A stretch of DNA of 64,000 nt from an uncultured Verrucomicrobiota bacterium (GTDB taxonomy: Bacteria > Verrucomicrobiota > Kiritimatiellia > RFP12 > UBA1067). This document shows positions 1 to 64,000 of this stretch, one piece after another. The notes below the pieces were generated by a model. It saw only the letters and a program-made list of their open reading frames with translations. It did not search any database and was not told where the DNA came from. Made by a program: the position numbers and the translations under genes. The stretch covers positions 27,642-91,641 of the forward strand of contig CAMAHK010000002.1 of the NCBI GenBank assembly GCA_945834475.1. The letters are read 5' to 3'. The first letter of the stretch is position 1. Each line of letters begins with the position of its first letter.

Positions 1-245
1 ACATCTCCGGCACCGTTCCCCCGCCGTGGAATTGGCCGACCGGCTGCGCGTTTCACCCGCGCTGTCCGAAATTTAAACCCGCCTGCGCCGCGCCCGACTT
101 CAACGGATTGTGCTTTTGTCTTAGGGAAAACGCAAATTCTTGAGTTTTCCCCCTTGCACACAACCACAAAATATTGTAAACTACAGGCATCACAAAGGAA
201 AGCCCCTGCGTGAGTCAGTACTGATAAATAAAAAGGATCAAAAAA

Positions 246-548
246 ATGGCTAAGAAGGAAATCGTCCCGACCACCAAGAGCGGCATCATGGCCGCGATCG
301 CGGAAGCCGCCGGCATCACCAAGAAGCAGGCCGTCGCCGCGTACGACAAGCTCATCGACATCGCCGTCAAGGGCGCGAAGCAGGAAGAAAAGGGCATCAT
401 GCTCCCGGCTCTCGGCAAGGTGAAGCTCGTCAAGCGTCCGGCTCGCACGGGCCGCAATCCTGCGACGGGCGAGACGATCAAGATCAAGGCGAAGAAGGTC
501 GCCAAGATCGTCGCGTGCAAGGCGCTCAAGGATGCGATCCTCGGCTAA
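246..548 (+). CDS. hup: HU-family histone-like DNA-binding protein
   Basis: 100-aa ORF beginning MAKKEIV with a GRNPATGE motif and an arginine/lysine-rich DNA-binding arm. A terminator hairpin follows. Confidence 0.85.
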   Translation: MAKKEIVPTTKSGIMAAIAEAAGITKKQAVAAYDKLIDIAVKGAKQEEKGIMLPALGKVKLVKRPARTGRNPATGETIKIKAKKVAKIVACKALKDAILG

Positions 549-576
549 CCGCCGCGCATCTGCTTAAGATGCGAAA

Positions 577-612
577 AACGCGGGCTCATACGAGTCCGCG
601 TTTATTTTATCG
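577..612 (+). terminator. Rho-independent terminator after hup
   Basis: Imperfect GC hairpin AACGCGGGCTC..GAGTCCGCGTT followed by TTTATTTTAT. Confidence 0.5.
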
Positions 613-625
613 TCATTCGACTCGC

Positions 626-1237
626 CTAGCGCAACAGAAATGGATTGGACGATTTCTCGTCGCCGATGGTTGTCTGGGGACCGTGTCCGGGGATGACAAC
701 CGTGTCATTCGGCAGTTTCACGAGTTTGGCGAGGGACGCCATCAGTGTCGCCATGTCTCCGCCGGGGAAGTCGGTGCGACCGACCGAGCCCGCGAAGAGC
801 GTGTCGCCCGAGAGCAGGAGTTTCCGCTCGGGAAAGTGATAACAGACACCGCCCGGCGTATGACCGGGCGTCGCGATGACCTGGACGCCCGGCAGCCCGT
901 CGATCGCATCGTCTTCCTTCAGACCGACAAGATTCGTCGGCTTCGTGATCGCCGGATAGTCCGGCGGCATCTGGTTGAAGGGATGGGTCAGGACGGGAAT
1001 ATCCTTTTCACCCACGTAGACGGGAAGCCCCGGGAAGCGACGCTGGAGGTCGTTGACCGCACCGATATGATCGAAGTGTCCGTGGGTGAGCAGAATGCCG
1101 TCCGGTTCAAGCGCCAGCTTCTTGAGCTGGGCGGCGATGAGCAGCCCCTCGCTCCCGGGATCGACGATCCAGGCCTTGCCGTCAACCGACAGAATCGTAC
1201 AGTTGACGGCATACGCGCCGACTTCCAGCGTCGTCAT
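626..1237 (-). CDS. MBL-fold metallo-hydrolase (glyoxalase-II-like)
   Basis: THGHFDHIG (HxHxDH) motif and downstream His/Asp ligands. ATG confirmed at 1235-1237. Confidence 0.75.
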   Translation of the reverse strand: MTTLEVGAYAVNCTILSVDGKAWIVDPGSEGLLIAAQLKKLALEPDGILLTHGHFDHIGAVNDLQRRFPGLPVYVGEKDIPVLTHPFNQMPPDYPAITKPTNLVGLKEDDAIDGLPGVQVIATPGHTPGGVCYHFPERKLLLSGDTLFAGSVGRTDFPGGDMATLMASLAKLVKLPNDTVVIPGHGPQTTIGDEKSSNPFLLR

Positions 1238-1251
1238 GGTTTCGTTTCCCC

Positions 1252-2451
1252 TTAAAGAACCTTGTTAAGGCGCTCAATCGCCTCGAGGACATTTGCCCGC
1301 GAGTTGAACGCGCTGATACGAATGTAGCCTTCGCCCGCCTTGCCGAAGCCGGCACCCGGCGTGGTGACGACGTTCGCCTCCTTGAGAAGCTTGTCGAAGA
1401 ACTCCCAGCTGTCACCCTTCACGTCGACCCACACATACGGCGAATCGACGCCGCCCGTCACCGTATAGCCCTTCGCCGCGAGCGCCTCGCGCACGAGCTT
1501 CGCGTTCTCAAGATAGAAGTCAATCGTCGCCTTCGTCTCGGCCTGGCCTTCCGGCGTGTAGATCGCCTCGGCACCGCGCTGCGTGATGTAGCTCGCACCG
1601 TTGAACTTCGTCGTCTGGCGACGCGTCCACATCGGCTTCAGGGGCACGGGCGTTCCGTCCGCCGCGTAGGCGTTGAGTTCGCTCGGCACGACCGTGTAGC
1701 CGCAACGGATGCCCGTGAAGCCCGCCGTCTTCGAATAGGAGCGGAACTCGATCGCGCACGTGCGCGCGCCGTCACACTCGTAAATCGAATGGGGAATCCC
1801 CGGCGTGCGGATGAAGGCCTCGTAGGCGGCATCGAAAAGAATGAGCTTCTTGTTCGCGTTCGCCCAATCAACCCACTTCTGGAGCTGGGCCTTCGTCGCG
1901 ACCGCACCCGTCGGGTTGTTCGGATAGCAGAGATAAACAACGTCCGCGTCGCCCGCCGCCTCAGGCCCCGGCACGAAGTTATTCTCGGCCGTGCAGGGCA
2001 GAAGCGTGATGTCGTGACGGCCGGCCATCACGTTCGTGTCGACATAGACCGGGTAGACGGGATCGCCGACCGCAATCTTGACGTCCGCGCCGAAGAGCTC
2101 CTGGATATTGCCGCAGTCGCACTTCGCACCATCGGAGACGAGAATCTCGTCCGCCTTGATGTCCATCCCACGGTCGTTGAAGTCGACCTTTGCGATCTTG
2201 TCACGGAGAAATGCATAGCCCTGTTCGGGACCGTAACCGTAAAACTTCTCGCCCTTGCCGGCTTCGTCGTCGATCGCCTTGTGCATCGCCGCAATGACGG
2301 ATGGCGCCAGCGGCTCGGTAACGTCGCCGATGCCGAGTCGAATGATCTTCGCTTCGGGATGCGCGGCTTGGTGGGCGGACACGCGATGGGCGATCTCCGC
2401 GAAAAGATACGTGGGCTTGATTTTCGAGTAATTCTCGTTAACGTGCAGCAT
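1252..2451 (-). CDS. dapL: LL-diaminopimelate aminotransferase
   Basis: Class-I aminotransferase with typical DapL N-terminus [20 protein letters not shown] and a [14 protein letters not shown] lysine motif. Start placed at the ATG at 2449-2451, not at the longer ORF-track extension. Confidence 0.8.
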
Positions 2452-3955
2452 GGTCTTGTTCCTTAGGTAAAAATCCGGGTAGCGTGGCCAGGGTGACGAA
2501 AAAGAGCGACAGCACCGCCGGTGACCGCAGGGGACAGTCACTAAAGGCGTGAATAAGCGTGGCCAGCAGGGAAAGAAGGCACATGAAGACCGGAGCCGGC
2601 AGCGCAAAAATCTGAACGGGTTTGGCGGGCGCCCGTTTCTTTTCGGTGAACAGGGCTGTCTTGATCAGTTTCTTCCAGGTCCGGCAGACCGGAATGAGCA
2701 AGAGGACGACAAGGGCCACGACCGCACCAAAACCGACCAAGCCGTGCTCGGTCAGGAACTGGAGATAGTCGTTATGGACATTGGTTCCGCCGTATTGCTG
2801 AAGACCCTTGCGTTCCGCTGGCGTCATTGCCGAAACACAGAAATGCTTGTAACCCCAACCGCCACAACCAAACAGCTTGTGATCCCGCCAAATCTGGGCC
2901 GCAACCCGAGGATGATAATCGCCTTTCCCCGTTACGCGATTTAGGACAACATCCGTATCAAGTGTGTTAATCTCGCGCTGGACGTCCTTCGGCATCGAGG
3001 AAACCGCAAAGAACGCGACAAGACCGACGGCGGCCACGGCAATCGTACCCTTCTTCACCTTGTCCTTTCGAGGCATACGATGCGTGATGTCCAGCAAGGT
3101 ATGGATGAACGCGATGACGAGGATGACGTTGACAAGAATGATTGCCGCGCGCGAAAGCGTACTGATCGCGGCAAAGTACAAGACACCGGCCGGCACAAGC
3201 ATGAGGTGACGATCCCAGAACTGCCGATGGCGATTTCGTGCCGAGGGAGCCTGCGACGTCTTCTGACGGGCGTCAATTTCCAGGTTATGACTACGCCACA
3301 CGGCGACCGCAAGACCGAACAGGAACGTGAAATAATCCCCCGCCATGTTGGGATAGCCGAACGTCGAGAAGAATGTGGACTTGCCAAAGGGAAAGAAAAT
3401 CTTCTGCCACAAAGGACCCTCGGCGTCGGTCGCGATCTGAAGGAAGCCGACAAGTGCGAGGGCAAATCCGTTCCAGACAATCAGCTCCAAGAGCATGCGC
3501 TTGCCGTGTGCCACAAGCGCATGCCGGGTGACAGCCAGACAGGAAAGCGATACGGCGAACCAAAGGAACACGTTATAATGATCCAGACGGTTGACGCAAA
3601 ACGGCAGGAACTTCACTGGGGGCGCCGGACTGATCCCCTGCGCAATCAGCTGACTGTCGCAACCGACGCAAAGGCCGTTGTTTGCAAAGGGAATCGCCAG
3701 CATAAAGACAAGGCCGAGCGACGTCAAGAAGACCGGGTCTTTCTTGAGCGCATGCCAAACGCGTTCGCGCGCCTCGTAGGTCGTTTCGCTCGCACGTTTC
3801 TGGGGAAAGAGAAAGAGAACCTGAGCCAACATCAAAATCATCCAAGGCGCAGCATACGACAAGACGTCCGAACGTGTCCCGCCGAAAAGCCAGCCTAAGG
3901 CGGAGACGACGCCGGCGACGTAGAGAACCGCGAGATTATTGTAGATGAAGGACAT
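2438..3955 (-). CDS. O-antigen ligase (Wzy_C) family polytopic membrane protein
   Basis: Many transmembrane segments plus the [18 protein letters not shown] Wzy_C signature. The ATG at 3953-3955 overlaps the ispG end by about 20 nt. Confidence 0.55.
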
Positions 3956-5003
3956 GCTCAACCACCTTTTGAACAGCTTCAGATTCGGACACCTTCTCGA
4001 CAGGTTGTCCCTTCACATACAGAACGAACTCGCCCTGACCGCCGCAAAGCGCGACCTCCGCGCCCTTCGCCTCACCGGGACCGTTCACGACACACCCCAT
4101 CACCGCAACATGCGGCAGGTTCGGATGGTCGAATGCGAGCGTCTCGAGCGCATCCTCGACCTGCGTCGCAATGCGGACGAGATCGACCTTGGTGCGTCCG
4201 CATGTCGGGCAGCTCGTGATCGACGGCCCCGCCGTGCGCAAGCCGAGCGAGCGCAAAATCTCAAGCCCGACCTTCACTTCCTTCTCGGGTTTGGCCGTGA
4301 GCGAGACACGAATCGTGTCACCGATCCCTTCCGAGAGAAGGATTCCGAGCGCCACCGAATTGCGCACCGCGCCCGGAATGAGCGTTCCAGCCTCGGTGAC
4401 GCCAAGATGGAGCGGACAGTCCGTCTTCTCCGCAAGGAGCCGGTACGTCGCCAATGTCGCCGGTACGTTCGAGGCCTTCGCCGAGATGACGACGTCGTGA
4501 AAATCTTCGTCCTCCAGGAGTTTCAGATGCTCAAGCGCGGACGCGACCAACGCCTCGGCGCAACTCATCTCACCCGCCCGGTAGCGCGCGTCGAGGTCCT
4601 TCTGCAGCGACCCGAGGTTGACGCCGATGCGGATCGGCGTCCCCGCCGCCTTCGCCGCCTGCGCGACCGCCGCGACGTTCGCCGCCCCGCCGATGTTCCC
4701 GGGATTGAGGCGCAGCGCGTCCACCCCGTTCTCAATCGCCGCGAGCGCACAACGGTAGTCGAAGTGAATGTCGGCGATGAGCGGAATCGACACCGCCTTC
4801 TTGACCTCCCCCAACACTTTCGCGGCATCAAGGTCCGGTACCGTCAACCGCATCAGATCGCACCCGCGCGCCGCACAGCTTTCGATCTGCTCGATCAACG
4901 CCGCCGCATCGTGCGGATCGGCATTCGCCATCGACTGTACGCTGACCGGCGCACCGCCGCCAATCAGGACAGACCCGACTCGAACCTGACGCGTCTTCCT
5001 CAT
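3936..5003 (-). CDS. ispG: 4-hydroxy-3-methylbut-2-enyl diphosphate synthase (GcpE)
   Basis: N-terminus RQVRVGSVLIGGGAPVSVQSM and Fe-S cysteines (CPTCGR). The ATG overlaps the rseP stop in an ATGA arrangement. Confidence 0.9.
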   Translation of the reverse strand: MRKTRQVRVGSVLIGGGAPVSVQSMANADPHDAAALIEQIESCAARGCDLMRLTVPDLDAAKVLGEVKKAVSIPLIADIHFDYRCALAAIENGVDALRLNPGNIGGAANVAAVAQAAKAAGTPIRIGVNLGSLQKDLDARYRAGEMSCAEALVASALEHLKLLEDEDFHDVVISAKASNVPATLATYRLLAEKTDCPLHLGVTEAGTLIPGAVRNSVALGILLSEGIGDTIRVSLTAKPEKEVKVGLEILRSLGLRTAGPSITSCPTCGRTKVDLVRIATQVEDALETLAFDHPNLPHVAVMGCVVNGPGEAKGAEVALCGGQGEFVLYVKGQPVEKVSESEAVQKVVEHVLHLQ

Positions 5004-6163
5004 TTCGCCTGCTCCGCCTGCGGCTCCGGCTGATACATATGGATCTTGTAGCTCCGCCAGCTGTCTTTCAAGATCAGCACCGCCATCAGGAGCATTAAGA
5101 GTCCCATGAAGAAGAGCGACGCGTACTTAACGATGCAGTCCGGCACACGGCGACGAAAAACAAGCGCAATCAACGCGAAAAGGATAAGTCCGCCGTCCAG
5201 CACCGGAATCGGGAGGAGGTTGAGAACCGCCAGGTTGACGTTAAGAAAGCGCAGGAAGCCGAGACCGTCCCACGGACTCTTGCGCATCGAACGGTAGATG
5301 CCTTCCGCAATCATCACGGGCCCGCCCAGTGCTCCAGCCGTGGCCTTCGCCTCCTTCGGCGTGACAAGCCCCTTCAGGATGCGCACAATCGACCCTGCGT
5401 CCCACGCGAGCTGCTTGATCGGATTGCGATCCGGCATCCACGCGACCGCACCCGCATGATTCGTCGTCGAGAGCGCCATGATGAAATACGCACCCGACAC
5501 ATCGTTCTTCTCGGGCGTGACGGCCACCATCAGCGGATCCGCTCCCGAGCGTTCGACCGTGAAGTCCACAGTCTTGCCCCCCGAGATCTGCACCTCGGTC
5601 TGCATCTCCGTCCAGTTCGCCACGGGACGCTCCCCGACCGCGACCACTCGATCGCCCGCCTGAAGTCCAGCCTTCGCCGCAGGACCGTCCGGCAAAACAT
5701 CCCCGAGGATCGCCGGAATCTCGCCGAACCGCGCCCCCGGAATCAACGCGAGCACACACGCCAGAACAATCGCCAACACGATATTCATTGCCGGACCCGC
5801 CACAGCGACCAACAACTCCTTCCACGCCGGAATCTTCTCAGCCTCCGTACCGCGGTGCGTCTCGCCCGCGGCGCTTCCTCCTTCCCCATCCACCTGAGCA
5901 CGCGCCCCCTCCAGAGCCTTCGCGCCCTCCGGATCCACATCGGGAATCGACACATATCCGCCCAGGGGGATTGCACTGATACGATACTCGATACCATTCA
6001 CGGTCTTCTTCCAAAGCGCCGGCCCGAAGCCGATCGAAAAGGCCTCGACGCGCAGCCCCAGCTTAAGCGCCACGATGAAATGGCCGAATTCATGCACGAG
6101 AATCGCCAGGGCGAAGAGAAGCACGCAGGCGATGACGTAAGCGATGGTGATGAGGATTTCCAT
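5000..6163 (-). CDS. rseP: RIP site-2 metalloprotease RseP
   Basis: HEFGHF zinc motif in the first transmembrane segment, PDZ-like middle region and C-terminal LDGG. Start chosen at MEILITIAY (ATG at 6161-6163). Contains an in-frame repeat encoding SAAGETHRGT. Confidence 0.85.
   Translation of the reverse strand: MEILITIAYVIACVLLFALAILVHEFGHFIVALKLGLRVEAFSIGFGPALWKKTVNGIEYRISAIPLGGYVSIPDVDPEGAKALEGARAQVDGEGGSAAGETHRGTEAEKIPAWKELLVAVAGPAMNIVLAIVLACVLALIPGARFGEIPAILGDVLPDGPAAKAGLQAGDRVVAVGERPVANWTEMQTEVQISGGKTVDFTVERSGADPLMVAVTPEKNDVSGAYFIMALSTTNHAGAVAWMPDRNPIKQLAWDAGSIVRILKGLVTPKEAKATAGALGGPVMIAEGIYRSMRKSPWDGLGFLRFLNVNLAVLNLLPIPVLDGGLILFALIALVFRRRVPDCIVKYASLFFMGLLMLLMAVLILKDSWRSYKIHMYQPEPQAEQAK
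5846..5873. repeat. Family-A palindromic element, intragenic and in frame (rseP)
   Basis: CGTACCGCGGTGCGTCTCGCCCGCGGCG. Confidence 0.7.
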
Positions 6164-6206
6164 TGATATAGGGTTGAGGTGAAAGATTGAGGTTGACAAT
6201 GGTGGT

Positions 6207-7355
6207 TTAAGTTCTTAGAAATGACTGCGTCCAGCGGACGGCTTCGTCGACGGCGGCGAGGGAATCGCAGGCGAAACGCGGGGCCTTTTCCAGCGACTCT
6301 TCGACGAGCCGCGCGATGTCGGTGTAGGCGATGCGTCCCTTGAGAAACGCATCGACCGCCCATTCGTCCGCCGCCGCGAGAACCGCCGTCGCACAGCCGC
6401 CCCTCGCGAGCGCGTCCTTCACGAGCCGCAGGCACGGGAAGCGCACGGGATCGGGCGCACGGAACGTGAGCGTCGCAAGCTTCGCGAGATCGAGCGTCTC
6501 GCGCTTGCTCGGCAAACGGTCGGGCCAGGTGAGCGCATACTGGATCGCCACGCGCATGTCGGGCGGCGAGAGTTGCGCGAGCGTCGCGCCGTCCACGAAC
6601 GTGACGAGCGAATGCACGATCGACTCGGGATGCACCACGACATCGATCTGGTCGTAGCCGACGTCGAAAAGCCACTTGGCCTCGATGACCTCGAAGCCCT
6701 TGTTCATCATCGTCGAGGAGTCAATCGTCACCTTCGGGCCCATCTTCCAGCGCGGGTGATCGAGCGCCTCGGCAACCGTGACCTTCGACAAGTCCGCCGG
6801 CCCGTCCAGGAACGGCCCGCCCGAGGCCGTCAGAATCAGTTTGGAGACGCCGTGGGCGAGACGCACCACGGTACGTGGTGGGGTCAGCATCGTACCGCGG
6901 TGTGTCTCGCCCGCGGCACTCACCCAGCACCCTGTCGCCAGACACTGGAAGATCGCCGAGTGCTCGCTGTCGACCGGCAGGAATCGGACACCCTTCTCCG
7001 CCGCGCGCTTCGTCACGAGTTCGCCGGCCATGACCATCACTTCCTTCGTCGCGAGGGCGATATCCATACCCTTGGCGATTGCCGCCAGGGTCGGCCTAAG
7101 CCCGCTCATGCCGACCGTCGCCACAAGGCAGATGTCGGCGTCGTTTTCCTCGACCGCGCGCACAGCAGCGTCTTCGCCGACATAGGCACGGCAGCCGAAT
7201 TCGGTCGCCAGCGCTTCGCACTTCTCCTTGGATCGCAGAGCCGCTAACGCGACGATTTCAAAGGCGTCTGGATGTGACCGAACGACATCGATCGCATTCA
7301 TGCCGATCGACCCCGTCGCTCCGAGTATGATGAGTCTTTTTCTATCCGCCGTCAT
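6207..7355 (-). CDS. dxr: 1-deoxy-D-xylulose-5-phosphate reductoisomerase
   Basis: Signature LGATGSIG...HP and full-length similarity. ATG at 7353-7355 (TTG three bases upstream). Contains an in-frame repeat encoding VSAAGETHRGT. Confidence 0.9.
   Translation of the reverse strand: MTADRKRLIILGATGSIGMNAIDVVRSHPDAFEIVALAALRSKEKCEALATEFGCRAYVGEDAAVRAVEENDADICLVATVGMSGLRPTLAAIAKGMDIALATKEVMVMAGELVTKRAAEKGVRFLPVDSEHSAIFQCLATGCWVSAAGETHRGTMLTPPRTVVRLAHGVSKLILTASGGPFLDGPADLSKVTVAEALDHPRWKMGPKVTIDSSTMMNKGFEVIEAKWLFDVGYDQIDVVVHPESIVHSLVTFVDGATLAQLSPPDMRVAIQYALTWPDRLPSKRETLDLAKLATLTFRAPDPVRFPCLRLVKDALARGGCATAVLAAADEWAVDAFLKGRIAYTDIARLVEESLEKAPRFACDSLAAVDEAVRWTQSFLRT
6891..6917. repeat. Family-A element, intragenic and in frame (dxr)
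   Basis: CGTACCGCGGTGTGTCTCGCCCGCGGC. Confidence 0.7.
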
Positions 7356-7366
7356 CAAGCCTATAT

Positions 7367-7375
7367 TATATCAAA
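7367..7375 (-). promoter_or_regulatory. TGATATAAT extended -10 upstream of dxr
   Basis: On the minus strand, TGATATAATATAGGCTTG then ATG. Confidence 0.45.
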
Positions 7376-7452
7376 TTCAAAGAAGCCGACGGACAATCCA
7401 TTCCCAAGCAATCAGCCGCCATTCGACCGGGGCGCCTTCGGGCTTAAGAATT

Positions 7453-8223
7453 TCAGGGATAGTCCGCCGGCAAAGTGAGGACTTCGCACCCGTCGTCGGT
7501 GATCGCGACGGTGTGCTCGAAATGGGCGGCCAGCGAGCGGTCGCGCGTCACGACCGTCCAGTCGTTCGAGAGGACATCCGTCTTCTCGCCCGCCTTCGTC
7601 ATCGTGATCATCGGCTCGATCGCAATCGTCATGCCCGGACGCAAGACGAGTTTCGTCCCCGGCTTGCCGTAGTTCGGCACCTCCGGGTCTTCGTGCACGT
7701 CACGCCCGACGCCATGGCCGATCCAATCACGAACGACGCCAAAGCCGGCCGCTTCCGCGACCAGCTGGATCGCATAGCCGACATCGCCAAGGTGGACGCC
7801 CGGCCCACACGCGGCGATGCCCGCCTTGAGACAGGCCTTCGTCGTTTCCACAAGACGGATGATCTCGGGATCCGTCACGCCGAGCATCACCGTGCGCGAC
7901 GTGTCACCGTTGAATCCGTTCTTGAGGATGCCGACGTCGGTCTTCACGAGGTCACCCGGCATAATCACGCGGCTGCGCGAGGGAATGCCGTGAATGACCT
8001 CGTCGTTGATCGAGACACACAAGTGCCCCGGAAAGCCCGCATACTTATAGAAGCTCGCCTTGACCTTGTGCTTCTCACAGTAGTCGACAACAAGATCGTC
8101 AATATCGGCCGTCGTCATCCCGGGTGAAACCGCCTTCGCGCAGATGTCGCGAATTTCCGCGCTCATCCGGCAGGCTTCTCGCATCCGATCGATTTCCGCC
8201 TTGGTTTTAATGTCAACCTTCAT
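7453..8223 (-). CDS. map: Type I methionine aminopeptidase
   Basis: Pita-bread fold with metal ligands (D..D..H..E..E), full length. Confidence 0.9.
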   Translation of the reverse strand: MKVDIKTKAEIDRMREACRMSAEIRDICAKAVSPGMTTADIDDLVVDYCEKHKVKASFYKYAGFPGHLCVSINDEVIHGIPSRSRVIMPGDLVKTDVGILKNGFNGDTSRTVMLGVTDPEIIRLVETTKACLKAGIAACGPGVHLGDVGYAIQLVAEAAGFGVVRDWIGHGVGRDVHEDPEVPNYGKPGTKLVLRPGMTIAIEPMITMTKAGEKTDVLSNDWTVVTRDRSLAAHFEHTVAITDDGCEVLTLPADYP

Positions 8224-8265
8224 GACTCACTCGCCACCAACCATCAACCAACAACCAACAACCAA

Positions 8266-8898
8266 TCACATGACCGCGATGAAGTTCTTCGCGACCGTGT
8301 CGATCGGATCGGTGCCGACGACCGTCTTGAGGACACCCTTGTCCTCGTAGAACTTGATCAACGGCTCGGTCTCGCCGTGATAGACGACGAGGCGGTCCTT
8401 GACCGTGTCGGGATTGTCGTCCTTGCGGATCGTGAGCTCCGCGCCGCAGACGTCGCAGATGCCCTCCACCTTCGGCGGGAGGTTCTTGACGTGGTAGCCG
8501 GCTTTGCACTTCGGGCACGTGCGACGGCCCGCGATGCGGTCCTGGATGATCTCGTCCGGGACGTCGATGAGAACGGCCGACTTCACCGGCGCACCCATCT
8601 CCTCGAGGATCTTCGCCTGTGCGAGGTTGCGCGGAAAGCCGTCGAGGAGCATCGTCACGTCGCCCGTCGTTTCGGCGACAACATCCTTGATCATCTGCGC
8701 GATAAGCGCATCCGGAACAAGCTTGCCCGCTTCCATAAAGCCCTTGGCCTCGATGCCGGACGGCGTACCCTTCGCCACCGCGCCGCGGAGGAGATCACCC
8801 GACGAGACGTGCTTCAAGTTCGCGTTCTCGGCCGCGAGCTTGCCCGCAACCGTACCCTTCCCCGAGCCCGGGGCACCCAACAAAATGACAATGTTCAT
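8266..8898 (-). CDS. adk: Adenylate kinase (zinc-lid type)
   Basis: GAPGSGKGT P-loop and lid cysteines CPKC...CDVC. Confidence 0.9.
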   Translation of the reverse strand: MNIVILLGAPGSGKGTVAGKLAAENANLKHVSSGDLLRGAVAKGTPSGIEAKGFMEAGKLVPDALIAQMIKDVVAETTGDVTMLLDGFPRNLAQAKILEEMGAPVKSAVLIDVPDEIIQDRIAGRRTCPKCKAGYHVKNLPPKVEGICDVCGAELTIRKDDNPDTVKDRLVVYHGETEPLIKFYEDKGVLKTVVGTDPIDTVAKNFIAVM

Positions 8899-8938
8899 AG
8901 TTAAGTTGTATTATATCACAAATCGGGTGTTCTGATAA

Positions 8939-8967
8939 AAACAAAACCCCAATTTTCATTGGGGCCT
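8939..8967 (-). terminator. Terminator hairpin downstream of tRNA-Tyr
   Basis: On the minus strand, GGCCCCAATGAAAATTGGGG followed by TTTTGTTTTT. Confidence 0.55.
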
Positions 8968-8973
8968 CGTGAT

Positions 8974-9058
8974 TGGTGGTGGGGCAAGGATTCGAACCTT
9001 GGAAGGCATAGCCAGCAGATTTACAGTCTGCCCTCGTTGACCGCTTGAGTATCCCACC
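8974..9058 (-). tRNA. tRNA-Tyr (GTA)
   Basis: Cloverleaf read by eye: acceptor GGTGGGA, anticodon loop CTGTAAA, long variable arm, T-loop GGTTCGAATCC and an encoded CCA. Confidence 0.8.
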
Positions 9059-9156
9059 GAGAGACTTACACTTTGACATGCAAGTGGCGTGTAGTATATC
9101 ACACACCGGCCACCCGAGTCAATAGGGCAAAACGAAAATGTTGAAATGCTGAAGAC

Positions 9157-9744
9157 CTAGCGAAAGCCGAGGATCTTGTGGAGCTGAACGGAAAGCGAAA
9201 AACCGTCAAGTCGCGCAAGAATCGACTTCGCCGTGGCGAAATCGATAGTTCCGTCGCGTTCACAGGGCGAAATGTAGTAGTCGGTCGCCGCAATCCGCGT
9301 ACGGACGAGGTGTGCGAAATCAAGAACCGCCTCGGACGAGGCAACCAGGCGAACCTCGTTCGCCTTCGTGAGACGAATGCGGTCCGGATACTCGGCCTTG
9401 GGCGAACAGGCGACGTAATCGACTGCGGCAAGCCATGCCGGCTCGTTCGTCCCGTTCGTCTCAACACCGATCCAATAGCCCTCGGCCTTGAGCGCCGCGA
9501 CAAGCTCGTCCATCCCCTGCTGAATCGTCGGCTCGCCGCCCGTCAGGATCACGCTTTTCGTGCGATGGGTCTTCACTTCGGCAACAAGGTCGGCGAGCGA
9601 CAGCTCGAAGCGTTTCGCATGATCGGTATCGCACCAGGGACACGCCAGGTTGCAGCCTGCGAAACGCACGAAAACGACGGGCCTTCCCGTGTTGCGTCCT
9701 TCGCCCTGCAGCGACTCAAAGATCTCGACCAAGGGATAGTTCAT
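9157..9744 (-). CDS. queE: 7-carboxy-7-deazaguanine synthase (radical SAM)
   Basis: N-terminus MNYPLVEIFESLQGEGRNTGRPVVFVRFAGCNLACPWCDT is the characteristic QueE cluster. Confidence 0.85.
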   Translation of the reverse strand: MNYPLVEIFESLQGEGRNTGRPVVFVRFAGCNLACPWCDTDHAKRFELSLADLVAEVKTHRTKSVILTGGEPTIQQGMDELVAALKAEGYWIGVETNGTNEPAWLAAVDYVACSPKAEYPDRIRLTKANEVRLVASSEAVLDFAHLVRTRIAATDYYISPCERDGTIDFATAKSILARLDGFSLSVQLHKILGFR

Positions 9745-9750
9745 GGCCAG

Positions 9751-10653
9751 TCAGTTGCCCACCGACTCCCGAGAGTCGGTCGTCGCAAGGCGAGTGTCGA
9801 GAAACGTCTTGATGGCGCTGATACCGTAAATCGCCGCCGTCTCAGCTCGAAGGATCGTCGTGCCGAAGCTGACGGGCGTCGCGATCTCAAGGAGTGCCGA
9901 GAGTTCCTCCGGCGTGAAATCGCCCTCAGGGCCGACGTAGAGAGAAAACCCGTACCGCGAGCCGTCCTCGGCCGCGGCGGGTAAAAGCTCGCCATCGCCG
10001 CGGGCGAGGACGCACACTGCTCTAGCGACTGCCTTCGGCAGCTCGGCTTCGCCTCGGCAGATATGCGGTACGAGGCTCCCCAGCACCGCTCCAATCGTCC
10101 GTGGCGGCGGCATCGTAAGCGCCCCAACAAAGCACTGGGTTTCCCTGACAAGTGCGAGGGATTCGGCGAAGGTCACGGGAGCGAGCACCTCGGGAATCCA
10201 CTTCGCATCCGACTGCCGCGCCGCGTCCTCGGCGATGCGAGTCCAGCGCTCGCGTTTCGCCTCGCGCTCCTTCGCATCAACGCGCACGATCGTCCGGTCG
10301 GAGATGACCGGCACAATACGCGTGACGCCAAGTTCCGTCGCCTTCTCGATCGTCCAGTCCCACCGCGAGCCCTTCGTCACGCAGGCGAAGAGGATGAGAG
10401 AGGGAGGTGGAGGTTGGAGGTGGAGGTCTTCCGATTGCGGCGAGGCAGGAGTGCCTCGCCCCCGAGACACCAATGGGGACGCGACACTCTTGTCGCGTCG
10501 GAATAAGAAAACCCTCCACTTCCCCTTCCCGTCAAAGAGTTCGATCTCCTCGCCGTCCTTGGGGCGCAACACCTTCAGGTGATTCGCCGCCTCTTTGGAA
10601 AGCTGCGGTGCATCGGAAGAAAGTTCGGACGTAGGAACGAGGAGTCGGTGCAT
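9751..10653 (-). CDS. rsmE: 16S rRNA (uracil1498-N3)-methyltransferase
   Basis: PUA-like N-terminus and C-terminal ILRAETAAIYGISA motif. Carries two in-frame repeat insertions and a PPPP microsatellite. Confidence 0.65.
   Translation of the reverse strand: MHRLLVPTSELSSDAPQLSKEAANHLKVLRPKDGEEIELFDGKGKWRVFLFRRDKSVASPLVSRGRGTPASPQSEDLHLQPPPPSLILFACVTKGSRWDWTIEKATELGVTRIVPVISDRTIVRVDAKEREAKRERWTRIAEDAARQSDAKWIPEVLAPVTFAESLALVRETQCFVGALTMPPPRTIGAVLGSLVPHICRGEAELPKAVARAVCVLARGDGELLPAAAEDGSRYGFSLYVGPEGDFTPEELSALLEIATPVSFGTTILRAETAAIYGISAIKTFLDTRLATTDSRESVGN
9950..9988. repeat. Family-B element, in frame in rsmE
   Basis: CCGTACCGCGAGCCGTCCTCGGCCGCGGCGGGTAAAAGC. Confidence 0.7.
10439..10500. repeat. 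Family-C double-hairpin element, in frame in rsmE (plus purine-rich tandem at 10401-10427)
   Basis: GGCGAGGCAGGAGTGCCTCGCC ... GACGCGACACTCTTGTCGCGTC. Confidence 0.75.
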
Positions 10654-10683
10654 GGGACGAGACCGACGGCGAGGGCACCGTCG

Positions 10684-10887
10684 TTACAGTGCTTTCATGG
10701 CGAGTTCGACAAACGGAATCTTGTTGCGCGGATGAACCTCGTACTTTCCCGGAAACTGCGCGTCCAAGAGAAGCTGGAGCTGATGCGGATAGCATGTGTT
10801 CTCGCGGTCCGCGAGTCCATACCCGTAGGTGATCGAATCGCCGATGCACGCAACCTTAAGAGCAGCCGCCAAAAGAACTGAGACCAT
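10684..10887 (-). pseudogene. Remnant of an SGNH/GDSL hydrolase gene (N-terminal 67 aa only)
   Basis: Signal-like N-terminus plus the catalytic block CIGDSITYGYG, then a stop after 67 aa with no room for the rest of the domain before rsmE. Confidence 0.35.
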
Positions 10888-10914
10888 AGAATCTCCTTGA
10901 TGCGTGGTTAGCCG

Positions 10915-11166
10915 TCAGTAAATCTTCTCGTACTCGCCCTTCGAAACCTTCTTGAGCGTGTGGAAGCCCGCGCGCTTGGCACGGTAATGAAGGTCGGTCT
11001 TCGAGTGCGTGAGGCCCGGCGCCTGGATGACGCGGTAGACCGGCGCCCCGCACGCGGGACAGGCCGTGAGCCGGTCATCCTTCAGGGACTGTGCAATCTC
11101 GAAGCCGCCGCGACAGCGGTCGCATGCGGCTTCGGGATCTTTCGCCTCATAGACGTACAGCGGCAT
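10915..11166 (-). CDS. FmdB-family zinc-ribbon protein
   Basis: 83 aa with CDRC...CPAC and the typical MPLYVYEA N-terminus of FmdB regulatory zinc ribbons. Confidence 0.7.
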   Translation of the reverse strand: MPLYVYEAKDPEAACDRCRGGFEIAQSLKDDRLTACPACGAPVYRVIQAPGLTHSKTDLHYRAKRAGFHTLKKVSKGEYEKIY

Positions 11167-11178
11167 GACGCGCCGGCC

Positions 11179-12543
11179 TCACTTGCGGTCCTTGAGCGCG
11201 ACGTACTCGCGCGGACGGATCAGGGGCTTGTAGGCGGGACGGATGATCGGCCCGTTGTTGATGAGCTCCTCCATGCGGTGCGCACACCAGCTGACGCAGC
11301 GCGCCACCGCAAAGAGCGGCGTGTAGAGGTCGCGCGGAATGCCGAGCATCTCGTAGACGAAGCCCGAGTAGAGGTCGACGTTCGCGCAAACATCCTCGGC
11401 CCGCGGATGGTGCGCCTTGATGATCGCAGGCCCCTTCGCCTCAATCGTCTCGAAGAGCTTCATCTCGTCAAGAAGCCCCTTCTCCTTCGCGAGAGCCCGC
11501 GCCTTGTGGTGCAGCATCACCGCACGCGGATCGGAAATCGTGTAGACCGCGTGGCCGAGGCCGTAGATGAGCCCCGTGCCGTCGCCCGCCTTCTTGTCGA
11601 CGATCTTCTCGAGATAGGCGACGACCTGAGCGGTGTCCTTCCAGTTCTTCACTTGGGTCTTGATCTCGTCCATCTGCCGCATGACGCGCAGGTTCGCACC
11701 GCCGTGACGCGAGCCCTTGAGCGAAAGGACCGAGGCCGCGATCGACGAGTAGATGTCGGTGTGGGCGCTGGTGACGAGGTGCGTCGTGAACGAGGAGTTG
11801 TTGCCGCCGCCGTGCTCGGCATGAAGGATGAGCGCGAGATCGAGCGTCTCCGCCTCGAGCTTCGTATACTTGCCGTCCTCGCGGATGAGCATGAGAAAGT
11901 TCTCCGCACTCGATTTTTTCGGGTCGGGGTTGCGGATCATCAACGACTGGCCGAGATGATAGTGGGCCTTGGCCTGATAGGCGTACGCCGCAATCGTCGG
12001 CATCGCGCTCATGATCGCGATCGAACGCTCGAGGCACTTCTCGATCGAGAGATCGTCGAGCGACGCCGGATCGGTCGTGTCGTCAAACGCCATCGCGAAA
12101 AGGATCGCACGCGCGATCGCGTTCATGAGGTCGATGGACGGATGACGCATGATCGCGTTTTCCTTGAAGCCATCCGAGAGCTTGCGGTAAAGCCCGATCT
12201 TGTCATTCCAATCCGCGAGATCCTTCTTCGACGGCAGATTGCCGAACATCAGGAGGTACGCTGCCTCCTCATAACCGAATCGGTGCTCCTTCTCCGTCGC
12301 GTTCACCATGTCTTCGACGCTGATGCCGCGATAGAAGAGCTGACCGGGAACCGCCTGCTTCTCGCCTTCGGAAACGACATAGCCGTGCACGTTGCCGATT
12401 GTCGTGAGACCAACCAGCACACCCGTACCGTCATCATTGCGCAAGCCACGCTTCACGCCGTACTTGCGGTACAGCGCCGGATCAATCGTATCGACCTTGC
12501 GAACCTGCTCGGCCTTCTTCTTCAACCATTTAGAGTCAATCAT
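11179..12543 (-). CDS. gltA: Citrate synthase
   Basis: GLGHAVYT and SRHGGANL motifs. Start at MIDSKWLKKK (ATG at 12541-12543) immediately downstream of a TGATATAAT box. Confidence 0.85.
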   Translation of the reverse strand: MIDSKWLKKKAEQVRKVDTIDPALYRKYGVKRGLRNDDGTGVLVGLTTIGNVHGYVVSEGEKQAVPGQLFYRGISVEDMVNATEKEHRFGYEEAAYLLMFGNLPSKKDLADWNDKIGLYRKLSDGFKENAIMRHPSIDLMNAIARAILFAMAFDDTTDPASLDDLSIEKCLERSIAIMSAMPTIAAYAYQAKAHYHLGQSLMIRNPDPKKSSAENFLMLIREDGKYTKLEAETLDLALILHAEHGGGNNSSFTTHLVTSAHTDIYSSIAASVLSLKGSRHGGANLRVMRQMDEIKTQVKNWKDTAQVVAYLEKIVDKKAGDGTGLIYGLGHAVYTISDPRAVMLHHKARALAKEKGLLDEMKLFETIEAKGPAIIKAHHPRAEDVCANVDLYSGFVYEMLGIPRDLYTPLFAVARCVSWCAHRMEELINNGPIIRPAYKPLIRPREYVALKDRK

Positions 12544-12611
12544 AGGGTATATTATATCAAATTTTACCCCGCAAAAAACAACAAACCCCGAGAACTGTTG
12601 CCTCGGGGTAG

Positions 12612-12685
12612 TGGAGCGGGCGATGGGAATCGAACCCACGTAAGAAGCTTGGGAAGCTCCTATTCTGCCATTGAATTACGCCCGC
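12612..12685 (-). tRNA. tRNA-Gly (CCC)
   Basis: GCGGGCG acceptor, anticodon loop TTCCCAA, T-loop GGGTTCGATTCCC and an encoded CCA. Confidence 0.8.
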
Positions 12686-12708
12686 AGAATTTTAATCTTC
12701 CGTAAGGT

Positions 12709-12800
12709 TGGCGGAGAGAGAGGGATTCGAACCCCCGATACCCTTGCGGGTATGCATGATTTCGAGTCATGTGCATTCAACCAGGCTCTGCCATCTCTCC
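12709..12800 (-). tRNA. tRNA-Ser (CGA)
   Basis: 92 nt with GGAGAGA acceptor, anticodon loop CTCGAAA, long variable arm CATACCCGCAAGGGTATC and an encoded CCA. Confidence 0.8.
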
Positions 12801-12814
12801 TGCAACGAGCGCGA

Positions 12815-12823
12815 ATTATATCA
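12815..12823 (-). promoter_or_regulatory. GATATAAT box about 15 nt upstream of the tRNA-Ser 5' end
   Basis: On the minus strand, TTTTTTTTGATATAATTCGCGCTCGTTGCAG then GGAGAGATGG. Confidence 0.4.
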
Positions 12824-12828
12824 AAAAA

Positions 12829-12850
12829 AACGAGGCCCTGTCAAGAGGGC
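12829..12850 (-). terminator. Hairpin plus T-run after recD2 (also preceding the tRNA-Ser promoter)
   Basis: GCCCT..AGGGC hairpin then TTTTTTTT on the minus strand, directly followed by a GATATAAT box. Confidence 0.4.
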
Positions 12851-12861
12851 AACTTCTTGTA

Positions 12862-15171
12862 TCACGGGCGGCAATCCCGAGATTGAAGGCGTTCCGCCAG
12901 TGAGGTGCGGCGTTCGCGGACGGTGTTGGTCTCGATGGCGCGGTCGATGGCGTAGGGCACGCCCATCAACAGGACGAGCTTTTTGCCGCGCGTGATTGCC
13001 GTATAAAGGAGATTGCGCTGGAGCATCACGTAATGCTGCGTGTGGATGAGGACAATTACCGCCGGATACTCGCTGCCCTGCGACTTGTGGATCGTCATCG
13101 CGTAAGCGAGCACCAGTTCGTCCAGATCGCCCGCGTCATACTTGACGGGACGCCCGTCGAAATTGATGATGAGCGAACGGTCGTCGGAGTTGACAGCCTT
13201 TACAAACCCGACGTCACCGTTGAAGACATCCTTGTCGTAATTGTTCCGCAGCTGCATCACGCGGTCCCCGACGCGGAACGCCGTTCCACCGCGGATGATT
13301 GCATCCCCCTGCGGATTGAGCGCCTTCTGAAGCTCGCTGTTGAGATTGTCAGTACCAAGCGTATTGCGGCGCATCGGGGTAAGAACCTGCACATCCTGCA
13401 GCGGATCCATCCCGAACTTGTTCGGAATGCGCGTCGTCATGAACTCGATCGCCCGCCGCAGGCACTGCTGCGGATCCTCGCAGCGCGCGAAATAGAAATC
13501 GGTGTCGTCGCGTCGGATCTCCAGCGGCTCGCCCGCGTTCACATGGTGAGCGTTCTTGACGATGAGGCCCGAGGAGTCTTGCCGGAAAATGAAGTCGAGC
13601 TTCGTCGCCGGCACGACCTTCGACTTGATAAGATCGCCGAGAACCGATCCCGCGCCGACACTCGGGAGCTGATCCGTATCACCCACCCAAACGACGACCG
13701 CCGTGTCGGGCACGGCCTTCAGGAGTTCGCACGCGAGCTTCACGTCAATCATCGACGTCTCATCGAAGATGAAGACGTCCCCTTCCAGCGGATTGTCGGC
13801 GTCGAAAGTGAAGCGGTTCGTGACCGGATTCCATTTCAAGAGCCGGTGAATCGTCTGTGCACCTTGCACCGTACCGCGAGCCGTCCCCGGCCGCGGCGTG
13901 GTAACAGCTCCCTCCCCGAAAATGCTCTCCGTCATCCGCTTCGCCGCGCGGCCTGTCGGCGCAGCCAGGACGACGTTCAGCTTCTTGACGCCTTGATAGA
14001 TCTCGACCAGTGCGCGGATGATCGTCGTCTTGCCAACGCCAGGGCCGCCGGTGATGATCGAGAACTTCGAGTCAAGCGAATTCGCAAGCGCCTCGCGCTG
14101 CCGCTCGGCGAGCTCGAAGCGCTGACGCGACTGCCACCAGGCGATGGCCTTCGCACAGTCGAACGCGGGGAAGGCGCGCGGGGTCGTGAGAATCGCCTTT
14201 ACGCGCGCGGCAACGTCGCGCTCGGAGTAGTAGAGCGAGCGGAGGTAGATCTTTCTCGGTTCCGACGCGACAAGAGTGTCGCGTCCCCGTTGCGTATCAG
14301 CTGGGGGCGAGACACTCTTGTCTCGCCGCTCAGAAGACTCATACACCACTCTTCCCGCCTCGATCTCCGCGGCCAGCGCCTCGCTCAAAATCTCCGTCGG
14401 AATCCCAGTCAACTCGTTCGCATGAAGGAGCAACTCATTCTCGTACGTCCAGCAGTGTCCGCCGTCCTCGCTCTCGGTCTCGAGCGTGTACGAGATCGAT
14501 GCGCGGGCCCTGAGTGGCGAGTCTTTTGGAATCCCGACCGAGAGCGCGATCTTGTCGGCCGTCGCGAAGCCGATGCCCCAGATGTCGCGGCAGAGGCGGT
14601 ATGGATCCTGCTTGACGATCGCGACGGCGTCGGGACCGTACTTGCGCACGATCTTCGTCATCTTCGTAATCGAGATTCCGTAGGTCTGCCCGAAGATCAT
14701 GTTCTCGCGCATCGTCTCGTTCGCGTGCCACGACTCGCGGATCTGACGGATCTTCGCCGCACCGAGCTTCGGCACTTCGGAGAGGCGTCCCGACTGATGC
14801 GAGAGAACGTGCATTGTCTCCTCGCCGAACGTGTCGACGATGCGCTTCGCGAGCACGGGACCGATGCCCTTGATGAGTCCGGAGGCGAGATACTTCTCGA
14901 TCCCCTTCAGCGACCGCGGTGCGACGCAGGTCAGCGTCTCGGCCTTGAACTGGCGGCCGTGCACCTTGTCCGTCACCCACAGTCCCTCGGCCTTGATCTC
15001 CTCGCCCTCCCACACGGCCTGCGTCTTGCCGACGACCGTGATCTCGGGATTGCGCGCGAGTTCGAATTCGCTCGGAATTTCGACATGCAGAACCGTATAC
15101 CCGTTCGCGTCGTTGTGAAAGACGACGGATTTGATGGTGCCTTCGACGATCTCGCGCTCCGACTCGCTCAT
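12862..15171 (-). CDS. recD2: RecD2-like SF1 ATP-dependent DNA helicase
   Basis: GGPGVGKTT Walker A, helicase motifs and C-terminal HKSQGSEY. Contains one in-frame double-hairpin repeat. Confidence 0.8.
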   Translation of the reverse strand: MSESEREIVEGTIKSVVFHNDANGYTVLHVEIPSEFELARNPEITVVGKTQAVWEGEEIKAEGLWVTDKVHGRQFKAETLTCVAPRSLKGIEKYLASGLIKGIGPVLAKRIVDTFGEETMHVLSHQSGRLSEVPKLGAAKIRQIRESWHANETMRENMIFGQTYGISITKMTKIVRKYGPDAVAIVKQDPYRLCRDIWGIGFATADKIALSVGIPKDSPLRARASISYTLETESEDGGHCWTYENELLLHANELTGIPTEILSEALAAEIEAGRVVYESSERRDKSVSPPADTQRGRDTLVASEPRKIYLRSLYYSERDVAARVKAILTTPRAFPAFDCAKAIAWWQSRQRFELAERQREALANSLDSKFSIITGGPGVGKTTIIRALVEIYQGVKKLNVVLAAPTGRAAKRMTESIFGEGAVTTPRPGTARGTVQGAQTIHRLLKWNPVTNRFTFDADNPLEGDVFIFDETSMIDVKLACELLKAVPDTAVVVWVGDTDQLPSVGAGSVLGDLIKSKVVPATKLDFIFRQDSSGLIVKNAHHVNAGEPLEIRRDDTDFYFARCEDPQQCLRRAIEFMTTRIPNKFGMDPLQDVQVLTPMRRNTLGTDNLNSELQKALNPQGDAIIRGGTAFRVGDRVMQLRNNYDKDVFNGDVGFVKAVNSDDRSLIINFDGRPVKYDAGDLDELVLAYAMTIHKSQGSEYPAVIVLIHTQHYVMLQRNLLYTAITRGKKLVLLMGVPYAIDRAIETNTVRERRTSLAERLQSRDCRP
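14264..14327. repeat. Family-C double-hairpin element, in frame in recD2
   Basis: GACGCGACAAGAGTGTCGCGTC ... GGCGAGACACTCTTGTCTCGCC. Confidence 0.75.
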
Positions 15172-15890
15172 GGCGCGGCGAATTCGAGGCGCTTATGGGT
15201 GAACGGATGCGTGAAGACGAGCTTCACGGAGCGCAGGTAAAGGCGATCGGCCTTCTTGCCGCCGTATTTGACGTCACCGACAACCGGGTGGCCCGCCTCG
15301 GAGAAATGGACGCGGATCTGATTCTTGCGTCCCGACTTGAGCGCGACTTCGACGGTGGTTGTTTTCTGTTGCGGCGAGGCAAGAGTGCCTCGCCCCCGTT
15401 GCGGAGCTCCCTCATTCGGGGGCGAGACACTCTTGTCTCGCCGCAAGGAAATCTTCCTCCATTCCGTCCGCGCCAGTTTTCCGCCCTTCGCGACCGACCT
15501 GACGCGGTACCCGTCGGCGTCTTCCTGAAGATAGCTTTCAAAGACGCCTTCATCCGCCTCAATCACGCCCTCGACCGTCGCGACGTAGGTCTTCTCCGTG
15601 AGCTCATTCCAGCGGTCGCGAATCGCATCTGCCAGGCGCTCGTCCTTCGCGAACAACATCACGCCGCTCGTCTCGCGGTCGAGACGGTGCACAAGAGAGA
15701 CATGCTTCGAACTGCGGGCCTGTCCCTTGCGGACGTAGGCGTTAAGGAAGTTTTCAGCCGTCGGCTGCGCCTCGCGCGCGGCGCGTCCGATCAGCCGCGT
15801 GTTGGTCGTGAGAAGCCCCGCGGGCTTGTCGATCACAATGATGTCGCGATCTTCGTAAAGGATCTCAAAGGGAAGGAACTTGTTGCGCAT
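15168..15890 (-). CDS. RluA-family pseudouridine synthase
   Basis: HRLDRETSGVMLFAK catalytic motif. Its stop overlaps the recD2 start (ATGA). Contains an in-frame double-hairpin repeat. Confidence 0.75.
   Translation of the reverse strand: MRNKFLPFEILYEDRDIIVIDKPAGLLTTNTRLIGRAAREAQPTAENFLNAYVRKGQARSSKHVSLVHRLDRETSGVMLFAKDERLADAIRDRWNELTEKTYVATVEGVIEADEGVFESYLQEDADGYRVRSVAKGGKLARTEWRKISLRRDKSVSPPNEGAPQRGRGTLASPQQKTTTVEVALKSGRKNQIRVHFSEAGHPVVGDVKYGGKKADRLYLRSVKLVFTHPFTHKRLEFAAP
15373..15442. repeat. Family-C double-hairpin element, in frame in the rluA-family gene
   Basis: GGCGAGGCAAGAGTGCCTCGCC CCCG...CGGG GGCGAGACACTCTTGTCTCGCC. Confidence 0.75.
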
Positions 15891-15905
15891 GGGGAGTCTT
15901 GTCAG

Positions 15906-15933
15906 CGCCGCGGGCGAGACGCACCGCGGTACG
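15906..15933. repeat. Family-A element, intergenic (rluA-family gene to aminotransferase)
   Basis: GCCGCGGGCGAGACGCACCGCGGTACG. Confidence 0.7.
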
Positions 15934-15938
15934 GAGCG

Positions 15939-17138
15939 TCAGGTGAGCATTTTGGCGATGCGCTCGGCGGCGATTTTGATCTTCTCGAGGGAGGTCGCGT
16001 ACGACATGCGCACGAAACCCGCGCCGCATGTGCCGAAAGCCGAGCCCGGCACGACGGCGACGCCGTAGTCCTTCAGGAGCTTCATCGCAAAATCCTCGTC
16101 GCTCATTCCCGTCGAACGGATGTCGCAGAAGATGTAGAACGCGCCCTTCGGCATCACGGTCTTGAGCCCCATCGCATTCAATGCCGGCACGAGGAAGTCG
16201 CGGCGCTTCTGATATTCACGACGCATCCGCTCGACGTCCGTGTCGCCGAAGTCCATTGCCTCGACACCGGCGGCCTGCGCAAGCGTCGGGGCGGACATGA
16301 TGCCGTACTGATGGATCTTCATCATCGCGTCGATGACGTCCGCCGGCCCACAGGCGTAGCCGAGACGGTACCCCGTCATCGCCCAGCTCTTCGAGAAGCC
16401 GTTGAGGAGAATGACGCGGTCACGATGTTCCGGGAAGGCGGAGAAGCTGGGGAGAAAATGCTGTTCATCGCCGCGGCCGAGGACGGCTCGCGGTACGGTA
16501 TAGTTCAGCTCGCTATAGACCTCATCGGCCAGGATCAGGAGATCATGCCGCTCCGCAAAGGCGAGAATCTCGGCCATGTCGGCGCGGCTCAAGACGGCAC
16601 CTGTCGGATTGCACGGAAAGTTGAGGAGCATCGCCTTCGTCTTCGGCGTCACCTTCGCCTCGAGCGCGGCGACCGTCAGGCGGAACTCATCCTCAGCCCG
16701 CGTCTCGACGCAAACCGGTACGGCGTGCGCCAGCCGGATCGTCGGCGCATAGGAGACAAAGCACGGCTCATGGTAGAGGATCTCGTCACCTGGCGAGCAG
16801 ATCGCTCGGATCGCGAGGTCGATCGCCTCCGAGACACCCACCGTGACGAGCACTTCCTTCGTCCAGTCGAAGGACGAGCCAAAGCGCCGCGTCAGATAGC
16901 GGCAGATCGCCTGACGCAGATCGGGTGTGCCGAGGTTGGACGTGTAATGCGTACCGCCATTCTCCAGGCACGTCACCGCTGCACGCGAAATGTGCCAAGG
17001 CGTGTCGAAGTCCGGTTCGCCGACACCAAGCGACACCGTATCCTTCGACTGCGCAACGATGTCGAAGAACTTGCGAATGCCACTCTTCGGCAGTTCGGCC
17101 ACATGCGGCGCAACGCGCGATCTCTTCTCCATTGCCAT
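15939..17138 (-). CDS. Class I/II PLP-dependent aminotransferase (aspartate aminotransferase-like)
   Basis: SKSWAMTGYRLGY lysine motif. Contains an in-frame repeat. Confidence 0.75.
   Translation of the reverse strand: MAMEKRSRVAPHVAELPKSGIRKFFDIVAQSKDTVSLGVGEPDFDTPWHISRAAVTCLENGGTHYTSNLGTPDLRQAICRYLTRRFGSSFDWTKEVLVTVGVSEAIDLAIRAICSPGDEILYHEPCFVSYAPTIRLAHAVPVCVETRAEDEFRLTVAALEAKVTPKTKAMLLNFPCNPTGAVLSRADMAEILAFAERHDLLILADEVYSELNYTVPRAVLGRGDEQHFLPSFSAFPEHRDRVILLNGFSKSWAMTGYRLGYACGPADVIDAMMKIHQYGIMSAPTLAQAAGVEAMDFGDTDVERMRREYQKRRDFLVPALNAMGLKTVMPKGAFYIFCDIRSTGMSDEDFAMKLLKDYGVAVVPGSAFGTCGAGFVRMSYATSLEKIKIAAERIAKMLT
16469..16498. repeat. Family-B element, in frame in the aminotransferase gene
   Basis: CGCCGCGGCCGAGGACGGCTCGCGGTACGG. 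Confidence 0.7.
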
Positions 17139-17140
17139 CG

Positions 17141-18358
17141 TCAGTTGATCTCCACAATCGCGCCGCCGCTCAAACGCGACTTTTCGGCGGCAAAGCAGAT
17201 GAGGTGGCTTTGCAGGGCCTCGGCCGTCGTCTCGCGAATTTCGTCCGCGTCGTTCCGCCGCAGGATGCGGATCATCTCCGCGACGAGGTTGAAGTCGCCG
17301 CCACCGTGACGCGAGGGATTCGGGATGCGGTAGTTCGTTGGAACCCCCGTCTCGACCGAATTACCGTCAAAGCGCGTGACGTCGAGGTTCTCGCCGTCAC
17401 CGATGATCTCGCCGCGCGTCAGCGCGATGCGCGTCGTACGGATGTTCTGGTGGGTAAAGCCTGTCATCACGTGGCTCACCGTCGCACCGCCCTCGAATTC
17501 CATCGTCACGGTCTGGTGATCAGGGACGTTGTTATCGCTCGAATAGACGCACTTGCCGTATTCCGTCTCTTCGATGAGCCGCGCCATCGCCGCGTCGGAA
17601 TGGTCGGCAAAGAGATACTTGAGCTCGTCATGCGCGCAGTACATGTTGCGCGCGCTCCAGACGCAGCGCTTCTCGATGGACGGTGGACAGTCCACGCAAC
17701 GCGAGGCAGCGCCCTTCGGCATCATCTCCTTGCGGAAGAGCTTGATCGAGCCGAAAGACGAAACCTTCTTACACTTCTTGCCGCCCATCCACCAGACGAA
17801 AAGGTCGAGGTCGTGTGAGCACTTCGCGAGAATGATCGGCGAACTCTTTTTCGAATTCGCCCAGTTGCCACGCACATACGAGTGGGCGACCTTCCAGAAG
17901 CCGGCCGATTCCTGATGCGCGATCGAGACGACCTCGCCGAGCTCACCGGAATCGATCAGCGCCTTGATGTGCGCGAAATACGCCGTGTACCTGAGAACGT
18001 GCCCGATGATGACGAGACGCTTCATCCGGAGCGCGCAGTCAATCACCTCGCGGCACTCCTGCTCCGTGGGCGAGATCGGTTTCTCCAAGAGCAGATGATA
18101 GCCCGCCTCAAGCGCCATGATCGCCGGCTCGTGATGGAGCGCGTCGGGCATCGTGATCATCACGATGTCCGCCTCGGGCTTCTCCGCGAGACACTCCCGC
18201 CAGTCCTTCCAATATTTCGGCGCGGAAATGACCTCCGCCTGGTCGGGATCGGCCACGCCGACGATTTCGAGCTGATCCGGATGCGCGGCGGCATACTCGG
18301 CATACGCGCGACCGCGGTAGCCGGCGCCCAGAACGATAGCCTTAAGCTTGCGTGACAT
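17141..18358 (-). CDS. Gfo/Idh/MocA-family NAD(P)-dependent oxidoreductase
   Basis: N-terminal Rossmann fold LKAIVLGAGYRG and family-typical length. Confidence 0.75.
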   Translation of the reverse strand: MSRKLKAIVLGAGYRGRAYAEYAAAHPDQLEIVGVADPDQAEVISAPKYWKDWRECLAEKPEADIVMITMPDALHHEPAIMALEAGYHLLLEKPISPTEQECREVIDCALRMKRLVIIGHVLRYTAYFAHIKALIDSGELGEVVSIAHQESAGFWKVAHSYVRGNWANSKKSSPIILAKCSHDLDLFVWWMGGKKCKKVSSFGSIKLFRKEMMPKGAASRCVDCPPSIEKRCVWSARNMYCAHDELKYLFADHSDAAMARLIEETEYGKCVYSSDNNVPDHQTVTMEFEGGATVSHVMTGFTHQNIRTTRIALTRGEIIGDGENLDVTRFDGNSVETGVPTNYRIPNPSRHGGGDFNLVAEMIRILRRNDADEIRETTAEALQSHLICFAAEKSRLSGGAIVEIN

Positions 18359-18359
18359 C

Positions 18360-19295
18360 TTACTTCACCAGTCCCTCGATTGCGATACGAATGTCGCCCG
18401 GACGGTCCGTGCCCGCCTCGCGCTCGACGACGAAATTGCCCGTGTAGCCGAGCGCCTTGAGCTCCGCGAGGAACGCCTTGCCGCCGACCTCGCCCGTGCC
18501 CCACGCGACTTCCGTGCCCCAGGTTCCCGGAACCTTTGTAACACAGGCGTCCTTGACATGGACCTGCCTGATCCACGGACGCAGGATCTTCACCGCCTTC
18601 ATCGGCTCGCCCTTAGCATAGAGGATCATGTTCGCAGGATCAAAGTTGATGCCGATGCCCGGAACTTTCGTCATGAACTTCGCGAGATCCTCGGCGGTTT
18701 CCTGTCCCGACTCAAGAATCAGCGTCACGCCGTACTTCGCGCATTCGTCACGCATCCACGTTACGCGCTCGACATACTTCGCAAGCGCCACGGGGTCGCT
18801 TTCGTCCAGAAAGCCCGCATGCGTCGACATATACTTGCAACCGAGCTCCTGCGTCAGTTTCGCACCGGCGGTAACGATTGCCTGGTTGGCCGCCCAATGC
18901 TGATCGGGGACAATACCACCCGTCTTCTTGATCGTCTCGAGCGTCGAGTAGTCTTCGCCGACCGTGCTGATCATCGTGGCCATCACGTTCCACTTGCCGG
19001 ACGCGACCTGGTCTTTCACGAACGCCCAAGCCTCGGCGCCTTCCGCCGCGCCGTGACGCTCGTCGGGCGCGATGAACGGCCCGAGCGCGAGGTGGATGCC
19101 CTTCACGTTCGCCGTCTCCATCTCGACGGCGACCTCCTTCAGCGGCTTCTGCCAGCTCCAGCTGCAGACCCCGACGCGATCAGGCGTAAGGACCGTCGCC
19201 TCAGCGAGCAGGTTGTCATACGTATCAAACGACAGGCAGCCCGCGACGAGCGCGGCACCGGCCAGCGAGAGAAACTTGAGACGGGTGATGTTCAT
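18360..19295 (-). CDS. Sugar phosphate isomerase/epimerase (xylose-isomerase-like TIM barrel), lipoprotein
   Basis: Lipoprotein signal LAGAALVAGC and TIM-barrel motifs. Confidence 0.65.
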   Translation of the reverse strand: MNITRLKFLSLAGAALVAGCLSFDTYDNLLAEATVLTPDRVGVCSWSWQKPLKEVAVEMETANVKGIHLALGPFIAPDERHGAAEGAEAWAFVKDQVASGKWNVMATMISTVGEDYSTLETIKKTGGIVPDQHWAANQAIVTAGAKLTQELGCKYMSTHAGFLDESDPVALAKYVERVTWMRDECAKYGVTLILESGQETAEDLAKFMTKVPGIGINFDPANMILYAKGEPMKAVKILRPWIRQVHVKDACVTKVPGTWGTEVAWGTGEVGGKAFLAELKALGYTGNFVVEREAGTDRPGDIRIAIEGLVK

Positions 19296-21661
19296 TTTTG
19301 CCTTCCTTTCTTCTGGGCTTCTTCGATCTGGCGGACGGTATCTAAGATCTCCGCCTCACCAGGTTTGAGTTCGAGCGCCTTGGCAGCCGACTCCGCAGCC
19401 TTTGCCAGACGGTCGGTCTTCAGATAGACAAGCGCTAGGTTGTTGTAGACCGATGCCTCGTCGGGACTCCGCTTCAGCACACGCTTCAGATACTCCTCGG
19501 CTTTCGCGAACTGTTCCTCGACGTAATAGCTCATTCCGAGCGCAAAGTTCGCGTTCGGCTCGTCCGGATCCTGGTGCAGAACCGGCATCGCATACCGCCG
19601 CGCCATCACGAAGTCGGCCCGGCGAAGCGCCACGGCTAGGCCCTCGCGCGGCGTCAGGTCCTCGCCGTTCTGGCGACGCACCCAGTCTATCCGGCGGAGG
19701 ATTTTCCTGAGCGAGGGATTGTGCTCGTTCAGCCGATTCGCGTAGGCGATTTCCTCGATCGACTCGCGCGTCTTCATCTGCGGATCGAGCTGAATCGCGC
19801 GTAGGCGACTCATCACGGCGAGACGGAACTGGGCGAACAGGAAGCGGTCCTTGAGGAGCGGATTGACGGCATGCCGCCAGACCCCCTTCTCGTGTTGCTC
19901 CACGATCAGATCCGCAAGACGATGGCAGCGCGAGACGGACGAGGCCGCCGCATCGGCACTCCCGCCGAGGGGACGCACCAAGGCGCCGTAGACGACCGGT
20001 TTGAGGCGATGGTTAAACCGAAACAGTTCGAACGCCAACTGAACGGCACACTCGGCGAGCCGGTCGGACTTCGTCATCACCCACGTCCGCAGGGCTTCCG
20101 CCGCACCGGCCTGTAGCGTCAGGCGGTCCTCGAGCCCCATCGCACCCAGCTGACGCAGATAGGCCTCGCGACGGGATTTGCCGCCCATAACCGAAATCGG
20201 CTGAATCGCAACGCCGCGACGGAGGGCCTCAAGCCGGAGATACGGGTCAAACGCACCCTCAGTAAAGAGATATTTCACCCCCTCGGACTCGTCGATGAGC
20301 TCGTTGACGAACTGATGGACAATCCCCTGGAGCCGACGGTCGTCCGGCAGACGGCGCCCCCAAACGATGATAGCGACCAACACCAACGGAACAGTCAGCA
20401 ACACCAGGCGGCCAAGGCCGAGACGAACGCTCGCGAACGTCTCTGAAGCGAGAACCGGACGCGCCGCCCTGTCGCCTTCCTGCTCTTCCCGATAGCCCTG
20501 AAAGAGGACGGATTCGATATGGTCATAGTCGCGGCAGAGGATCTCCACGCAGAGCACGAACAGAGCCCAAGCGAGTGTCAGGGACGAAAGGAACGCCCCG
20601 GCAAGCGTCAGCGTCCGCGAAACCTGAACGCCGTCGACCGCCTGCCAGAACCAGGTCACCGAAAACGGTGACAGCTGAAGAAAGGCAATGAGTCCGCACA
20701 AAAAGTAAACGACTGAATATTTCAGCGGCAGGAAGTTTTCCTCGTCCGTCGCCGAACGCGACATCAGAAAAACCAGAAAGCCCGGCAACACGACAGCCCC
20801 GAGAAGAGACAGGAAGCCCGACACGTTCGCACCATCGAGTATCAAGTCAAAATAAGCCCCCGCATACAACGTCGGAAATTCGCTCGCGAACCGACCATGA
20901 GCCTTGAGGCCATCCATCATGGCAAAAGCGAAGCACTCAAGAAGCACCGCCAGGATCAGCGTTCCCAGAAACGCGAAGGTCACCGACCATTTCGTGCGCT
21001 GCATCCGAATCGGATTAAGGAACTCCACCCAGGATTTAGGCTTCTCGCCCGCGAGGAACCGACGCATCAGGACGAGCAGGAGCAAGAAGACGATCCACCC
21101 GAACGGAGACTCGGCGCAAAGAACCGCGAGCGCGAAAAGCGTCAGCACCGCCGCCGTAAACGAGGCCTTGCGCAAAAGCCGCATGAACAGCCACACCGTC
21201 AGAATCGCCAGAAAAACAACGAACAGCGAGCCGGAAACGCCTTGCGCCGCACACCAGAACGGATCGGAGCAACCAAGCGCCAGCGCAGCCGCTGCGGATG
21301 CGATGCGCAACGCCAGCAAACGCCGCCGCATGTCGCGCTGCCCACTGATCGTCACCAATGACAATATGTCGAAAATCGCCCCGTAGGCGAGATAGACGCA
21401 GACTCCGACTGCCAGTTTCGAGAGCACGACAACAATCGAGGTCGCCGCAGCCTGCGGCAATACGGCAGAAACAAGATGCGCTAGGTAAACGCCAAGGCCC
21501 GGCAACATACGGTCGGCCGGCATCAGCCCCGCCGCCACCGCCGTATCGTTCCACGCCGTCGGATGCAGCCCCGGGAACGGCCAGATCAACAACAACACAA
21601 CAACCACCGCCGCGAGCGACGCGGCGATAATTCTGTTAGTCCAAGAAGTCTTTTCGGGCAT
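19292..21661 (-). CDS. Polytopic membrane protein with C-terminal TPR repeats (DUF2723/glycosyltransferase-like)
   Basis: At least ten predicted transmembrane helices followed by TPR units near the C-terminus. Confidence 0.4.
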   Translation of the reverse strand: MPEKTSWTNRIIAASLAAVVVVLLLIWPFPGLHPTAWNDTAVAAGLMPADRMLPGLGVYLAHLVSAVLPQAAATSIVVVLSKLAVGVCVYLAYGAIFDILSLVTISGQRDMRRRLLALRIASAAAALALGCSDPFWCAAQGVSGSLFVVFLAILTVWLFMRLLRKASFTAAVLTLFALAVLCAESPFGWIVFLLLLVLMRRFLAGEKPKSWVEFLNPIRMQRTKWSVTFAFLGTLILAVLLECFAFAMMDGLKAHGRFASEFPTLYAGAYFDLILDGANVSGFLSLLGAVVLPGFLVFLMSRSATDEENFLPLKYSVVYFLCGLIAFLQLSPFSVTWFWQAVDGVQVSRTLTLAGAFLSSLTLAWALFVLCVEILCRDYDHIESVLFQGYREEQEGDRAARPVLASETFASVRLGLGRLVLLTVPLVLVAIIVWGRRLPDDRRLQGIVHQFVNELIDESEGVKYLFTEGAFDPYLRLEALRRGVAIQPISVMGGKSRREAYLRQLGAMGLEDRLTLQAGAAEALRTWVMTKSDRLAECAVQLAFELFRFNHRLKPVVYGALVRPLGGSADAAASSVSRCHRLADLIVEQHEKGVWRHAVNPLLKDRFLFAQFRLAVMSRLRAIQLDPQMKTRESIEEIAYANRLNEHNPSLRKILRRIDWVRRQNGEDLTPREGLAVALRRADFVMARRYAMPVLHQDPDEPNANFALGMSYYVEEQFAKAEEYLKRVLKRSPDEASVYNNLALVYLKTDRLAKAAESAAKALELKPGEAEILDTVRQIEEAQKKGRQK

Positions 21662-21803
21662 AGAGTCTCCCTACAACGAGTTTGAGTTTGTATTATACCA
21701 AAAAAAGCACAGATTCAGGCGAAAGAATCGACAGGCCGCATGGAGAATATCCGTGCGGCCTCAGACTGCTCTTTCAGAGAGCAGCAGATGGAAAAACCAG
21801 GCC

Positions 21804-22769
21804 TTATTCGTGATTGAAGAGGTCGTTCACGCTTTGGTCGTTATGGATGCGCTTGATCGCTTCGCCGATGAGCGGCGCGACCGAAAGCTGCGTGAGCTTG
21901 AACGGAAGTTTCGCCGGATCAAAGCCCGCGCGCATGGGAATCGAGTCCGTGACAACGAGCTCGTCGAGCTGGCCTTCGGTCATGAGACGCTCCTGGCCCT
22001 TCTCGGTGAGCGGGAAGTGAGAGACGAACGCATGGACCGACTTACAGCCCGCCGCGCGGCACATCTTCGCCGCCGCCGAGAGTGTGCCGCCCGTTGCGGT
22101 CATGTCGTCGATCATGATGACGTCGTGGTCCTTCACGTCGCCGACGACGGAGAACGCGTCGACCGTCTCGCCGCTCGTGCGCTGCTTGGCGACGATCGCG
22201 AGACCGCAACCGAGCTTGCGGCTGTAGCCGTAGGCCGTCTTCGCCCCGCCCGTATCCGGTGCAACGACGATCGGGTTCGCCCAGTGCTGGTCACGAATAT
22301 ACTTGAGAATCACCGGCTCGGCCTTGAGCTGGTCAAGCGGAATGTTGAAGAAGCCCTGGATCTGGTTCGCGTGCAGGTCGAGCGTGAGGACGCGATCCGC
22401 GCCCGCCGCCGTGAGGAGGTTCGCGATGAGACGCGCCGTGATCGGCACCCGCGGCTTGTCCTTGCGGTCCTGACGCGCATAACCGTAGTACGGCAGCACG
22501 ACCGTAAGGCGACCCGCGCTACCGCGCTTCATCGCATCCATCATGATGAAGAGCTCCATGTACGCCTCATTCGGCGCCGGGGAGCCGGACTGGATGATGA
22601 ACACGTCCTTGCCACGGACGCCTTCCTGCACCTGGCAGAAGGTCTCGCCGTCAGGGAAATGCTGGATGTCGATCTTGTTGAGAGGACGTCCCAGATAGTT
22701 TGCAACCTTCTCGGCAAGCGGCAGATTCGCCGTGCCCGAGAAAACCATAAAGTCATCTTTCAGTTCCAT
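21804..22769 (-). CDS. prs: Ribose-phosphate pyrophosphokinase
   Basis: FSGTANLPLAEKVA N-terminus and PRPP-binding loop. An alternative start lies at the internal ATG at 22748. Confidence 0.85.
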   Translation of the reverse strand: MELKDDFMVFSGTANLPLAEKVANYLGRPLNKIDIQHFPDGETFCQVQEGVRGKDVFIIQSGSPAPNEAYMELFIMMDAMKRGSAGRLTVVLPYYGYARQDRKDKPRVPITARLIANLLTAAGADRVLTLDLHANQIQGFFNIPLDQLKAEPVILKYIRDQHWANPIVVAPDTGGAKTAYGYSRKLGCGLAIVAKQRTSGETVDAFSVVGDVKDHDVIMIDDMTATGGTLSAAAKMCRAAGCKSVHAFVSHFPLTEKGQERLMTEGQLDELVVTDSIPMRAGFDPAKLPFKLTQLSVAPLIGEAIKRIHNDQSVNDLFNHE

Positions 22770-22776
22770 GGTGTGA

Positions 22777-22785
22777 ATTATATCA
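22777..22785 (-). promoter_or_regulatory. TGATATAAT extended -10 seven nt upstream of the prs ATG
   Basis: On the minus strand, TGATATAATtcacaccATG. Confidence 0.45.
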
Positions 22786-22827
22786 TATTTGCCGGCGTCC
22801 GTGGACGCTCGAACTGACCGAGTACAT

Positions 22828-23406
22828 TTACCTGATCAACGACAGGAATTCCTGCCGAACTTTCTCGTCGGAACGGAAGGTTCCCAAAACGGCAGACGTC
22901 GTCATTTCGCTGTTCTGCTTCTCGACGCCGCGCATCATCATGCAGAGGTGTTTTGCGTGAATGACGACGCCGACGCCTTCCGCCCCCGTTTCGGCCATGA
23001 TGGCGTTCGCGATCTCCTCGGTCATGCGCTCCTGGATCTGAAAGCGCCGCGCGAACATATCGACGATGCGCGCGAGCTTCGAGACGCCGAGGACTTTCCC
23101 CTTCGAGATGTAGCCGATCGCGCACTTGCCATAGAACGGCAGTAGGTGGTGTTCGCAGAGGGAATAGAGTTCGATGTCCTTGAGGATCACCATGTGGTTG
23201 GTGCCGCTCGTGAACTTCGCGTTGTTGACGACCGCCTTAAGATTCTGCCGATACCCGCGCGTCAGGAACGTCATCGCCTTCGCCACGCGCATCGGCGTCT
23301 TCAGGAGACCTTCGCGATCCGGATCTTCGCCCAGTTCGACAATGATTTCACGGACAAGCTCCGCGATCTTCTTCTCGTTCGGTACAGTAGATGTGGTCTT
23401 TTTCAT
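22828..23406 (-). CDS. folE: GTP cyclohydrolase I
   Basis: CEHHLLPF and [12 protein letters not shown] motifs. ATG at 23404-23406. Confidence 0.85.
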
Positions 23407-23477
23407 TTCAAAGATTGATTTGTTTGAGTATTGTACCACAAATACTGCTTCGCATGCCGACATTATGGCACAATTTT

Positions 23478-23486
23478 TGGTATAAT
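23478..23486 (+). promoter_or_regulatory. Extended -10 (TGGTATAAT) six nt upstream of the ftsH ATG
   Basis: TGGTATAATtaacgtATG, with no room for a Shine-Dalgarno sequence. Confidence 0.5.
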
Positions 23487-23492
23487 TAACGT

Positions 23493-25350
<1,858 letters not shown>

Positions 25351-25358
<8 letters not shown>

Positions 25359-26178
25359 TCTCTCAGCGATCATTCAGATTGCGATCCTCTACGCGGTCTT
25401 TCTGGCGATACTCAGGGCCGCCAAGGGCTCGCGCTTCGGGCAGGTGCTCCTCGGCGTCGGACTCCTTGCGGGCACGCTCGTCGCCTTCGCCTACGTCTTC
25501 GAGTTCGACGTTCTCTCGGCGATCATCCGCTCGCTGCTCGTCTATCTCGCGATTTCGACGGTCGTCATCTTCCAGCCGGAAATCCGCCGCATGCTCTCGC
25601 AGCTCGGCGCGTTCGGCTTCTTCGAGCGCCCGAAGACCGATGCGAACGGCATCGCCTCGCCCGACTTCATCGTGACGATCATCCAGTCCCTCGCGGACCA
25701 CAAGATCGGTGCGCTCCTCGCCTTCGAGCGCGGCATCTCCCTGCGCAGTTACGAATCGACGGGTGTCATCGTCAATGCAGACTTCTCGCAGGAACTCGTG
25801 ACCTGCATTTTCACACCGCCCCTGCCGCTCCATGACGGCGGCATGACCGTGCGCAACGGCCGCATCAGCGCCGCCCATTGCGTCTTCCCCGTCTCGAACA
25901 ACCCCTCGCTCAGCGTGAGCGGCATGCGGCATCGCGCGGCCGTCGGACTTTCGGAGGAGACGGACGCACTGGTCGTCGTCGTTTCGGAAGAGTCCGGCGC
26001 GGTCTCCATCGCACGCAACGGACGGCTCGTGCGCTACCACGGCGCCGAGATCGAGCCCGCCCTCCGGCGCTGGATTCCGAAGATCCTGCCGTCCGCGCCC
26101 CACACCAGCCAATTTATCGCGCGCCTGCAGGACAAGGCCGCGAGACTCTTCACGCAAAAGGAAGGAGAACCGAAATGA
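25351..26178 (+). CDS. cdaA: Diadenylate cyclase CdaA (membrane-anchored)
   Basis: Three N-terminal transmembrane helices plus DAC-domain motifs DGGMTVRNG and SGMRHRAA. Confidence 0.8.
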
Positions 26179-26309
26179 GACTTCCCTCCCTCGGCGACAT
26201 CGGCCTCCACGCCCTCGCCCTAATCCTTGCCATCGTCGTCTATCACATCGTCAAAAACGAGACCCATCACTTCGAACCGACTCATGACCGAACCCTCTTC
26301 GCAGACTGA
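26175..26309 (+). CDS. Small hypothetical membrane peptide (44 aa)
   Basis: ATG overlaps the cdaA stop (ATGA) and the peptide has a hydrophobic core LHALALILAIVVYHIV. It overlaps the chosen ftsK start, so it is weak. Confidence 0.2.
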   Translation: MRLPSLGDIGLHALALILAIVVYHIVKNETHHFEPTHDRTLFAD

Positions 26310-28935
26310 CAACCACAGCATCTTTGCCTGGCTTCTGTTCCCGCTCGCCATCTTCCCCCTGATGGCGCTTCTCACGTATGACGCCCGCGTCTACACCGAA
26401 TTGCCGGCTCCGCCCACGTCCAACTGGATCGGTGCGCTCGGCGACGCCTTCGCGCATTACGGATACCTCCTTTTCGGTCTCGCGATCTGGATCGTCCCGA
26501 TCCTCTGCGTGATCGCCGGCTTCTGCCTCGTCCGCGGACGCCGCATGCGCCCTGGGCGGCGCGAACTCTGGTTCTTCGTCTTCCTCTCGGCCGTCGCCTG
26601 CCTCGTTCAGGCCCTCGGCGACCATGGTGGACTCGTGGGAGTTCTGACCGAGCAGCTGAACATTCCCGATGCGGGCGGCGTGGTCGGCTACCTCCTGATG
26701 ACCCGCGCCCTCGCACCGCTTCTTTCCGACTTCGGCGCCTCGATCGTCATTGCGATCCTGGCCGTCATCGCCCTTATCGGGGCCGTCGGCGCCCACAACC
26801 TCGTCGCCTTCCTCGCCGCGATCTTCCATTGGGCAATGAGGGGCTCCGCAGCCGCACGTGCGGCTGCTAACGATAAAGTTAGAGCGATGCGTGATGAGCG
26901 GAGTGCAGAAGGTTCTTCTGACAACGAACCAGATCCGTACGAAGCGATACGCGCCGCCAAGGAAGAGGCACGGCGTCAGCGCGAGGAAGAGAAGGAACGC
27001 ATCCGCCAGGAGAAGCTCCGCATCAAGGAAGAGAAGCGCGCCCAGAAGGAAGCTGAGAAACTCGCGAAGTGGGAGGCCAAGCACAGGCTTGAAAGCGCCG
27101 CGGGCGAGGACGCACCGCGGTACGATGCCGCCCCCGTACCGCCGCCCGTCTCGGGCGCGGCCTCCCAAACGCCCTCCCCGTACCGCGGTGCGTCCTCGCC
27201 CGCGGCGTCTCTAGGCGACACGCCGCCTCCCCCCGAGGACAAGGGGCCCTACCAGCTGCCCTCGCTCTCGCTTCTCAATCCCCTCAAGAAGTCATCCGCC
27301 GACCATGGCGACGTCAGCGAGACCTCGCGCAAGCTCGTCGACACGCTCAAGCTCTTCGGCGTCAATGCGGAACTCGCCTACACGGTGCAGGGTCCTGTCG
27401 TCACGAAGTACGCGCTCACGCCCGAGCCGGGCACGCGTCCCGAGAAGTTCCTCGCGCTCCAGAACACGCTCATGATGGCGCTCAAGGCGAAGTCGCTCCG
27501 CATCGAGGCGCCGATCCCTGGCGAGGACAAAGTCGGCATCGAAGTCCCCAACCGTGCGCCAGCCGGCATCTCCTTCCGAGAGATCATCGAGTCGGACGCC
27601 TGGAAGAAGTTCAAGGGCGAGCTACCTCTTCTCTTTGGCAAGAAGGCGGACGGCACGGAGCTCGTCGCCGACCTCGCCTCAATGCCGCACATGCTCGTCG
27701 CCGGCGCGACGGGCCAGGGCAAGTCGGTCTGCCTCAACTCACTCATCAACGGTCTTCTCATGACGAAGACGCCCGAGCAACTGAAGCTCATCATGGTCGA
27801 CCCGAAGTCCGTCGAATTCACGGCGTACGCCTCGCTCCCGCACCTGATCGTCCCCGTCATCACGGACAACAAGAAGGTCGTCTTCTCGCTCCGCTGGGCT
27901 GTCGCCGAAATGGAGAAGCGCCTCAAGCTCTTCGCGCGCGCCCGCGTGCGCAACATCTATGACTTCAACCACCGGCCGTCCTTCACCCAGACGGACATGT
28001 TCGGCAACGACACGGCCGTCAACTCGTCGATGCCGAAGACCGTTCCCTACATCGTCATCATCATCGACGAAGTTGCGGACCTCATGGCCTCGAACGGCAA
28101 GGAGGTGACGCCCGACATCGCGCGCATCACCGCGAAGGCGCGTGCCGCCGGCATCCACATGATCCTCGCGACGCAGCGTCCGGATGCGAAGATCATCACG
28201 GGCACGATCAAGGCGAACATCCCCGGCCGCGTCGCGTTCAAGACCTCGCAGGCCATCGACTCGCGCACGATTCTCGACGACTGCGGTGCCGAGAACCTCA
28301 TCGGCCGCGGTGACATGCTCTTCAAGGGCAAGGACGGCCTCCTCGTGCGCGCGCAGGGCGCGTGGATCTCTGATGAGGAAATCGCCCGCATCACCGAGTT
28401 CATCGAAAAGCACTCCAACACAGAATTTGACGACCGCTTCACCAAGAAGCTTGCGACGATCAAGGAAGAGGAAGTCGACCTCTTCGCCGACGACGAGCCC
28501 AAGACCAGCGGCGACGACGCGAAGGAGGCGGCCGCCGTCCAGCGCGAGCAGGTCAAGGCCGAGGAGAACGCGAGCGACTTCAAGAAGGCCGTCGAATGCA
28601 TTATCAACACGAACCGCGCCTCGACCTCCCACTTCCAGCGCAAGCTCGGCTGGGGCTACAACCACTCGGCGAAGATCATGGACATGCTCGAGGATGCCGG
28701 CGTGATCGGTCCACAGGTCGGCGCAGGGCCGCGCCAGATCATCATGGACCAGGACCAGCTCATGGCCGTCTTCAAGGGCGAAGCTTCCGCCGCAGCCTCC
28801 GACGATGCCTTCGACCCCGTACCGCCGCCCGTCTCGGGCGCGGCGGGCAACAGCGACAACGAGAACGTCTTCGACGGCCGACAGCCGACAACCGACGACC
28901 CCTTCGCCGCTCCATCAGACGAAGAAGAATTCTAA
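26284..28935 (+). CDS. ftsK: DNA translocase FtsK
   Basis: N-terminal transmembrane helices, a long linker and a C-terminal motor with Walker A GATGQGKS and a gamma domain. The linker contains a nested palindromic repeat. Confidence 0.9.
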   Translation: MTEPSSQTDNHSIFAWLLFPLAIFPLMALLTYDARVYTELPAPPTSNWIGALGDAFAHYGYLLFGLAIWIVPILCVIAGFCLVRGRRMRPGRRELWFFVFLSAVACLVQALGDHGGLVGVLTEQLNIPDAGGVVGYLLMTRALAPLLSDFGASIVIAILAVIALIGAVGAHNLVAFLAAIFHWAMRGSAAARAAANDKVRAMRDERSAEGSSDNEPDPYEAIRAAKEEARRQREEEKERIRQEKLRIKEEKRAQKEAEKLAKWEAKHRLESAAGEDAPRYDAAPVPPPVSGAASQTPSPYRGASSPAASLGDTPPPPEDKGPYQLPSLSLLNPLKKSSADHGDVSETSRKLVDTLKLFGVNAELAYTVQGPVVTKYALTPEPGTRPEKFLALQNTLMMALKAKSLRIEAPIPGEDKVGIEVPNRAPAGISFREIIESDAWKKFKGELPLLFGKKADGTELVADLASMPHMLVAGATGQGKSVCLNSLINGLLMTKTPEQLKLIMVDPKSVEFTAYASLPHLIVPVITDNKKVVFSLRWAVAEMEKRLKLFARARVRNIYDFNHRPSFTQTDMFGNDTAVNSSMPKTVPYIVIIIDEVADLMASNGKEVTPDIARITAKARAAGIHMILATQRPDAKIITGTIKANIPGRVAFKTSQAIDSRTILDDCGAENLIGRGDMLFKGKDGLLVRAQGAWISDEEIARITEFIEKHSNTEFDDRFTKKLATIKEEEVDLFADDEPKTSGDDAKEAAAVQREQVKAEENASDFKKAVECIINTNRASTSHFQRKLGWGYNHSAKIMDMLEDAGVIGPQVGAGPRQIIMDQDQLMAVFKGEASAAASDDAFDPVPPPVSGAAGNSDNENVFDGRQPTTDDPFAAPSDEEEF
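27097..27208. repeat. Family-A' nested palindrome (~112 bp), in frame in the ftsK linker
   Basis: Left arm GCCGCGGGCGAGGACGCACCGCGGTACG and right arm CGTACCGCGGTGCGTCCTCGCCCGCGGCG flank the core CCCCGTACCGCCGCCCGTCTCGGGCGCGG. The same 30-bp core recurs at 28815-28844. Confidence 0.75.
28815..28844. repeat. Solo 30-bp core of the family-A' element, in frame in ftsK
   Basis: CCCCGTACCGCCGCCCGTCTCGGGCGCGGC, identical to 27131-27160. Confidence 0.65.
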
Positions 28936-28985
28936 CACCGCCATTCAACATTCATCATTCATCACTCATCATTAAAATCCCAGCC

Positions 28986-29732
28986 ATGCTCGACTTCGGA
29001 AAAGAACTCAAGGCGGCCCGCGAAGCCAAGGGACTCACCATTGCCAACATCGCCGAGACGACTCACATCATGTCGGCTATGATCGAAGATCTCGAAAACG
29101 AGAACTTCTCGCGCCTCGTCGCGCCGATCTACGGCCGCGGCTTCGTCAAGCTCTACTGCGAAACGGTCGGTCTCGACCCGAAGCCCTTCGTTGCGGAATT
29201 CATGGAGATCTACAACGGACGCCGTGATCCGGCGATTCGCGAACGTCCCGTCGTTCCCCCGCCACTGCCCGAGGAAAGACCGATTCCGGCGCCGGTTCCT
29301 GAACCCGTCGAAGACAAACACGACGACCGACAGCCGACGACCGACGAACAGCCCCCCGTACCGTCGCTTTTCGACCCTCCGTCGACCTGGGCGGTGCCGA
29401 AAGCGCCTGTCGAACCGCCCACCCCCGCCAAGACTCGCTTTACGCGCTACTCGGCTCCGCTCAGCGACCGTTTCGCCGACGTCACCGCGCTCGGCCCGAC
29501 GATTCTGCGTTGGGCGATCCTCGTCCTTGTCGCGCTGGGCGTCCTCTGGAGCGTCGTCGCCGGCATTTGCGCACTCTATCACGCGACGAGCACGCCGAGT
29601 GAAGCCAACTCTAGCCCGTCCGGTGAGGCTAGCAGTTCCAGCGAAACGAGCCAATCTAGCGCAACGAGCGCAACCGGCGAGCCTACCGCCCCGCGGACGC
29701 CGATTGCGGTTCCCCCGCTTTACATCGACTGA
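28986..29732 (+). CDS. RodZ-like HTH-domain membrane protein
   Basis: N-terminal XRE-type HTH (LTIANIAETTHIMSAMIEDLE), a proline-rich segment and one transmembrane helix. ATG at 28986. Confidence 0.5.
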   Translation: MLDFGKELKAAREAKGLTIANIAETTHIMSAMIEDLENENFSRLVAPIYGRGFVKLYCETVGLDPKPFVAEFMEIYNGRRDPAIRERPVVPPPLPEERPIPAPVPEPVEDKHDDRQPTTDEQPPVPSLFDPPSTWAVPKAPVEPPTPAKTRFTRYSAPLSDRFADVTALGPTILRWAILVLVALGVLWSVVAGICALYHATSTPSEANSSPSGEASSSSETSQSSATSATGEPTAPRTPIAVPPLYID

Positions 29733-29780
29733 TGCGAAGAGTATAATTTGTAAACCAAACCAAACGAAAGAAACACAACC

Positions 29781-30560
29781 ATGGAAGTTGTTATCTGCAA
29801 GACGAAGGAAGAAGCCTCGAAGCTCGCGGCGGACATGATCACCGCGGCCGTCAAGAAAAACCCGAAAACCGTCCTCGGTCTCGCGACCGGTTCGACGCCC
29901 GTTCTCATGTACAACGAAATGGCGAAGGCCGTCAAGGCGAGGAAGGTTTCGTACAAGCAGGTCAAGAGCTGGAACCTCGACGAGTACTACGGCCTCGCGG
30001 GCACGCATGACCAGAGCTACCGCTACTTCATGAACGAGAACCTCTTCAAGAAGATCGACATCCAGATCAAGAACACGCACGTCCTCAACGGCCTCGCGAA
30101 GGATCCGGTCAAGGAATGCGCCGCGTACGAGAAGCAGATCAAGGCCGCCGGCGGTATTGACATCCAGGTCCTCGGCATCGGCTCCGACGGCCACATCGCC
30201 TTTAATGAGCCCGGCACTTCGCTCGCCTCCCGTACGTCGATCGTGTACCTCACGCCCTCAACAGTGAAGGACAATGCTCGCCTCTTCTTCAAGGGTGACA
30301 TGGAAGCCGTCCCGAAGAGCGCGCTCTCGATGGGCGTCGGCACGATCTGCGAAGCGAAGAAGATCATCCTCCTCGCGTTCGGCGAGAACAAGCAGGACGC
30401 GCTCAAGGGCTGCGTCGAAGGTCCGATGTCGCAGTTCTGCACGGCTTCCGCCCTTCAGGCGCACAACGACGCCTGGATCTTCTGCGACGAAGCCGCCGCC
30501 AAGAAGCTGAAACTCAAGAAGTACTACGCCTGGCGTAGCGCAACCAAGCTTGGCCTCTAA
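29781..30560 (+). CDS. nagB: Glucosamine-6-phosphate deaminase
   Basis: GLATGSTP and GIGSDGHIAFNEPG motifs. Confidence 0.9.
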   Translation: MEVVICKTKEEASKLAADMITAAVKKNPKTVLGLATGSTPVLMYNEMAKAVKARKVSYKQVKSWNLDEYYGLAGTHDQSYRYFMNENLFKKIDIQIKNTHVLNGLAKDPVKECAAYEKQIKAAGGIDIQVLGIGSDGHIAFNEPGTSLASRTSIVYLTPSTVKDNARLFFKGDMEAVPKSALSMGVGTICEAKKIILLAFGENKQDALKGCVEGPMSQFCTASALQAHNDAWIFCDEAAAKKLKLKKYYAWRSATKLGL

Positions 30561-30563
30561 ACC

Positions 30564-30791
30564 ATGGGCGACGGTTTTACAAGTTTCGTCTGTGACAAGT
30601 GTCACACCGAAATCGAAGCGTCACTTGACCTCATCGGTCAAGTGACGGAGTGCCCGGCCTGCGGCGCCAAGCTGACGATCCCCGACAACCAGTCGGACGG
30701 CATCGCGCGCTACGCCGCCGGCGAGGCCGACCCCGACCATCTTCAGGCCATGAAGAGCCGGACGATCCGAATCGACCTGGGCGACTTCTGA
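30564..30791 (+). CDS. Small zinc-ribbon protein (75 aa)
   Basis: CDKC...CPAC pair. Sits three nt after the nagB stop. Confidence 0.45.
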   Translation: MGDGFTSFVCDKCHTEIEASLDLIGQVTECPACGAKLTIPDNQSDGIARYAAGEADPDHLQAMKSRTIRIDLGDF

Positions 30792-30793
30792 CA

Positions 30794-30833
30794 CCGTACC
30801 GCGAGCCGTCCTCGGCCGCGGCGGGTAAAAGCC
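30794..30833. repeat. Family-B element filling the zinc-ribbon/nuclease intergenic spacer
   Basis: CCGTACCGCGAGCCGTCCTCGGCCGCGGCGGGTAAAAGCC then AAAATG. Near-identical to the rsmE copy, including the GGGTAAAAGC tail. Confidence 0.7.
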
Positions 30834-30836
30834 AAA

Positions 30837-31859
30837 ATGTCCAAGAAGCGATCAAAGAAAAAGATCAGCAACGCGCGGCGACTGTCGAGAATCCTCGGCA
30901 TCGCCGCCGTTCTTGTCCTCGCCTTGCTCGCCACGGCGGGCAACTGGTTTGTCCACCATCCGCGCTCGTGGTTGCGCGAACGTGAGGACGCCTGGCCGAA
31001 GTTTCTCACGTCGACGCTTTACTCTTTCGGCAATCCTGTCGCCGACGTGACGGACGGCCTCGGGTGGACAGGGACGGACGCCGTCTACGAATTTGACGAG
31101 GATGCGCCCGAGGGTTCCATCACGTTCGCCGGTGCCCCCGTGCGCACGGGTTTCCCCGCCCCGGCCGATATCCGCGTCCTGCAGCGCGGCGAGTTTCTCG
31201 TCGGTTGGTCCGACACCTTGCGCCATCCCGTCTGGTGCGCCTATCACGTGACGCGCGACAAGAAGTTCGAGGACGGCAAGCGTCCGAGTTTCCTTGTCGA
31301 CAAGGGCATTTCCCGCGCACCGCATCCCGCCGACTACACGAACAGCGGCTTCGACCGCGGGCACATGGTGCCGAACCACGCGATCATTTCGCGCTTCGGC
31401 GAAGAGGCCCGCCGCCAGACGTTCCTGATGAGCAACATTGCGCCCCAGTCCCCCGCGCTCAACCGCGGCGTCTGGCGCGACGTCGAACACCGCATCGCCG
31501 ACCTCTGGACCGCCCGCTACGGCGAAATCTGGGTCGTCGTCGGCTGCATCCCTTCTCGCAGCGGCGAAAATTTCGCCAACGGCATCGACATTCCGCATGC
31601 GTTTTACCAGGTCATCCTCGCCCAGGAGGGACAGGATGTACGAGCGCTCGCCGTCCTGATTCCCCAGCGCGTTCCGTGGGAGGCCTGGGCCGCGCGCAAC
31701 ATCATCTCGATTGACGAACTAGAAAACCTGACAGGACTTGACTTCAATCCCGAGCTCCCCGGTTTCATTCAGGATCCCCTTGAAGCCCAGCTTCCAACCC
31801 GACTCTGGCCCGTCCGCTTCTGGGACATCTTCAAACAGATACTGCTCCGATTCCAATAA
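30837..31859 (+). CDS. Membrane-anchored DNA/RNA non-specific endonuclease (Endonuclease_NS, DRGH type)
   Basis: N-terminal basic stretch plus a transmembrane helix, and the catalytic motif GFDRGHMVPN. Confidence 0.75.
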   Translation: MSKKRSKKKISNARRLSRILGIAAVLVLALLATAGNWFVHHPRSWLREREDAWPKFLTSTLYSFGNPVADVTDGLGWTGTDAVYEFDEDAPEGSITFAGAPVRTGFPAPADIRVLQRGEFLVGWSDTLRHPVWCAYHVTRDKKFEDGKRPSFLVDKGISRAPHPADYTNSGFDRGHMVPNHAIISRFGEEARRQTFLMSNIAPQSPALNRGVWRDVEHRIADLWTARYGEIWVVVGCIPSRSGENFANGIDIPHAFYQVILAQEGQDVRALAVLIPQRVPWEAWAARNIISIDELENLTGLDFNPELPGFIQDPLEAQLPTRLWPVRFWDIFKQILLRFQ

Positions 31860-31868
31860 GCCTCACCC

Positions 31869-32651
31869 ATGCCACATCCTGCCACATTGAGCCGCACAGA
31901 ACTGATGCTTGGAACACGGATGCTGGACACCCTGAAGGCGACCAAGGTCGCTGTCATCGGCTTGGGTGGCGTTGGCAGCTGGTGCGCCGAATCACTTGTA
32001 CGCTCCGGCGTGGGCCAACTGATGCTGGTCGATTCAGACCGCGTTTCAATCACCAACGTCAACCGCCAGCTGATGGCGACAACGAAGACGGAGGGAGAAG
32101 TCAAGGTTGCCGTCCTCGCCGAGCGCCTAAGGGAGATCAACCCAACGGTCAAACTCGATGTCCGACAGGAGATCTACGACGAGACATCTGCCGCGGGTTT
32201 CAAGCTTGAGAAATACGACTACATCATCGACTGCATCGACTCGCTCCCCTGCAAGGCGGCGCTGATCCGCCACGCGCTGTCAATTCCGACGGCGACGCTC
32301 TTCGCCTCGATGGGCGCCGCTCTCAAGATGGACCCCTTCCAGGTCCGCGCCACAGAATTCCGCAAGATCGAAGGCGACGGACTCGCCCGCGCACTCCGCC
32401 AGAAGTTCAAGAAAACGGGCGGCTTCCCTGCACGCAAGTTCACCTGCGTTTGGAGTCCCGAGCATCGCGAAAATCTCGGTGACATCCTCCAACCCGACGC
32501 CACCGACACCTGGGGCTCAAAGAAGGCCCGCATCAATGGCACGGTCGCGCACACGACGGCCATCTTCGGCTTTTCACTCGCCGGCCTCGTCTTGCAGGAT
32601 GTCGAGCTAAACGTACTCGGTCGGTCAACACCGCTGCGCGGTCTTGACTGA
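31869..32651 (+). CDS. tcdA: tRNA threonylcarbamoyladenosine dehydratase (ThiF/MoeB fold)
   Basis: KVAVIGLGGVGSWCAESLVRSGVGQLMLVDSDRVSITNVNRQ Rossmann region. Confidence 0.75.
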   Translation: MPHPATLSRTELMLGTRMLDTLKATKVAVIGLGGVGSWCAESLVRSGVGQLMLVDSDRVSITNVNRQLMATTKTEGEVKVAVLAERLREINPTVKLDVRQEIYDETSAAGFKLEKYDYIIDCIDSLPCKAALIRHALSIPTATLFASMGAALKMDPFQVRATEFRKIEGDGLARALRQKFKKTGGFPARKFTCVWSPEHRENLGDILQPDATDTWGSKKARINGTVAHTTAIFGFSLAGLVLQDVELNVLGRSTPLRGLD

Positions 32652-32726
32652 CCGAGTACATGTTGCGGTGCGACGAAATTTTTGTTAAAATGTGCTTATC
32701 ATCTCTTCAAGGGGAGAAATCATACT

Positions 32727-35700
32727 ATGAAAACATTGAAAATTGTCGTCAGTTCGTTGGCAATCGGCGCACTGTGTCATGCGCTGCCAGCTGCCGATGT
32801 CATCAGTCTCAACTTCGGTTCCGGCAACGGAGCGGTCGGGAATACCACCGCATACGGCATCGTTCCGGCGACCAATTGGTTCAATCTAGCTGCTGCAGGC
32901 AACACCCGTACCGACATCACCTCGATGAACGGCCGATTGCTCGGGAATCTCGTTTGGAATTGCAAAAATACATATCAATATACTGACGGCATTACCGACA
33001 ACGCTCTCAAGGGCTACCTCGATGACGGCGACAGCGGCAACGTCATCACGATTGCCTTGACCGGTATTCCCTTCGAGTACTACCGGGTAATCGTCTACCA
33101 GGCGACCGACACGCCGAATGCGCAGTTCAACCCGCCCTCGCTCAACGGGGTTTTCTATTCGTATGACGGCGGCAAGAAGTCGATGGTGCGCAACAATACT
33201 TTTCTCAAATACGGCAGCTCGCGAAATGCCACGGCCGTGGTCGGCACCAATGTTGCCGAATATCAGCGCGTCTTCAGCGGCGACATGACTATTCTTGGCG
33301 GCGGCAGCATCAATAATAATGGAGTGCGTGGATGCATCGCCGCCGTGCAGATTGTCGAGGCTGATAGCTATACTGCCACGCTGACGGGCGATAGCGATTT
33401 CAATAACTTGACCTGGTCGCCCGAAAAGCCGGCTGATGGCTTTGCCGCTGGATCGGTTTTGAAGGTAAATTATGCAGGCGATACGCCCGTTACATTGAAG
33501 GCGAACGGCGATTATTCCGGCTTGGGACTCGCAATTTCCGGACCGATTGCGCTTAAAACTACGACTCGTATCAAGACGGCTTGCGTTTCGTTCGACAACG
33601 GAGCCTCGCTTGATCTTTCGGCGATGGCGATTGACGAAACGGCCAAGGCTGCCGTGCGCGGCGTGCCGGCGGCGACGGACTTCATTCTCGGCGAGTTGGA
33701 CGCCGCGTCGGTTTCGGTAACGCTCCCGACGGTGGAGGCTGGCTACAACGTCGCGCTCGATACGGTTACCGGCTTTGGTACGCGTCTCGTGGTGACAGCC
33801 CCCAACAGTGCCGAATTCCGTTCGGTCAACTTCAACTTCTCGCGCACGTTCGACAATGCGGAATTGACCGATGGCGCGAGGTATGGTCTCCATCAAGTCG
33901 CCAAGGAAAACTGGAAAGTCGTCGAGACCAACGGCGAAGGCAAGGTGGTCGCGACTGTGTCGAACGGCGTGACGCTGACCCCGACCATCACGAACCTGGC
34001 GCTCGACACATCCGACATGGGCGTTGGCCTGTTCGACGGCGCCGTCAACGACAACCCCAATAACGACGAGTCGACCGCCACGTACGGGTTTACGCTTTCA
34101 GGCATCAATACGGCCGTGGGCGGGAAGTACCGCGTCATCGTCAACATGATTTCGAATCAGGGCAATGGCTTTTCGCCCGTGTCGATCGGCGGTAAAAAGT
34201 ACCACGGAACCGGCGCAACGGCCGGGGCGACGATGTCGTCCGCCGATGAAGTTCGCTGGGGTACGCTTTCCGCGAATTCCATGGCGACCGAAGGCTTGAA
34301 TACGGTAGTTTCAGACGTTCTGACCGCAGACTCAGTGACGGTCGAGACCTGCCGCAATTACACTCAATACGGCGCGCGTGCTAGCATTTGCGCCTTGCAA
34401 GTCGTCGAAGTCGGCGAGCTTGCGCATTTCGAGGCGGTTGCTTTCACCGCCAATTTGACGGGCGATGCGACGTGGGGCGCGAAGACCGGCTTGTCGGATC
34501 CGAGCGCGGAATGGAAGAATGGCGCTGACAATACTATTACGCTCACCAATACCGCGAGCGCGGCGGAGATTACCCTGACGATCGACTCGTCGATCGTCGC
34601 TAAGTCGTTCAAGATCGTCTCCCCGGCCGGACATCGCGTGTTGATTGCGCGTACCAACGGCGCAACCATCGACGTCGATTCGCTCGATTTTGTCGAAGCT
34701 CCCAGTTTCGTTGTCTACACCAATCCGGTGTCGGCGCTCGCGTCGGATACGGTAGTCAACCGCGCTTGGGGCGGCGGCAATGCCGATCCCGAGCAAGCCA
34801 TTGCCATCGAGCACAACGGCGGCGAACTTAATCTCGTCGGCGGCATCTGGAAACTCCAGCAGTCGAATAACGGCACTGCCACGAGCGTTCGGATGGTCGA
34901 CGCTTCAGTTGCCTACACCGACGTGCTGGGCATCGGCACGGCGAGCTACTACCTTGGCGGCACGACGGCAGTGACCACGCCGAGCCTCGTGATCTCGCAA
35001 GGCGCGGCCGGGCGCACCGCTTTACTCGAACTCGCCGACTCTTCTTCCGTAACGGTAACTGGCAATACCTCCGCCGACCAGAACACTTCTTCGGTCATGT
35101 TCGGTCACTGGAACGGACCCGGCACATTCACCATCAAGGACAGCGCCGCCTTCACCGCGCCGGGCGATGTGCTGGTGGGTCTGACTAGCAATCGACAGAC
35201 GATTAATATCGAGGGCGGCACTTTCACGGCACGGGGCATAAAGCTTTCTGTGAACGCTACTGGTACGAATATCCTTAATTTCAACGGCGGCGTTTTGGCG
35301 CTTGGAGAGACTGGTATCGGTACCTATTCGGCGCAACGCACGATGCAAATTAACATCAGCAATTCGCCGGAACTGCGCGCGACGGCGGCGACGCTGCCGA
35401 TTGCCGAGCCGGTAAATATCGCCGCCGGCGCTACGCTGAATTTGACCAAAGCCGAAGGCGTCGAAGCAGCGACCGTCACGATGTCCGCCGCCGTGACCGG
35501 CGAAGGCGCCATCAACGTCGGCGCAGGTGTTACGCTCAAGCTCGTGGGCGCGGCGATGGAGGGTACGCTCGGCTCGGTTGAAGGTGGTCTCACCTTCGTT
35601 GCTTCTGCGGCGCAGCTCGTCGATGGTGTCATCACGATGGCGACGACGCAGGACAACTATGACGGGGCGACGATCACCGTCGTCAATGAAGCCGGCGAGG

Positions 35701-37169
35701 TTGTCGAGCACACGGCGGCGGTTGCCCACGGCGTGTTGACGCTCACGCTCTCGGTCAACAGTTTTGTCGATGCGAACACGTCGACGGCCGAGTGGGACTC
35801 GGGAATGACGGGCTATGTCACCGTCAAGAACACGGGCGATGAAGCGACGACGCTCACCATCAGCACGATCCCGTCTGGCGTCACCGCGATCAATGTGTTC
35901 GGCAAGGTCGACATCGTCTTCACCGAAGATGCGGTGGCGTGCGGGGTTCCGGTGCAACTCCAGTCGGGTGCCGAGGTCACGGCGTCCGGCGCGGTAAAGA
36001 ATCCGATGACTGTTCCGGCGGGTACGACGCTCACGGTGGCGGGCGAAACTTCGTCCGTTGACGCGCTCGTTTCCGTTTCGGGTGGTGAAGTTGTCATCGA
36101 CGGTACGGTGACGGCCAATGCGCGTATCGTGATTCCGAACGGTTCGACGCTTACGGTGAAGCCGGGCGCGACGCTCAATCTGACGTTGAACGAGCAGTTC
36201 AGCGCTGTGGCGGGTAATGCCGTGAACGGAACCTACAATATTTACGGCACGCTCAATCTCGGTTCGTCGCGCCTTAACATGAACAATGCGCACGATACCT
36301 GCTGGTTGAATCTCTATGCGGGCTCGATCATGACCGGTACGGATGAAGCGTGGTTCAACATGACGGGCGGCTGGGATCCGTGGATCTACATCAAGGCCTT
36401 CCCTGAAGCCGTGAACCAGTTTGTCACGTTTGACGTCCACTACGGTCATGGAGATTACAACGCGAACCCGAAGTGGAAGATGGAGAACGGCTCGGGCGTC
36501 GGACTCAAGATCCTGAAGACGACGAACAACTCCGAGACGCTCATCAAGGACACGACGAATGTCGGAGGCCTCGAACTTGCGGGCAACGTGAAGGTGCAGA
36601 TGCCTGAGGCCGAGCGCGGACTCCGCGGTGCGGTTGTGATCGGTGCGGGTACGAAAGTCACGCTGACGCGGAACGACTCGATCAGCTACGATCAGAATCC
36701 GAAGACGACGCTTGATATCGCCGGCATCCTCGATTGCGGCGCGTTCCGTCAGACGCTCTTCGAGGACAACACGATCACGCTGCGCGATGGCGGTCAGATC
36801 ACGGGTGCGGGCGCTGATTACAACAGCGAATACACGGCGGCGCTTGACGTGTGCCGTGCGCTGACGATCAAGGTCGCTGGGACGGCGACGATTGCGGGTC
36901 CGGTGGCGCAGCGTAATGCTGAGAGCGTCATCACGATCGCGCCGGTCGATGCCGAGATGAAGGGGACGCTCGTCCTTTCCAATCCGATCATCCGGTCGTC
37001 GCACATCGACCTTCAGCCGGGGGCGAAGGTTCAGCTGCCGTCGACGGTTAATGCGTCGAAGGTCATTACCACGGCGCGCGGCAAGATGATTGTTGCGAAG
37101 CCTGCGGCGACGGAAGGACAGACAATCTATCGCACGGCCAACAAGTCGTTTACCTTCATCATCCAGTAA
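32727..37169 (+). CDS. Giant secreted repetitive protein (1480 aa; beta-helix or autotransporter-associated beta-strand-repeat-like), function unknown
   Basis: GGGGAG Shine-Dalgarno sequence 10 nt upstream and a signal peptide MKTLKIVVSSLAIGALCHALPA. Sequence is Gly/Thr/Asn/Val-rich with degenerate repeats. No PEP-CTERM or autotransporter barrel was recognised. Confidence 0.6.
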   Translation: MKTLKIVVSSLAIGALCHALPAADVISLNFGSGNGAVGNTTAYGIVPATNWFNLAAAGNTRTDITSMNGRLLGNLVWNCKNTYQYTDGITDNALKGYLDDGDSGNVITIALTGIPFEYYRVIVYQATDTPNAQFNPPSLNGVFYSYDGGKKSMVRNNTFLKYGSSRNATAVVGTNVAEYQRVFSGDMTILGGGSINNNGVRGCIAAVQIVEADSYTATLTGDSDFNNLTWSPEKPADGFAAGSVLKVNYAGDTPVTLKANGDYSGLGLAISGPIALKTTTRIKTACVSFDNGASLDLSAMAIDETAKAAVRGVPAATDFILGELDAASVSVTLPTVEAGYNVALDTVTGFGTRLVVTAPNSAEFRSVNFNFSRTFDNAELTDGARYGLHQVAKENWKVVETNGEGKVVATVSNGVTLTPTITNLALDTSDMGVGLFDGAVNDNPNNDESTATYGFTLSGINTAVGGKYRVIVNMISNQGNGFSPVSIGGKKYHGTGATAGATMSSADEVRWGTLSANSMATEGLNTVVSDVLTADSVTVETCRNYTQYGARASICALQVVEVGELAHFEAVAFTANLTGDATWGAKTGLSDPSAEWKNGADNTITLTNTASAAEITLTIDSSIVAKSFKIVSPAGHRVLIARTNGATIDVDSLDFVEAPSFVVYTNPVSALASDTVVNRAWGGGNADPEQAIAIEHNGGELNLVGGIWKLQQSNNGTATSVRMVDASVAYTDVLGIGTASYYLGGTTAVTTPSLVISQGAAGRTALLELADSSSVTVTGNTSADQNTSSVMFGHWNGPGTFTIKDSAAFTAPGDVLVGLTSNRQTINIEGGTFTARGIKLSVNATGTNILNFNGGVLALGETGIGTYSAQRTMQINISNSPELRATAATLPIAEPVNIAAGATLNLTKAEGVEAATVTMSAAVTGEGAINVGAGVTLKLVGAAMEGTLGSVEGGLTFVASAAQLVDGVITMATTQDNYDGATITVVNEAGEVVEHTAAVAHGVLTLTLSVNSFVDANTSTAEWDSGMTGYVTVKNTGDEATTLTISTIPSGVTAINVFGKVDIVFTEDAVACGVPVQLQSGAEVTASGAVKNPMTVPAGTTLTVAGETSSVDALVSVSGGEVVIDGTVTANARIVIPNGSTLTVKPGATLNLTLNEQFSAVAGNAVNGTYNIYGTLNLGSSRLNMNNAHDTCWLNLYAGSIMTGTDEAWFNMTGGWDPWIYIKAFPEAVNQFVTFDVHYGHGDYNANPKWKMENGSGVGLKILKTTNNSETLIKDTTNVGGLELAGNVKVQMPEAERGLRGAVVIGAGTKVTLTRNDSISYDQNPKTTLDIAGILDCGAFRQTLFEDNTITLRDGGQITGAGADYNSEYTAALDVCRALTIKVAGTATIAGPVAQRNAESVITIAPVDAEMKGTLVLSNPIIRSSHIDLQPGAKVQLPSTVNASKVITTARGKMIVAKPAATEGQTIYRTANKSFTFIIQ

Positions 37170-37172
37170 GGC

Positions 37173-37203
37173 GGTACCGCGGGCGAGGGCGCCTCGCGGT
37201 ACG
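37173..37203. repeat. Intergenic palindromic element (CGTACCGCG...CGCGGTACC type) directly after the giant gene stop
   Basis: GGTACCGCGGGCGAGGGCGCCTCGCGGTACG. It shares termini with the intragenic family and could act as a terminator hairpin. Confidence 0.6.
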
Positions 37204-37333
37204 ATAAACGCGCGGGGGATCGAAAGGTCCTCCGCGTTGCTTTATGGTCGATATTGCCGTGGGCTTTGATCGCGATGTTGTTGCATTAACTTTGTCAATC
37301 GACCCCAACAAGACGAACTCCTGCATTGGGTGC

Positions 37334-40300
37334 CTACATTTCCCACGGCTTCGGTTCGCGCGGCGCGAGGCTCACGCGTTCATCGGGACGGAACGAAAGG
37401 TCCGTCTGCGGCACGATCTTCTCGAACTCGGAAAGGAACGAGAGTGTCGGATTGAGACGGAAACCCGGTCCCAGATCCACATCAAGGATGCGTCCGTTCG
37501 GATAGTGAAGCTCGACGAGCACCGGGAAGTTTCCGGGACTGCGCAGGATCGAATCGCGCACCGCGTTCACCTTCGCCTTAATCTCCGGATCTTCATACCG
37601 CATCTTGAAGCGCAAGCCCTTCGAGATGAGCGGCAACGCCGTCGCGAGCGGATAGACCTCCTTCGCACTGAACGAAAGATCGCCGAGTTGCGGATTGAGC
37701 TTCTGCGGATCGTCGTTCGCATAGGTCGTGCGATAGGTGACCTCGCCGCAGACAACGACCAGCTGCTCGAGCTCGTGCTCGATCGTCCCCTGCTCGCCGT
37801 TGAACTGCTTCCACGGCTTGCCGAAGCACATCGCCTCGCCGAATCCCGTGCCGTCGTCAAGCCCGAGAATCGCCCACTTCTCGCCAACGGACCCGTCGGG
37901 ACGCGGCTTCGGGATCTTGATCGAACACGAGGCGAGCTGCGCGATGACGCGCACCTCAAGTCGCTTCAAGAGGAACGGACTCAGCTCTTTCTTCTCAAAA
38001 CGCTTCTTGAGCTTCGCCTTCTCGGCATTGACCGCCTTATCGAACGCGACCTTGTCGCTCCATGAAACCTCGCCCTTTGCCCGGACGATGTTCCGTGCCA
38101 GCCCCTTGAGCTGCCACTCGTCGTCCTTGCCCTTCATCAGCATCTCTTCAATCGGCGACAACTTCACCGCCGCCTCGGCCTCCGATGCGTCTTCGTCTTC
38201 GGAATCGCCACCTCCACCTTCGACCTCAACCTCTTCCTCTCCACCTTCGACCTCAACCTCTTCCTCTTCCTCTTTCTTCTTCGCGATCATGTCGAGGGTG
38301 AACGGCAGGGTTTCGATCGTATCTTCCTTCGCGCCCGGGGCACGGGTACGGATTACGGCGATGGAACCTTCGGCGATCAGCTTGCGACAAGGCGAGAGCG
38401 GATTGCCCGAGATGTACACGCCACAGAGATCACGCTCGTTCTTGAGGTCCTCGGCCGGCGAGAACGGCGGGGTGTCGACGAGTTCCGCGTCGGAATACGT
38501 CTCCTTGCCGCCGTCCGCAAGCATGTCAAAGAAGTTCGCCTGAACGCTCGCATTCTCCTTCGCGCGTCCCTGCGCCTTCTTGAGCGCGAACTCGATGTTG
38601 TTGTAAAGTTTCGCACGGTTCGGTTCGATCGTCGAGAACGCGCCGACGCGCGTCAGGTTTTCGAGGACGCGCTTGTTGACGACATTCGAACCCGCGAGGC
38701 GCATGCAGAAGTCGAGGAATCCCGTGTACGGACCGTTCGCCTCGCGCTCCGCGACAATCGCCTCGGCCGCCGCGCTACCGACGCCCTTGATACCGCCAAG
38801 ACCGTAGCGGATGCCCTTCGCGTCCGGCGTCGGCACGAAGCGTGCGCCGGACTCGTTGACGTCCGGAAGCTTCAGCTCGAGGTTAATCGCCTGCGCTTCC
38901 GCGACGAAGCCGGGGAGCTTGTCGAAGTTGCCGATTTCGGACGAGATCTGCGCGCACATGAACTCGGCCGGATAGTGCGCCTTCAGGTAGCCGGTCTGGT
39001 ACGCGACCCACGCGTAGCAGACGGAGTGGGACTTGTTGAACGCGTATGAGGCGAACGCCTCCCAGTCCTTCCAGATCTTCTCGATGAGGGCCGTCGCCTT
39101 CCCTTCGTCCGTCAGTTCGCCGATGCGGAACTTCGGATTCGCGAGACACCCCTTGATGAACTTCGCCTTCAGCTCGGCCATGATGTCCATGAGCTTCTTG
39201 CCCATGGCCTTGCGGAGCTTGTCCGACTCGCCGCGCGTGAACCCCGCGAGGTCACGCGAGAGCAACATCACCTGTTCCTGATAGACCGTGATGCCGTACG
39301 TATCCTTGAGACGGCTCTCCATCTCGGGATGGTCGTAGACGACGGGCTTCCGTCCCTGCTTGCGATCAATGAAGTCGGGGATGTACGCCATCGGGCCCGG
39401 ACGGTACAGGGCGTTCATGGCGACGAGGTCCGTGAGCTTTTCCGGCTGCAGCGCCATGAGGTACTTCTTCATGCCCGCTGATTCGAACTGGAAGAGTCCC
39501 GTCGTCTCGCCACGGCCGAAGAGCTCGTACGTCTCAACGTCGTCGTCCGGAATGTTGTCGGGATTGAGGAACCCGTCCGGTCCGCGCAGGAATTCGGGAA
39601 CGCGCGGATTGTCCTTGCCGAGCAGCGCGACGCACTCCTTCTCGACCGAGAGCGTCTTGAGTCCTAGGAAGTCCATCTTGAGGAGGCCGACCGGTTCCAC
39701 GAAGTGGCCGTCGTACTGCGTCGTCAGGAGCTTCTCCTGCTTAGGCACCCCTTCACCTTCGCCCTTCACCTTCTTCCCCGCCCCGCCTTTTTCCGGCGTC
39801 GGCATCACGGGAAGCGTCTCCGCGATCGGATCGCGCGAGATGATGACACCGCAGGCATGCACGCCCGGCTGACGGATGCAGCCCTCGAGGCGTCCCGCAC
39901 GTTCCATCAGCTTGTGGACGACGGGATCGTCGGAGTTGAACGCGGCGTCAAGATCAGGGGACGCCGCGCGGGCCTTTTTGAAGTTGATCTTCGGGACTTC
40001 CGGGACGTACGAGGCGAGCTTGTTCGTCGCGGCGAGCGGATAGTCCATCACGCGGCCGACATCCTTGATCGCCGACTTCGCGGCCATCTGTCCGAACGTC
40101 ACGATATGCGCGACGTGGTCGGCGCCGTACTGACGCGTCACATAATCAAGCACGCGTTCGCGTCCCGCATCGTCGAAGTCGACATCGATATCCGGCATCG
40201 AGATTCGGTCGGGATTCAGGAATCGCTCGAACAGGAGGTCGTACTTAATCGGATCGACGTTCGTGATCCAAAGCGCATACGCGACAGCCGAGCCCGCAGC

Positions 40301-41638
40301 GGAGCCACGTCCGGGACCAACCCACACGCCACACTCCTCGCGTGCCGCTCGGATGTAGTCGCGCACGATGAGGAAGTACCCAGGAAAGCCCATCAGCTTG
40401 ATCGTATCAAGCTCGAACTGAACACGCTCGCGGATCGCCTCGGGGATGACAATCTCCTCTTCCCCTTGACCTTCCCCCTTGACCTTCTTCTCTCCCCACC
40501 TGACTTTCGCGCCCTCCCAGACGAGATGCTCGAGATAGTCCGCCTCGAACTTGATGCGGAGCACCTTCTCGTAGCCGCCGAGACGGTCGAAGTTGTTCGG
40601 CTTCTGGACGTTAAACTCCTGTTTCAGCTTCTCCTCATCGAAGGTCTTCGCATAACCCTCTTCCGTGCCAAACTCGACTGGAATCGCGAACTTCGGCATG
40701 ATCGGCGGCGAGTCGAGCTCGTATTCCTCGACACGGTCGGCGACTTCCTTTGTGTTCGTGATGAGCTCGGGATTCTCCGCGAAGAGCGCGCGCATCTCCT
40801 CTTCGGTCTTCAGGTACTCCTGTCCCGTGTAGACCATGCGCTTGGCATCCGTCATCTTGCGTCCCGTCGAAAGCGCGAGGAGAACGTCGTGCGAGTCGTC
40901 ATCTTCGGCATTGAGGAAGTGGACGTCATTCGTCGCGATGACGCGGATGTCGAGCTTCTTACCGAGTTCGAGCATCGCCTTGACGACCTTGACCTGACGG
41001 TCGTAAAGGTCGATAAAATCCTTCTGCACCATCGCGACGCCTTCGGGCGGCATCGCGTCGACCGTCTTCTGCGCCTTGTGGAGCATGACCTCGAGCGAGT
41101 AGTTCTCGCCGAAGAGGTCCTTGTACCACTTCGCGACGCGCTCGGCCTCGGCCATGTTCCCGGTGTCGATCGCGTGCGCGACCTCGCCCGCAATGCACGC
41201 CGAGGAGACGTGCAGACCCTCGTGATACTTCTCGAGGAGCTTGTGGTCGATTCGCGGACGCGTGTAGAAGCCGTTGATGTGGGCTTCGGACATGATCCTC
41301 ACGAGGTTATGATAGCCCGTGAGGTTCATCGCGTGCAGGCAGAGGTGATGACGGTACTCGTTCTTGTCGCGAGAGAGCATGTCGCCCGTCGAAGTCACGT
41401 ACGCCTCGCAGCCGAGGATCGGCTTCACATGAACGCCCGCGAGATCGCCGTACGTCTTCTCCTTCTTCGACCGGCACTCGTCGTAGAAGCACTTGAGCGC
41501 GAAGAGATTGCCGTGGTCGGTGACCGCAAGAGCTGGCATGCCAAGCTTGCGCGCCTTCTTGATGAGCGGCACGATCTGGCACTGTCCGTCCAGAAGCGAA
41601 TAGGTCGTATGAAGATGAAGATGGACGAAATCAGACAT
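37334..41638 (-). CDS. dnaE: DNA polymerase III alpha subunit
   Basis: PHP N-terminus HLHLHTTYSLLDG, palm, fingers and OB domains. Carries three in-frame low-complexity tandem insertions. Confidence 0.9.
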   Translation of the reverse strand: MSDFVHLHLHTTYSLLDGQCQIVPLIKKARKLGMPALAVTDHGNLFALKCFYDECRSKKEKTYGDLAGVHVKPILGCEAYVTSTGDMLSRDKNEYRHHLCLHAMNLTGYHNLVRIMSEAHINGFYTRPRIDHKLLEKYHEGLHVSSACIAGEVAHAIDTGNMAEAERVAKWYKDLFGENYSLEVMLHKAQKTVDAMPPEGVAMVQKDFIDLYDRQVKVVKAMLELGKKLDIRVIATNDVHFLNAEDDDSHDVLLALSTGRKMTDAKRMVYTGQEYLKTEEEMRALFAENPELITNTKEVADRVEEYELDSPPIMPKFAIPVEFGTEEGYAKTFDEEKLKQEFNVQKPNNFDRLGGYEKVLRIKFEADYLEHLVWEGAKVRWGEKKVKGEGQGEEEIVIPEAIRERVQFELDTIKLMGFPGYFLIVRDYIRAAREECGVWVGPGRGSAAGSAVAYALWITNVDPIKYDLLFERFLNPDRISMPDIDVDFDDAGRERVLDYVTRQYGADHVAHIVTFGQMAAKSAIKDVGRVMDYPLAATNKLASYVPEVPKINFKKARAASPDLDAAFNSDDPVVHKLMERAGRLEGCIRQPGVHACGVIISRDPIAETLPVMPTPEKGGAGKKVKGEGEGVPKQEKLLTTQYDGHFVEPVGLLKMDFLGLKTLSVEKECVALLGKDNPRVPEFLRGPDGFLNPDNIPDDDVETYELFGRGETTGLFQFESAGMKKYLMALQPEKLTDLVAMNALYRPGPMAYIPDFIDRKQGRKPVVYDHPEMESRLKDTYGITVYQEQVMLLSRDLAGFTRGESDKLRKAMGKKLMDIMAELKAKFIKGCLANPKFRIGELTDEGKATALIEKIWKDWEAFASYAFNKSHSVCYAWVAYQTGYLKAHYPAEFMCAQISSEIGNFDKLPGFVAEAQAINLELKLPDVNESGARFVPTPDAKGIRYGLGGIKGVGSAAAEAIVAEREANGPYTGFLDFCMRLAGSNVVNKRVLENLTRVGAFSTIEPNRAKLYNNIEFALKKAQGRAKENASVQANFFDMLADGGKETYSDAELVDTPPFSPAEDLKNERDLCGVYISGNPLSPCRKLIAEGSIAVIRTRAPGAKEDTIETLPFTLDMIAKKKEEEEEVEVEGGEEEVEVEGGGGDSEDEDASEAEAAVKLSPIEEMLMKGKDDEWQLKGLARNIVRAKGEVSWSDKVAFDKAVNAEKAKLKKRFEKKELSPFLLKRLEVRVIAQLASCSIKIPKPRPDGSVGEKWAILGLDDGTGFGEAMCFGKPWKQFNGEQGTIEHELEQLVVVCGEVTYRTTYANDDPQKLNPQLGDLSFSAKEVYPLATALPLISKGLRFKMRYEDPEIKAKVNAVRDSILRSPGNFPVLVELHYPNGRILDVDLGPGFRLNPTLSFLSEFEKIVPQTDLSFRPDERVSLAPREPKPWEM
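38213..38270. repeat. 27-bp tandem duplication encoding an acidic (E/V/G) tract in frame in dnaE
   Basis: Unit CTCCACCTTCGACCTCAACCTCTTCCT occurs twice. The minus-strand translation is EEEVEVEGGEEEVEVEGG. Confidence 0.65.
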
Positions 41639-41659
41639 GACACACCCAAGACACATGCC

Positions 41660-43030
41660 TTACACCGGTACGCCGATCAGAATCTGCGGATGGGCCTCAG
41701 TAATCTTGAGACTGACAAAATCGCCAATCGCCAAGTCACCAGTTTCCTTCACCCATTCTCCATTTTCTCCGACGTCCCACACGATAATGCGGTTGCCGGA
41801 GTCGCGCCCCGACCAACGCTTCGGATTGCGCTTTGAAGGCCCCTCGACCAGCACCTCGCGTACTGTGCCGACGAGCGCCTCGTTTCGCCGCTGGCCGCGC
41901 GATTCCTGATCGGCGAGAAGCACCTGGTCGCGGCGCTCCTTCTCGGCCGTCGTCACGTCGTCCGTGAGCGCCGCCGAGCGCGTACCGGGACGCGGCGAGT
42001 ACTTAAAGACGAACGAGTTGTCGAAGCCCGCCTCTTCCATCAGCGTGCGCGTCTCCTCAAAGTCGGCCTCCGTCTCGCCCGGATACCCGACGATCACGTC
42101 AGTCGTCACGGCGAACTCGGGATCGAAGTCTCGGAGCTTCTTCACCGCCGCGAGATACTCCGCGCGCGTGTAGTGACGCCCCATCTCCGCGAGGACGCGG
42201 TCCGAGCCGGACTGCACGGGCAGGTGCAGGTGGCGGCAGACCTTCGGACACTCCCGGTAGACGCGCACGAGTTCGTCAGTGCACCCCTTCGGATGCGCCG
42301 AGGTGAAGCGGATGCGTTCGATGCCCGGAATCTGGTTGAGTTCCCACAACAGTCTCGGAAACGCCTCGGTGAGTCCACTCGCGTTCGGCTCTCCCGGCTC
42401 CCACGCCTTGTTGCGGATGCCGTAGCGAAGAACGCTCTGTCCGAGGAGACAGACTTCCTTCACGCCGCGCGCGGCAAGGCACTTCACCTCGGCGATCACT
42501 TCCTTCGCGGGACGCGAATATTCGTGTCCGCGCACCTCGGGGACGATGCAGTAGCTGCAGCGGTTGTCACAGCCGAGCAACACCGTCACATAGCTCTGGA
42601 ACATTCCGCTCGTGCCGCCGCGCTGAACGTCGGGATGCGCGTCCATTCCCGTCGGCACCTCGTCGTCGCCGACCTCAAGAATCCCCTTCTCGCCCGCCGC
42701 GATTCGGTTGAGAAGATGCGGAATGAGGCCGAAACGCCGCGGCCCGACAGCAAAGTCAAGCTTCGGCAGGCGTTTGAAGACATCCGCACCCATCCGCTTC
42801 ACCGCGCATCCCATGAGCCCCGTGATTTTTCCGGCGGCGATCATGTTGCCGGCCTTGCCGACGGCCTTCTCCTCGGCCTTCTGGCGCACCGTACAGCTGT
42901 TAATGATGATGAGTTCCGCGTCGGCTTCGTCGGCGGCCTTGACGTGTCCCGCGGCCACCAGAAGCGCCTCGACCGCTTCCGAGTCGCGGACGTTCATCTG
43001 GCAGCCGTACGTGTGAATATGGAACCGCAT
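41660..43030 (-). CDS. miaB: tRNA-i6A37 methylthiotransferase
   Basis: MRFHIHTYGCQMN start, radical-SAM CxxxCxxC and a C-terminal TRAM domain. The ATG at 43030 overlaps the maeB stop (ATGA). The 263-aa ORF-track N-terminal extension was rejected. Confidence 0.85.
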   Translation of the reverse strand: MRFHIHTYGCQMNVRDSEAVEALLVAAGHVKAADEADAELIIINSCTVRQKAEEKAVGKAGNMIAAGKITGLMGCAVKRMGADVFKRLPKLDFAVGPRRFGLIPHLLNRIAAGEKGILEVGDDEVPTGMDAHPDVQRGGTSGMFQSYVTVLLGCDNRCSYCIVPEVRGHEYSRPAKEVIAEVKCLAARGVKEVCLLGQSVLRYGIRNKAWEPGEPNASGLTEAFPRLLWELNQIPGIERIRFTSAHPKGCTDELVRVYRECPKVCRHLHLPVQSGSDRVLAEMGRHYTRAEYLAAVKKLRDFDPEFAVTTDVIVGYPGETEADFEETRTLMEEAGFDNSFVFKYSPRPGTRSAALTDDVTTAEKERRDQVLLADQESRGQRRNEALVGTVREVLVEGPSKRNPKRWSGRDSGNRIIVWDVGENGEWVKETGDLAIGDFVSLKITEAHPQILIGVPV

Positions 43031-44325
43031 CAGCGCGTCGCGTTGCGGCGTTCGAGATCGGCCTTGTAGGCGGCGAGATCGGCGGGCGGACACTTCGCGA
43101 CGCCCGTCTTCACGGCCGCTTCGGCGACCGCGTAGGAAACCTCGACGAAGAGACGGCGGTCGAAGGCCTTCGGGATGATGTAGTCCGTGCCGAAGACGAG
43201 CTTCTCGTTCGGATAGAGCGCCTGCACTTCCGCCGGCACCGGCTCCTGCGCGAGCTTCGCGAGGGCATTCGCCGCAGCGACTTTCATCTCGGCGTTGATC
43301 GTCGTCGCACGCACGTCGAGCGCGCCGCGGAAGAGATACGGGAAGCCGAGGACGTTGTTGATCTGATTCGGATAGTCCGAGCGTCCCGTCACCATGACGT
43401 ACTTGCGTCCCACCAGAGCCTTCGCGACTTCCGCCGGCTGGATCTCCGGATCGGGATTCGCCATCGCGAACACGGCCGGGAACTCCGCCATCTTCTGGAC
43501 GTCCTCGGCCGTCAGCACGTTCGCCGCGGAAACGCCGATGAAGACGTCCGCCCCAACAATCGCCTCCTTGAGCGTCTGGGCTGTCGTCTCGACCGCGTGC
43601 TTCGCCTTGAAGGGATTGAGGTCGGTGCGGCCTAAGCGGATCGTGCCCTTCGTGTCGCACATCGTCACGTTCACGACACCCGCCGCCTTGAGCATGTCGC
43701 AGATGCGGATGCCCGCGGCACCCGCGCCGTTCATGACGACCTTGAGGTCCTTGAGTTCCTTGCCGGCGAGCTTCGCGAAATTCATGACACCCGAGAGCGA
43801 GATGACGGCCGTGCCCCACTGGTCGTCGTGGAAGACCGGAATGTCAAGCTCACGGTCAAGCGTATCCTCGATCTCAAAGCAGGCGGGCGAGGCAATGTCC
43901 TCAAGGTTGATGCCGCCATACTGCGGGGCGATCATCTTCACCGCCTCGATGACGCGTTTCGGATCGGTCTTGCCTGTCGACTTGCCGTCCATGCGGCAGC
44001 AGTTGACCGGCACCGGCCAGGCGTCCACATCACCGAACGCCTTGAAGAGAACGGCCTTGCCCTCCATCACCGGGATGGACGCCGTCGCGCCGAGATCGCC
44101 GAGGCCAAGAATCGCCGTGCCGTCCGAGACGACCGCGACGAGATTCGGCTTCGCCGTGCAGGCGTAGACGTCGTCGGGATTCGCCGCAATCGCCTTCACG
44201 GCGTGCGCGACACCAGGCGTGTAGGCGAGGCAGAGGTCGTCCTTCGTCTTGAGTTCGTGGGGAAGCTTGACGGCAACCTTGCCGCCCTTGTGATACGCCA
44301 TCACGGAATCTTTATCGTAAGCCAT
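43030..44325 (-). CDS. maeB: NAD(P)-dependent malic enzyme (short form)
   Basis: YTPGVA, GTA(I/V)..AG and GAGAAG motifs. ATG at 44323-44325. Confidence 0.85.
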   Translation of the reverse strand: MAYDKDSVMAYHKGGKVAVKLPHELKTKDDLCLAYTPGVAHAVKAIAANPDDVYACTAKPNLVAVVSDGTAILGLGDLGATASIPVMEGKAVLFKAFGDVDAWPVPVNCCRMDGKSTGKTDPKRVIEAVKMIAPQYGGINLEDIASPACFEIEDTLDRELDIPVFHDDQWGTAVISLSGVMNFAKLAGKELKDLKVVMNGAGAAGIRICDMLKAAGVVNVTMCDTKGTIRLGRTDLNPFKAKHAVETTAQTLKEAIVGADVFIGVSAANVLTAEDVQKMAEFPAVFAMANPDPEIQPAEVAKALVGRKYVMVTGRSDYPNQINNVLGFPYLFRGALDVRATTINAEMKVAAANALAKLAQEPVPAEVQALYPNEKLVFGTDYIIPKAFDRRLFVEVSYAVAEAAVKTGVAKCPPADLAAYKADLERRNATR

Positions 44326-44451
44326 TTGAATTCGTCTCAATCTGAGGTTTGAAAATGTTTAGGAGTCACTATTATACCACAATCCGCCGCGCCCATGCGT
44401 TTTCCACGTTTGTGCCTGACACAATCGTGGAAAAAGTAATCTCGCGGCGAA

Positions 44452-45453
44452 TTAGCGTATGAGCGTCTTTAGGTACGGGACGGCGTGGGCGAAGAACCGC
44501 TGCCAGCCGACGTCCAGTGTGCCACGGTTGCGGGGACAGTCCGGGAACTGCCGCTTGCGCAGGCCGAAATTCGCGTAGACCGGCGAGTCGAGGAGTTCCT
44601 CCCACGTGTGCGTCATCACGTTGCCGAGCTTCAGCTCGGGTATGACGTGGAAGTCGCACGGATAGACATCGCCGTTGCGCTCGACCACAAGATAGTTGCG
44701 GCAGTCGGACGCGAAATTGCACATCGTCGGCACGCCGCGCACGAGCTGCGAGACGACGGAATCAAAAAGCCGCACACTCACCGTGTGCTCGTCGCCCTCC
44801 TTGCGCCACTCGTCGAAGAGCCGGCAGAGGAACTCACCCCACTGCTCTCCCGTGATCGCATACGGCTTCGGATCCGTGCACTCGATGTACTGGTGCCACT
44901 TGCACCCGAGCTCGTCGCGGATGTAATGGTACAGCGCCTCCGGCTCATGCACGTTCTCGGCCGTAATGAGCTGGAGCACGTTGACCGGCGTCCCGGCGGC
45001 GACCAGCGTGCGGTACCCGGCAAGGCCGGACTCCGTATCGCGGTGCGTCTCGCCCGCGGCACTCTCCAAGCCGCCTTTACCCGCTGCGGGCGAGACGCAC
45101 CGCGGTACGGAGCGCCGCCAGTGCGGACTCACACCAACGAGCCAGTCCTTTTCCGCGAAAAACGCCGCCAGTGACTCCGTCACCAGCGTCGCGTTGGTCT
45201 GCACGGAGAAGTCGATGCCGTCGCCCAGCTTGGCCGCACGACGGAAGAAGCGCTCGCCCATGATAAGCGGCTCGCCGCCCTGGAAGGCGACGGTGTGCTG
45301 CGCAATCGGCAGCGCCCGGTAGGAGGTCAGCATCCGCTCCAGCACCGCGTCGGACATCGGCGCGACCTCACCGTGTCCTCGGTAGAAGCAGTAGGGACAC
45401 GCGAGATTGCAGGCCGAACCCGCGGGCTTGACGAGGAGCGAGAACTCGCGCAT
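44452..45453 (-). CDS. Radical-SAM/SPASM maturase (anaerobic sulfatase-maturating-enzyme-like)
   Basis: CNLACPYC cluster near the N-terminus and a Cys-rich SPASM region. Contains an 76-bp inverted-pair repeat in frame. Confidence 0.6.
   Translation of the reverse strand: MREFSLLVKPAGSACNLACPYCFYRGHGEVAPMSDAVLERMLTSYRALPIAQHTVAFQGGEPLIMGERFFRRAAKLGDGIDFSVQTNATLVTESLAAFFAEKDWLVGVSPHWRRSVPRCVSPAAGKGGLESAAGETHRDTESGLAGYRTLVAAGTPVNVLQLITAENVHEPEALYHYIRDELGCKWHQYIECTDPKPYAITGEQWGEFLCRLFDEWRKEGDEHTVSVRLFDSVVSQLVRGVPTMCNFASDCRNYLVVERNGDVYPCDFHVIPELKLGNVMTHTWEELLDSPVYANFGLRKRQFPDCPRNRGTLDVGWQRFFAHAVPYLKTLIR
45034..45109. repeat. Family-A composite: two inverted copies with 22-bp spacer, in frame in the anSME-like gene
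   Basis: CGTATCGCGGTGCGTCTCGCCCGCGGC ... GCTGCGGGCGAGACGCACCGCGGTACG. The terminal inverted repeats read CTCCGTA(c/t)CGCGG. Confidence 0.75.
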
Positions 45454-45457
45454 CGCG

Positions 45458-47113
45458 TCAGGCCAGGCCGTTCTGCGCGGCAATGAGATTGTCGGCGCCG
45501 TAGATCTTGCGGAGCTTCGGCTTTTCGATCTTGCCGGTCGGGTTGCGCGGCACCTCCGCGAAGATGACCGTCTTCGGACGCTTGTAGCGCGGCAAGTCGG
45601 TGCAGAACGCGTTGACCTCGTCCTCCGTGAGCGTCATCCCGTCTTTCACTGAGATGATCGCCGCGGTGCGCTCGCCGAGACGCGCGTCGGGAAGGCCGAT
45701 GACCGCGACGTCCTTCACCGCGGGATGCGCCCGCAGGAAGTCCTCGATCTGCACGGGATAGATGTTCTCACCGCCCGAGATGATGACGTCCTTCGCGCGG
45801 TCGACGAGATAGATGAACCCGTCGCGCTCCTCGGCCATGTCGCCTGTCAGGAGCCAGCCGCCTTCCTTCAAAATCGCCTGGGTCGCCTCGTGATTGTGAT
45901 AGTACTCCTTCATCACGCCGGGGCCCTTGATCGCGAGCTCGCCGACCTCGCCCTTCGCGACCGGCGTCACGCCGTCCGGTCCGACGATCTTCGCCTCCCA
46001 GCCGAAGCCAGGAACGCCGATCGCGCCGACGTGGTCCGTGTTCTCGATGCCGAGATGCACCGCGCCCGGACCCGTCGACTCGGAAAGTCCGTAGTTCGTG
46101 TCGTAGTCATGATGCGGAAAGACCGACTTCCAGCGCTTGATCAACGCCGGCGGCACCGGCTGCGCGCCGATGTGCATGAGCCGCCACTGCGCGAGACGGT
46201 ACTCGTCGAGGCGAATCTCGCCGCGGTCGATCGCGTCCAGGATGTCCTGCGCCCATGGAACGAGCAGCCACACGATCGTGCATTTCTCCTCGCTCACGCA
46301 ACGGATAACCCACTCGGGCTTGACGCCCTTCAAGAGCACCGCCTTGCCGCCGACGAGGAAACTGCCGAACCAGTGCATCTTCGCGCCCGTATGATAGAGC
46401 GGCGGGATGCAGAGGAAGACGTCGTCCTTCGTCTGGCCGTGATGCGCCTGCTCGACGCGGCAACTGTGGAGAAGCGCCTTGTGCTGCAGGACGATCGCCT
46501 TCGGAAAACCCGTCGTGCCCGACGAGAAATAAATCGCCGCGTCGTCCTCTGGCTTGTGATGAAAACCCGGATCGGCGGAGGCGGCATAGCGGACGAGGCG
46601 GAAGTAATTCTCCGCGAAGATCGGACAGTCCGTGCCGACGTAGAGCCGCGTCTTCACACGCGGGATGTGGTCGGCGATCTGCTCCATGCGGCCCGTGAAC
46701 TCGGGACCGAACACGATGACGTCGGCGTCGGCGAGTTCGAGACAGTACTTGATCTCGTCCGCCGTGTAACGGAAGTTGAGCGGCACCGCGAGGCACCCCG
46801 CCTTGAGTGCGCCAAAGTAGATCGGCAGCCACTCGAGGCAATTCATCAGTAGGATCGCGACCTTGTCGCCCTTCGTGTAGCCGCGGCTCAGAAGAAAGTT
46901 CGCGAATCGGTTCGCACGGTCGTTGAAGTCGCCCCACGTGATCTCGCTGCGGAACTTGTCCGTCGCCGAACTCACGATCAGCGAGGCCTCGCGCCAGGTC
47001 GCCCTCGCGCCCTCGAGTTCCTGCGGATTGATCTCGACCAGAGCGACGTCGTTCGCCCATTCGTGCGCATTGCGCTCAAGGATCTCGGTGATGTTGTCGA
47101 AGTTCGCGTTCAT
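45458..47113 (-). CDS. AMP-dependent acyl-CoA synthetase/ligase
   Basis: AMP-binding motif SSGTTGFPKA and C-terminal GKIEKPKLR. Confidence 0.75.
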   Translation of the reverse strand: MNANFDNITEILERNAHEWANDVALVEINPQELEGARATWREASLIVSSATDKFRSEITWGDFNDRANRFANFLLSRGYTKGDKVAILLMNCLEWLPIYFGALKAGCLAVPLNFRYTADEIKYCLELADADVIVFGPEFTGRMEQIADHIPRVKTRLYVGTDCPIFAENYFRLVRYAASADPGFHHKPEDDAAIYFSSGTTGFPKAIVLQHKALLHSCRVEQAHHGQTKDDVFLCIPPLYHTGAKMHWFGSFLVGGKAVLLKGVKPEWVIRCVSEEKCTIVWLLVPWAQDILDAIDRGEIRLDEYRLAQWRLMHIGAQPVPPALIKRWKSVFPHHDYDTNYGLSESTGPGAVHLGIENTDHVGAIGVPGFGWEAKIVGPDGVTPVAKGEVGELAIKGPGVMKEYYHNHEATQAILKEGGWLLTGDMAEERDGFIYLVDRAKDVIISGGENIYPVQIEDFLRAHPAVKDVAVIGLPDARLGERTAAIISVKDGMTLTEDEVNAFCTDLPRYKRPKTVIFAEVPRNPTGKIEKPKLRKIYGADNLIAAQNGLA

Positions 47114-47131
47114 CGCTCCCGCCCCGTTCTT

Positions 47132-48085
47132 TTAGATGCCGACGGCCTTGCGGACCTTCTCCATCGTCTTCGCCGCGGACCAGCGGGCCTTCTTCGCGCC
47201 GTCCTGGAGAATGTCCTCGAGCGACTTCGGGTCCTTCGCGAGCTGGTCGCGCTTTTCCTTGAAGGGATCGAAGAGACGGTGATAGGCGTTCAGGAGCTCC
47301 TTCTTCGCCGAGCCGTAGCCATAGCCGCCCGCTCGGAAGTTCGCCGCCATCTGGGCGACCTCCTCCGGCGTCGCGAAGAGCTTGTAGAGCTCGTAGACGG
47401 AATTCCCCTCCGGCTCCTTCGGCTCTTCCATCGGCGTCGAATCGGTTTGGATGCCCATCACCTTCTTCTTCGCGGAGACGTCGAAGAGCTCGATCGTGTT
47501 GTGATAGCTCTTGGACATCTTCTGGCCGTCGGTTCCGGGGATCGTCGCGACCGTCTCGGGAATGTACGCGTCGGGCAGCTTGAAGATCTCGCCGTAGGCG
47601 TTGTTGAACTTCTGCGCCAGGTCGCGCGTCACCTCGAGGTGCTGCTTCTGGTCCTTGCCGACGGGGACAAGGTCCGCGTTCATGATGAGGATGTCGGCCG
47701 CCATCAGAACGGGATACGCGAACAGCCCGTGCGTCGCCTCGAAGCCGTGCGCCATCTTGTCCTTGTAGCTGTGGCAGCGTTCGAGGAGGCCCATTGGCGT
47801 CAGGCACGAGAGATACCACGCGAGTTCCTGAACCTCCGGCACGTCGCTCTGCCGGTACATGATCGTCTTCTCGGGATCGAGTCCGCACGCGAGATAGTCG
47901 AGCGCAACTTCGCGCGTCGCCTCCCGAAGCGCCTTGCCGTCACGGACGGTCGTCATGGCGTGGTAGTTCGCGATGAACATGAAGTTCTCGCCCTTCTCCT
48001 GAAGGTCGAACATGGACTTCATCGCGCCGAAATAGTTGCCCCAATGGAGCTTGCCCGAGGGCTGGATGCCGGTCAGAATTCTCAT
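47132..48085 (-). CDS. trpS: Tryptophan--tRNA ligase
   Basis: TGIQPSGKLHWGNY (HIGH-like) and KMSKS motifs. A TGCTATAAT box lies 8 nt upstream of the ATG. Confidence 0.9.
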   Translation of the reverse strand: MRILTGIQPSGKLHWGNYFGAMKSMFDLQEKGENFMFIANYHAMTTVRDGKALREATREVALDYLACGLDPEKTIMYRQSDVPEVQELAWYLSCLTPMGLLERCHSYKDKMAHGFEATHGLFAYPVLMAADILIMNADLVPVGKDQKQHLEVTRDLAQKFNNAYGEIFKLPDAYIPETVATIPGTDGQKMSKSYHNTIELFDVSAKKKVMGIQTDSTPMEEPKEPEGNSVYELYKLFATPEEVAQMAANFRAGGYGYGSAKKELLNAYHRLFDPFKEKRDQLAKDPKSLEDILQDGAKKARWSAAKTMEKVRKAVGI

Positions 48086-48093
48086 AGTTCAAT

Positions 48094-48102
48094 ATTATAG
48101 CA
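48094..48102 (-). promoter_or_regulatory. TGCTATAAT extended -10 eight nt upstream of the trpS ATG
   Basis: On the minus strand, TGCTATAATattgaactATG. Confidence 0.45.
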
Positions 48103-48117
48103 CAATATAACGAAAAA

Positions 48118-49347
48118 CTAGCAGAAGACCCGTTCAACGCGATTGCCGAGCGAACAGATGATATCGTAGGCGTGGGTGCCCTTCAGGGCCGCCCAGTCGT
48201 CGGGCGTGATCGAGTCGTTTCCACAGGCGCCGAAGCAGATGACCTCGTCACCGGGCTTCACGTTCGGGACGTCCGTGACGTCGACGGTCGTGTAGTCCAT
48301 CGAGATGCGTCCGACGATCTTGCAGCGCTTGCCGCCGATGAAGACAAAGCCGCGGTTCGTGAGCGCGAGGGGGAGTCCGTCGGCATAGCCCGCCGAAATC
48401 GTCGCGATCGTGCGCGGCTCGGCAAGACACCACGTGCGGCCGTAGCCGAGCGTCGTTCCGGCGGGAAGCTCGCGCACCTGCGCGACGTGCGTCTTCAGCG
48501 TGAGGACGGGCTCCACCTTGAGCGCCTTGCGTCCGTAAGGGTCGAAGGATCCGTGCAGGTTGATGCCCGTGCGCACCTGCGTGAACGGCGCCTTCGCTGT
48601 TTCGGGGAAATTGTTGATCGCGTCCGAGGCCGCCATGTGGACCTTCTTGAAGGAGATGCCCTCCTTCGCACACGCGGCGACGAGCGCCTTGAAGAGCTTG
48701 ATCTGCGTCTTCGTGTACGGGTCCTTCGGCTCGTAGGCCATCGGACAGTGCGAGAAGATGCCTTCGCAGTCGAGGTTCGGAAGCGCGCGCACGGCGCGAA
48801 TCGTCGCGAGGGCCTCGGCAAGGCCCGTCGGTCCCGTCGCGCGGATGCCGAGGCGTCCCATGCCCGAGTCGATCTTGAAATGGACGCGCGCCGTCGTCTT
48901 CGCCCTCACGGCCGCAGCGGAGATCAGCTTCGCGGTCTCGAGGTCGGTGATCGGCAGGATCACGCCCGCCCGAACCATCTCGGGAATCTCGTCGGGGAGG
49001 ATTGAGGAGAGGATTTGGATGGAGGGGATTTGGATGGAGGGGATGTTCTGTTCTGGCGCGACAGGAGTGTCGCGCCCCCTTTGAGCCGTCGCACGCAACG
49101 GGGACGCGACACTCCTGTCGCGTCGTACGAAAACCTTCCTCAACTCCAACGCCTCGTACGGTTCGGCGACGCCGAAGTCGGTGCAGCCCGCCTCGGCGAG
49201 GGCCTTCGCATACGCGGAAACCCCGAGCCCGTAGGCATTCGCCTTTAAAACCGACAAGACCTTCATCGGCGCGACATGCGCGGCGATCTTGCGATAGTTC
49301 CGCACCAGGGCCTGAAGGTCGATTTCAACAGTAACGCGCCTCTTCAC
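48118..49347 (-). CDS. alr: Alanine racemase
   Basis: PLP lysine region VLKANAYGLG. Probable GTG start. Contains a double-hairpin repeat and a 15-bp tandem duplication in frame. Confidence 0.8.
   Translation of the reverse strand: MKRRVTVEIDLQALVRNYRKIAAHVAPMKVLSVLKANAYGLGVSAYAKALAEAGCTDFGVAEPYEALELRKVFVRRDRSVASPLRATAQRGRDTPVAPEQNIPSIQIPSIQILSSILPDEIPEMVRAGVILPITDLETAKLISAAAVRAKTTARVHFKIDSGMGRLGIRATGPTGLAEALATIRAVRALPNLDCEGIFSHCPMAYEPKDPYTKTQIKLFKALVAACAKEGISFKKVHMAASDAINNFPETAKAPFTQVRTGINLHGSFDPYGRKALKVEPVLTLKTHVAQVRELPAGTTLGYGRTWCLAEPRTIATISAGYADGLPLALTNRGFVFIGGKRCKIVGRISMDYTTVDVTDVPNVKPGDEVICFGACGNDSITPDDWAALKGTHAYDIICSLGNRVERVFC
49055..49124. repeat. Family-C double-hairpin element, in frame in alr (15-bp tandem duplication at 49011-49040)
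   Basis: GGCGCGACAGGAGTGTCGCGCC ... GACGCGACACTCCTGTCGCGTC. Confidence 0.75.
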
Positions 49348-49365
49348 CTCTCACCCCTCACCTTC

Positions 49366-50202
49366 TCACCTTGTCTTCACCGTAAATGTCCGGCCGCACA
49401 TGTGGCAGGTGATGTCGATCGTCTCCGGCAGGTCCTTGCGCTCGTCTTCGCTGAGCGCCGCGAGCATGGCGACCGCGCGGTCGGGCGAGCAGCGGCAGGC
49501 GAAGGAGAGCGGTGTCGTCTTCTTGAGTTCGGCCTTCGCGAGACCGAGCTCGTCGAGAATGGCGCGTGAGGCGCGGGCGAGAGAGGACTGCACAGCGCCT
49601 GTCGCAGAGGACAGCGACGGTACGGTACAGGACGAATCGGGTAAGGCCTCGATCAGAACCCCCTTCGCGCCCAGAACCTCGACCTCATCCGAGACCGAGG
49701 CCTCGACCTGAATCATCGCCTTGCGCTGGAGCGAACCCGCGAGATAGCTGTCGAGCGTCTTCGCGAGGCCCTGCGAGAGGATGCGGCCTGGCACGGAGCG
49801 CGTCACCTGCAGCTGCGTGTCGCCGTAGAGTTTCTTCGCGTTCGCCTTCGCGAGCGGCGCCGCAGCGGAGACGACGCCGTCGAAGTCATCGAGCGTCTTC
49901 TTCTCCGTGTAGCCGCGGAGCGTACCCTTCTGGGTGCATTCGACACAGTACCCGCCGAGCGCCCCCGTGCACTTCATTTGCAGGATGACCGTCTCTTCGG
50001 CCTCGCTCGTCTCCGCACCGAGGAGTGCCACGGCGGCAAGGGCCTCGGAAAGCGCTCGCGCAGCGGTCGGCCCGGAGAGGTGTCCCTGGGCCAACTGCTG
50101 CGCGGCGGTTGTCACGTCAACGATCGTCACCGAGACCTTCTTCTCGGCATCGTACCATTCTTCGCGTGAGTCTCGCATTTTCATGCGGCGCGATGAGGTC
50201 AT
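49366..50202 (-). CDS. hslO: Redox-regulated chaperone Hsp33
   Basis: C-terminal zinc centre CRCS...CHMCG and Hsp33 fold length. Confidence 0.7.
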   Translation of the reverse strand: MTSSRRMKMRDSREEWYDAEKKVSVTIVDVTTAAQQLAQGHLSGPTAARALSEALAAVALLGAETSEAEETVILQMKCTGALGGYCVECTQKGTLRGYTEKKTLDDFDGVVSAAAPLAKANAKKLYGDTQLQVTRSVPGRILSQGLAKTLDSYLAGSLQRKAMIQVEASVSDEVEVLGAKGVLIEALPDSSCTVPSLSSATGAVQSSLARASRAILDELGLAKAELKKTTPLSFACRCSPDRAVAMLAALSEDERKDLPETIDITCHMCGRTFTVKTR

Positions 50203-50217
50203 CGCGCCCTACCCGAA

Positions 50218-52668
50218 TTAGAACCTGACGGGTTCGACGTGCCAGATGTCCTTCGCGTACTCGAGCACCGCACGGTCGGACGAGAAGCGTCCCGAACGCG
50301 CGATGTTGACGAGCGACATGGCGTTCCACTTCTTCGCGTTGCGGTACGTCGTGTCGACGAGATCCTGCGCACGGCAGTAGTCCTTGAGGTCGCCGAGGAT
50401 CATGTAGTAGTCGTTGTAGTCGAGGAGCGAACGGAGGATCGGGTCGAAGAGGCCCGGCTCAAGGATCGAGAACACGTTGTTCTTGATCATGTCGAGGGCC
50501 GCCTTGATCTCGGGATCCGTGTTGTAGATGTCGCGCGAGCAGTATGACGGACGACGCTTCGCGACCTCGTCGGTGTGCATGCCGAAGAGGAACATGTTCG
50601 CGTCACCGACCTCTTGGTTGATCTCAACGTTCGCGCCGTCGAGTGTGCCGAGGGTGAGTGCGCCGTTCATCATGAACTTCATGTTGCCCGTGCCCGACGC
50701 CTCCATGCCCGCGAGCGAGATCTGCTCGGAGACTTCCGACGCCGGCATGATCTTCTCGGCGAGCGAGACGCGGTAGTCGGGAAGGAACGCGACGGAGAGC
50801 TTGCCGCGCGTCTTCGGGTTCGAGTTGACGACGCCCGCGATGCCGTGGATGAGGCGGATGATCAGCTTCGCCATGTAGTAACCCGGCGCCGCCTTCGCCG
50901 CGAAGATGAACTGGCGCGGCTGCGGATCGAACTTCGGATCGCTGATGAGGCGATTGTAGAACATGATGATGTAGATCGCGAGGAGAAGCTGGCGCTTGTA
51001 CTCGTGCAGACGCTTGACCTGGACGTCGAAGATCGCGTCCGGATTGAGGTCGATGCCGAGGTTCTTGTGCGTCCAGTTCGCGAGCGCGACCTTGTTGCCT
51101 CGCTTGATCTTCGCGAGCGTGTCGAGGAACGCGGAATCCTTCGCGAACTTCTCGAGCTTCTTGAGGTCTGAAAGTTCCGTGACCCAATTCGAGCCGATGG
51201 ACTCCGTGATGAGGTTCGCGAGGGCCGGGTTGGCCTTGAGGAGCCAGCGGCGCGGCGTGATGCCGTTCGTCACGTTGTGGAACTTCTCCGGCCAGAGCTC
51301 AAAGAAGTCGTTGAAGAGCGAGTCCTTCAAGATCTGCGTGTGGAGCTCCGCGACGCCGTTCACCGACGACGTGCCGACGAGGCAGAGGTTCGCCATGCGA
51401 ACGTACCGCTCGCCGTTCTCGTCGATGAGCGACATGCGCCGCAGCTTCTTGATGTCGTTCGGATAGAGCGAGCTGACCTGCTGCAGGAAGCGTCCGTTGA
51501 TCTCGAAGATGATCTGGAGGTGACGCGGCAGGAGGCGCTCCATCATGCCGACCGGCCACTTCTCAAGGGCTTCCTGGAGAATCGTGTGGTTCGTGTAGCC
51601 CGTCGAACGGCGCGTGAGGTCCCACGCCTTGTCCCAGCTCAGGCCTTCCTCGTCGAGGAGGATGCGCATGAGTTCGGGGACGACAAGCGTCGGGTGTGTG
51701 TCGTTGAGGTGGATGAACACCTTGTTCGGCAGTTCGTCCCAGCCCGTGTTCGTCTTGAGGTAGCGGCGCAGGATGTCGCGCACCGAGCAGCAGACGAAGA
51801 AGTACTGCTGGCGGAGGCGAAGCTCCTTGCCGGCGACCGTGTTGTCGTTCGGATAGAGGACCTTCGTGAGGTTCTCGGCGAGCACCTTCGTCTCGACGGC
51901 CTCGACGTACGAGCCCTTGTTGAAGTCCTGGAGGTCAAACTCGTCGACGGCCTTCGCGCTCCAGAGACGGAGCGTGTTCACGGCGTCACGGTAGCCGACG
52001 ATCGGAATGTCGTACGGCACGCCCTCGACCGTCTCGGCCGGCACCCAGATCCACTTCTGGCGTCGGCCCTCGGTGAGGCACTCGACATGGCCGCCGAAGT
52101 GCACGTGCTGCGTGTACTCCATGCGCTTCATCTCCCACGGATAGCCGTTCTTGAGCCAGCCGTCTGGTTCCTCGACCTGGTTGCCGTTGACGATCTTCTG
52201 ACGGAAAATGCCGTAGTCGTAGCGGATGCCGTAGCCCATGCCCGCGAGGTTCAGCGTCGCCATCGAGTCGACGTAGCACGCCGCGAGACGGCCGAGGCCG
52301 CCGTTGCCGAGGCCCGCGTCGGTCTCGCAATCGCGGAGGTCGTTCCAGTTGATGCCGTATTCCGCGAGCGCGTCATGGCAGAGCTGGTCGGCCTTGAGGT
52401 TGATCACGTTGTTGCCGAGGAGTCGCCCGATGAGAAACTCAAGGGACATGTAGTAGACACGCTTCGTGTTCTGCTTCGCGTACTCTTCCTGCGTGGAGAT
52501 CCAGCGCTCGACGATGCGGTCGCGGACGGCGTTCGCGAACGCAGTGTACTGGTCGAGCTCGGTGGCACGGCCGTCGCCCTTGATCAGGGAATAGCGGAGA
52601 TGCCAGGCGAAGTCCTCCTTGAGGCCTTCGATAGACATTTCAACGCGGCGGTCTTTCTTCTTCGTCAT
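50218..52668 (-). CDS. glgP: Glycogen/alpha-glucan phosphorylase
   Basis: EASGTGNMKFMMNGALTLGTLDGANVE PLP site, 816 aa. Confidence 0.9.
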   Translation of the reverse strand: MTKKKDRRVEMSIEGLKEDFAWHLRYSLIKGDGRATELDQYTAFANAVRDRIVERWISTQEEYAKQNTKRVYYMSLEFLIGRLLGNNVINLKADQLCHDALAEYGINWNDLRDCETDAGLGNGGLGRLAACYVDSMATLNLAGMGYGIRYDYGIFRQKIVNGNQVEEPDGWLKNGYPWEMKRMEYTQHVHFGGHVECLTEGRRQKWIWVPAETVEGVPYDIPIVGYRDAVNTLRLWSAKAVDEFDLQDFNKGSYVEAVETKVLAENLTKVLYPNDNTVAGKELRLRQQYFFVCCSVRDILRRYLKTNTGWDELPNKVFIHLNDTHPTLVVPELMRILLDEEGLSWDKAWDLTRRSTGYTNHTILQEALEKWPVGMMERLLPRHLQIIFEINGRFLQQVSSLYPNDIKKLRRMSLIDENGERYVRMANLCLVGTSSVNGVAELHTQILKDSLFNDFFELWPEKFHNVTNGITPRRWLLKANPALANLITESIGSNWVTELSDLKKLEKFAKDSAFLDTLAKIKRGNKVALANWTHKNLGIDLNPDAIFDVQVKRLHEYKRQLLLAIYIIMFYNRLISDPKFDPQPRQFIFAAKAAPGYYMAKLIIRLIHGIAGVVNSNPKTRGKLSVAFLPDYRVSLAEKIMPASEVSEQISLAGMEASGTGNMKFMMNGALTLGTLDGANVEINQEVGDANMFLFGMHTDEVAKRRPSYCSRDIYNTDPEIKAALDMIKNNVFSILEPGLFDPILRSLLDYNDYYMILGDLKDYCRAQDLVDTTYRNAKKWNAMSLVNIARSGRFSSDRAVLEYAKDIWHVEPVRF

Positions 52669-52699
52669 TGTCTTTGCTTCTTTCTTGTGTGTTCGAAAC

Positions 52700-53584
52700 T
52701 TACTTGAAAAGTCCCTTGAGGTCCTTGCCCAGGTCCTTGCCGAGCCCCTTCAGGTCCTTGCCCAGGCCCTTGAGCCCCTTGCCCGTATCCTTGAGGATCG
52801 CCTTCGCGCCCTCGACATCCATCGCCTTCACGGCGTTCAGCGCGTTCGTCACCCCGGCCGTGCCGAGGTCGAGTCCCTGGTTGCCGAGTTCAAGCAGGCC
52901 GTCCCTCGCCAGGCCGAGCTTCTGCTGAAGCTGCGTCATGACCTCCTTCCAGGCCCCTTCCCACGACACGCCCTGCGTATCCTTGCCAATATTCGTCAAG
53001 ACAATCGTGCCTTGCACCGGGATCGGGAAGCCGAGATAGGAAACTGTCAAATCGCCAAGCGTCAACTTCTCGATGATCACCTTCGGACCCTCGCCCTTCG
53101 ACGTCTTCGTCTCGTCTTGCTGCTCTTCGACTGGCGGCTCTTCGACCGTCGGTGCGGGCTCGCCCTTCTGGGACGTCGCCGCGTTCGCATTGTCGGCAAT
53201 GACGTCGAAGTTGTACTTCTCCGGCGTTGCCTTCACATACGAGACGTAAACGCCCGTCAGAGTGATGTCCTTGATGACAATCACGTCGGACGCGACCGTA
53301 CCCATATCAACCTCGACGGTGAACTTGTCGACACGAACAGCCGTCTTGTCCGAACATCCTTCGGGATTGGACAGCTCGAAACCGTCGAACGCCACACGAC
53401 CCGCATAGAGGTTGATGTCGCAGTTCGCGAGCGCAATCGGCGTACCCGTGAATTTCGGGCCAATCTTTTCAGCTCCACACTTGACGGCCGAGCCGATCCA
53501 CAGCGGATGCAACGCCAACGCCAGAACGAGGACGAGAACAATGCCGCCGATGACGGCGAGCAGCCCCTTGATCAGTTTTTTCAT
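52700..53584 (-). CDS. AsmA/DUF748-like secreted protein
   Basis: N-terminal transmembrane or signal segment and a beta-rich domain. Ends in a KGLGKDL repeat tail. Confidence 0.35.
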   Translation of the reverse strand: MKKLIKGLLAVIGGIVLVLVLALALHPLWIGSAVKCGAEKIGPKFTGTPIALANCDINLYAGRVAFDGFELSNPEGCSDKTAVRVDKFTVEVDMGTVASDVIVIKDITLTGVYVSYVKATPEKYNFDVIADNANAATSQKGEPAPTVEEPPVEEQQDETKTSKGEGPKVIIEKLTLGDLTVSYLGFPIPVQGTIVLTNIGKDTQGVSWEGAWKEVMTQLQQKLGLARDGLLELGNQGLDLGTAGVTNALNAVKAMDVEGAKAILKDTGKGLKGLGKDLKGLGKDLGKDLKGLFK

Positions 53585-54165
53585 TTTAGTGTCTCCACTG
53601 TGATTTTCGTACGATGGCCAGCCCCAAGGGTCTCAACCTCCATGACATTCGCCATCCAGCGATCGCCAAACTTCTTGAGCCGGGTACCCCAAAGCCGACG
53701 GACCGCCTTGTCGCCCTCGTATTCCTCGGCCTGCATCAAGGCCCCCGTCTTCCGATCGACCCACACGCGCACGAGCCGATCGCCCTTCTTCAGCACCACG
53801 ACCGCGCAGACCTGTCCGTTGACCGTCTCGCCCTCGCGCGTCTCGTCAAACGACACGTCATCCCACCACAGGTAATCGAGCGAGATGTCGGAAGTCGTGA
53901 CATCCGTCCCCAACACGCTCGTCGGCAGTCGGTCGTCGGTCGTCTCAGAAAGCGCAAACGGCTCGCCGTCGATCGTCAGCGCCGGTACGCCGGCCTGACG
54001 CACGTAGACGTAGTCGTGTTCCTCAAGCACGACCCCGCGGCGATTACGCATGATGAGTCGACCTGTGAGCTCGACATCGGAGGGAATCATCGTCCGCGCA
54101 CTCTGAACGAGTTCACGGGGCGTCGCATTCGTTGCGATCAGGAAACTCGCCAACAGCGCGATCAT
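53581..54165 (-). CDS. LolA-like outer-membrane lipoprotein-sorting family protein
   Basis: Signal peptide and size and composition typical of the LolA-like fold. ATG overlaps the upstream stop (ATGA). Confidence 0.35.
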   Translation of the reverse strand: MIALLASFLIATNATPRELVQSARTMIPSDVELTGRLIMRNRRGVVLEEHDYVYVRQAGVPALTIDGEPFALSETTDDRLPTSVLGTDVTTSDISLDYLWWDDVSFDETREGETVNGQVCAVVVLKKGDRLVRVWVDRKTGALMQAEEYEGDKAVRRLWGTRLKKFGDRWMANVMEVETLGAGHRTKITVETLK

Positions 54166-55037
54166 TTGAGCGCCGCCTCCAGTTCGGCGTCTTCGGGGCA
54201 CCCGTAGACCCGCGCCGTCTCATAATAGCGACGCGCTCCGCTCTTGTTGTCGGGATTCGCCTGCAGATAGAGTTGCGCCATGTTGTAATAGGCGAAATAG
54301 TCGCGCGGATTGGATTGAATCGCCTGATCAAGCGTCTTTTCCGCGGCCTTGAAGTCGCCTGCCGCCGACTCCCTTGCCGCTCGCAGGTTGAGTGCCGTGA
54401 CACTGTTCGGCTTCTCCGTGAGGAGTTCGTCGATCATGCGGTCGGCCGACGTAAAATCCTTCTCATAAATGGCCTTCATAACCGTCTCCGACTTCGTCAG
54501 CGGACGCGGCGGAGCCTTTTTCGCCTTCGGCTTCGCCACCTTGCGAACCTGCCGCTTCACGACTTTCTTGGCCCGAGGCGGCTCCTCCGAAACCAAAGAA
54601 TCCCTCCGCTCTTCAACTTCAACTCCACCCTTCAACTTCTTCTCTGCCGCCAGCTTGCGCTCAAGTTCTGTCGTATCACTGACAGCGACGACCTTCGCAT
54701 TCGCGCGCGCCTGATTCAGTAACAACGAATCAATCGCCGCGCTGACATAGGCTCGTTTCGTCTTCAGGGTTGCGAATTCGGGACGCTCCACGCGATCCGG
54801 ATTCTCGGCCTCAATGCGATCGAGCTCCACAAGCGCGGCACGGTACTTTTCTACCGCCTCCGACACCTTTCCCTCGCTGGCCAGATCGCTGGCGTCATCA
54901 ATCAGCAGCGAAGCCGGCTCCATCAGTTCCGAAAGGCGCGGCGGTTCCTTTTCATCACTGCCAAACGGCCAATACCAGCTCGCCCGAACAGCGAGCGAAC
55001 AGAAAAGGATCACGAGAAAAACTGATAACTTATTCAT
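54162..55037 (-). CDS. Secreted TPR-repeat protein
   Basis: Signal peptide plus TPR units. A TGATATAAT box lies 10 nt upstream of the ATG. Confidence 0.55.
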   Translation of the reverse strand: MNKLSVFLVILFCSLAVRASWYWPFGSDEKEPPRLSELMEPASLLIDDASDLASEGKVSEAVEKYRAALVELDRIEAENPDRVERPEFATLKTKRAYVSAAIDSLLLNQARANAKVVAVSDTTELERKLAAEKKLKGGVEVEERRDSLVSEEPPRAKKVVKRQVRKVAKPKAKKAPPRPLTKSETVMKAIYEKDFTSADRMIDELLTEKPNSVTALNLRAARESAAGDFKAAEKTLDQAIQSNPRDYFAYYNMAQLYLQANPDNKSGARRYYETARVYGCPEDAELEAALK

Positions 55038-55073
55038 TTGAGGGCATATTATATCAAAAACACCCTGTGATAT

Positions 55074-56420
55074 CTATGCCTTTGAGAGAATGACGAGGGT
55101 CTCGAAGCGTGCTGTTCGCGGGAACATGTTGAACCAGCGCACGGATTCGACCTTATAGCCCTTCGAAATTTCCTTCAAATCGCGCATAAGCGTCGCCGGA
55201 TCGCACGAAACATAGAAGATTCGCGGAGCTTTGGACTGAGCCAGCCAACGCGCGACACCGGGTTCGAGTCCCCCGCGGGGCGGATCAATGACAACGGTCG
55301 TCTTCGGCGTCACCGAGATGCGCTTCAGGTTCCGCCCGACTTCCTCGGCGTAGAAGCGGAACGATGAGGTGGAGGTGGAAGGTTGAGGTGGACAGCGGAA
55401 GATGGCTTCCGCGTTGCGCCGGGCGAAGTCGATTGCCGCACGCCCCGACTCGATGCCGGTGAGGCGCCCTCCGTACCGCGAGCCGTCCTCGGCCGCGGCG
55501 CTGGCACAGCACAGCCCGAACACGCCGACGCCGCAATAGAGGTCGAGAATATCCGGCGCGACAGCCGCGCCCTTCTGGTATTCGGCGACGACCGCCCGGA
55601 CGAGTTCTTCTCCAACCTCGGGATTGACCTGATAGAAGCCGTCGGCCGGCACCTCAAAATCGCGGCCAAGCGTCGTTTCCTTGAGAACAAGGCCCTGCGG
55701 CGCCTTGCCGAGCCACCACTTGACACCCGTCTTCTTCGTCCATCGAATCGTGACGTTCGCCTTCTTCTCCGTCTCGCGACGCACAACCTCCGGACCTGTC
55801 GTCAGCAGCATCAGAATCTGCCGCCGGATCTCAGGCAACTTCGCGTTGATCTCAGGACGCGCCAGAGGATCTGACGCGATGTCGACGATCTCATGCGAGG
55901 GCTCGGTACGATAGCCGATGACGAACGGGGACGCGACACTCCTGTCGCGTCGGGAATCGGAAGAAGCGTCCTTATTCCGGCGAGGCAAGAGTGCCTCGCC
56001 CCCGATTCTCCCGATGTGATAAACGACCTTGTTCCGGTAGTTAAGCTCCATCCCAGCCGACGTACCCGCGCCGCCTCGGCACGAGGCGCTCACCCAGCCG
56101 CTGTCACCCATCCCCACCGAAATCCGCGCCCGCTCGAAGAACTCACGCAGCTGCTGCTCCTTGGCCGCACACTCGCCCTTGTAGGAGAGCGAGGCATAGA
56201 CCATGCCGGGGACAGACCCCTCTTCCTTCACGCGTTCGGGACTCGGCTCGACGATTTCGACGAGCCGGGCCTTGACGAAGCTCTTCTTCTCTTCGACGAT
56301 TTCGGCGCGGACTTGTTCGCCGGCCCAGGCGCCGGGCACGAACACGACGCGCCCGTCGCCCAGACGGCCAAGTCCGTCGCCGCCATAGACGTTCTTTGCG
56401 ATGTAGACCGTCGAGATCAC
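55074..56420 (-). CDS. rlmD: TRAM-domain SAM-dependent RNA (uracil-5)-methyltransferase, RlmD/TrmA family
   Basis: Motifs VIDPPRGGL and FYVSCDPATL. GTG start overlaps the upstream stop. Carries three separate in-frame repeat insertions. Confidence 0.7.
   Translation of the reverse strand: MISTVYIAKNVYGGDGLGRLGDGRVVFVPGAWAGEQVRAEIVEEKKSFVKARLVEIVEPSPERVKEEGSVPGMVYASLSYKGECAAKEQQLREFFERARISVGMGDSGWVSASCRGGAGTSAGMELNYRNKVVYHIGRIGGEALLPRRNKDASSDSRRDRSVASPFVIGYRTEPSHEIVDIASDPLARPEINAKLPEIRRQILMLLTTGPEVVRRETEKKANVTIRWTKKTGVKWWLGKAPQGLVLKETTLGRDFEVPADGFYQVNPEVGEELVRAVVAEYQKGAAVAPDILDLYCGVGVFGLCCASAAAEDGSRYGGRLTGIESGRAAIDFARRNAEAIFRCPPQPSTSTSSFRFYAEEVGRNLKRISVTPKTTVVIDPPRGGLEPGVARWLAQSKAPRIFYVSCDPATLMRDLKEISKGYKVESVRWFNMFPRTARFETLVILSKA
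55471..55500. repeat. Family-B element, in frame in rlmD
   Basis: CCGTACCGCGAGCCGTCCTCGGCCGCGGCG. Confidence 0.7.
55930..56000. repeat. Family-C double-hairpin element, in frame in rlmD
   Basis: GACGCGACACTCCTGTCGCGTC ... GGCGAGGCAAGAGTGCCTCGCC. Confidence 0.75.
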
Positions 56421-58456
56421 TTCGCGAACCTCACGGCAAAACCACCGCCAGGAGCCATGTGAAGCGCAATCTTCTCGCCGGCCGTCACCGTCTTCGTCTC
56501 GCGGACGTAGCTCGTGCCGTTCTTGTCGGCGTCAGGACCGTCGCGGAAGATCTCGGCGTTCCATTTCCCCTCGCCGAGGAAGGAGGTGTCGAGCGTGTAG
56601 TCGCGCGCCTCGATCGTCGTCAGGCCGGCGGCGTACCAGGAGCCGTCGGTCGCCTGACGCGCAGCGGCGACCATCGAGTCGGGACAGCCGTCCAGGCCGA
56701 CCGTCTTCTGCCACACGACCGGCGTCGCGGACATGAACGCGAACGACTCGTCATTCTTCTCGTAGTTCGTCGGCGAGTCACAGAGCATCTGGAGCGGCGC
56801 CTCGTAAAGCGACATCATCGCGATCTGACGGCAACGCGTACCGACCGAACCGGGCGTCATGCCCGCAGTCTCGCCGCGATAGCCGGCGCCGACGGCGTGG
56901 TTCAGCATCGCGCCCGGCGTGTAGTCCATCGGACCCGCCGTGAGGCGCAGATAGAACGCCGCGACATCATTGAACATCATTTCGCGCTCGGCGACCTCGC
57001 CGCCGGGGAACCACTTCATTTGCTCGAGACCGTGAATGCCCTCATAGTTGACGACGTTCGGATAGCGGCGCTGGAGACCGTTCGGACGGTACGCGCCGTG
57101 GTAGTCGACCAGCATCTTCTCCTTCGCGCACGCCGCGGCGAACTTCTCGAGGAAGCCCGCGACGACCGCGTCGCCGCGGTCCATGAAGTCGACCTTGAAG
57201 CCCTTCGCGCCGAGCTTGGCGAAGTGCGCGGCGACCTTCTCCTCCTCGCCGTAGACCTGCGCCCACGCCATCCAGAGGATGATGCCGACGCCCTTCTGAT
57301 TCGCATAGTTGATAAGGTGCGGCACGTCCACTTCCGGATGGAACTTCCAGATATTCAGCGTCTCGCTCCAGCCCTCGTCAAAGATGACGTACTCGACGCC
57401 CTTCGCCGCAGCAAAGTCGATGAAGTGCTCATAGGTCTTCGTCGTGCAACCGCCGTTCGGCGAGCCCTTCGGCGCATTGTCAAAGCAGTTCCACCAGTCC
57501 CAGGCGACCTTGCCCGGCTTCACCCACGAGTAGTCGGCACCCGCGTCCGCCGCCGGGGCGAGCGCGTAGACGATGTCGGCCTCGCAGAACTTGACGGGAC
57601 GGTCCGCCAGGACGAACGTGCGCCACGGGAACGTGCGCGTGCCCGCCGTCTTCGCGAGATAGTCCTCATGCGCCGTAATCTTCACCCAGCGCCCGCCGGT
57701 CGTCACAATATCCTTGCCCCAGCCGCCGACGCGCTGCGTCGCCTTCGGCGCACCCTCGAACTTCGCCGTGAATAGGGCTGAACCCTCGTCCTTCGTCAAG
57801 TTCCAGATCGGATAGTCACGCACGTCGGACTCCGTCACCGCCACGCACTTGCCGCCGACCGAATAGGCGAACGGCAGGTAGACCATGCCGTTCCCGCGCC
57901 AGGACGACTTCCCGTCCGAAACCGTCTTGAGTGCGCCGACCGTCGTCGAGACGGGAACGGACTCCTCCTGGCCGAAACCACCCGTGAAGTTCGCCCAGCA
58001 CTTCGCCGCGACATCCGGCACGACAAGATCGGCCTTCTCGCAGTTGACGATGATCTCGCCGCCCTTCTTCGTCTCAAAGCGATACGCGACGCCATCATTG
58101 CGCGCCACAAGCCGCACGCCCCAGTCGCCCCAGTCGGCGAACGTTTCCGTCCCCGCGAGATCGACGGACGCCTTCTTGTAGACCGGCGTCGCAACCGTTC
58201 CCGAAAGCGCCTTCTTTTCCGTCGCCTTCGGCTCACCCGCGTCCTTGACGAGGCACTTCCCATCGACCTTGAGGCCGATCTCGGACTTCGCCACGACGAC
58301 CACGCCGTCACGCAGCACCTCGTAGGCGAGCGGCGCCGTATAGAGGCGAATCTCGTTCTTGCCATCCGGCGAAACCGCCACAATCGGCTTCTTCGCAAAC
58401 CACGAGGAGCAACCCGCCAAGGCCACGCCCACCATCGTCATCATCAGTCTTTTCAT
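56417..58456 (-). CDS. Glycoside hydrolase lipoprotein (GH97-like alpha-glucosidase/galactosidase)
   Basis: Lipobox VALAGCSS and a central TIM-barrel segment WVKPGKVAWDWW...VIFDEGWS. Confidence 0.5.
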   Translation of the reverse strand: MKRLMMTMVGVALAGCSSWFAKKPIVAVSPDGKNEIRLYTAPLAYEVLRDGVVVVAKSEIGLKVDGKCLVKDAGEPKATEKKALSGTVATPVYKKASVDLAGTETFADWGDWGVRLVARNDGVAYRFETKKGGEIIVNCEKADLVVPDVAAKCWANFTGGFGQEESVPVSTTVGALKTVSDGKSSWRGNGMVYLPFAYSVGGKCVAVTESDVRDYPIWNLTKDEGSALFTAKFEGAPKATQRVGGWGKDIVTTGGRWVKITAHEDYLAKTAGTRTFPWRTFVLADRPVKFCEADIVYALAPAADAGADYSWVKPGKVAWDWWNCFDNAPKGSPNGGCTTKTYEHFIDFAAAKGVEYVIFDEGWSETLNIWKFHPEVDVPHLINYANQKGVGIILWMAWAQVYGEEEKVAAHFAKLGAKGFKVDFMDRGDAVVAGFLEKFAAACAKEKMLVDYHGAYRPNGLQRRYPNVVNYEGIHGLEQMKWFPGGEVAEREMMFNDVAAFYLRLTAGPMDYTPGAMLNHAVGAGYRGETAGMTPGSVGTRCRQIAMMSLYEAPLQMLCDSPTNYEKNDESFAFMSATPVVWQKTVGLDGCPDSMVAAARQATDGSWYAAGLTTIEARDYTLDTSFLGEGKWNAEIFRDGPDADKNGTSYVRETKTVTAGEKIALHMAPGGGFAVRFAK

Positions 58457-58578
58457 GTTGTATCTCTTTCTTTTATCCTGTTAAACTAATGTCTCGCCCC
58501 GTGGACGCGGTGTCCCCGCCGCGTCAAACAAAGGCAGTCTCTTTCCACCGCCGAGCGGAGAGGACTCCGCGTCTACGA

Positions 58579-59439
58579 TCAAACCAAAACATTATCGATC
58601 AACCGCGTCTTGCCGTCGTACGCCGCGACGAGCACGCAGCATCCCTTGCCGATCTTCTTGCGCGTCTCGAGCGTCTCGGCATCAACGCATTCGACATAGT
58701 CGACCTTAAGTCCCGCCTTCGTCAAATCACGCTTAAGCTGCGCAATTCCGTACCGCGGAGCGTCCTCGCCCGCGGCGTCTCCAAGACCGCTCTTTCGCGC
58801 AGCGCCGGCCAGCTTCCTGAGTCCCCCCGAAATCGCGAGCGCCTTCGCCTTCTCCTCGGCGGAGAGGTACGTGTTGCGGCTCGAGCGGGCGAGGCCCGAC
58901 GGCTCGCGCACGATCGGCGCGACGACGATCTCGAGGTCGAAGTTGAGATCGCGCACCATGCGCTTGATGATCTGCGCCTGCTGGTAGTCCTTCTGACCGA
59001 AGACCGCGAAGTCGGCGTGAGCGAGATTGAAGAGCTTCGCGACGACCGTGCAGACGCCGCGGAAGTGCCCGGGACGCCGCGCGCCGCAGAGGCCCTTCGA
59101 GAGGTCCTCCTCGTTCACATAGACCGAGTGACGCTCAAGGTACATGTTCGTCGGCGTCGGGAAGAAGATTGCCGTCGCGCCCGCGGCCTTGCACTTCGCA
59201 AGGTCGGCCTTCTCGTCGCGCGGATACTTCTCGTAATCCTCGCCCGGACAGAACTGCACGGGATTGACGAACACCGAGACGATGATCTCGTCCGCCCCCT
59301 TCGCCTTCGCCTTCGCGATCAGCGAGAGATGTCCCTCATGCAAGTACCCCATCGTCGGCACGAGCGCAATCTTCTTGCCCGCCTTCGACTGGGCCTTCGC
59401 CCACTTCTGCAACTTCTTCGGTTCACGAAAAATTTTCAT
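58579..59439 (-). CDS. panC: Pantoate--beta-alanine ligase
   Basis: ALVPTMGYLHEGHLSL HIGH motif. ATG at 59437-59439, preceded by a TGGTATAAT box. Contains an in-frame repeat. Confidence 0.85.
   Translation of the reverse strand: MKIFREPKKLQKWAKAQSKAGKKIALVPTMGYLHEGHLSLIAKAKAKGADEIIVSVFVNPVQFCPGEDYEKYPRDEKADLAKCKAAGATAIFFPTPTNMYLERHSVYVNEEDLSKGLCGARRPGHFRGVCTVVAKLFNLAHADFAVFGQKDYQQAQIIKRMVRDLNFDLEIVVAPIVREPSGLARSSRNTYLSAEEKAKALAISGGLRKLAGAARKSGLGDAAGEDAPRYGIAQLKRDLTKAGLKVDYVECVDAETLETRKKIGKGCCVLVAAYDGKTRLIDNVLV
58749..58777. repeat. Family-A' element, in frame in panC
   Basis: CGTACCGCGGAGCGTCCTCGCCCGCGGCG. Confidence 0.7.
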
Positions 59440-59581
59440 AGTGAGTATTATTATACCATAAATGACCAAGCCCAGGCCTTCAGCCGAATCGGGTCGACGC
59501 ACGAAATGAGGACCGTCGACAAATTGTTGATAAGGCCTCTATAACTGTCGATAGGCCACAAACCGTGCGGGGAGCGGATTT

Positions 59582-59590
59582 TGTTATAAT
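59582..59590 (+). promoter_or_regulatory. Extended -10 (TGTTATAAT) seven nt upstream of the dnaB ATG
   Basis: TTGTTATAATcttgcccATG, with no room for a Shine-Dalgarno sequence. Confidence 0.45.
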
Positions 59591-59597
59591 CTTGCCC

Positions 59598-61106
59598 ATG
59601 AACGATTTGAAGACACCTCCCAGCAACGTCGAGGCCGAACGGGCCGTGCTGGGTACGATTTTGCTCGATACCGCGAGCCGCAACGGCGACCGCGTGATGG
59701 ACACGTGCCTATCGAGCGGACTGACCGAAGAAAGCTTTTTCGATCCCCGCAACCGCACGATCTACGCGACGATGCTGACGATGAACCGTCAGTCGAAGCC
59801 GCTGGACATCCTGACGCTCACCGAAGAGCTGAACGTTACCGCAAAGATGGAGGCGATCGGCGGCATCGGCTACCTGCAGGGCGTCATCGACCAGGTACCG
59901 ACCGCCGCGCACGCCGAGCACTACATCTCGATCGTCAAGGCGAAGCAGCTGCGCCGCACACTGATCGAGCGCTCGACGAAGGTCATCGAGAAGTGCTACG
60001 ATGAGGAGAAGAACCCCGACCCAGGCGCCCTCCTCGGCGAGGCGGAGAAGTCCTTCCTCGAAATCGGCGGACAGGACAACAAGACGATGAGCTGGAGCGC
60101 GGCGGTTGAGGACAGCCTCAGACGCCTCGACAAGATGTTTGAGTCCGGCGGCAAGAAGATGGAAGGCCTTTCCACCGGTCTTCGTCATCTCGACGAAAAG
60201 CTTCAGGGCCTCAAGCCCGCCGAAATGATTGTCATCGCCGCGCGTCCGTCCGTCGGCAAGACCTCGCTCGCGATGAACATCGCCGAGTCGGCCGCGCTCG
60301 GACAGATGCTGACGCTCAAGAACGGCATGTACCCGCCGGTCGAGTCCGACGGCGGCAAGATGCATCCCGTCGGCATCTTCTCGCTCGAGATGCCCGTCGA
60401 GGCACTCACGAAGCGTATGGTCTCGGGACGCGCCCACGTCAACATGTGGCGCGTCGCCCGGAACCTCGTCCCGAAGAGCGAGAAGGAAATGCTCACGCAG
60501 AACATCTTCCACGCGGCGGATGAACTCCGGCGTGCGCCGATCTTCGTGGACGACACGGCCGGTCTGGACGTGATGGACCTCCGTGCCCGTGCGCGCCGCA
60601 TGCACAAGCAGCACAAGATCGAGCTCATCGTCATCGACTACCTCCAGCTCTGCACCTGCCGCGAAGCCGCGCGCATGGGCTCGCGCCAGATTGAGGTGTC
60701 GATGATTTCCCAACAAATCAAGGCGATGGCCAAGGAACTGAAGATCCCGGTGATCGTTCTCTCCCAGCTCTCGCGTGCGAACGAACAGCGCGGCGACAAA
60801 GAAGAGAAGCCGAAGCTTTCCGACCTCCGCGACTCGGGAGCCATCGAACAGGACGCGGATGTCGTCTTCCTCCTGCGCCGCCCCTCGCGCACGGCGACCT
60901 CGAAGGACTCTGGCGACGAAGCGCTCGCCATCATCGACGTCGCGAAGAACCGCAACGGAGAAATCGGCGAGGTAAAGACGAACTTCATCCGCGAGTACAC
61001 GCGTTTCGAGGACCGTCCGCTTGAGGCGACCGAGCCCGGCGAGAACTTCCAGTCCTCCGAACCCGAACCGCCGCCGCAACAGTTCGTACAGGACGTCTTC
61101 TCGTAA
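59598..61106 (+). CDS. dnaB: Replicative DNA helicase
   Basis: Walker A GKTS and a RecA-like C-terminal domain. ATG at 59598. Confidence 0.9.
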   Translation: MNDLKTPPSNVEAERAVLGTILLDTASRNGDRVMDTCLSSGLTEESFFDPRNRTIYATMLTMNRQSKPLDILTLTEELNVTAKMEAIGGIGYLQGVIDQVPTAAHAEHYISIVKAKQLRRTLIERSTKVIEKCYDEEKNPDPGALLGEAEKSFLEIGGQDNKTMSWSAAVEDSLRRLDKMFESGGKKMEGLSTGLRHLDEKLQGLKPAEMIVIAARPSVGKTSLAMNIAESAALGQMLTLKNGMYPPVESDGGKMHPVGIFSLEMPVEALTKRMVSGRAHVNMWRVARNLVPKSEKEMLTQNIFHAADELRRAPIFVDDTAGLDVMDLRARARRMHKQHKIELIVIDYLQLCTCREAARMGSRQIEVSMISQQIKAMAKELKIPVIVLSQLSRANEQRGDKEEKPKLSDLRDSGAIEQDADVVFLLRRPSRTATSKDSGDEALAIIDVAKNRNGEIGEVKTNFIREYTRFEDRPLEATEPGENFQSSEPEPPPQQFVQDVFS

Positions 61107-61672
61107 TGAAGCGGGCGTTCGATCTCCTCGTCGTCCTCGTCGCAGCCCCCTTCTGGGTGCCCGTCGCGGCGCTCGTCGCCGTGCTCGTCCGCATCAAGAT
61201 GGGTGCACCCGTCTTCTTCCATCAGGAACGCGCAGGTCTCAATGGCAAGAGTTTCCGTCTCGTCAAGTTCCGTTCAATGCGCGCGGGCGACGGCAGCGAC
61301 GCCGAACGGCTGACGAAGTTCGGACGCTTCCTGCGCGCCTCCTCCCTCGACGAGTTGCCCGAGCTCTGGAACGTCCTCAAGGGCGAGATGTCGCTCGTCG
61401 GTCCGCGTCCCCTTCCGATCCGCTACCTGCCGCGCTACTCGCCCGAACAGAACCGCCGGCACGAGGTTCTTCCCGGTATCACCGGCTGGGCGCAGGTGAA
61501 CGGACGCAACGCGCTCGACTGGGAAACGAAGTTCCGCTACGACGTCGACTATGTCGACCACCACAGCTTCTTCCTCGACCTGAAGATCCTCGTCCTGACG
61601 GCCTATCAGGTTATCGCCCCGAAGCACATCGCCCACGAAGGCGAGGCGACAATGAGCGAATTCCAGGGCTGA
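61106..61672 (+). CDS. Polyprenyl-phosphate sugar-1-phosphate transferase (Bac_transf family, small form)
   Basis: DELPELWNVLKGEMSLVGPRP catalytic motif. TAATG overlap with dnaB. Confidence 0.8.
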   Translation: MKRAFDLLVVLVAAPFWVPVAALVAVLVRIKMGAPVFFHQERAGLNGKSFRLVKFRSMRAGDGSDAERLTKFGRFLRASSLDELPELWNVLKGEMSLVGPRPLPIRYLPRYSPEQNRRHEVLPGITGWAQVNGRNALDWETKFRYDVDYVDHHSFFLDLKILVLTAYQVIAPKHIAHEGEATMSEFQG

Positions 61673-61786
61673 CACAAAGGTACGCCCACCACCGCACCCG
61701 GGGAGGAGGCGCCTCGCCTCCTCTGCAACCAAACAACCATCCCCACGCCAAAGGGAACTCAAAATCCTCCGTCAATACCATCAACA

Positions 61787-61842
61787 GTCTCATAAATACG
61801 AGACCGAAGGTCAGACCTATAATCCCATATTTATGAGACTAC
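61787..61842. repeat. AT-rich 13-bp perfect inverted repeat in a low-GC spacer
   Basis: AGTCTCATAAATA ... TATTTATGAGACT separated by about 30 nt. It lies inside a 585-bp region of about 45% GC. Confidence 0.5.
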
Positions 61843-62256
61843 TTCGAAGTATCACAACCCTTGATTCACAAGCCCGCCCCACGCCAATCCGACTTATCAA
61901 CAAAATTCCGCAATGGAGTCGCACCCCATAGATACCCCGCCTCCTCAACACCCATCATCTTATCTTCTAATCTGGAAATGCCTCTCAAGCTCACAGCGTC
62001 CTGTACTTGCGAGGTTTCCCGATATCAAACCAGCATACTGCGCAAAGCGTTCATCCAAAAATTCCACCGAGAGCAACTCCTGGACATTAGTCCTCTAGCC
62101 CGACTTTCCTGATAATCGGTAAACTAGAAAAAGTTTCGGACCGAACTTGCGGACTTTCCGCATCATTTGGCAACATAGCGGCCTGATTTTTCCGAAAAAG
62201 TTGTAGTGAAGACTTTGGTGTCTTGAAAAGCCGCGAGAACATGAGATAATACCCTC

Positions 62257-64000
62257 ATGTTTTTACGCAAGACATCACGATTCAAGGACGGCAAGGTCCA
62301 TGACTACTGGAGCGTCGCGGAGAACTCGCGTGCGGGGCGTCGCGTCGTCCAGCGGCAGCTTCTCTATCTCGGCGAGATAGACGAGGACCGGCAGAACGCC
62401 TGGCTCAACGCGATCAGCGAGCTCGACGAGCGCAAGGAGGTCGACGAACGAGGCTACCTGATTCCGCCTCCTCCGCCGGAGCCTCCGCGCGAGACGAAGA
62501 ACCCCATCCGAATCCGCCTGAGCCAGATGAAGGTCGAGAACATCCGCGAATGTGGCGCGTGCTGGCTCGGGCTCCACCTGTGGGATCTCGTCGGGCTGGA
62601 CTCGTTCTGGACAGGCAGGCTCCCGCCCAGCTCGCACGGCACGGACTGGCTCGCGATCTTCAAGGCCATCGTCCTCTACCGCCTGACGTCGCCGGGCAGC
62701 GAGTGGAGGATGCACCGCGACTGGTACGACGACACCGCCGTGCGAGACCTGCTCGGCGAGTCGTCCTACACGTCGAAGTCGACGCTCTACGGCTGCCTCG
62801 ACCGGCTCGTGACGCACAAGGACGCGATGTTCGGGTTCCTCCGCGCCCGCTGGGCGGGGCTCTTCTCCTCGAACTGCCGCGTCATCCTCTACGACCTGAC
62901 GAGCACGTACTTCGAGGTGGACGGGACGAAGGCCGAGACGTCCGAGCTTTTGCGCCACGGCTACAGCCGGGACAAGCGCGGCGACTGCCTGCAGGTCGTG
63001 ATCGCGCTCGTGATGACTCCGGACGGGCTGCCCCTAGCCTACGAGGTCATGCCCGGCAACACGTCGGACAAGGGCACGCAGATGCAGTTCGTCGACAGGC
63101 TCGTGAAGAAGTACGGCAAGGACGGCAAGCTCGACAGCCTCTGGCTCATGGACCGCGGCGTCCCGACGGAGGAGACGCTGGAGAAGATGCGCTCGCTCGG
63201 CTTCAAGTACCTCGTCGGATCCCCGCGCAGCACGGTCGGCGCGCTCGGCGAGAAGCTGTCGGGACAGGAGTGGACGCATGTGCAGGACGGCATCCGCGTG
63301 AAGTATGCGGCGGACGGGACGGACAAGTACGTCCTGACGCACAGCATGGCCCGCTTCACGAAGGAACACGCGATGCGCCAGTCGAAGATGCGCGCGGTGA
63401 TGAAGGTCCTCCATTCGATAGACGTGCGCATCGGAAGGCGCGTCGAAGTCGGAGACGACGGCAGGCCAGTCGAGAAGGAACGCAAGGCGCTTTCACGGGA
63501 CGAGCTCATCTCGCGACTTGCGGTGGCGAGGTCGAAGGCCGGACGCGCCTGGCGACTGTTCAGGATCCGCAAGCCGAAGCCGAAGGACACGACGGTCACG
63601 CAGGAGAACTTCTCGTGGTCGTTCGACCTCGAGGGGATCAAGGAGGCCCGGAGCAACGAGGGGACGTACCTGCTGCGCACGAACATGACCGAGGCCGATC
63701 CGGCGGTACTCTGGAAGCAGTACATGATCCAGGGCGAGATCGAGCAGTCGTTCAAGGAGGTGAAGAACGACCTCGGACTGAGGCCCATCTACCATCAGCT
63801 CGACAGTCGCATCGAGGCGCACATCTTCGTCAGCTACGTCGCCTACTGCCTTCAGGCGACGCTGAAGAACCTGACCCGGAGCAAGGCGAGCGGACTGACA
63901 CCCCGGCAGATCTTCGACAAGATGAGGAAGATCTATATGGTCGACGTGAAGATACCGACCACGGACGGCCGCGAGATCGTGATGCAGCGCTACGGCGAGC
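62257..64000 (+). mobile_element. IS1634-family (IS4 superfamily) transposase ORF, truncated by the window edge
   Basis: N-terminus MFLRKTSRFKDGKVHDYWSVAE...LLYLG and DDE region YLLRTNMTEADPAVLWKQYMIQGEIEQSFKEVKNDLGLRPIYHQL...EAHIFVSYVAYCL. The frame is open from 62257 to the end. A TGAGATAAT box lies 6 nt before the ATG. Confidence 0.75.

Follow-up and report, generated by a model that had tools for sequence, protein, structure and literature searches.

The window analysed here is a stretch of 64,000 nucleotides from a Kiritimatiellae bacterium of the pig gut, 95.0% of which is coding. It contained 28 short palindromic repeat units at 18 sites (Table 1): 18 GTAC-headed stem-loop units, assigned to sub-families A, A′, B and D, and ten units of a second palindrome, family C. 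Twenty-five units, at 15 sites, lay in frame within 11 of the 47 genes of the window, and the remaining three units were intergenic. The host genes are conserved and encode RseP, Dxr, RsmE, RecD2, an RluA-type pseudouridine synthase, a class I aminotransferase, FtsK, a radical-SAM/SPASM protein, Alr, RlmD and PanC. Sites followed each other at a density of about one per 2–4 kb. This density was maintained outside the window: the 9.4 kb by which L061 extends it contained four more in-frame sites, in four more genes.

Table 1. Palindromic repeat units of the window, with the genes or intergenic segments in which they lie (window coordinates).
Feature	Location	Position	Strand	Remarks
Family A unit	rseP (5000–6199, minus)	5844..5875	+	antisense reading SAAGETHRGT
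Family A inverted doublet	dxr (6207–7358, minus)	6846..6920		units 6846–6877 minus and 6889–6920 plus; 26 residues added
Family B unit	rsmE (9751–10653, minus)	9949..9981	+	antisense reading PAAAEDGSRYG
Family A′ unit	rsmE	9996..10075	-	split by nested 50-nt insert (10016–10065)
Family C inverted doublet	rsmE, downstream of PUA domain	10437..10501		peptide RRDKSVASPL..RGRGTPASP
Family B unit	recD2 (12862–15171, minus), within helicase domain 1A	13868..13900	+	17-residue gap in D. radiodurans RecD2
Family C inverted doublet	recD2	14262..14329		13-residue gap versus 3E1S
Family C inverted doublet	RluA-type pseudouridine synthase gene (15168–15890, minus)	15371..15444		about 24 residues more than solved homologues
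Family A unit	intergenic, aminotransferase stop (15939) / rluA start (15890)	15904..15935	-	complementary 33/33 to the rseP copy
Family B unit	class I aminotransferase gene (15939–17138, minus)	16467..16499	-	sense reading VPRAVLGRG; exact 9-residue gap in Pyrococcus AroAT 1DJU
Three-unit cluster	ftsK linker (26227–28935, plus)	27094..27209		A′ minus, D plus, A′ plus; A′ units 29/29 complementary to each other
Family D unit	FtsK C-terminal tail, past gamma domain	28816..28847	+	PVPPPVSGAA
Family B unit	intergenic, upstream of endonuclease gene (30837–31859)	30793..30825	+	identical 39/39 to 9950–9988 (rsmE)
Divergent GTAC-type unit	intergenic, convergent pair (1495-aa ORF, dnaE)	37173..37205	-	43 bits
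Family A inverted doublet	radical-SAM/SPASM gene (44452–45483, minus)	45032..45111		GTAC heads outward
Family C inverted doublet	alr (48118–49347, minus)	49053..49126		
Family B unit	rlmD (55074–56420, minus), directly past SAM-binding motif I	55470..55502	+	
Family C inverted doublet	rlmD	55927..56003		24 residues more than orthologues P0131 and P0150
Family A′ unit	panC (58579–59502, minus)	58747..58779	+	antisense reading DAAGEDAPRYG

The repeats stood out clearly from the background. Pattern searches returned six copies of family A with up to three mismatches, against none in 100 shuffled sequences, and ten copies of family C, against none by chance. The covariance model built for the GTAC-headed units recovered 17 of them with scores of 40–54 bits, the next-best match scoring 13.9 bits; the eighteenth is the A′ unit of rsmE, interrupted by the nested 50-nt insert. 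The first-pass annotation of this DNA had listed at least 14 intragenic and three intergenic copies in three related families, mostly coding and spaced at about one copy per 4 kb. Every copy that it listed was recovered at its position by the pattern and covariance-model searches, including the intergenic ones (15906, 30795 and 37175). The intragenic sites number 15, because recD2 has two; the mostly coding location held (25 of 28 units), and the density is to be revised to 28 units, spread over 18 sites, in 64 kb. The stereotyped peptides it quoted (SAAGETHRGT, VPRCVSPAA, AAAEDGSRYG and RRDKSVASPL...RGRDTLV) were exact translations in the host frame. The division into three related families was not retained: A, A′, B and D belong to a single superfamily, with a common head CCGTACCGC and outer stem, and family C is a palindrome unrelated to them. 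Overall, the earlier observation is confirmed and its interpretation is partly supported.

The GTAC-type units are 30–40 nt long. In each, a conserved head that stays unpaired (CCGTACC) precedes a GC-rich stem-loop, the stem of which has 8–9 base pairs and one bulged base. Across the units 97.7% of the stem cells were paired, and one inner pair covaried between the sub-families (G-C in nine distinct sequences, C-G in seven). The head tetranucleotide was GTAC in 16 of the 17 aligned units and GTAT in one. It differs from the GTAG or GT[AG]G head of the repetitive extragenic palindromes (REPs) tied to a REP-associated tyrosine transposase (RAYT), in the literature and in relatives of this bacterium alike. 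Some units stood alone and others in inverted doublets capable of folding into a long hairpin, the heads facing inward in dxr and ftsK. Doublets and composites spanned 65–125 nt, the longest being the ftsK cluster and the rsmE composite. Family C displayed no GTAG- or GTAC-like head and occurred without exception as inverted doublets, with arms of at least 41 nt. When folded as DNA, single units had energies between -11 and -14.5 kcal/mol; for doublets the range was -30 to -56 kcal/mol, and the doublet z-scores lay between -5 and -9. Paralogous copies were up to 39/39 identical. The nested 50-mer of rsmE also has an identical copy, which adjoins an A′ unit in a glycosyltransferase gene (L061:15035–15084). 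The heads of seven of the ten single units lay on the plus strand, which is not a significant bias in orientation relative to the GC-skew strand. A known RNA family could be rejected, as the Rfam search of the window returned three tRNAs only, none of them at a repeat site.

All host ORFs were intact, and Pfam domains were recognised on both sides of every intragenic insert, in agreement with the first-pass description of in-frame palindromes in intact housekeeping genes. With 25 of 28 units and 15 of 18 sites inside coding sequences, the distribution was nearly random relative to coding DNA. A bias in reading frame, a point raised by the first-pass annotation, was present: 14 of the 18 coding GTAC-type units were read in the frame lowest in arginine and none in the most arginine-rich one, the B unit of recD2 being among the few copies outside the lowest-arginine frame. 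An identical unit could be translated in either orientation, and now and then in other frames. The spacers of the five C doublets all measured 2 modulo 3. In RsmE, the A′ and B units together make up an insert of about 40 residues immediately ahead of the conserved GPEG motif. The AlphaFold2 model of Dxr (mean pLDDT 82; TM-score of 0.80–0.84 to solved DXRs) had a single internal low-confidence segment, which was the insert (residues 141–168); the Dxr insert is thus predicted to be disordered and placed in a loop. The model of RlmD, with a mean pLDDT of 58, was too poor to place its two inserts.

At least six independent assemblies from pig gut shared these ORFs, inserts included, and the inserts are therefore neither assembly artefacts nor marks of pseudogenes. 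The first-pass annotation had expected them to be lineage-specific, and comparison with relatives agreed. A sister lineage (P0002/L001) lacked the 78-nt dxr doublet in a Dxr that was 97% identical outside the gap; its rseP was 18 nt shorter at the insert site and contained no REP, and solved homologues were gapped at the insert sites. The covariance-model search of this lineage and of a further relative (L039) returned zero units. Two other relatives (L041 and L042) each carried a repeat family of their own at the same dxr loop. The inserts are thus specific to the lineage. That the segments are ancestral sequence, artefacts or pseudogene markers can be given practically no weight: this reading is refuted by the empty sites in close relatives, by the six or more assemblies and by host ORFs that are intact with domains on either side.

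Strains 97–99% identical to each other differed by whole units. An extra 36-nt family A unit was located at the 3′ end of rseP in strain L002 (98% DNA identity), and an extra 48-nt C unit plus spacer in alr of strain L043 (97%). These strain differences, together with the near-identical paralogues, point to copies that were recently mobile. The extra alr unit resembles the product of local tandem duplication more than that of transposition. No target-site duplication was visible when filled and empty sites were compared at the three polymorphic sites. The exact insertion boundaries and the target or cleavage site were ambiguous in these three pairs, because in each of them the loop sequence around the insert is different as well. 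A scan of JGI metagenomes for C1 yielded three contigs, on each of which C-type units lay inside an ABC-F-like ORF with no transposase nearby; family C therefore extends beyond the present species. An exact scan for A/A′ in the same metagenomes gave no match. The degenerate A/A′/B/D pattern, which was too loose, gave only single chance matches among GTDB species genomes, in high-GC Actinomycetota and other phyla.

The link to a transposase came from the relatives. In L041, a RAYT ORF (L041:3017–3574) was flanked by seven copies of its cognate repeats, the family found in the dxr loop. The ORF carries the HUH and Tyr motifs (MPDHVH and YxxxNPVRKGL), belongs to PF01797/RayT and matched the RAYT of Opitutus terrae with E = 3e-14. 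At five further RAYT loci the flanking repeats had GTAG heads and similar GTCC(T/C)C loops. Close RAYT homologues lay mostly on contigs of about 1 kb. The heads in the relatives read GGTAGG in L041 and L047–L057, and CGTACG in L042. The retrieved RAYT loci contained none of the repeat families of the window, and no RAYT gene was present in roughly 80 kb of sequence from this species, made up of the window and about 16 kb beyond it (the L061 extension of 9.4 kb plus further flank from L043).

From the REP architecture and the cognate repeats beside RAYT genes in relatives, the units are therefore read as elements of the REP/REPIN type. We consider it likely that they are non-autonomous mobile elements of this type, probably moved in trans by a RAYT, and we infer that such an enzyme moves the families of this genome. 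Points against this reading are the lack of a RAYT in the roughly 80 kb covered, the GTAC head, the absence of a comparable head in family C, the ambiguous boundaries at the polymorphic sites and the tandem character of the extra alr unit. In the model that we propose, units would be copied to new sites via a single-stranded hairpin intermediate by a RAYT-type HUH tyrosine transposase, probably encoded once elsewhere in the genome. Most insertions would land in genes because about 95% of the genome region is coding. Selection would then purge the copies that break the frame, strike structured parts of the protein or are read as arginine-rich peptides. The survivors would be young, near-identical copies, translated as short Ala/Gly/Pro/Ser-rich loops or linkers in otherwise normal housekeeping proteins.

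The repeats might also propagate independently of a RAYT, as MITE-like derivatives of a DDE insertion sequence, by recombination or gene conversion between palindromes, or by local hairpin-mediated duplication. A DDE transposase gene is present at the window end (62275–64000, running off the window), the inverted arms of family C are long, and the tandem duplication of unit plus spacer in L043, like the lack of a RAYT in the 80 kb read, fits this view. For CGTC-type REPs, moreover, no dedicated transposase was found in an earlier study (Di Nocera, De Gregorio and Rocco 2013, BMC Genomics 14:522; PMC3733652). However, the polymorphic sites had no visible target-site duplication, the single 30–40 nt units are devoid of terminal inverted repeats, and the GTAC-type architecture and loop sequence are common to the RAYT-flanking repeats of relatives. 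The copies are moreover scattered over 73 kb among unrelated genes, and local duplication therefore cannot account for them. On balance we regard RAYT-independent spread as unlikely. The units do not belong to the CGTC type itself, which has a terminal CGTC, an 8–9 bp stem starting with A/T, a loop of 4–5 nt and a CCA tail (PMC3733652): here the stems start with C-G pairs and the CCA tail is missing.

Alternatively, the inserts could be retained for their use, either as DNA or mRNA hairpin signals (pause, processing, stability) or as peptides serving as interaction or flexibility modules. The two A′ units of the ftsK mRNA would form a perfect 29-bp duplex, and such long perfect duplexes could be RNase III substrates; the hairpin is conserved, with a compensatory pair; frame use is strongly non-random; and several lineages carry an insert in one and the same loop of dxr. 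The sequences in that loop are nevertheless unrelated from one lineage to another, and the Dxr insert is predicted to be disordered. Copies vary among near-identical strains and are missing from the sister lineage, the host genes being intact both ways, and neither the host proteins nor the insertion positions are related to one another. A given unit can be read in both orientations and, at times, in other frames, and a selection filter accounts for the frame bias without any function. Retention for use seems improbable, even more so than RAYT-independent spread, and we infer that the inserts are carried as neutral passengers and do not serve as functional modules.

In textbooks, REPs and REPINs figure as extragenic elements. 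To our knowledge, outside Rickettsia and a few genomes such as that of O. terrae, translated copies have been treated as rare curiosities. It is conceivable, if still doubtful, that in gut Kiritimatiellae the main niche of these elements has moved from intergenic to coding DNA, with families shaped for translation in both orientations, permissive loops reused between lineages and at least about a quarter of the housekeeping genes affected genome-wide. If true, this would amount to a source of variation in protein length that is still active and extends across the clade. Since the repeats differ between co-occurring strains, they offer a natural, replicated experiment on where essential enzymes such as Dxr, Alr, PanC, RsmE, RecD2 and FtsK tolerate insertions of 10–40 residues, on how selection filters reading frames, and on whether a transposase-driven repeat population can persist in a genome with almost no intergenic space. 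In practice, the repeats break metagenome assemblies, as seen from the short contigs that carry most of the close RAYT homologues, and inflate apparent protein divergence in uncultured gut bacteria.

The first-pass annotation had likened the repeats to the Rickettsia palindromic elements (RPEs). The likeness in behaviour held: according to the accounts of Ogata et al. 2000 (Science 290:347) and 2002 (Genome Res 12:808) given in PMC10969869 and PMC3733652, RPEs are in-frame palindromes in many unrelated housekeeping genes, which encode a stereotyped peptide, leave the host protein intact and occupy locations inferred to be compatible with its fold. Homology was rejected, the two being told apart by description. 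The same accounts give RPE-1 as an AT-rich element of about 100–150 bp, hosted by alphaproteobacteria that live as obligate intracellular organisms and have reduced genomes; RPEs have no known transposase, and RPE-4 and RPE-6 belong to the CGTC type. The present units, in contrast, are GC-rich, 30–40 nt long and of REP architecture, in a free-living gut anaerobe of a different phylum, and fall outside the RPE length and RPE families 1–10.

A close parallel is given by the intragenic GTAG-type REPs of O. terrae, a member of the Verrucomicrobia, so that both hosts belong to the PVC group. The statement in the first-pass annotation that such behaviour is not established in PVC-type genomes is contradicted by the in-frame REPs reported in O. 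terrae, as in Rickettsia, by Di Nocera et al. (PMC3733652), and intragenic in-frame REPs are not new for this group. The two systems have in common short GC-rich stem-loops with an unpaired terminal tetranucleotide, single units along with head-in and head-out dimers, several families per genome and in-frame copies in known proteins, sometimes twice per gene. The head is GTAG or GTGG in O. terrae, whereas it is GTAC here. Sites are also far denser here (one per 2–4 kb) than in O. terrae, where 70 mentions in a chromosome that we take to be about 6 Mb correspond to approximately one per 85 kb. These mentions were counted by us in additional file 3 of PMC3733652, in which some dimers encode 20–30 residues. 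That paper associates GTAG REPs with RAYT genes, lists no GTAG variant with C in the fourth position and finds most REPs to be intergenic, against 25 of 28 units coding here. Relative to GTAG-type REPs and REPINs, the short palindrome and the dispersed singles and inverted dimers are found again, unlike the GTAG head and the predominantly extragenic location.

The REPIN-RAYT systems of Pseudomonas and Enterobacteria (Bertels and Rainey 2011; PMC3116915) resemble the present case in their inverted REP doublets folding into long hairpins and their near-identical copies within a genome. Relatives of this bacterium likewise have a single-copy RAYT flanked by its own REPs, and each lineage has its own vertically inherited family. 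Such systems are reportedly also described by Nunvar et al. in 2010 and Ton-Hoang et al. in 2012. Classical REPINs lie almost exclusively outside genes, as a rule next to their 3′ ends, whereas the units here are near random relative to coding DNA and are translated. The novel points are the lineage, the GTAC head, the density and this near-random distribution; the phenomenon itself is known from Rickettsia and Opitutus, and the repeats add a new and very dense example of it.

Approximate matching to seven consensus sequences, together with a repeat finder, located the repeats, which are palindromes of two kinds. The first kind (GTAC-type) consists of a head, CCGTACCGC, followed by a stem-loop, and comprises four sub-families: A (CGTACCGCGGTGCGTCTCGCCCGCGGCG), A' (A with a loop longer by one base), B (CGTACCGCGAGCCGTCCTCGGCCGCGGCG) and D (CGTACCGCCGCCCGTCTCGGGCGCGGC). 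The second kind, family C (GGGG(A/G)CG(A/C)G(A/G)CACTC(T/C)TG(T/C)C(G/T)CG(T/C)C), was present in the window solely as inverted doublets. Family A had 6 matches in the window and 0 in 100 shuffles, family C had 10 and 0, respectively, and the number of copies expected by chance is zero. A covariance model trained on 17 GTAC-type units of the window found exactly these 17 again, with scores of 40–54 bits. The runner-up scored 13.9 bits, a drop indicating the absence of a tail of decayed copies. An eighteenth GTAC-type unit is an A' element interrupted by a nested insert. Altogether 25 units were found at 15 sites in 11 ORFs, and three units were intergenic. In every host ORF, the insert either has Pfam domains on its two sides or lies within a domain that is longer by a corresponding amount, and peptides running across an insert junction, such as LGDAAGEDAPRYG, are predicted. 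The peptides quoted in the first-pass annotation are those encoded in the host frames, and the copies it listed were recovered; its sole omissions were a second site in recD2 and the composite make-up of the second rsmE site. Contig L061, which belongs to the same species and is 99.9% identical where the two overlap, reaches 9.4 kb beyond the left end of the window. Three in-frame GTAC-type units of this extension lie in the genes for CysS, an ABC ATPase and a family 2 glycosyltransferase; it also has a C doublet within an ORF of 250 residues and one weak intergenic unit. The choice of the window thus does not account for the density, which may be a genome-wide property.

The window has a G+C content of 61%, with 95.0% of its length in CDS and 4.6% in neither CDS nor tRNA. 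The nearest relatives of its proteins are from Kiritimatiellae (Dxr homologues with 74–75% identity come from sources labelled Kiritimatiellae or Kiritimatiellia bacterium), and contigs with identical or 97–99.9% identical DNA came from pig-gut metagenome assemblies. The species is present in the pig-gut samples ERZ13405076, ERZ27292453, ERZ8810629, ERZ940786 and ERZ978717. The gene neighbourhood is an ordinary housekeeping one, with Pfam-annotated ispG, rseP, dxr, map, adk, rsmE, citrate synthase, recD2, rluA-type, aminotransferase, prs, folE, ftsH, dacA, ftsK, dnaE, MiaB-like, malic enzyme, alr, hslO, glgP, rlmD, GH97, panC and dnaB genes. The coordinates of individual features are collected in the table. 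The overlap of one tRNA gene with the longest-ORF start of citrate synthase places the true start further downstream. At the place matching the DDE transposase gene, strain L043 carries other genes, an N6/N4 methyltransferase and a large TnsA-like protein, which marks a synteny break.

Location of individual features in the window and on compared contigs
Feature	Location	Strand	Remarks
tRNA gene	8977-9058	-	
Interrupted A' unit, rsmE	9996-10075		
Nested 50-nt sequence in this unit	10016-10065		contains CTGCC-TTCG-GGCAG hairpin
Copy of the nested sequence, 100% identical	L061:15035-15084		adjoins A' unit in glycosyltransferase gene
tRNA gene	12615-12685	-	overlaps longest-ORF start of citrate synthase
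tRNA gene	12712-12800	-	
A' unit, ftsK linker	27096-27124		
A' unit, ftsK linker	27179-27207		29/29 complementary to 27096-27124
ORF	32682-37169	+	1495 residues; no Pfam match; third-position G+C 0.72, below neighbours
DnaE	37334-41656	-	1440 residues; PHP and NTPase domains longer than the corresponding Pfam profiles; known repeat families not detected
15-nt tandem repeat ATCCCCTCCATCCAA, alr	about 49005-49040		two copies, encoding repeated IPSIQ; adjoins C doublet; one copy only in L043
DDE transposase gene (PF01609)	62275-64000	+	continues past right window end
RAYT ORF	L041:3017-3574		HUH motif MPDHVH; WQRGFFDHRLR; YVAMNPVRKGL
Odd low-complexity intergenic arrays	L041:4575-4662, 9213-9268; L042:1596-1753, 10106-10364		include GGTTTCTA octamer, AGTTGSCA, CAACAACCA and GAGACGAGAGAC runs
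C-type units, JGI metagenome contigs	L058:1762-1827; L059:1767-1916; L060:265-329		inside ABC-F-like ORF

Folded as single-stranded DNA, the GTAC-type unit forms a stem with one bulged base, the minimum-energy folds showing 4 to 6 outer pairs, the bulge, 3 to 5 inner pairs and a loop of 3 or 4 nt. The single unit of family C folds into an unbroken stem of 9 bp closed by a 4-nt loop. The energies of single units were -11 to -14.5 kcal/mol. In the GTAC-type stems 97.7% of the cells were paired, a share that fell to 28–56% when the partner was shifted by one to three columns. At one inner pair, 9 distinct sequences have G-C and 7 have C-G; the position of the bulge differed by one between sub-families. 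The conserved stretch is longer than the core: the A unit measures 33 nt, two separate copies being complementary at 33/33 positions, two B copies are identical at 39/39 positions including a GGTAAAAGC tail, and a tail resembling TCTCCAAG is found on most other units. The hairpins formed by doublets are long, and their energies of -30 to -56 kcal/mol correspond to z-scores of -5 to -9. The heads of the GTAC-type doublets point inward in dxr and ftsK and outward in the radical-SAM gene, and the arms of the C doublets are similar over at least 41 nt on each side. The complementarity of the two A' units in the ftsK linker makes a perfect 29-bp duplex possible in the ftsK mRNA, and such a duplex could be a substrate of RNase III. 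The nested 50-nt sequence in rsmE may be a second small element targeting REPs, or a longer REP variant.

The comparison of strains and relatives indicated that the inserts are derived and recent. In a sister lineage (L001) whose DNA is 90–92% identical to the window, the Dxr homologue P0002 shows 97% identity outside one gap and is without the 26-residue insert. This contig has no 78-nt dxr doublet, and its rseP loop is 18 nt shorter and free of repeats. The covariance model found no unit in it, nor in a more distant relative (L039), of which 14 kb showed no repeat family of any kind. Since the dxr loop is short in more distant orthologues, insertion in the lineage of the window is the parsimonious direction. 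Solved homologues are gapped at the insert sites of the aminotransferase (9 residues), RecD2 (13 and 17), the RluA-type enzyme (about 24), RsmE (about 9 and about 40), Alr (about 32) and Dxr (about 13). The PanC repeat, with only small gaps against homologues, is weaker evidence of an insert and may have replaced resident sequence. Strain L002 (98.1% DNA identity) has an extra 36-nt A unit right before the rseP stop codon, absent from the window, and strain L043 (97%) has an extra 48-nt C unit plus spacer in alr. All length differences among strains were multiples of three, and the host ORFs were open in all assemblies compared. The inserts are lineage-specific and the host genes are not pseudogenes.

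Dxr was the one host protein with a usable structural model. In the AlphaFold2 model (mean pLDDT 82, TM-score of 0.80–0.84 to solved DXRs) the sole internal segment of low confidence, residues 141–168, corresponds to the insert, located between a helix and a strand which are both well predicted. The RlmD model was too poor to serve as a guide to insert position.

The use of reading frames was strongly non-random. Given their orientation, 14 of the 18 coding GTAC-type units use the frame that encodes the fewest arginines, and the most arginine-rich frame is not used by any; if the three frames were used equally, a count of at least 14 would have a probability of about 1e-4 and an empty worst frame one of about 7e-4. 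Stop codons do not explain this bias, as every family is free of them in all six frames. The sense A' copy at 27179 is in another phase than the sense in-frame A copy at 45082 (A' exceeds A by one base) and both are in the low-arginine frame, which favours selection acting on the peptide over a fixed register of insertion. The RRDKSVASP reading is kept in 5/5 C doublets, with spacers of 11, 14, 20, 20 and 23 nt, all 2 modulo 3. Intergenic sites were mildly over-represented (3/18, compared to 4.6% of the sequence; P about 0.05), as expected if copies are weakly purged from coding DNA. Judging from the intact frames, the inserts are probably translated.

The same Dxr loop carries unrelated, repeat-like peptides in other Kiritimatiellae, and the DNA of two such relatives (L041 and L042) was examined. 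The dxr gene of L041 contains two tandem copies of AGCGGTCGCGCGGGGGCGCGCGACCCTACCGA, and in L042 GGCGGGGCGCGAGGTCGCGCCCCGTACGA occurs twice in dxr and once in rseP. Read on the opposite strand, these repeats are GGTAGG- and CGTACG-headed stem-loops. Seven further copies of the L041 dxr repeat family are clustered in an unannotated 1.5-kb gap, and this gap was matched in tblastn (E = 3e-14) by the RAYT sequence of Opitutus terrae that the supplement of PMC3733652 gives. The database relatives of the corresponding ORF belong to PF01797, several being named REP element-mobilizing transposase RayT. From the motifs, these relatives and the clustered copies, the locus is a RAYT gene with its own REPs on either side, and a housekeeping gene on this contig contains the same REPs in frame. 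Five more close RAYT homologues were found on short contigs, each flanked by GGTAGG-headed stem-loops, several of which resemble A' and B in having a GTCC(T/C)C loop. None of the window's own families was found at the retrieved RAYT loci, and no RAYT gene was found in the readable sequence of the window's species. From homology of architecture we infer that the window repeats are probably tied to a RAYT; their insertion mechanism, target site and cognate transposase would be putative assignments of the same kind.

Peptides resembling family C were seen in RlmD of other lineages (P0128, P0143, P0153 and others; alignment columns about 128–165), as TRDRNVASP or SRDKNVASPL, the latter twice in tandem in P0153, at a site different from that of the window C doublet. 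At the window's C site, RlmD of P0122 and P0143 possibly has a decayed insert (SREK...). On the JGI contigs, up to four C-type units follow one another, in a frame (GTRHSCRV) different from that of the window.

Full-text literature searches gave nothing on in-frame repeats in Kiritimatiellae. The first-pass annotation considered such behaviour not established for PVC-type genomes, but it has been reported in Opitutus terrae, a verrucomicrobium of this group (PMC3733652). Di Nocera et al. 2013 (PMC3733652) divided REPs into GTAG- and CGTC-tagged superfamilies, most REPs being intergenic. Intragenic REPs were known in several species, the highest numbers being those of O. terrae (GTAG type) and Rickettsia conorii (CGTC type, corresponding to RPE-4 and RPE-6). 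More than half of the intragenic inserts were dimers or groups coding for 20–30 residues, and some genes had two inserts (PMC3733652). The RPE case is summarised in a review on MITEs (PMC10969869). The phenomenon is thus already known, PVC group included, and the window repeats resemble those of O. terrae as in-frame intragenic repeats in a PVC-group host, whereas their GTAC head is not among the REP variants described in PMC3733652. The present case adds a new lineage and this head, a second and headless palindrome family (C), direct strain-level polymorphism, one loop used repeatedly by different families, and a much higher coding density.

Follow-up and report, generated by a model that had tools for sequence, protein, structure and literature searches.

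The window, that is, the whole 64-kb stretch of DNA analysed here, contained 12 exact matches to TGNTATAAT on its two strands, whereas dinucleotide-preserving shuffles contained 0.19 on average and never more than 2, which corresponded to an enrichment of about 60-fold. The TATAAT hexamer without the extension was found 15 times (2.0 expected), and 12 of these 15 hexamers carried the TGn that marks an extended -10 element. All 12 exact boxes were intergenic, and each was oriented toward a downstream gene or tRNA. At nine of them, the ATG of a gene whose identity was confirmed by Pfam (ftsH, dnaB, prs, gltA, trpS, dxr, panC, a TPR gene, and adk) was located 6-11 nt downstream; spacings count the nucleotides that separate the final T of the box from the first base of the start codon. 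A tenth abutting box, TGAGATAAT, was found 6 nt before the ATG of a transposase gene. The third base of the 12 exact boxes was A in six, G in four, C in one, and T in one, and G was the commonest among relatives; since all four bases occurred at this position, TGATATAAT was not invariant. The motif described in the preliminary description as a near-invariant TG(A/G)TATAAT was thus real, but its third base varied. Three of the positions quoted there, those for dxr, adk, and gltA, were off by 2-3 nt (true positions 7365, 8910, and 12551), and two exact boxes, both upstream of leadered genes (21692 and 44371), had been overlooked. Of the 12 exact boxes, no more than four had a -35 element with at least four of six matches, the element being otherwise weak or absent; in the sequence logo of the clade, a weak T/T/G at 18-nt spacing was the only -35 signal. 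The fuller consensus was r-a/t-a/t-T-(T/A)-TG-(G/A)-TATAAT-a.

Boxes abutting start codons

Three of the abutting boxes were on the plus strand. The box of ftsH (TGGTATAAT, 23478-23486) was 6 nt from the ATG at 23493, which predicted a strictly leaderless mRNA, and the ftsH orthologues on three related contigs (L015, L025, and L043) had the box 7 nt from the ATG. The dnaB box (TGTTATAAT, 59582-59590) was 7 nt from the ATG at 59598, also predicted to be leaderless, and the DnaB N-terminal domain of Pfam began at residue 7. The box of the DDE transposase, with one mismatch to the consensus, was located at 62242-62250, with the ATG at 62257.

The other abutting boxes were on the minus strand. The prs box (TGATATAAT, 22777-22785) was 7 nt from the ATG at 22769, and a leaderless mRNA was predicted. 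The gltA box, of the same sequence (12551-12559), was likewise 7 nt from its ATG at 12543 and was directly downstream of the terminator hairpin of tRNA-Gly (12609-12585). The adk box, again TGATATAAT (8910-8918), was directly downstream of the tRNA-Tyr terminator hairpin (8970-8941) and 11 nt from the ATG at 8898, so that the leader was probably 3-4 nt. The same sequence preceded dxr (7365-7373) at 9 nt from the ATG at 7355 and at 6 nt from an in-frame TTG at 7358; in the dxr orthologue on contig L007, the box was 10 nt from the ATG. The gene for a TPR protein of 291 residues had this box at 55048-55056, 10 nt from the ATG at 55037 and inside the 36-nt gap following a tRNA U5-methyltransferase-like gene; its orthologues on L002 and L003 also had an abutting box. 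The trpS box (TGCTATAAT, 48094-48102) was 8 nt from the ATG at 48085 and inside the 32-nt gap following the alanine racemase gene. Because trpS and the TPR gene are only 32-36 nt after co-directional genes, part of their expression could also come from transcripts that continue from the preceding gene and carry the AUG internally. The panC box (TGGTATAAT, 59450-59458) was 10 nt from the ATG at 59439; as the seventh and eighth bases past the box are C and A, the mRNA is predicted to begin with ACU-AUG, a leader of 3 nt. All ten genes were the first of their transcription units: upstream of each was a terminator, a divergently oriented gene, or an intergenic distance of 32 nt or more. No TGnTATAAT was found before internal operon genes in the window. 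At 6-11 nt between box and ATG, an SD (Shine-Dalgarno sequence) plus its spacer cannot fit.

Boxes before tRNAs and leadered genes

The remaining boxes were farther from the genes that they faced. On the minus strand, an exact box (TGATATAAT, 12815-12823) was 14 nt upstream of the mature 5' end of tRNA-Ser (12800), with a perfect TTGACA -35 at 12844-12839 and a spacer of 18 nt. The gene of a 789-residue TPR protein, with the SD GGGAG, had its box (TGGTATAAT, 21692-21700, minus) 30 nt from the ATG at 21661, and malic enzyme had the same box (44371-44379, minus) 45 nt from the ATG at 44325. Three further boxes had one mismatch: TGTTAAAAT (32683-32691, plus), 35 nt from the ATG (32727) of a 1480-residue gene with the SD GGGGAG; TGGTACAAT (23430-23438, minus), 23 nt from the ATG of folE at 23406 and divergent from the ftsH promoter; and TGATATACT (9093-9101, minus), with a TTGACT -35, upstream of the tRNA-Tyr 5' end at 9058. 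The presence of the same box before tRNA-Ser and SD-containing leaders identifies it as a promoter rather than a ribosome-binding signal.

Genes without an abutting box had either a spacing of 20-45 nt and an AAGGA or GGAG SD, or A-rich leaders without an SD, which indicated a mixed translation regime. The mixture of leaderless and SD-led genes proposed in the preliminary description was borne out, with an AAGGA/GGAG-type SD before about half of the remaining genes; nagB, cited there for its classical leader, proved to have an A-rich leader of about 26 nt without an SD. The window encodes none of the ribosomal features proposed there for inspection (S1 and IF3) and no 16S 3' tail.

Spacing across related contigs

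The window belongs to an uncultured lineage of gut and rumen Kiritimatiellia (PVC group). A motif search with distances to starts, of the kind that had been suggested, was carried out on 1.74 Mb from 160 related contigs. The spacing statistics cover 202 unique sites facing genes other than prs and adk, by which the contigs had been retrieved. The distribution was bimodal: the spacing was 6-12 nt at 81/202 sites (40%) and 20-45 nt at 66/202 (33%), whereas 13-19 nt occurred at 5/202 and 1-5 nt at none of the 202. The ten genes of the window (6-11 nt) and the first peak of the clade (6-12 nt) thus all had the box within 6-12 nt of the start codon. An AAGGA-type SD was present in the 20-45 nt class. 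Abutting spacing was found at 3.6% of random positions, and at 1/202 sites when the search was made in the reverse direction, compared with 69/202 in the forward direction; together with the shuffles, these controls argued against the concern, raised beforehand, that the motif might be equally frequent by chance. Seven cases of spacing 0, with an ATG immediately after TATAAT, were rejected as artefacts: what followed in frame with this ATG was a leadered start or a tRNA. ATG made up 88% of the start codons in the abutting class and 86% in the leadered class, so the preference for ATG was no stronger in the abutting class and does not discriminate between the two.

Conservation and start-codon support

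The exact box was 7-11 nt from the ATG in 53 of 79 adk orthologues, and about 13 others carried TGnTATACT. Among adk orthologues that were 77-87% identical, the spacing was kept while the spacer sequence varied freely, and a purine-pyrimidine-pyrimidine directly before the ATG was kept at any box distance. The ftsH, dxr, and 291-residue TPR genes likewise retained the abutting arrangement. The prs gene had an abutting box in L002 and L003 as well, most other orthologues being SD-led, and it alternated between the two arrangements among close relatives (about 76-94% protein identity), which offers a natural series for the gain and loss of 5' leaders. Support for the start codons came from Pfam coordinates and from the N-termini of orthologues, and was weaker for gltA and the transposase: the Pfam domains began at residue 6 in adk, 1 in trpS, 2 in panC, and 8 in prs, the adk P-loop began at residue 7, and the N-termini MNIVILLG (adk) and M-x-x-K-DDFM (prs) were identical in abutting and SD-led orthologues.

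Bases around the predicted start site

At spacings of 6-7 nt, a pyrimidine preceded the ATG in 83-100% of the sites and G never did, the Y(-1)R(+1) signature expected when transcription begins on the A. Position 7 after the box was a pyrimidine (G at 0-6%); a purine occupied position 8 or was supplied by the A of the start codon. The leadered class showed no such pyrimidine bias; an A/G-rich SD was found at -14 to -8 instead. At 8-11 nt spacing, the purine-pyrimidine-pyrimidine pattern before the ATG was strong when adk orthologues were included. A general 3-nt leader of this form was rejected, because, once prs and adk were left out and orthologues sharing an N-terminus were collapsed, the pattern was found at only 16/43 sites and pyrimidine-pyrimidine-purine at 11/43; it is an adk-specific observation and not a general rule.

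Discussion

We consider it about 85% probable that TGnTATAAT boxes act as extended -10 promoters of the sigma-70 type that produce leaderless mRNAs or mRNAs with leaders of 1-4 nt. With a -10 box 6-11 nt before the ATG, mRNA 5' ends are expected at the AUG or within a few bases of it. We infer the position of the start site and the mode of ribosome recruitment from the observed motif, its spacing and orientation, its conservation in the clade, and the start codons. The housekeeping RNA polymerase would recognise the extended -10 element, the -35 being weak. At a spacing of 6-7 nt (ftsH, dnaB, prs, gltA, and the transposase), the A of the ATG would be the first base transcribed, and the mRNA would have neither a 5' untranslated region nor an SD. 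Such an mRNA needs a leaderless route of translation: its 5'-terminal AUG would be recognised directly by a ribosome already loaded with initiator tRNA. By analogy with work on E. coli and actinobacteria (cited in PMC3890552 and PMC12340547), this SD-independent translation would use the 70S or the 30S-fMet-tRNA pathway. At 8-11 nt (trpS, dxr, panC, the TPR gene, and adk), the start would be on a purine 7-9 nt past the box, which would leave a mini-leader of 1-4 nt; for these spacings, an AUG exactly at the 5' end is less likely than the mini-leader. Because 8-11 nt exceeds the 6-8 nt typical of the “group C” genomes discussed below, leaders of this kind may be present in five of the ten genes. 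The earlier proposal of leaderless or very-short-leader mRNAs is thus supported, as far as sequence can indicate, by the promoter consensus, the bimodal spacing, the terminators upstream, the pyrimidine signature, and the fixed start codons.

The same promoters could also be read as giving no strictly leaderless mRNA, with all transcripts starting 1-5 nt before the AUG and translated by a short-leader mechanism instead of recognition of a 5'-terminal AUG. The 8-11 nt spacings, which are about half of the abutting class, and the purine-pyrimidine-pyrimidine kept in adk whatever the box distance would fit this reading, but at 6-7 nt no purine other than the A of the ATG occupies the canonical start position (7-8 nt past the box), and the base before this A is almost always a pyrimidine; we regard it as unlikely. 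It is more improbable still that the AT-rich motif is a non-SD ribosome-binding or enhancer element in a longer leader made from an upstream promoter, similar to group B of Bacteroidota. Many other genes of the window lack an SD and have A-rich upstream regions, and some PVC bacteria, such as Akkermansia, have been described as SD-scarce (PMC10783764). However, the motif is the exact sigma-70 extended -10 consensus, precedes tRNA-Ser with a perfect -35, and is also found 20-45 nt upstream of genes having their own SD. Moreover, it occurred only at the first genes of transcription units, with terminators directly upstream of two boxes, whereas a translation signal would be expected at internal operon genes too, where none was seen in the window.

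Mis-assigned start codons, with the true start farther downstream and the box-proximal ATG inside a normal 5' leader, would be conceivable for gltA, which was judged from a Pfam domain beginning only at residue 40, and for the transposase, whose N-terminus is unsupported. The domains of adk, trpS, panC, prs, dxr, and dnaB began within 1-8 residues of the proposed ATG, however, the N-termini of SD-led orthologues aligned to the same methionine, and the next in-frame starts had no preceding SD, which leaves this explanation very little weight. The least probable explanation, to which we give almost no credence, is a chance resemblance to TATAAT in the AT-rich intergenic DNA of a 61% GC genome. 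Intergenic regions are indeed more AT-rich than whole-window shuffles assume, but the excess of exact matches over the shuffles and of forward over reverse sites, the empty 1-5 nt and nearly empty 13-19 nt bins of a bimodal distribution, and the adk orthologues that conserve spacing and not spacer sequence all oppose it, and the random-position and reverse-direction controls already refute it.

The leaderless mode is well known in other bacteria, and no new mechanism is revealed here. As a broader proposal, to which we give slightly less than even odds, gut and rumen Kiritimatiellia may be a leaderless-rich PVC lineage, in which about 40% of the consensus promoters would place the AUG at most 4 nt from the 5' end, the full extended -10 would be kept at 61% GC, and genes such as prs would switch between leaderless and SD-led forms on short evolutionary timescales while adk keeps its purine-pyrimidine-pyrimidine-AUG mini-leader. 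If true, the ribosome of these bacteria would handle terminal and near-terminal AUGs as routinely as SD sites, and widespread leaderless expression would be extended to the PVC group. Tools that assume an SD will miscall starts in these abundant uncultured gut and rumen bacteria; the largest gain of GeneMark-HM over MetaProdigal was in gene-start prediction for leaderless-type genomes (PMC8153819). The consensus and its two spacing classes provide a ready rule for predicting transcription units and minimal expression elements for a lineage without genetics.

Promoters of the Firmicutes type with a “-16 region”, or extended -10, have the form TRTGnTATAAT. They likewise show a strong TG, a conserved T two bases upstream of the TG, and a dispensable -35, but the genomes are low-GC and mostly SD-led, and the base before the TG is a purine there and T/A here. 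A TG peak has been noted in Lactococcus (PMC3160421). The leaderless “group C” architecture was defined by GeneMarkS-2 (PMC6028130), and genes with a TA-like signal were described by Zheng et al. in 2011 (PMC3160421). In group C, the genes that head operons likewise have a -10 Pribnow box a few nt before their start codons and coexist with SD-led genes, roughly 25-50% of transcription units being affected. That group is dominated by Actinobacteria and Deinococcus-Thermus, whereas the present lineage belongs to Kiritimatiellia; its high-GC genomes have a degenerate TAnnnT box, in contrast to the full TGnTATAAT at 61% GC here, and its spacing is 6-8 nt, compared with up to 11 nt here. No published statement of leaderless expression in Kiritimatiellia or the PVC group was found in the literature searched. 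In Deinococcus-Thermus, the -10 motif is likewise directly adjacent to ORFs phylum-wide as a promoter for leaderless mRNAs, although the share is higher (about 30% of all ORFs) and the motif lacks a strong TG extension (PMC12340547); dRNA-seq of D. deserti showed that 60% of mRNAs were leaderless (PMC4007540). The experimentally mapped leaderless transcriptome of M. tuberculosis has a matching architecture (PMC3898074). In Corynebacterium glutamicum, 33% of mRNAs were mapped experimentally as leaderless, and its sigma-A promoters likewise combine an extended -10 TGnTATAAT with a weak -35 and AUG as the dominant start (PMC3890552). It belongs to another phylum, its core is TAnnnT with the extended form only in a subset, and its start sites were mapped whereas those here are predicted from sequence.

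Distribution of the extended -10 motif in the window

The extended -10 motif TGnTATAAT (exact pattern TGNTATAAT) occurred 12 times in the 64-kb window, whereas dinucleotide-preserving shuffles contained 0.19 copies on average and never more than 2. With a GC content of 58-65%, the window thus carried the motif far above background. TATAAT alone was found 15 times compared with 2.0 expected, and the TG was present in 12 of these 15. All 12 exact boxes were intergenic and, read on their own strand, each was aimed at the next gene or tRNA. Counted as the bases that separate the final T of the box from the ATG, the spacing was 6 nt for ftsH, 7 nt for dnaB, prs (22769-22785) and gltA, 8 nt for trpS, 9 nt for dxr, 10 nt for panC and the 291-aa TPR gene, and 11 nt for adk (8898-8918). 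The remaining three exact boxes were not start-abutting: one lay 14 nt upstream of the mature tRNA-Ser 5' end, one 30 nt upstream of the 789-aa TPR gene, which had a GGGAG Shine-Dalgarno sequence, and one (44371) 45 nt upstream of the leadered malic-enzyme gene. When one mismatch was tolerated, four extra boxes appeared, namely TGAGATAAT 6 nt before the ATG of the transposase, TGTTAAAAT 35 nt upstream of the 1480-aa gene, TGGTACAAT 23 nt upstream of folE (23430-23438, minus strand) and TGATATACT upstream of tRNA-Tyr. The nine exact boxes at 6-11 nt, together with that of the transposase, confirmed the observation of start-abutting boxes, and the gene identities proposed with it were all upheld by Pfam. 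The DDE transposase ORF (62257-63999) was cut off where the window ends. The sole mismatched abutting box, that of this ORF, was accompanied by a TTGAAA -35 element with a 16-nt spacer.

The 206 sites gave the consensus r-a/t-a/t-T-(T/A)-TG-(G/A)-TATAAT-a, and the -35 region showed only a faint T-T-G at 18-nt spacing. These sequences mark the element as an extended -10 promoter for which the -35 region is dispensable. The same box preceded tRNA-Ser, here with a perfect TTGACA. Terminator-like hairpins followed tRNA-Gly (12585-12609) and tRNA-Tyr (8941-8970), and the gltA and adk boxes, respectively, were located within ~20 nt after them. Because these hairpins were directly upstream, the gltA and adk transcripts must restart no more than ~25 nt from the ATG. 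The consensus, the use of the box by tRNA-Ser and the upstream terminators therefore argued for a transcription rather than a translation signal. Terminator, promoter and start codon were packed very tightly at both genes. The adk gene (8266-8898), with its own promoter, and the methionine aminopeptidase gene (7453-8223) lay downstream of the tRNA-Tyr gene and were not joined to a ribosomal-protein operon; in many bacteria, both genes are attached to that operon.

Start codons and predicted transcription start sites

The leaderless interpretation depends on the ATGs being genuine starts. Pfam domains began at residue 6 of adk, 1 of trpS, 2 of panC, 8 of prs and 7 of dnaB, counted from the proposed Met. 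The P-loop GAPGSGKG of adk began at residue 7, which made a downstream start impossible, and the N-terminus M-(N/D/K)-I-(V/A)-I-L-L-G was found in 80/80 adk orthologues. The prs N-terminus M-x-x-K-D-D-F-M was the same in AAGGA-led relatives and in the box-abutting prs of the window. The start codons of gltA and the transposase were without domain or orthologue support of this kind.

Transcription in E. coli usually starts at the seventh or eighth base after the -10 hexamer, and a purine following a pyrimidine is favoured. In the related loci, every spacing class had a pyrimidine at position 7 after the box, where G made up 0-6%. The base before the ATG was a pyrimidine in 100% of sites at spacing 6 and in 83-90% at spacing 7, where it was never G, so that the A of the ATG is the predicted start. 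At spacing 10, position 7 was a pyrimidine in 100% and position 8 a purine in 90%, a pattern that predicts a 3-nt leader. For the window, this predicts strictly leaderless mRNAs for ftsH, dnaB, prs, gltA and the transposase; trpS is ambiguous, and dxr, panC, the 291-aa TPR gene and adk probably carry mini-leaders of 1-4 nt. The adk orthologues of the metagenome loci (L081-L160) had a purine-pyrimidine-pyrimidine triplet (ACT, GCC, ATT, GTT, ATC and others) just before the ATG, whether the box was 8, 9, 10 or 11 nt away, and the rest of the spacer was variable, which points to a conserved mini-leader of 3 nt peculiar to this gene. As a general rule, such a leader was rejected: the adk orthologues fit, but among 43 independent genes spaced at 8-11 nt only 16 had it.

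Box-to-ATG distance in related loci

The comparative set of 1.74 Mb combined 80 loci centred on prs (1.19 Mb) with 80 metagenome loci centred on adk, and the distance was taken from each TGNTATAAT to the first ATG opening at least 80 codons. The prs relatives (76-94% protein identity) belonged to genome bins of uncultured bacteria from gut, faeces and rumen, which carried the labels Kiritimatiellia, Kiritimatiellae or, under older naming, Verrucomicrobia or Lentisphaerae; the lineage belongs to the PVC group. Six prs-centred loci (L016, L025, L031, L052, L060 and L076), with prs 85-87% identical to that of the window and the same promoter motif where the upstream promoter was visible, were labelled Barnesiella, Azospirillum, Lachnospira, Lachnospiraceae, Clostridiales and Alistipes; errors in the binning or labelling of these genome bins probably account for the names.

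In the first 80 loci, the distances peaked at 6-11 nt and 20-38 nt, and the range of 12-19 nt was nearly empty. After removal of duplicates and of the prs and adk upstream promoters, the genes used to fetch the loci, 202 sites were left, with none at 1-5 nt, 81 (40%) at 6-12 nt, 5 at 13-19 nt and 66 (33%) at 20-45 nt. Random positions gave 3.6% at 6-12 nt, and the same sites read in the reverse direction gave 1/202. The distribution was bimodal. The leadered class carried an A/G-rich Shine-Dalgarno sequence (AAGGA/GGAG) centred ~10 nt before the ATG.

Individual genes retained the abutting layout despite drift in the spacer sequence. For adk, the exact box was located at 7-11 nt in 53 of 79 orthologues, TGnTATACT was found at the same spacing in ~13 more, and ~11 were Shine-Dalgarno-led. 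Box-abutting orthologues were also found for ftsH (L015, L025, L043), dxr (L007), adk among the prs-centred loci (L050) and the TPR gene (L002, L003). The prs promoter was kept in many relatives, mostly with a 20-38 nt leader and an AAGGA Shine-Dalgarno sequence; prs abutted the box only in the window and in L002 and L003, two of the three closest loci, but was Shine-Dalgarno-led in L001, which has the same 94% identity, indicating rapid turnover between the architectures. The leaderless or very-short-leader reading fit every sequence-level and comparative test run and is supported, with the start sites being predicted.

Other genes of the window

About half of the ~36 genes without an abutting box had AAGGA, GGAG or GAGG 5-13 nt upstream; the other half, such as glgP, the GH97 gene and nagB, were A-rich or featureless upstream. 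The proposed mixed regime held, but the classical leader ascribed to nagB did not, its leader being without a classical Shine-Dalgarno sequence. Upstream of several well-supported genes, namely glycogen phosphorylase (52668), the GH97 glycosidase (58456), nagB (29781) and folE (23406), the DNA was A-rich and lacked both a Shine-Dalgarno sequence and an abutting box, and such genes look like a third translation-start class in the same genome. The divergent folE and ftsH start codons were separated by 86 nt (23406-23493), a gap that contained the ftsH box (23478-23486, plus strand), the folE box and TGCCATAAT (23462-23470, minus strand); these nearly back-to-back promoters might interfere with each other. 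The 1480-aa ORF (32727-37169), with a GGGGAG Shine-Dalgarno sequence following its box, had no Pfam match at E<=0.001, and its third-codon-position GC of 0.72 was below that of its neighbours. A MiaB/RimO-type radical-SAM methylthiotransferase gene (41660-43030) began at the malic-enzyme stop codon with dnaE directly next; together with the malic-enzyme gene, these two may constitute an operon served by the leadered promoter at 44371.

Comparison with known leaderless systems

The -10 box abutting start codons is an accepted signature of bacterial leaderless genes, described as TANNNT ~12 nt upstream (Zheng et al. 2011, PMC3160421), so the mechanism class is known. It defines group C of GeneMarkS-2, to which 1028 out of 4769 bacterial genomes belonged, for the most part Actinobacteria and Deinococcus-Thermus, and in which the predicted share of leaderless transcripts was 25-50% (PMC6028130); 717 of 4930 species-level models from the human gut fell into this group (PMC8153819). 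A 2025 study that surveyed other phyla as well reported the same arrangement throughout Deinococcus-Thermus (PMC12340547). Experimental maps exist for C. glutamicum, with 33% leaderless transcripts and extended -10 promoters with a weak -35 (PMC3890552), and for M. tuberculosis (PMC3898074) and D. deserti (PMC4007540). Our literature search found leaderless expression not linked to Kiritimatiellia and only passing mentions for other PVC bacteria; one survey listed Kiritimatiellae simply as 63% Shine-Dalgarno-using, with the anti-Shine-Dalgarno CCUCCUUU (PMC10783764). The arrangement bears on gene-start calling and promoter prediction in this abundant uncultured gut and rumen lineage. High-GC leaderless lineages usually use a degenerate TAnnnT, whereas the present lineage, at 61% GC, used the full TGnTATAAT, and the spacing here reached 11 nt, in contrast to the textbook leaderless cases.

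Follow-up and report, generated by a model that had tools for sequence, protein, structure and literature searches.

Paired hairpin repeats of a probable REP-like family inside the genes of an uncultured gut bacterium

In the bacterial repeats known as REPs, stems of 8-9 bp close loops of 4-5 nt, head-to-head dimers predominate and heterodimers also occur (Di Nocera, De Gregorio & Rocco 2013, PMC3733652). Stem residues differ between subfamilies but stay complementary, spacers vary, and REP dimers that lie within known genes encode 20-30 residues (PMC3733652). The highest numbers of such intragenic REPs were reported in Opitutus terrae (PVC super-phylum) and Rickettsia conorii; the genes that carry them include those for helicases, polymerases and pseudouridine synthases (PMC3733652). 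The RPEs of Rickettsia are the classic in-frame palindromic inserts, whose translated sequence the host proteins tolerate at their surface (PMC10969869, PMC3733652).

A hairpin-repeat family, here called family C, is present in five copies (c1-c5) in the 64-kb stretch of DNA analysed here (the window) and in a sixth (c6) just outside it. Each copy is a pair of arms, an arm being a single hairpin unit of 22 nt, and ten arms lie in the 64 kb with two further arms in the adjoining 9 kb. A degenerate arm pattern matched the window ten times without a mismatch, where 100 shuffles gave an expectation of 0.39 +/- 0.57, and an independent scan for perfect hairpins returned the same ten arms, every one a 9-bp stem with a 4-nt loop. 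No partly decayed arms were found in the window at 1-5 mismatches to the arm consensus, and all 12 arms of the window strain (c1-c6) are perfect. All five copies reported by the sequence-only reading were found where it had placed them (Table 1), with the start of the first confirmed and its end moved from 10500 to 10499. The perfect 9-bp stems it described hold for 10/10 arms; its loops of 4-5 nt do not, because the last T of the supposed loop CTCTT pairs with A9, which makes it a mis-parse.

Table 1. Family-C copies, their arms and the genes that carry them (window positions, except for c6).
Feature	Coordinates	Strand	Description
c1 host	9751..10653	-	RsmE-type 16S rRNA methyltransferase; PF04452 + PUA_4; Pfam match split by insert
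Copy c1	10435..10503	.	Head-to-head heterodimer; flanks TTGC...GGAA; read in frame as FRRDKSVASPLVSRGRGTPASPQ
c1 arms	10439-10460; 10478-10499		GGCGAGGCA-GGAG-TGCCTCGCC; GACGCGACA-CTCT-TGTCGCGTC
c2 host	12862..15171	-	RecD2-type helicase; 769 aa vs 726-730 aa in relatives
Copy c2	14260..14331	.	Head-to-head heterodimer; read as ERRDKSVSPPADTQRGRDTLVAS
c2 arms	14264-14285; 14306-14327		GACGCGACA-AGAG-; GGCGAGACA-CTCT-
c3 host	15168..15890	-	RluA-family pseudouridine synthase; 240 aa vs 215-218 aa in empty-site orthologues
Copy c3	15369..15446	.	Head-to-head heterodimer; 78 nt = 26 codons, TTGC to GCAA; read as LRRDKSVSPPNEGAPQRGRGTLASPQ
c3 arms	15373-15394; 15421-15442		GGCGAGGCA-AGAG-; GGCGAGACA-CTCT-
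c4 host	48118..49347	-	Alanine racemase; Ala_racemase_N match: 258 residues for 217 profile positions
Copy c4	49051..49128	.	Head-to-head heterodimer; read as VRRDRSVASPLRATAQRGRDTPVAPE
c4 arms	49055-49076; 49103-49124		GGCGCGACA-GGAG-; GACGCGACA-CTCC-
c5 host	55074..56420	-	TRAM + tRNA/rRNA (uracil-5) methyltransferase, RlmD/TrmA-like
Copy c5	55926..56004	.	Tail-to-tail heterodimer; read as GGEALLPRR...SRRDRSVASP; one arm in different codon phase
c5 arms	55930-55951; 55979-56000		GACGCGACA-CTCC-; GGCGAGGCA-AGAG-
Copy c6	L070:17777-17841		In CoaB (DFP) gene, just past the window's left edge

The loop of an arm is AGAG or GGAG, or CTCT or CTCC on the opposite strand, and the stem occurs in four variants (GGCGAGGCA, GGCGAGACA, GGCGCGACA and GACGCGACA). 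These diverge at stem positions 2, 5 and 7, where the partner base changes every time, and they can be arranged as a chain whose neighbours differ by a single, fully compensated pair. Among 16 distinct arms from the window and its relatives, 99.3% of cells are paired and three of the nine pairs change on both sides (GC<->AU, AU<->CG and AU<->GC), in agreement with the earlier claim that arm differences are matched on the partner strand; the three covarying pairs go back to a small number of independent events whose products were then copied. The observed pairing and covariation scores were matched in none of 500 shuffles, and registers slid along the alignment drop to 27-58% paired. Stem position 1 is always G-C and position 2 either G-C or A-T, so that no arm has A-T pairs at both. 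On one side the arm is bordered by TT[GC]C (7/12 arms) and on the other by CCC(G) (12/12). The GTAG tag is present in 0/12 arms, and no arm has an unpaired CGTC tag: the unpaired end is CGGG/CCCG, and the one place where CGTC occurs, in the GACGCG variant, is within the paired stem.

Five of the six pairs are head-to-head and one (c5) is tail-to-tail, which keeps the paired, inverted arms of the sequence-only reading for all copies while reversing their order in c5. Pair partners usually come from different stem subfamilies and thus form heterodimers, 69-79 nt long. The spacer is variable, as had been proposed, with arm-to-arm gaps in the window pairs of 17, 20, 26, 26 and 27 nt, and neither spacers nor outer flanks share any sequence between copies. 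Given that a pair combines partners of different stem variants around a spacer unlike those of the other pairs, the arm by itself is the repeating unit, not the pair: about 30 nt consisting of TT[GC]C, a 9-bp stem half, the 4-nt loop RGAG, the second stem half and CCC(G). Segmental duplication was rejected as the origin of the copies on the same unrelated flanks and spacers, and their description as dispersed repeats stands. The minimum-energy fold of c3 and c4 (and of c2 as RNA) is one long hairpin of arm 1 on arm 2, reaching as RNA -64.2 kcal/mol in c3 and -57 kcal/mol in c4, so folding of the mRNA regions did not bear out two local hairpins for these three copies. All copies fold as RNA into structures much stabler than shuffled sequence (z = -3.7 to -8.2).

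Family C agrees with the REP dimers of Opitutus and other bacteria in the size of its GC-rich stem-loops, in its dimers and heterodimers, in its complementary subfamilies and variable spacers, and in an intragenic contribution within 20-30 residues. Helicase and pseudouridine synthase genes are hosts in both, and the bacterium studied here is, like Opitutus, probably a PVC member, a tentative placement (Lentisphaerota/PVC) made from the Lentisphaerae MAG L030, in which the family also occurs. With the GTAG super-family it shares a short, GC-rich, dispersed palindrome, the dimer organisation and Watson-Crick-paired stem variants. However, published families of that group are mostly extragenic whereas 6/6 family-C pairs are intragenic, and the RAYT gene that is flanked by repeats there was not seen in about 81 kb here. 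The 9-bp stem and 4-nt loop also fit the 8-9 bp and 4-5 nt of the CGTC super-family, which includes RPE-4 and RPE-6, although the A-T pairs found there at the first and second stem positions are not a feature of family C. Since the tag tests failed, with unpaired ends of TT[GC]C and CCC(G) in place of either tag, family C is assigned to neither super-family.

Similar comparisons can be drawn with other hairpin elements. Like the RAYT-mobilised REPINs or BIMEs of Pseudomonas and E. coli, family C is non-autonomous, multi-copy and hairpin-dependent, and consists of two inverted units which can fold separately or as one long hairpin. However, REPINs lie outside genes and their doublets, conserved spacer included, are copied as a whole, whereas the spacers of family C are unrelated and its partners mixed. 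RPE-1 and its relatives are likewise palindromic selfish DNA, placed in frame in unrelated housekeeping genes where the fold of the protein can accommodate them. RPEs of this type are about 100-150 bp long, AT-rich, encode a conserved peptide and are restricted to Rickettsia and relatives, and they have neither sequence nor size in common with family C at 69-79 nt. In the IS200/IS605-derived PATEs, as in family C, hairpin DNA would be the recognition feature, and a conserved tetranucleotide adjoins the hairpin (here TT[GC]C, in 7/12 arms). PATEs differ in having distinct imperfect hairpins at the left and right ends and a conserved interior, and no TnpA was found with family C. Family C is thus a new REP-type family of an already known kind, that of the intragenic selfish hairpins of Opitutus and Rickettsia.

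The sequence-only reading had treated the copies as generic or intergenic DNA, whereas every copy lies inside a bona fide gene and in frame. The six pairs are carried by genes for RsmE, RecD2, an RluA-family pseudouridine synthase, alanine racemase, an RlmD-like methyltransferase and CoaB. In each the reading frame continues through the insert, which adds 23-26 residues, and the Pfam domain matches of the host genes are strong and run across the inserts. The RecD2 gene start overlaps the RluA gene stop (ATGA). The window is about 91% coding and has three tRNAs; only six loci are known, and at 91% coding density random insertion would give 6/6 intragenic pairs with a probability of 0.91^6 = 0.57.

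Comparison with relatives shows genes that lack the inserts. The RecD2 proteins of the relatives L065 and L067 are 87-89% identical to that of the window and do not have the 23-codon c2 insert, and the RluA orthologues of relatives have a short native loop at the c3 site. No arms were found in about 16 kb from each of L065 and L067. In the RluA protein as modelled by AlphaFold (mean pLDDT 69), residues 150-173, which correspond to the c3 insert, have pLDDT below 50 and form a coil between beta strands 138-146 and 177-184. The encoded inserts are accordingly predicted to form a hydrophilic, disordered surface loop. No empty-site allele near enough to fix the insertion boundaries or a target duplication was found, the closest orthologues being 72-78% identical in DNA. 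The target-site duplications that the sequence-only reading had suggested looking for were not seen either, as no direct repeat is visible beside any copy at its present, approximate boundaries.

Between strains the elements vary in both arm number and sequence. A third arm is present at c3 in L060, and the alanine racemase alleles of different samples, at least 99% identical, have 2, 3 or 5 arms as 48-nt tandem units, with the result that the enzyme differs by 16-48 residues between strains that are at least 99% identical. The extra c4 units arise by recombination between arm 1 and arm 2, which can act as direct repeats because each arm is self-complementary. The polymorphisms of family C seen between strains are slippage-type arm amplifications, not new insertions. 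Point changes are not always compensated: orthologous c3 arms in other strains have G.T and A.C at stem position 2, and recombinant arms in the tandem arrays have mismatched stems, so the claim that local hairpins are preserved in every copy is true of the window strain and not of the others. The c3 loops have changed in concert, from AGAG/CTCT in the window to GGAG/CTCC in L064. Over the 78 nt of c3, there are 0 changes in L060, 5 in L064 and 5 in L061 (otherwise 98-99% identical); these counts are inconsistent between lineages and look like a recombination mosaic, and no constraint is claimed from them.

The uncompensated changes and mismatched recombinant arms bear on what the covariation means. 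It was first taken as a signature of selection on structure, and this can be retained as far as a hairpin requirement at the time of copying is concerned. With uncompensated changes standing in orthologous copies, what the covariation records is the need of the source elements for an intact hairpin, visible as subfamilies, and not continuing selection at each locus.

The family has a narrow distribution. Exact matches to the window proteins are present in pig-gut metagenome assemblies and on a 91.8-kb NCBI contig; pig-gut samples with this species include ERZ13405076, ERZ11448883 and ERZ28436069. Among other species, a rumen Lentisphaerae MAG (RUG572; L030) has a family-C dimer in an ABC-F-like gene, with one arm identical and a partner stem that is different yet complementary, and L074 has another in a different loop of RluA, where the hairpin loops GGAA and TTCC are complementary between the arms. 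When a genome collection was scanned with a relaxed arm pattern, L030 was the one true relative recovered; the other 43 hits were single chance matches in GC-rich genomes that are unrelated. A metagenome scan with the dimer pattern returned ordinary long hairpins only, with no family-C members, and a search for other decorated proteins with the doubled peptide profile gave no match at E <= 10. As the large genome and metagenome scans found nothing else, family C is confined to this lineage in the data available.

Taken together, these observations are best explained by REP-like (BIME- or REPIN-like) repeats which sit as dimers in coding genes, need their hairpin for copying and are unpoliced after insertion, a reading to which a probability of about 0.62 is given. 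The hairpin would be the feature needed for copying, which would account for the perfect stems and the compensated variants. Most likely, it is recognised as single-stranded DNA by a HUH transposase of the RAYT or IS200/IS605 type encoded elsewhere in the genome; we infer both the enzyme and the mechanism of transposition. If only source elements whose stems are intact left offspring, the result would be subfamilies that differ in stem sequence but remain complementary. A copy, once inserted, would be unpoliced and would drift by uncompensated point changes, and the dimer may grow or shrink by slippage or unequal recombination between its arms, which are also direct repeats through their self-complementarity. 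Dimers would persist in genes because the frame is kept, the arms have no stop in six frames and the 23-26 added residues are predicted to form a disordered surface loop. No IS200/IS605-type, RAYT-type or other Y1/HUH gene (PF01797) was found in about 81 kb (the window and Pfam-annotated flanking contigs), so the search for a cognate TnpA proposed by the sequence-only reading returned none in that span. The sole transposase nearby is encoded by a DDE gene (PF01609) at the right end of the window. A second REP family in the window is GTAC-tagged, resembles canonical REPs and is mostly intragenic. The presence of this intragenic family strengthens the REP reading of the genome.

The coding properties of the arms have to be considered alongside their mobility. 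Stop codons are absent from the arms in all six frames, and across whole window dimers 26 of the 30 frames are stop-free. One codon phase is common to 9/10 window arms (10/12 with c6), in which the elements encode RRDKSVSPP...RGRGTLASP, while other phases occur in c5, c6, L030 and L074. The alternative frames give peptides that contain Cys or are more hydrophobic (ARQECLAP, GEALLPRR), and the phase bias is read here as purifying selection at the peptide level against them. Arms in head-to-head pairs are spaced by 39, 42, 48 and 48 nt, and by 43 nt in c6; spacing divisible by 3 (4/5) makes slippage between arms harmless. Both the phase bias and the spacing argue for translation of the elements rather than their removal, and, if translated, SVSPPNEGAPQR would be an example of the encoded peptide. 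Splicing or bypass of the element was rejected, because preserved frame, open reading and phase bias in the inserts would be needless if they were removed before translation.

These features could also mean that family C is a REP-like element specialised for open reading frames, which inserts preferentially in, or survives only in, transcribed coding DNA. Such a reading would further include a preference for one codon phase and for spacings divisible by three, standing length variation in surface loops of essential enzymes, as with the 2, 3 or 5 arms of the alanine racemase alleles, and mobilisation by an enzyme other than the canonical RAYT that recognises GTAG. Taken jointly, this set of propositions is considered rather unlikely.

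The mobile unit had been described in the sequence-only reading as MITE-like. A mobile, non-autonomous element is indeed the best reading of the copies, but the assignment to MITEs is not upheld. As a MITE, each pair would be the two terminal inverted repeats (TIRs) of a DDE-type insertion sequence after deletion, moved by the transposase of that sequence acting in trans and flanked by a target-site duplication. The arms are inverted repeats around a short, variable interior, a DDE transposase gene lies at the window's right end, and the four bases that flank the c3 arms form an inverted pair (TTGC...GCAA). However, each arm is itself a perfect palindrome, unlike TIRs, and partners belong to different stem variants around interiors that have neither a common sequence nor a conserved core. 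One pair is tail-to-tail, three consecutive arms stand at one locus, no direct repeat is visible beside any copy, and no arm-like sequence was found near the DDE gene. An origin as MITEs is thus improbable.

About as little weight is given to the proposal that the elements are selected mRNA structures, such as targets of RNase III or another nuclease, translation pause sites or stabilisers, with the covariation reflecting a function of the RNA. All copies are transcribed within genes, their folds are far stabler than those of shuffled sequence, and the joint loop changes in c3 (L064) and in L074 keep the long hairpin paired. However, the hosts are unrelated housekeeping genes with no common regulation, and since the orthologues of close relatives lack the elements, the genes do not depend on them to function. 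For one of the covarying pairs, A-T<->C-G, a wobble intermediate does not exist, and the intermediates seen include A.C besides G.U on the mRNA strand. Moreover, arm number varies freely between strains, and an Rfam 15 scan of the window, in which only three tRNAs reached the gathering score, found no structured-RNA family for the elements.

A mechanical origin for the stem symmetry has a similarly small chance of being the explanation. A mutation in one half of the stem could be copied to the other by intrastrand template switching, or by mismatch repair acting on an extruded hairpin or cruciform, and such self-templated correction gives a compensated pair in one step, including the change from A-T to C-G. 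The 12/12 perfect arms of the strain, the absence of partly decayed ones and the chaining of stem variants by single double steps are as expected from this process. However, uncompensated states persist in orthologous copies and in the recombinant arms of tandem arrays, so correction is not efficient. Since it also leaves identical arms in unrelated genes unexplained, mechanical upkeep could add to the mobile-element explanation but not replace it.

Finally, it is very improbable that the repeats are a module selected for its peptide, such as an RS/RG-rich linker or phosphorylation motif, since, despite 10/12 arms in one codon phase (RRDKSVSPP / RGRGTLASP) and 4/5 head-to-head spacings divisible by 3, the identity between copies is at the nucleotide level with synonymous positions included, c5, c6, L030 and L074 use other phases, the insert is predicted to be disordered and is missing from functional orthologues, and the phase bias is more simply due to selection against alternative-frame peptides together with harmless slippage at 3n spacing.

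As REP-like elements, the family-C repeats provide a clean case of selfish hairpin DNA inside essential genes of an uncultured gut bacterium. They show that such DNA alters proteins on short time-scales, as in the alanine racemase, and add a new, differently tagged family, from a probable member of the PVC group, to the intragenic repeats of REP type. Inserts of this kind inflate protein lengths, split domain matches and can pass for structured RNAs or novel domains. Family C also offers a system in which the mobilisation of untagged and CGTC-type REPs could be tackled through population metagenomes.

Beyond the paired hairpins of family C, repeat-bearing segments inside genes vary between closely related strains. 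Strains L001, L004 and L061 carry, in the aminotransferase gene, a 93-nt (31-codon) in-frame insertion with a GTAC-type hairpin in it; the window, L002 and L003 lack this insertion. Because the strains compared are 98-100% identical, the insertion is a recent intragenic gain or loss. In the RsmE gene, which also hosts the family-C dimer c1, a 48-nt in-frame segment lies within a GTAC-type repeat, and strain L061 lacks it. Beyond the window's limits, a glycosyltransferase gene holds a 100% identical copy of a 70-nt stretch spanning this segment, which is therefore probably a third mobile family.

The GTAC-type hairpins, of the form GTAC-CGCGG(T)GCG-loop-CGC(C)CGCGG, constitute a second hairpin family in the window and are commoner than family C. 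They resemble canonical REPs in their GTAG-like tag. Within the window, 9 of the 12 matches to the family pattern are intragenic, and the intragenic hairpins read as AAAEDGSRYG or TPRPGTARGT, depending on the frame. Short GGAGGT-type tandem repeats, with a CT-rich coding strand, also occur inside genes; two of them are close neighbours of family-C dimers, c1 and c4, at a distance of just 11-12 nt, and alleles of alanine racemase, the c4 host, vary in the number of repeat units (IPSIQ) beside the dimer.

Repeat-associated features and other elements (window coordinates unless a contig is named)
Feature	Position	Strand
GTAC-type hairpins, ~30 nt each	5847, 6892, 15903, 27094, 27136, 27180, 28819, 37174, 45035, 45079, 58750	
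Further GTAC-type hairpins	9950-9988, 13869-13907, 16471-16499, 30794-30832, 55471-55509	
GGAGGT-type tandem repeats	10403-10427, 38208-38274, 39749-39773, 40459-40487, 49006-49044, 55367-55392	
Aminotransferase gene	15939..17138	minus
93-nt insertion	site 16459; L001:5778-5869	
48-nt RsmE segment	~10016-10063	
Copy of 70-nt stretch	L070:15022-15091	
IS4-type DDE transposase gene (PF01609)	~62257-64000, continues past right end	+
Corresponding region in strain L072	L072:2375-4222	
12-bp hairpin	30619-30647	
75-codon ORF	30564-30791	+
Hairpin pair in L030	L030:2713-2732, 2769-2788	
Family-C-like homodimer in RluA insert	L074:1870-1950	

A perfect 12-bp hairpin (CGTCACTTGACC-TCATC-GGTCAAGTGACG) sits within a 75-codon ORF and has no relation to the window's repeat families. 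The rumen Lentisphaerae contig L030 carries a hairpin pair whose stem is different (GGTCGCGC...GCGCGACC), suggesting that this genome has additional repeat families of its own. At the right end of the window lies an IS4-type transposase gene, followed in strain L072 by a lower-GC island that carries a TnsA-like protein and an N6/N4 DNA methyltransferase; minus-strand ORF candidates around the window's transposase gene were spurious.

RluA orthologues of other species (P0025, P0028-P0030, P0032, P0038, P0050 and P0095) have different inserts, placed at a separate loop of the protein (columns ~150-195 of the orthologue alignment). One of these is a family-C-like homodimer, and others are GQTP-type repeats. 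In c3, the dimer within the window's RluA-family gene, the loops of both arms are altered together between orthologous copies (AGAG/CTCT in the window versus GGAG/CTCC in L064), and the copy in L061 is a one-sided intermediate between these two states. This joint change hints at some constraint on, or conversion of, the long arm-on-arm hairpin and not the local hairpins alone.

Follow-up and report, generated by a model that had tools for sequence, protein, structure and literature searches.

The nested palindrome and the recurring core in ftsK most probably represent four units of a dispersed family of small, REP/REPIN-like hairpins that are tolerated in disordered segments of FtsK. In the 64-kb stretch of DNA analyzed here (the window), ftsK is one especially variable site among many. 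The units belong to a common family, their hairpin stems covary, they lie in frame inside genes, they are present or absent depending on lineage, and they gain and lose sequence between strains; we infer that they are selfish mobile DNA and that the inserts are neutral. The ftsK structure would thereby offer a view onto a dense colonization of housekeeping genes by tiny hairpin repeats in this uncultured gut bacterium, rather than being a gene-specific rearrangement device.

Repeat units in ftsK and the host protein

The ftsK coding sequence is located on the plus strand at 26284..28935 and encodes 883 aa from the ATG at 26284 (the mechanical ORF start is the TTG at 26227). It hosts four repeat units. 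The search for FtsK homologues returned 2557 proteins, of which the nearest carry FtsK_4TM, FtsK_alpha, FtsK_SpoIIIE, and FtsK_gamma (PF13491, PF17854, PF01580, and PF09397, precomputed on P0001, which is 96-99% identical to the window FtsK). The 4TM N-terminal domain, the alpha/beta motor, and the gamma domain that characterize the FtsK/SpoIIIE translocases were thus all found, and cluster member P0241, at 883 aa, is as long as the window protein.

The first-pass annotation had described a nested palindrome and a recurring 30-bp core, both in frame in ftsK, and this geometry was confirmed. The inverted repeat consists of 29-nt arms at 27096-27124 and 27179-27207 that are 100% complementary and separated by a 54-nt spacer. 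The 30-nt core, CCCCGTACCGCCGCCCGTCTCGGGCGCGGC, has exactly two plus-strand occurrences in the window, at 27132-27161 and 28815-28844; the second copy stood as first reported, while the start of the first copy had to be corrected to 27132. Both ftsK repeat sites are in frame, with the translations ESAAGEDAPRYDAAPVPPPVSGAASQTPSPYRGASSPAAS and FDPVPPPVSGAAGN, and neither core nor arm matches were found in any of 100 dinucleotide shuffles. When folded as single-stranded DNA, the 112-nt region reached -58.8 kcal/mol (z = -9.1 compared to shuffles). A third, near-identical copy of the arm, with 1 mismatch, is present at 58749-58776 in panC.

Three units are grouped in the linker: a reversed unit of variant A' and a core variant, placed head to head, followed by a forward A' unit, with the A' pair forming the 29-nt arms. 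The left arm is the reversed A' unit (27097..27125, minus strand; nhmmer E = 6e-12), with its CGTAC tag at the right end, and is read as AAGEDAPRYD; the PanC copy at 58748-58776 matches it in sequence and in reading frame. A short spacer, TGCCGCCC (27126..27133, plus strand), leads to the core unit and completes the head-to-head heterodimer. The core unit (27134..27161, plus strand; E = 6e-6) is read as PVPPPVSGAA and has a different inner stem, CGCCCG/CGGGCG, while its ends, CCGTACCGC at the 5' side and CGCGGC at the 3' side, are common to all other units. It is separated by a second spacer (27162..27177, plus strand) from the right arm, a forward A' unit (27178..27206, plus strand; E = 4e-10) that is read as PYRGASSPAA. 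The fourth unit is a solo core in the C-terminal tail, past the gamma domain (28817..28844, plus strand; E = 1e-8), with the tail GGGCAACAGC next to it.

Repeat-rich FtsK linkers, such as the Pro/Gln-rich one of E. coli, are of low complexity, variable in length, and tolerant of repeats. The repeats in these linkers are local tandem peptide repeats, whereas those found here are copies of a dispersed DNA hairpin element. In the orthologue alignment, the motor was near-invariant, while orthologues at ≤83% identity had neither of the two peptides, lacked the solo core unit, and had unrelated linker sequences. The alignment therefore supports the earlier suggestion that the variable FtsK linker is permissive, and the same applies to the C-terminal tail.

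A hairpin family dispersed through the window

The arms and core had been taken for a structure specific to ftsK; they turned out to be ordinary members of a hairpin family found in frame in many genes. A profile search (nhmmer) identified 18 units of this family (family 1) in the 64-kb window, 15 of which, at 10 of 13 loci, lie in frame within genes with Pfam support that encode RseP, Dxr, RsmE, RecD2, an aminotransferase, a radical-SAM enzyme, a RumA-like methyltransferase, PanC, and FtsK. Units are located in rseP (5845..5872, plus strand), rsmE (9950-9978), recD2 (13869-13897), the aminotransferase gene (16470-16498), and the rumA-like gene (55471-55499), and panC, a minus-strand gene, carries the single A' unit in frame on the plus strand at 58748..58776, read as AAGEDAPRYG. 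The closest structural parallel to the ftsK palindrome is a head-to-head dimer in frame in dxr (6849..6917; units at 6849 and 6890), and the sequence between the CGTAC tags is similar in the two dimers (ATGCCGCCCC in ftsK and ATGCTGACCCCACCA in dxr). As shown by six-frame translation, a tail-to-tail dimer of 78 nt lies in frame in a minus-strand radical-SAM/SPASM gene (45033..45110; units at 45033 and 45083), and its spacer supplies both tail types found on solo units. The three noncoding copies are at 15907-15934, 30794-30822, and 37177-37205.

All 10 window units of a second hairpin family are also intragenic, and about 11 of the 47 window genes are affected. Taking both families together, 25 of 28 units are in genes, as expected for random placement given a coding fraction of 0.85-0.95, and a preference of the units for coding DNA was therefore rejected. 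The unusual feature is instead that the units are not depleted from coding DNA. An adaptation of the units to coding sequence, through a lack of stop codons in all six frames, was also rejected, as composition-matched shuffles equaled them in 15-84% of cases.

Beyond the window, no matches to the exact core or to the A and A' master sequences were found in metagenome contigs. A degenerate family pattern gave, among the matches listed, only single matches in genome contigs from unrelated high-GC genomes, one of them an exact 28-nt core in a Gemmatimonadales MAG, surrounded by no other family members. The inner stem of the core variant was, within the sequences compared, seen only in ftsK. A scan against Rfam returned three tRNAs only and no known RNA family at any repeat.

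Each family-1 unit is 28-29 nt long, has an unpaired CCGTAC tag and a short tail, and folds into a 9-bp stem that is interrupted by a single bulge or mismatch and closed by a loop of 3-4 nt. All 17 aligned units have an invariant CGTA with a C after it (CGTAC), and adjacent stem bases are also shared. Stem pairing was found in 92.4% of cells, compared to at most 56% when the partners were slid. At one stem position, 9 units have GC and 7 have CG; a compensated C-G to U-A change is present in one Dxr unit; and the covariation score was reached by none of 500 shuffles. This stem covariation supports selection acting on the hairpin.

The peptides, in contrast, vary with the reading frame. Units are read in either orientation, and at least 5 frames are used (AAGEDAPRY, PYRGASSPAA, PVPPPVSGAA, PRTVVRLAHG, TPRPGTARGTV, and VPRCVSPAA), which argues against a peptide function. 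One could still imagine that PVPPPVSGAA, PYRGASSPAA, and AAGEDAPRY act as protein motifs under selection in FtsK, for instance as proline-rich interaction sites, given that both cores are in the same frame and within parts of FtsK that could accommodate short linear motifs. However, other proteins contain the same DNA unit in at least 5 frames, and it is found outside genes as well; conservation is at the DNA level (including synonymous positions and the hairpin covariation); and the peptides are missing from orthologues. This reading is already largely refuted, and we regard it as scarcely credible.

Variation between strains and lineages

The variability of the repeat sites in the population, anticipated in the first-pass annotation, was borne out: four same-species alleles of ftsK are distinguished solely by the two repeat sites, where units vary in copy number and in presence or absence. 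In the linker, L001 carries an additional 66 nt at 27167 compared to the window, within the spacer between core and right arm, corresponding to a tandem expansion of two 33-nt units, and P0001, P0242, and P0244 have three PYRG-type units compared to one in the window allele. The polymorphic C-terminal site, delimited by DNA alignment with L001 and by allele alignment, is 21 nt in the window (28897..28917, plus strand; read as DPFAAPS), compared to 45 nt with a full A' unit, FDPYRGASSPAAGNS, in P0001 and P0242. Across approximately 18 kb compared with 98.5-98.8% identical strains, intragenic indels of at least 12 nt were found only at family-1 units (ftsK +66, ftsK +24, and rseP +36), and each of the six indels measured has a length divisible by 3.

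The first-pass annotation had also proposed that ftsK is a recombination hotspot, in which the direct cores delete about 1.7 kb and the inverted units invert it, with the motor removed or flipped in part of the population. The direct repeat is indeed exact over 30 nt and extends into the flanks to 33 nt at 97%, and small-scale instability of the region is evident. The cores are spaced by 1683 nt, or 561 codons, such that a deletion between them would stay in frame and a rare event is possible. As the C-terminal motor of E. coli FtsK is dispensable for viability, such a deletion need not be lethal. However, 4 of 4 full-length same-species alleles retain the 1.7 kb, with the motor domain in normal orientation, and differ by local gains and losses of units; 30 nt is a short substrate for homologous recombination; and the motor and gamma domains, near-invariant in orthologues, are under strong purifying selection. 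The alleles thus spoke against a deletion or inversion specific to ftsK, and we consider it very unlikely.

At the lineage level, the sister allele of dxr (P0122/L014) has an empty site, with a net insert of 75 nt in the window lineage, and the dxr dimer is fixed in 7 same-species alleles. L014 is shorter by 18 nt at the rseP site, and the sister allele of panC (P0253/L018) has no unit, with a net difference of 42 nt. No family-1 unit was found in the sister-lineage contigs, and none was recognizable at the four orthologous positions. The unit-bearing alleles of ftsK, rseP, and dxr replace 13-21 nt of the other allele. Neither a clean empty site with identical flanks nor a target-site duplication, the mark of MITEs, was found at the dxr, rseP, ftsK, and panC junctions, where the compared alleles are 9-11% diverged and old duplications could have decayed. 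In an AlphaFold model of Dxr (mean pLDDT 74.6, from a shallow alignment), pLDDT is <50 over residues 135-174, which include the insert; the model is compatible with a floppy loop but, given the shallow alignment, of little weight.

The replacements at the junctions bear on whether the units move at all. They could be an old hairpin set homogenized by gene conversion, in which the apparently new copies are overwritten decayed copies and the second ftsK core arose by intragenic conversion or duplication. The polymorphic sites are replacements and not clean insertions, and by hand comparison the unit-free alleles weakly resemble the unit (15/21 at the ftsK C terminus, 11/18 at the rseP C terminus, and 16/29 in panC), although such similarities are near the chance level for GC-rich coding DNA. 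In a distant lineage, the same panC site still carries a unit from which part has been deleted; the two core copies have 5 additional 5' bases in common, as well as a variant found nowhere else; and the extra C-terminal unit of L001 is flanked like the upstream core copy. Against this, the four orthologous positions in sister-lineage contigs have no recognizable unit, and units are found in numerous genes that are unrelated to each other, with flanking sequences that are unrelated as well, which implies that they had some way of getting there. We therefore regard a nonmobile origin as unlikely.

With spread of a dispersed hairpin family as the preferred explanation, the units would have spread recently through this Kiritimatiellia lineage. 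Genic copies would be retained only if they changed the length by a net multiple of 3 and placed the extra peptide, rich in Gly, Ala, Pro, Ser, and Arg, in a loop, linker, or tail, and they would be translated by read-through as passenger peptides. As the FtsK linker and tail are presumably disordered and unconstrained, units there could expand, be lost, or be replaced, plausibly via slippage or recombination between neighboring units, which would lead to the allelic variation of ftsK. The units may be moved as single-stranded hairpins by a putative tyrosine (HUH/Y1, RAYT-like) transposase whose gene would lie elsewhere in the genome; no Y1_Tnp domain was detected in the 29 window ORFs scanned, a set leaving out two very large and several small ORFs. 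The only transposase found in the window is of the unrelated DDE type (62245-63999), and an origin of the units as MITEs of this element received no support, its upstream sequence being, by eye, unlike both repeat families. Because the junctions are replacements with neither a clean empty site nor a target-site duplication, gene conversion, imprecise deletion, or decay is as compatible with the data as transposition. Moreover, the core variant was seen only in ftsK, and its second copy may thus have been generated by copying within the gene rather than by an insertion of its own.

These units have practical consequences. In MAG annotation and protein modeling, the inserts appear as unexplained loops, and for strain typing, the ftsK sites differ between approximately 99% identical strains. 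For the question of how REP-type elements spread, the units offer presence/absence alleles, along with a new tag that could serve in a search for the enzyme.

Comparison with known hairpin and palindromic repeats

Tagged REPs share several features with the units described here. They are 20-40 bp long, with an unpaired terminal tag and a stem-loop (a stem of 5-13 bp in REPs; 28-29 nt with a 9-bp stem here), have subvariants with compensating stem changes, and occur in many dispersed copies (18 in 64 kb here). Head-to-head (dxr 6849/6890 and ftsK 27097/27134) and tail-to-tail (45033/45083) homo- and heterodimers are likewise found in both. The known REP superfamilies are defined by GTAG and CGTC tags (PMC3733652); the CGTAC tag resembles both but matches neither. 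Tagged REPs are also mostly intergenic, whereas 15 of 18 family-1 and 10 of 10 family-2 units are intragenic.

In the REPINs of Pseudomonas and E. coli, two inverted REPs and a short spacer make up a long hairpin (Bertels and Rainey 2011, PMC3116915). Long hairpins of this kind are also formed by the 112-nt structure in ftsK and by the dimer of 78 nt at 45033-45110, and the singletons resemble dimer halves. REPINs are, however, extragenic and tied to a single-copy RAYT gene flanked by REPs, unlike the mostly intragenic units here, where no Y1_Tnp was present among the 29 window ORFs scanned.

The closest precedents are the RPEs of Rickettsia and the intragenic REPs of Opitutus terrae. RPEs are palindromic repeats located in frame in unrelated housekeeping genes and tolerated as extra peptide (PMC10969869), and thus share the in-frame insertion into protein-coding genes. 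They are, however, approximately 100-150 bp long and AT-rich, with one conserved peptide per family, compared to 29-45 nt, GC-rich, and many frames here; the host here, a gut bacterium with a GC-rich genome, is also unlike the RPE setting.

Di Nocera et al. [quoted passage not shown] In both systems, some units or dimers within genes encode extra residues (7-30 in O. terrae; PMC3733652) and the host belongs to the PVC group. FtsK, PanC, and alanine racemase are not present in the O. terrae list of intragenic REPs (PMC3733652). A bolder possibility, which we hold to be rather improbable, is that this lineage (and, with other repeat families, its relatives) hosts a class of tagged hairpins living mainly inside genes, moved by a dedicated CGTAC-recognizing enzyme and repeatedly colonizing the same loops and linkers, as in Dxr, PanC, and FtsK. 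Such a class would continually supply in-frame variation in loops and linkers, in roughly one-fifth of all genes, and would represent a distinct lifestyle of mobile DNA, beyond stray REPs. The whole O. terrae genome has roughly 70 listed intragenic REP entries (PMC3733652), compared to the 11 or so affected genes in this window alone; if the window is typical, approximately 1 gene in 5 would carry an insert, more than 10 times the densest reported case.

The ftsK palindrome and the repeat family it belongs to

The linker of FtsK, encoded by the plus-strand ORF 26227-28935 (the 4TM, alpha, motor and gamma domains are present on close homologues of the window protein), carries a perfect 29-nt inverted repeat at 27096-27124 and 27179-27207, with 54 nt between the arms. 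A core 30-mer, CCCCGTACCGCCGCCCGTCTCGGGCGCGGC, occurs exactly and on the same strand at 27132-27161 and at 28815-28844, the copies and their flanks giving a 33-nt match at 97%. Neither the arm nor the core sequence ever arose in dinucleotide shuffles of the window. Repeat finding and exact string search confirmed the linker palindrome and second core copy described in the first-pass annotation, and translation of the ORF, which contains both sites, confirmed the in-frame readings given there. As single-stranded DNA, the 112-nt region was predicted to fold into a single long hairpin enclosing a smaller one (−58.8 kcal/mol, z = −9.1).

This structure is not confined to ftsK and consists of ordinary members of a repeat family that is probably genome-wide. 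With the arm as query, one further copy, differing by a single mismatch, turned up at 58749-58776, and window-wide repeat finding, pattern search, and profile search together gave 18 units in 64 kb (family 1). Their common layout comprises CCGTAC, an approximately 9-bp stem interrupted by a single bulge or mismatch, a 3 to 4-nt loop, and a CGCGGC(G) stem closure. Three main stem variants were distinguished: A (AGCCG...CGGCC), A' with A'' (GTGCG...CGCCC; both arms in ftsK belong to A'), and that of the core (GCCCG...CGGGC); since the core shares the family-1 ends and differs in the inner stem, it is another family-1 unit. The linker group is thus composed, from left to right, of a reversed A' unit (27097-27125), a short spacer, a core unit (27134-27161), a 16-nt spacer (27162-27177), and a forward A' unit (27178-27206). 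The tags of the reversed A' and core units face each other, and the sequence between them, ATGCCGCCCC, is similar to that of a head-to-head dimer in dxr, ATGCTGACCCCACCA.

In an alignment of 17 units, the stem variants differed by paired changes, with standard pairs in 92.4% of cells compared to 32-56% when the partners were slid. At one stem position, 9 units have G-C and 7 have C-G; one Dxr unit shows a compensated change from C-G to U-A, and the observed covariation score was reached by none of 500 shuffles. These results show that the conserved feature of family 1 is the hairpin itself. Solo units bear either of two 3' tails, GGGTAA(A/C)AGC or a GTCTCCAAG-like sequence, which are mutual reverse complements. 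Both originate in the spacer within the tail-to-tail dimer (45033-45110), so that many singletons have the appearance of dimer halves.

Placement of hairpin units in genes

Pfam scans and translations placed 15 of the 18 family-1 units in frame within well-supported genes, i.e., rseP (5845), dxr (head-to-head pair, 6849 and 6890), rsmE (9950, plus a partial copy at 9984-10015), recD2 (13869), a class I/II aminotransferase gene (16470), ftsK (four units), a radical-SAM/SPASM gene (tail-to-tail pair, 45033 and 45083), a RumA/TrmA-like methyltransferase gene (55471), and panC (58748). The remaining three, at 15907, 30794, and 37177, lie outside genes. Reading of the intragenic units uses either orientation and at least five frames, giving the peptides AAGEDAPRY, AAGETHRGT, AAAEDGSRYG, PYRGASSPAA, PVPPPVSGAA, PRTVVRLAHG, VPRCVSPAA, and TPRPGTARGTV, which rules out selection for one particular peptide. 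The absence of stop codons from all six frames was also considered as an adaptation to coding, and GC content alone explains it.

A second hairpin family, unrelated to family 1, has 10 units forming five inverted dimers (10439-10499, 14264-14327, 15373-15442, 49055-49124, and 55927-56003), all in frame in genes (rsmE, recD2, and those for a pseudouridine synthase, alanine racemase, and the RumA-like methyltransferase). Each unit has the tag GGGG, a stem of 8 bp that shows compensating variants, and the loop CTCYT, and the dimers are read as RRDKSVSPP...QRGRGTLASPQ. Inserts of either family are found in approximately 11 of the 47 window genes. The presence of 25 of all 28 units in genes equals the random-placement expectation at 85-95% coding; the unusual point is that units are not depleted from genes.

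Elsewhere in the window, three minus-strand tRNA genes (8977-9058, 12615-12685, and 12712-12800) are the only Rfam matches, two very large ORFs converge at 32652-37169 (plus strand, ~1500 aa) and 37334-41659 (minus strand, ~1440 aa), and the ORFs 17547-17912 and 41837-43066 had no Pfam match.

Variation within the species and between lineages

The window was compared with two contigs obtained from other samples, which match it at 98.5-98.8% identity over approximately 18 kb in total, and all indels of at least 12 nt inside genes were located at family-1 units. The ftsK linker had gained 66 nt (two extra 33-nt units, each combining a spacer with the 5' half of A'), 21 nt in the ftsK C-terminal tail were replaced by 45 nt with gain of a complete A' unit, and the C-terminal end of rseP was 36 nt longer. 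Outside the hairpin families, a 12-nt indel, GACGCTCGAACT, was noted at 22804-22815 relative to L001, a 98.8%-identical strain whose synteny with the window ends at around 32650.

The FtsK 90% cluster held four full-length alleles. The window type (P0241, 883 aa) has one PYRG-type linker unit and no C-terminal A' unit, P0001 and P0242 (both 913 aa) have three linker units and the C-terminal unit, and P0244 (906 aa) has three linker units without the C-terminal one. These combinations show that the two sites, which the first-pass annotation had expected to be variable, vary independently. Since the Dxr dimer was identical in all seven same-species alleles, the ftsK sites are more changeable than other insertion sites. 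The linker was also rightly regarded as permissive: in the orthologue alignment, FtsK proteins of at most 83% identity had neither peptide segment, and their linker sequence was unrelated. However, there was no sign of the suggested deletion or inversion of approximately 1.7 kb between the core copies, this stretch being neither missing nor inverted in the four alleles.

In the sister lineage, Dxr P0122 (97% protein identity over the aligned region; 91% identity for its DNA, L014) has LAGG-GAVDKLIL where the dimer encodes 25 residues in the window, so that the two differ by a net 75 nt exactly. At the rseP unit, contig L014 is shorter by 18 nt, and PanC P0253 (contig L018, 89% nucleotide identity) has no unit, with a net length difference of 42 nt. 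All six measured length differences (66, 24, 36, 75, 18, and 42 nt) are multiples of three, as expected if the inserts are translated and selection removes frame-breaking variants. Profile search detected no family-1 unit in the sister-lineage contigs and recovered every expected unit in the same-species contigs. Together, these comparisons show that the units are lineage-specific insertions that arrived after the sister-lineage split and continue to change from strain to strain. A more distant lineage (L019, PanC orthologue at 766-1596, 80% nucleotide identity) has a unit with a 6-nt internal deletion, GCCGCCGGGGAG--CAGCGGTACGG, at the panC site, which has therefore been occupied for long or more than once.

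Alignment to solved structures placed the Dxr insert in a variable loop flanked by SEHSAIFQCL and LTASGGPF; that of PanC lies in a variable stretch close to the C-terminal domain. When Dxr was modelled with AlphaFold, confidence was high for much of the conserved fold and pLDDT was <50 at residues 135-174, insert included, evidence that is weak because the alignment is shallow. In other Kiritimatiellia lineages, the Dxr loop and PanC segment hold unrelated repeat-like inserts (L016:856-966 and 2367-2407; L017:6652-6765 and 3160-3199; PanC proteins P0266, P0278, and P0284), including tandem GGGGCGCGAGGTCGCGCCCCGTACGA hairpins, inverted TTTCGAG heptamer arrays, and VGVGS/KTLK peptide repeats. 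Different repeat families seem to have settled repeatedly in these same protein loops in related lineages. Among the matches listed, the 28-nt core unit also had an exact single copy in a Gemmatimonadales MAG (74% GC; L005:2584-2611), with nothing in its surroundings to suggest a repeat family, and this was treated as a coincidence in very GC-rich DNA. By itself the ftsK feature is modestly interesting; more notable are how densely in-frame hairpin inserts occur in this genome and how the same loops were colonised again and again.

Possible mechanism and relation to known repeats

Family 1 is best interpreted as REP/REPIN-like selfish hairpin elements, whose units would move as single-stranded hairpins via a tyrosine (HUH) transposase of the RAYT type. 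A related genome has Dxr-loop units, and also units in rseP, with a quite different stem and the shared hairpin-plus-GTACG layout, hinting that the conserved feature used for recognition is the tag. No RAYT-type gene was found among the 29 window ORFs scanned. The only transposase in the window is IS4-like DDE (ORF from 62245 to the window end; region 61780-63999), with no similarity to the repeats evident by eye; the AT-rich stretch preceding this ORF has a 12-nt inverted repeat (61787-61798 / 61828-61839). The junctions were replacements of 13-21 nt rather than clean insertions, and no target duplications were seen at those compared. Gene conversion between copies, or imprecise hairpin deletion, may explain part of the dynamics.

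A literature search on Kiritimatiellia and palindromic repeats returned nothing relevant. In a survey devoted to tagged palindromic repeats (PMC3733652), REP units carry GTAG or CGTC tags, occur in stem sub-variants, and pair as homo- or heterodimers, either head to head or tail to tail. Some lie within genes, where they encode 7-30 residues; intragenic GTAG units are most numerous in Opitutus terrae, which is related to Kiritimatiellia through the PVC group. Family 1 works like these REPs, although it departs from them on two defining points, its tag being CGTAC and most of its units being intragenic. It also works like the RPEs of Rickettsia, the classic in-frame palindromic inserts (PMC10969869), without the length and single-peptide features of RPEs. 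Finally, singletons resembling dimer halves, as in family 1, have been reported for REPINs (PMC3116915).
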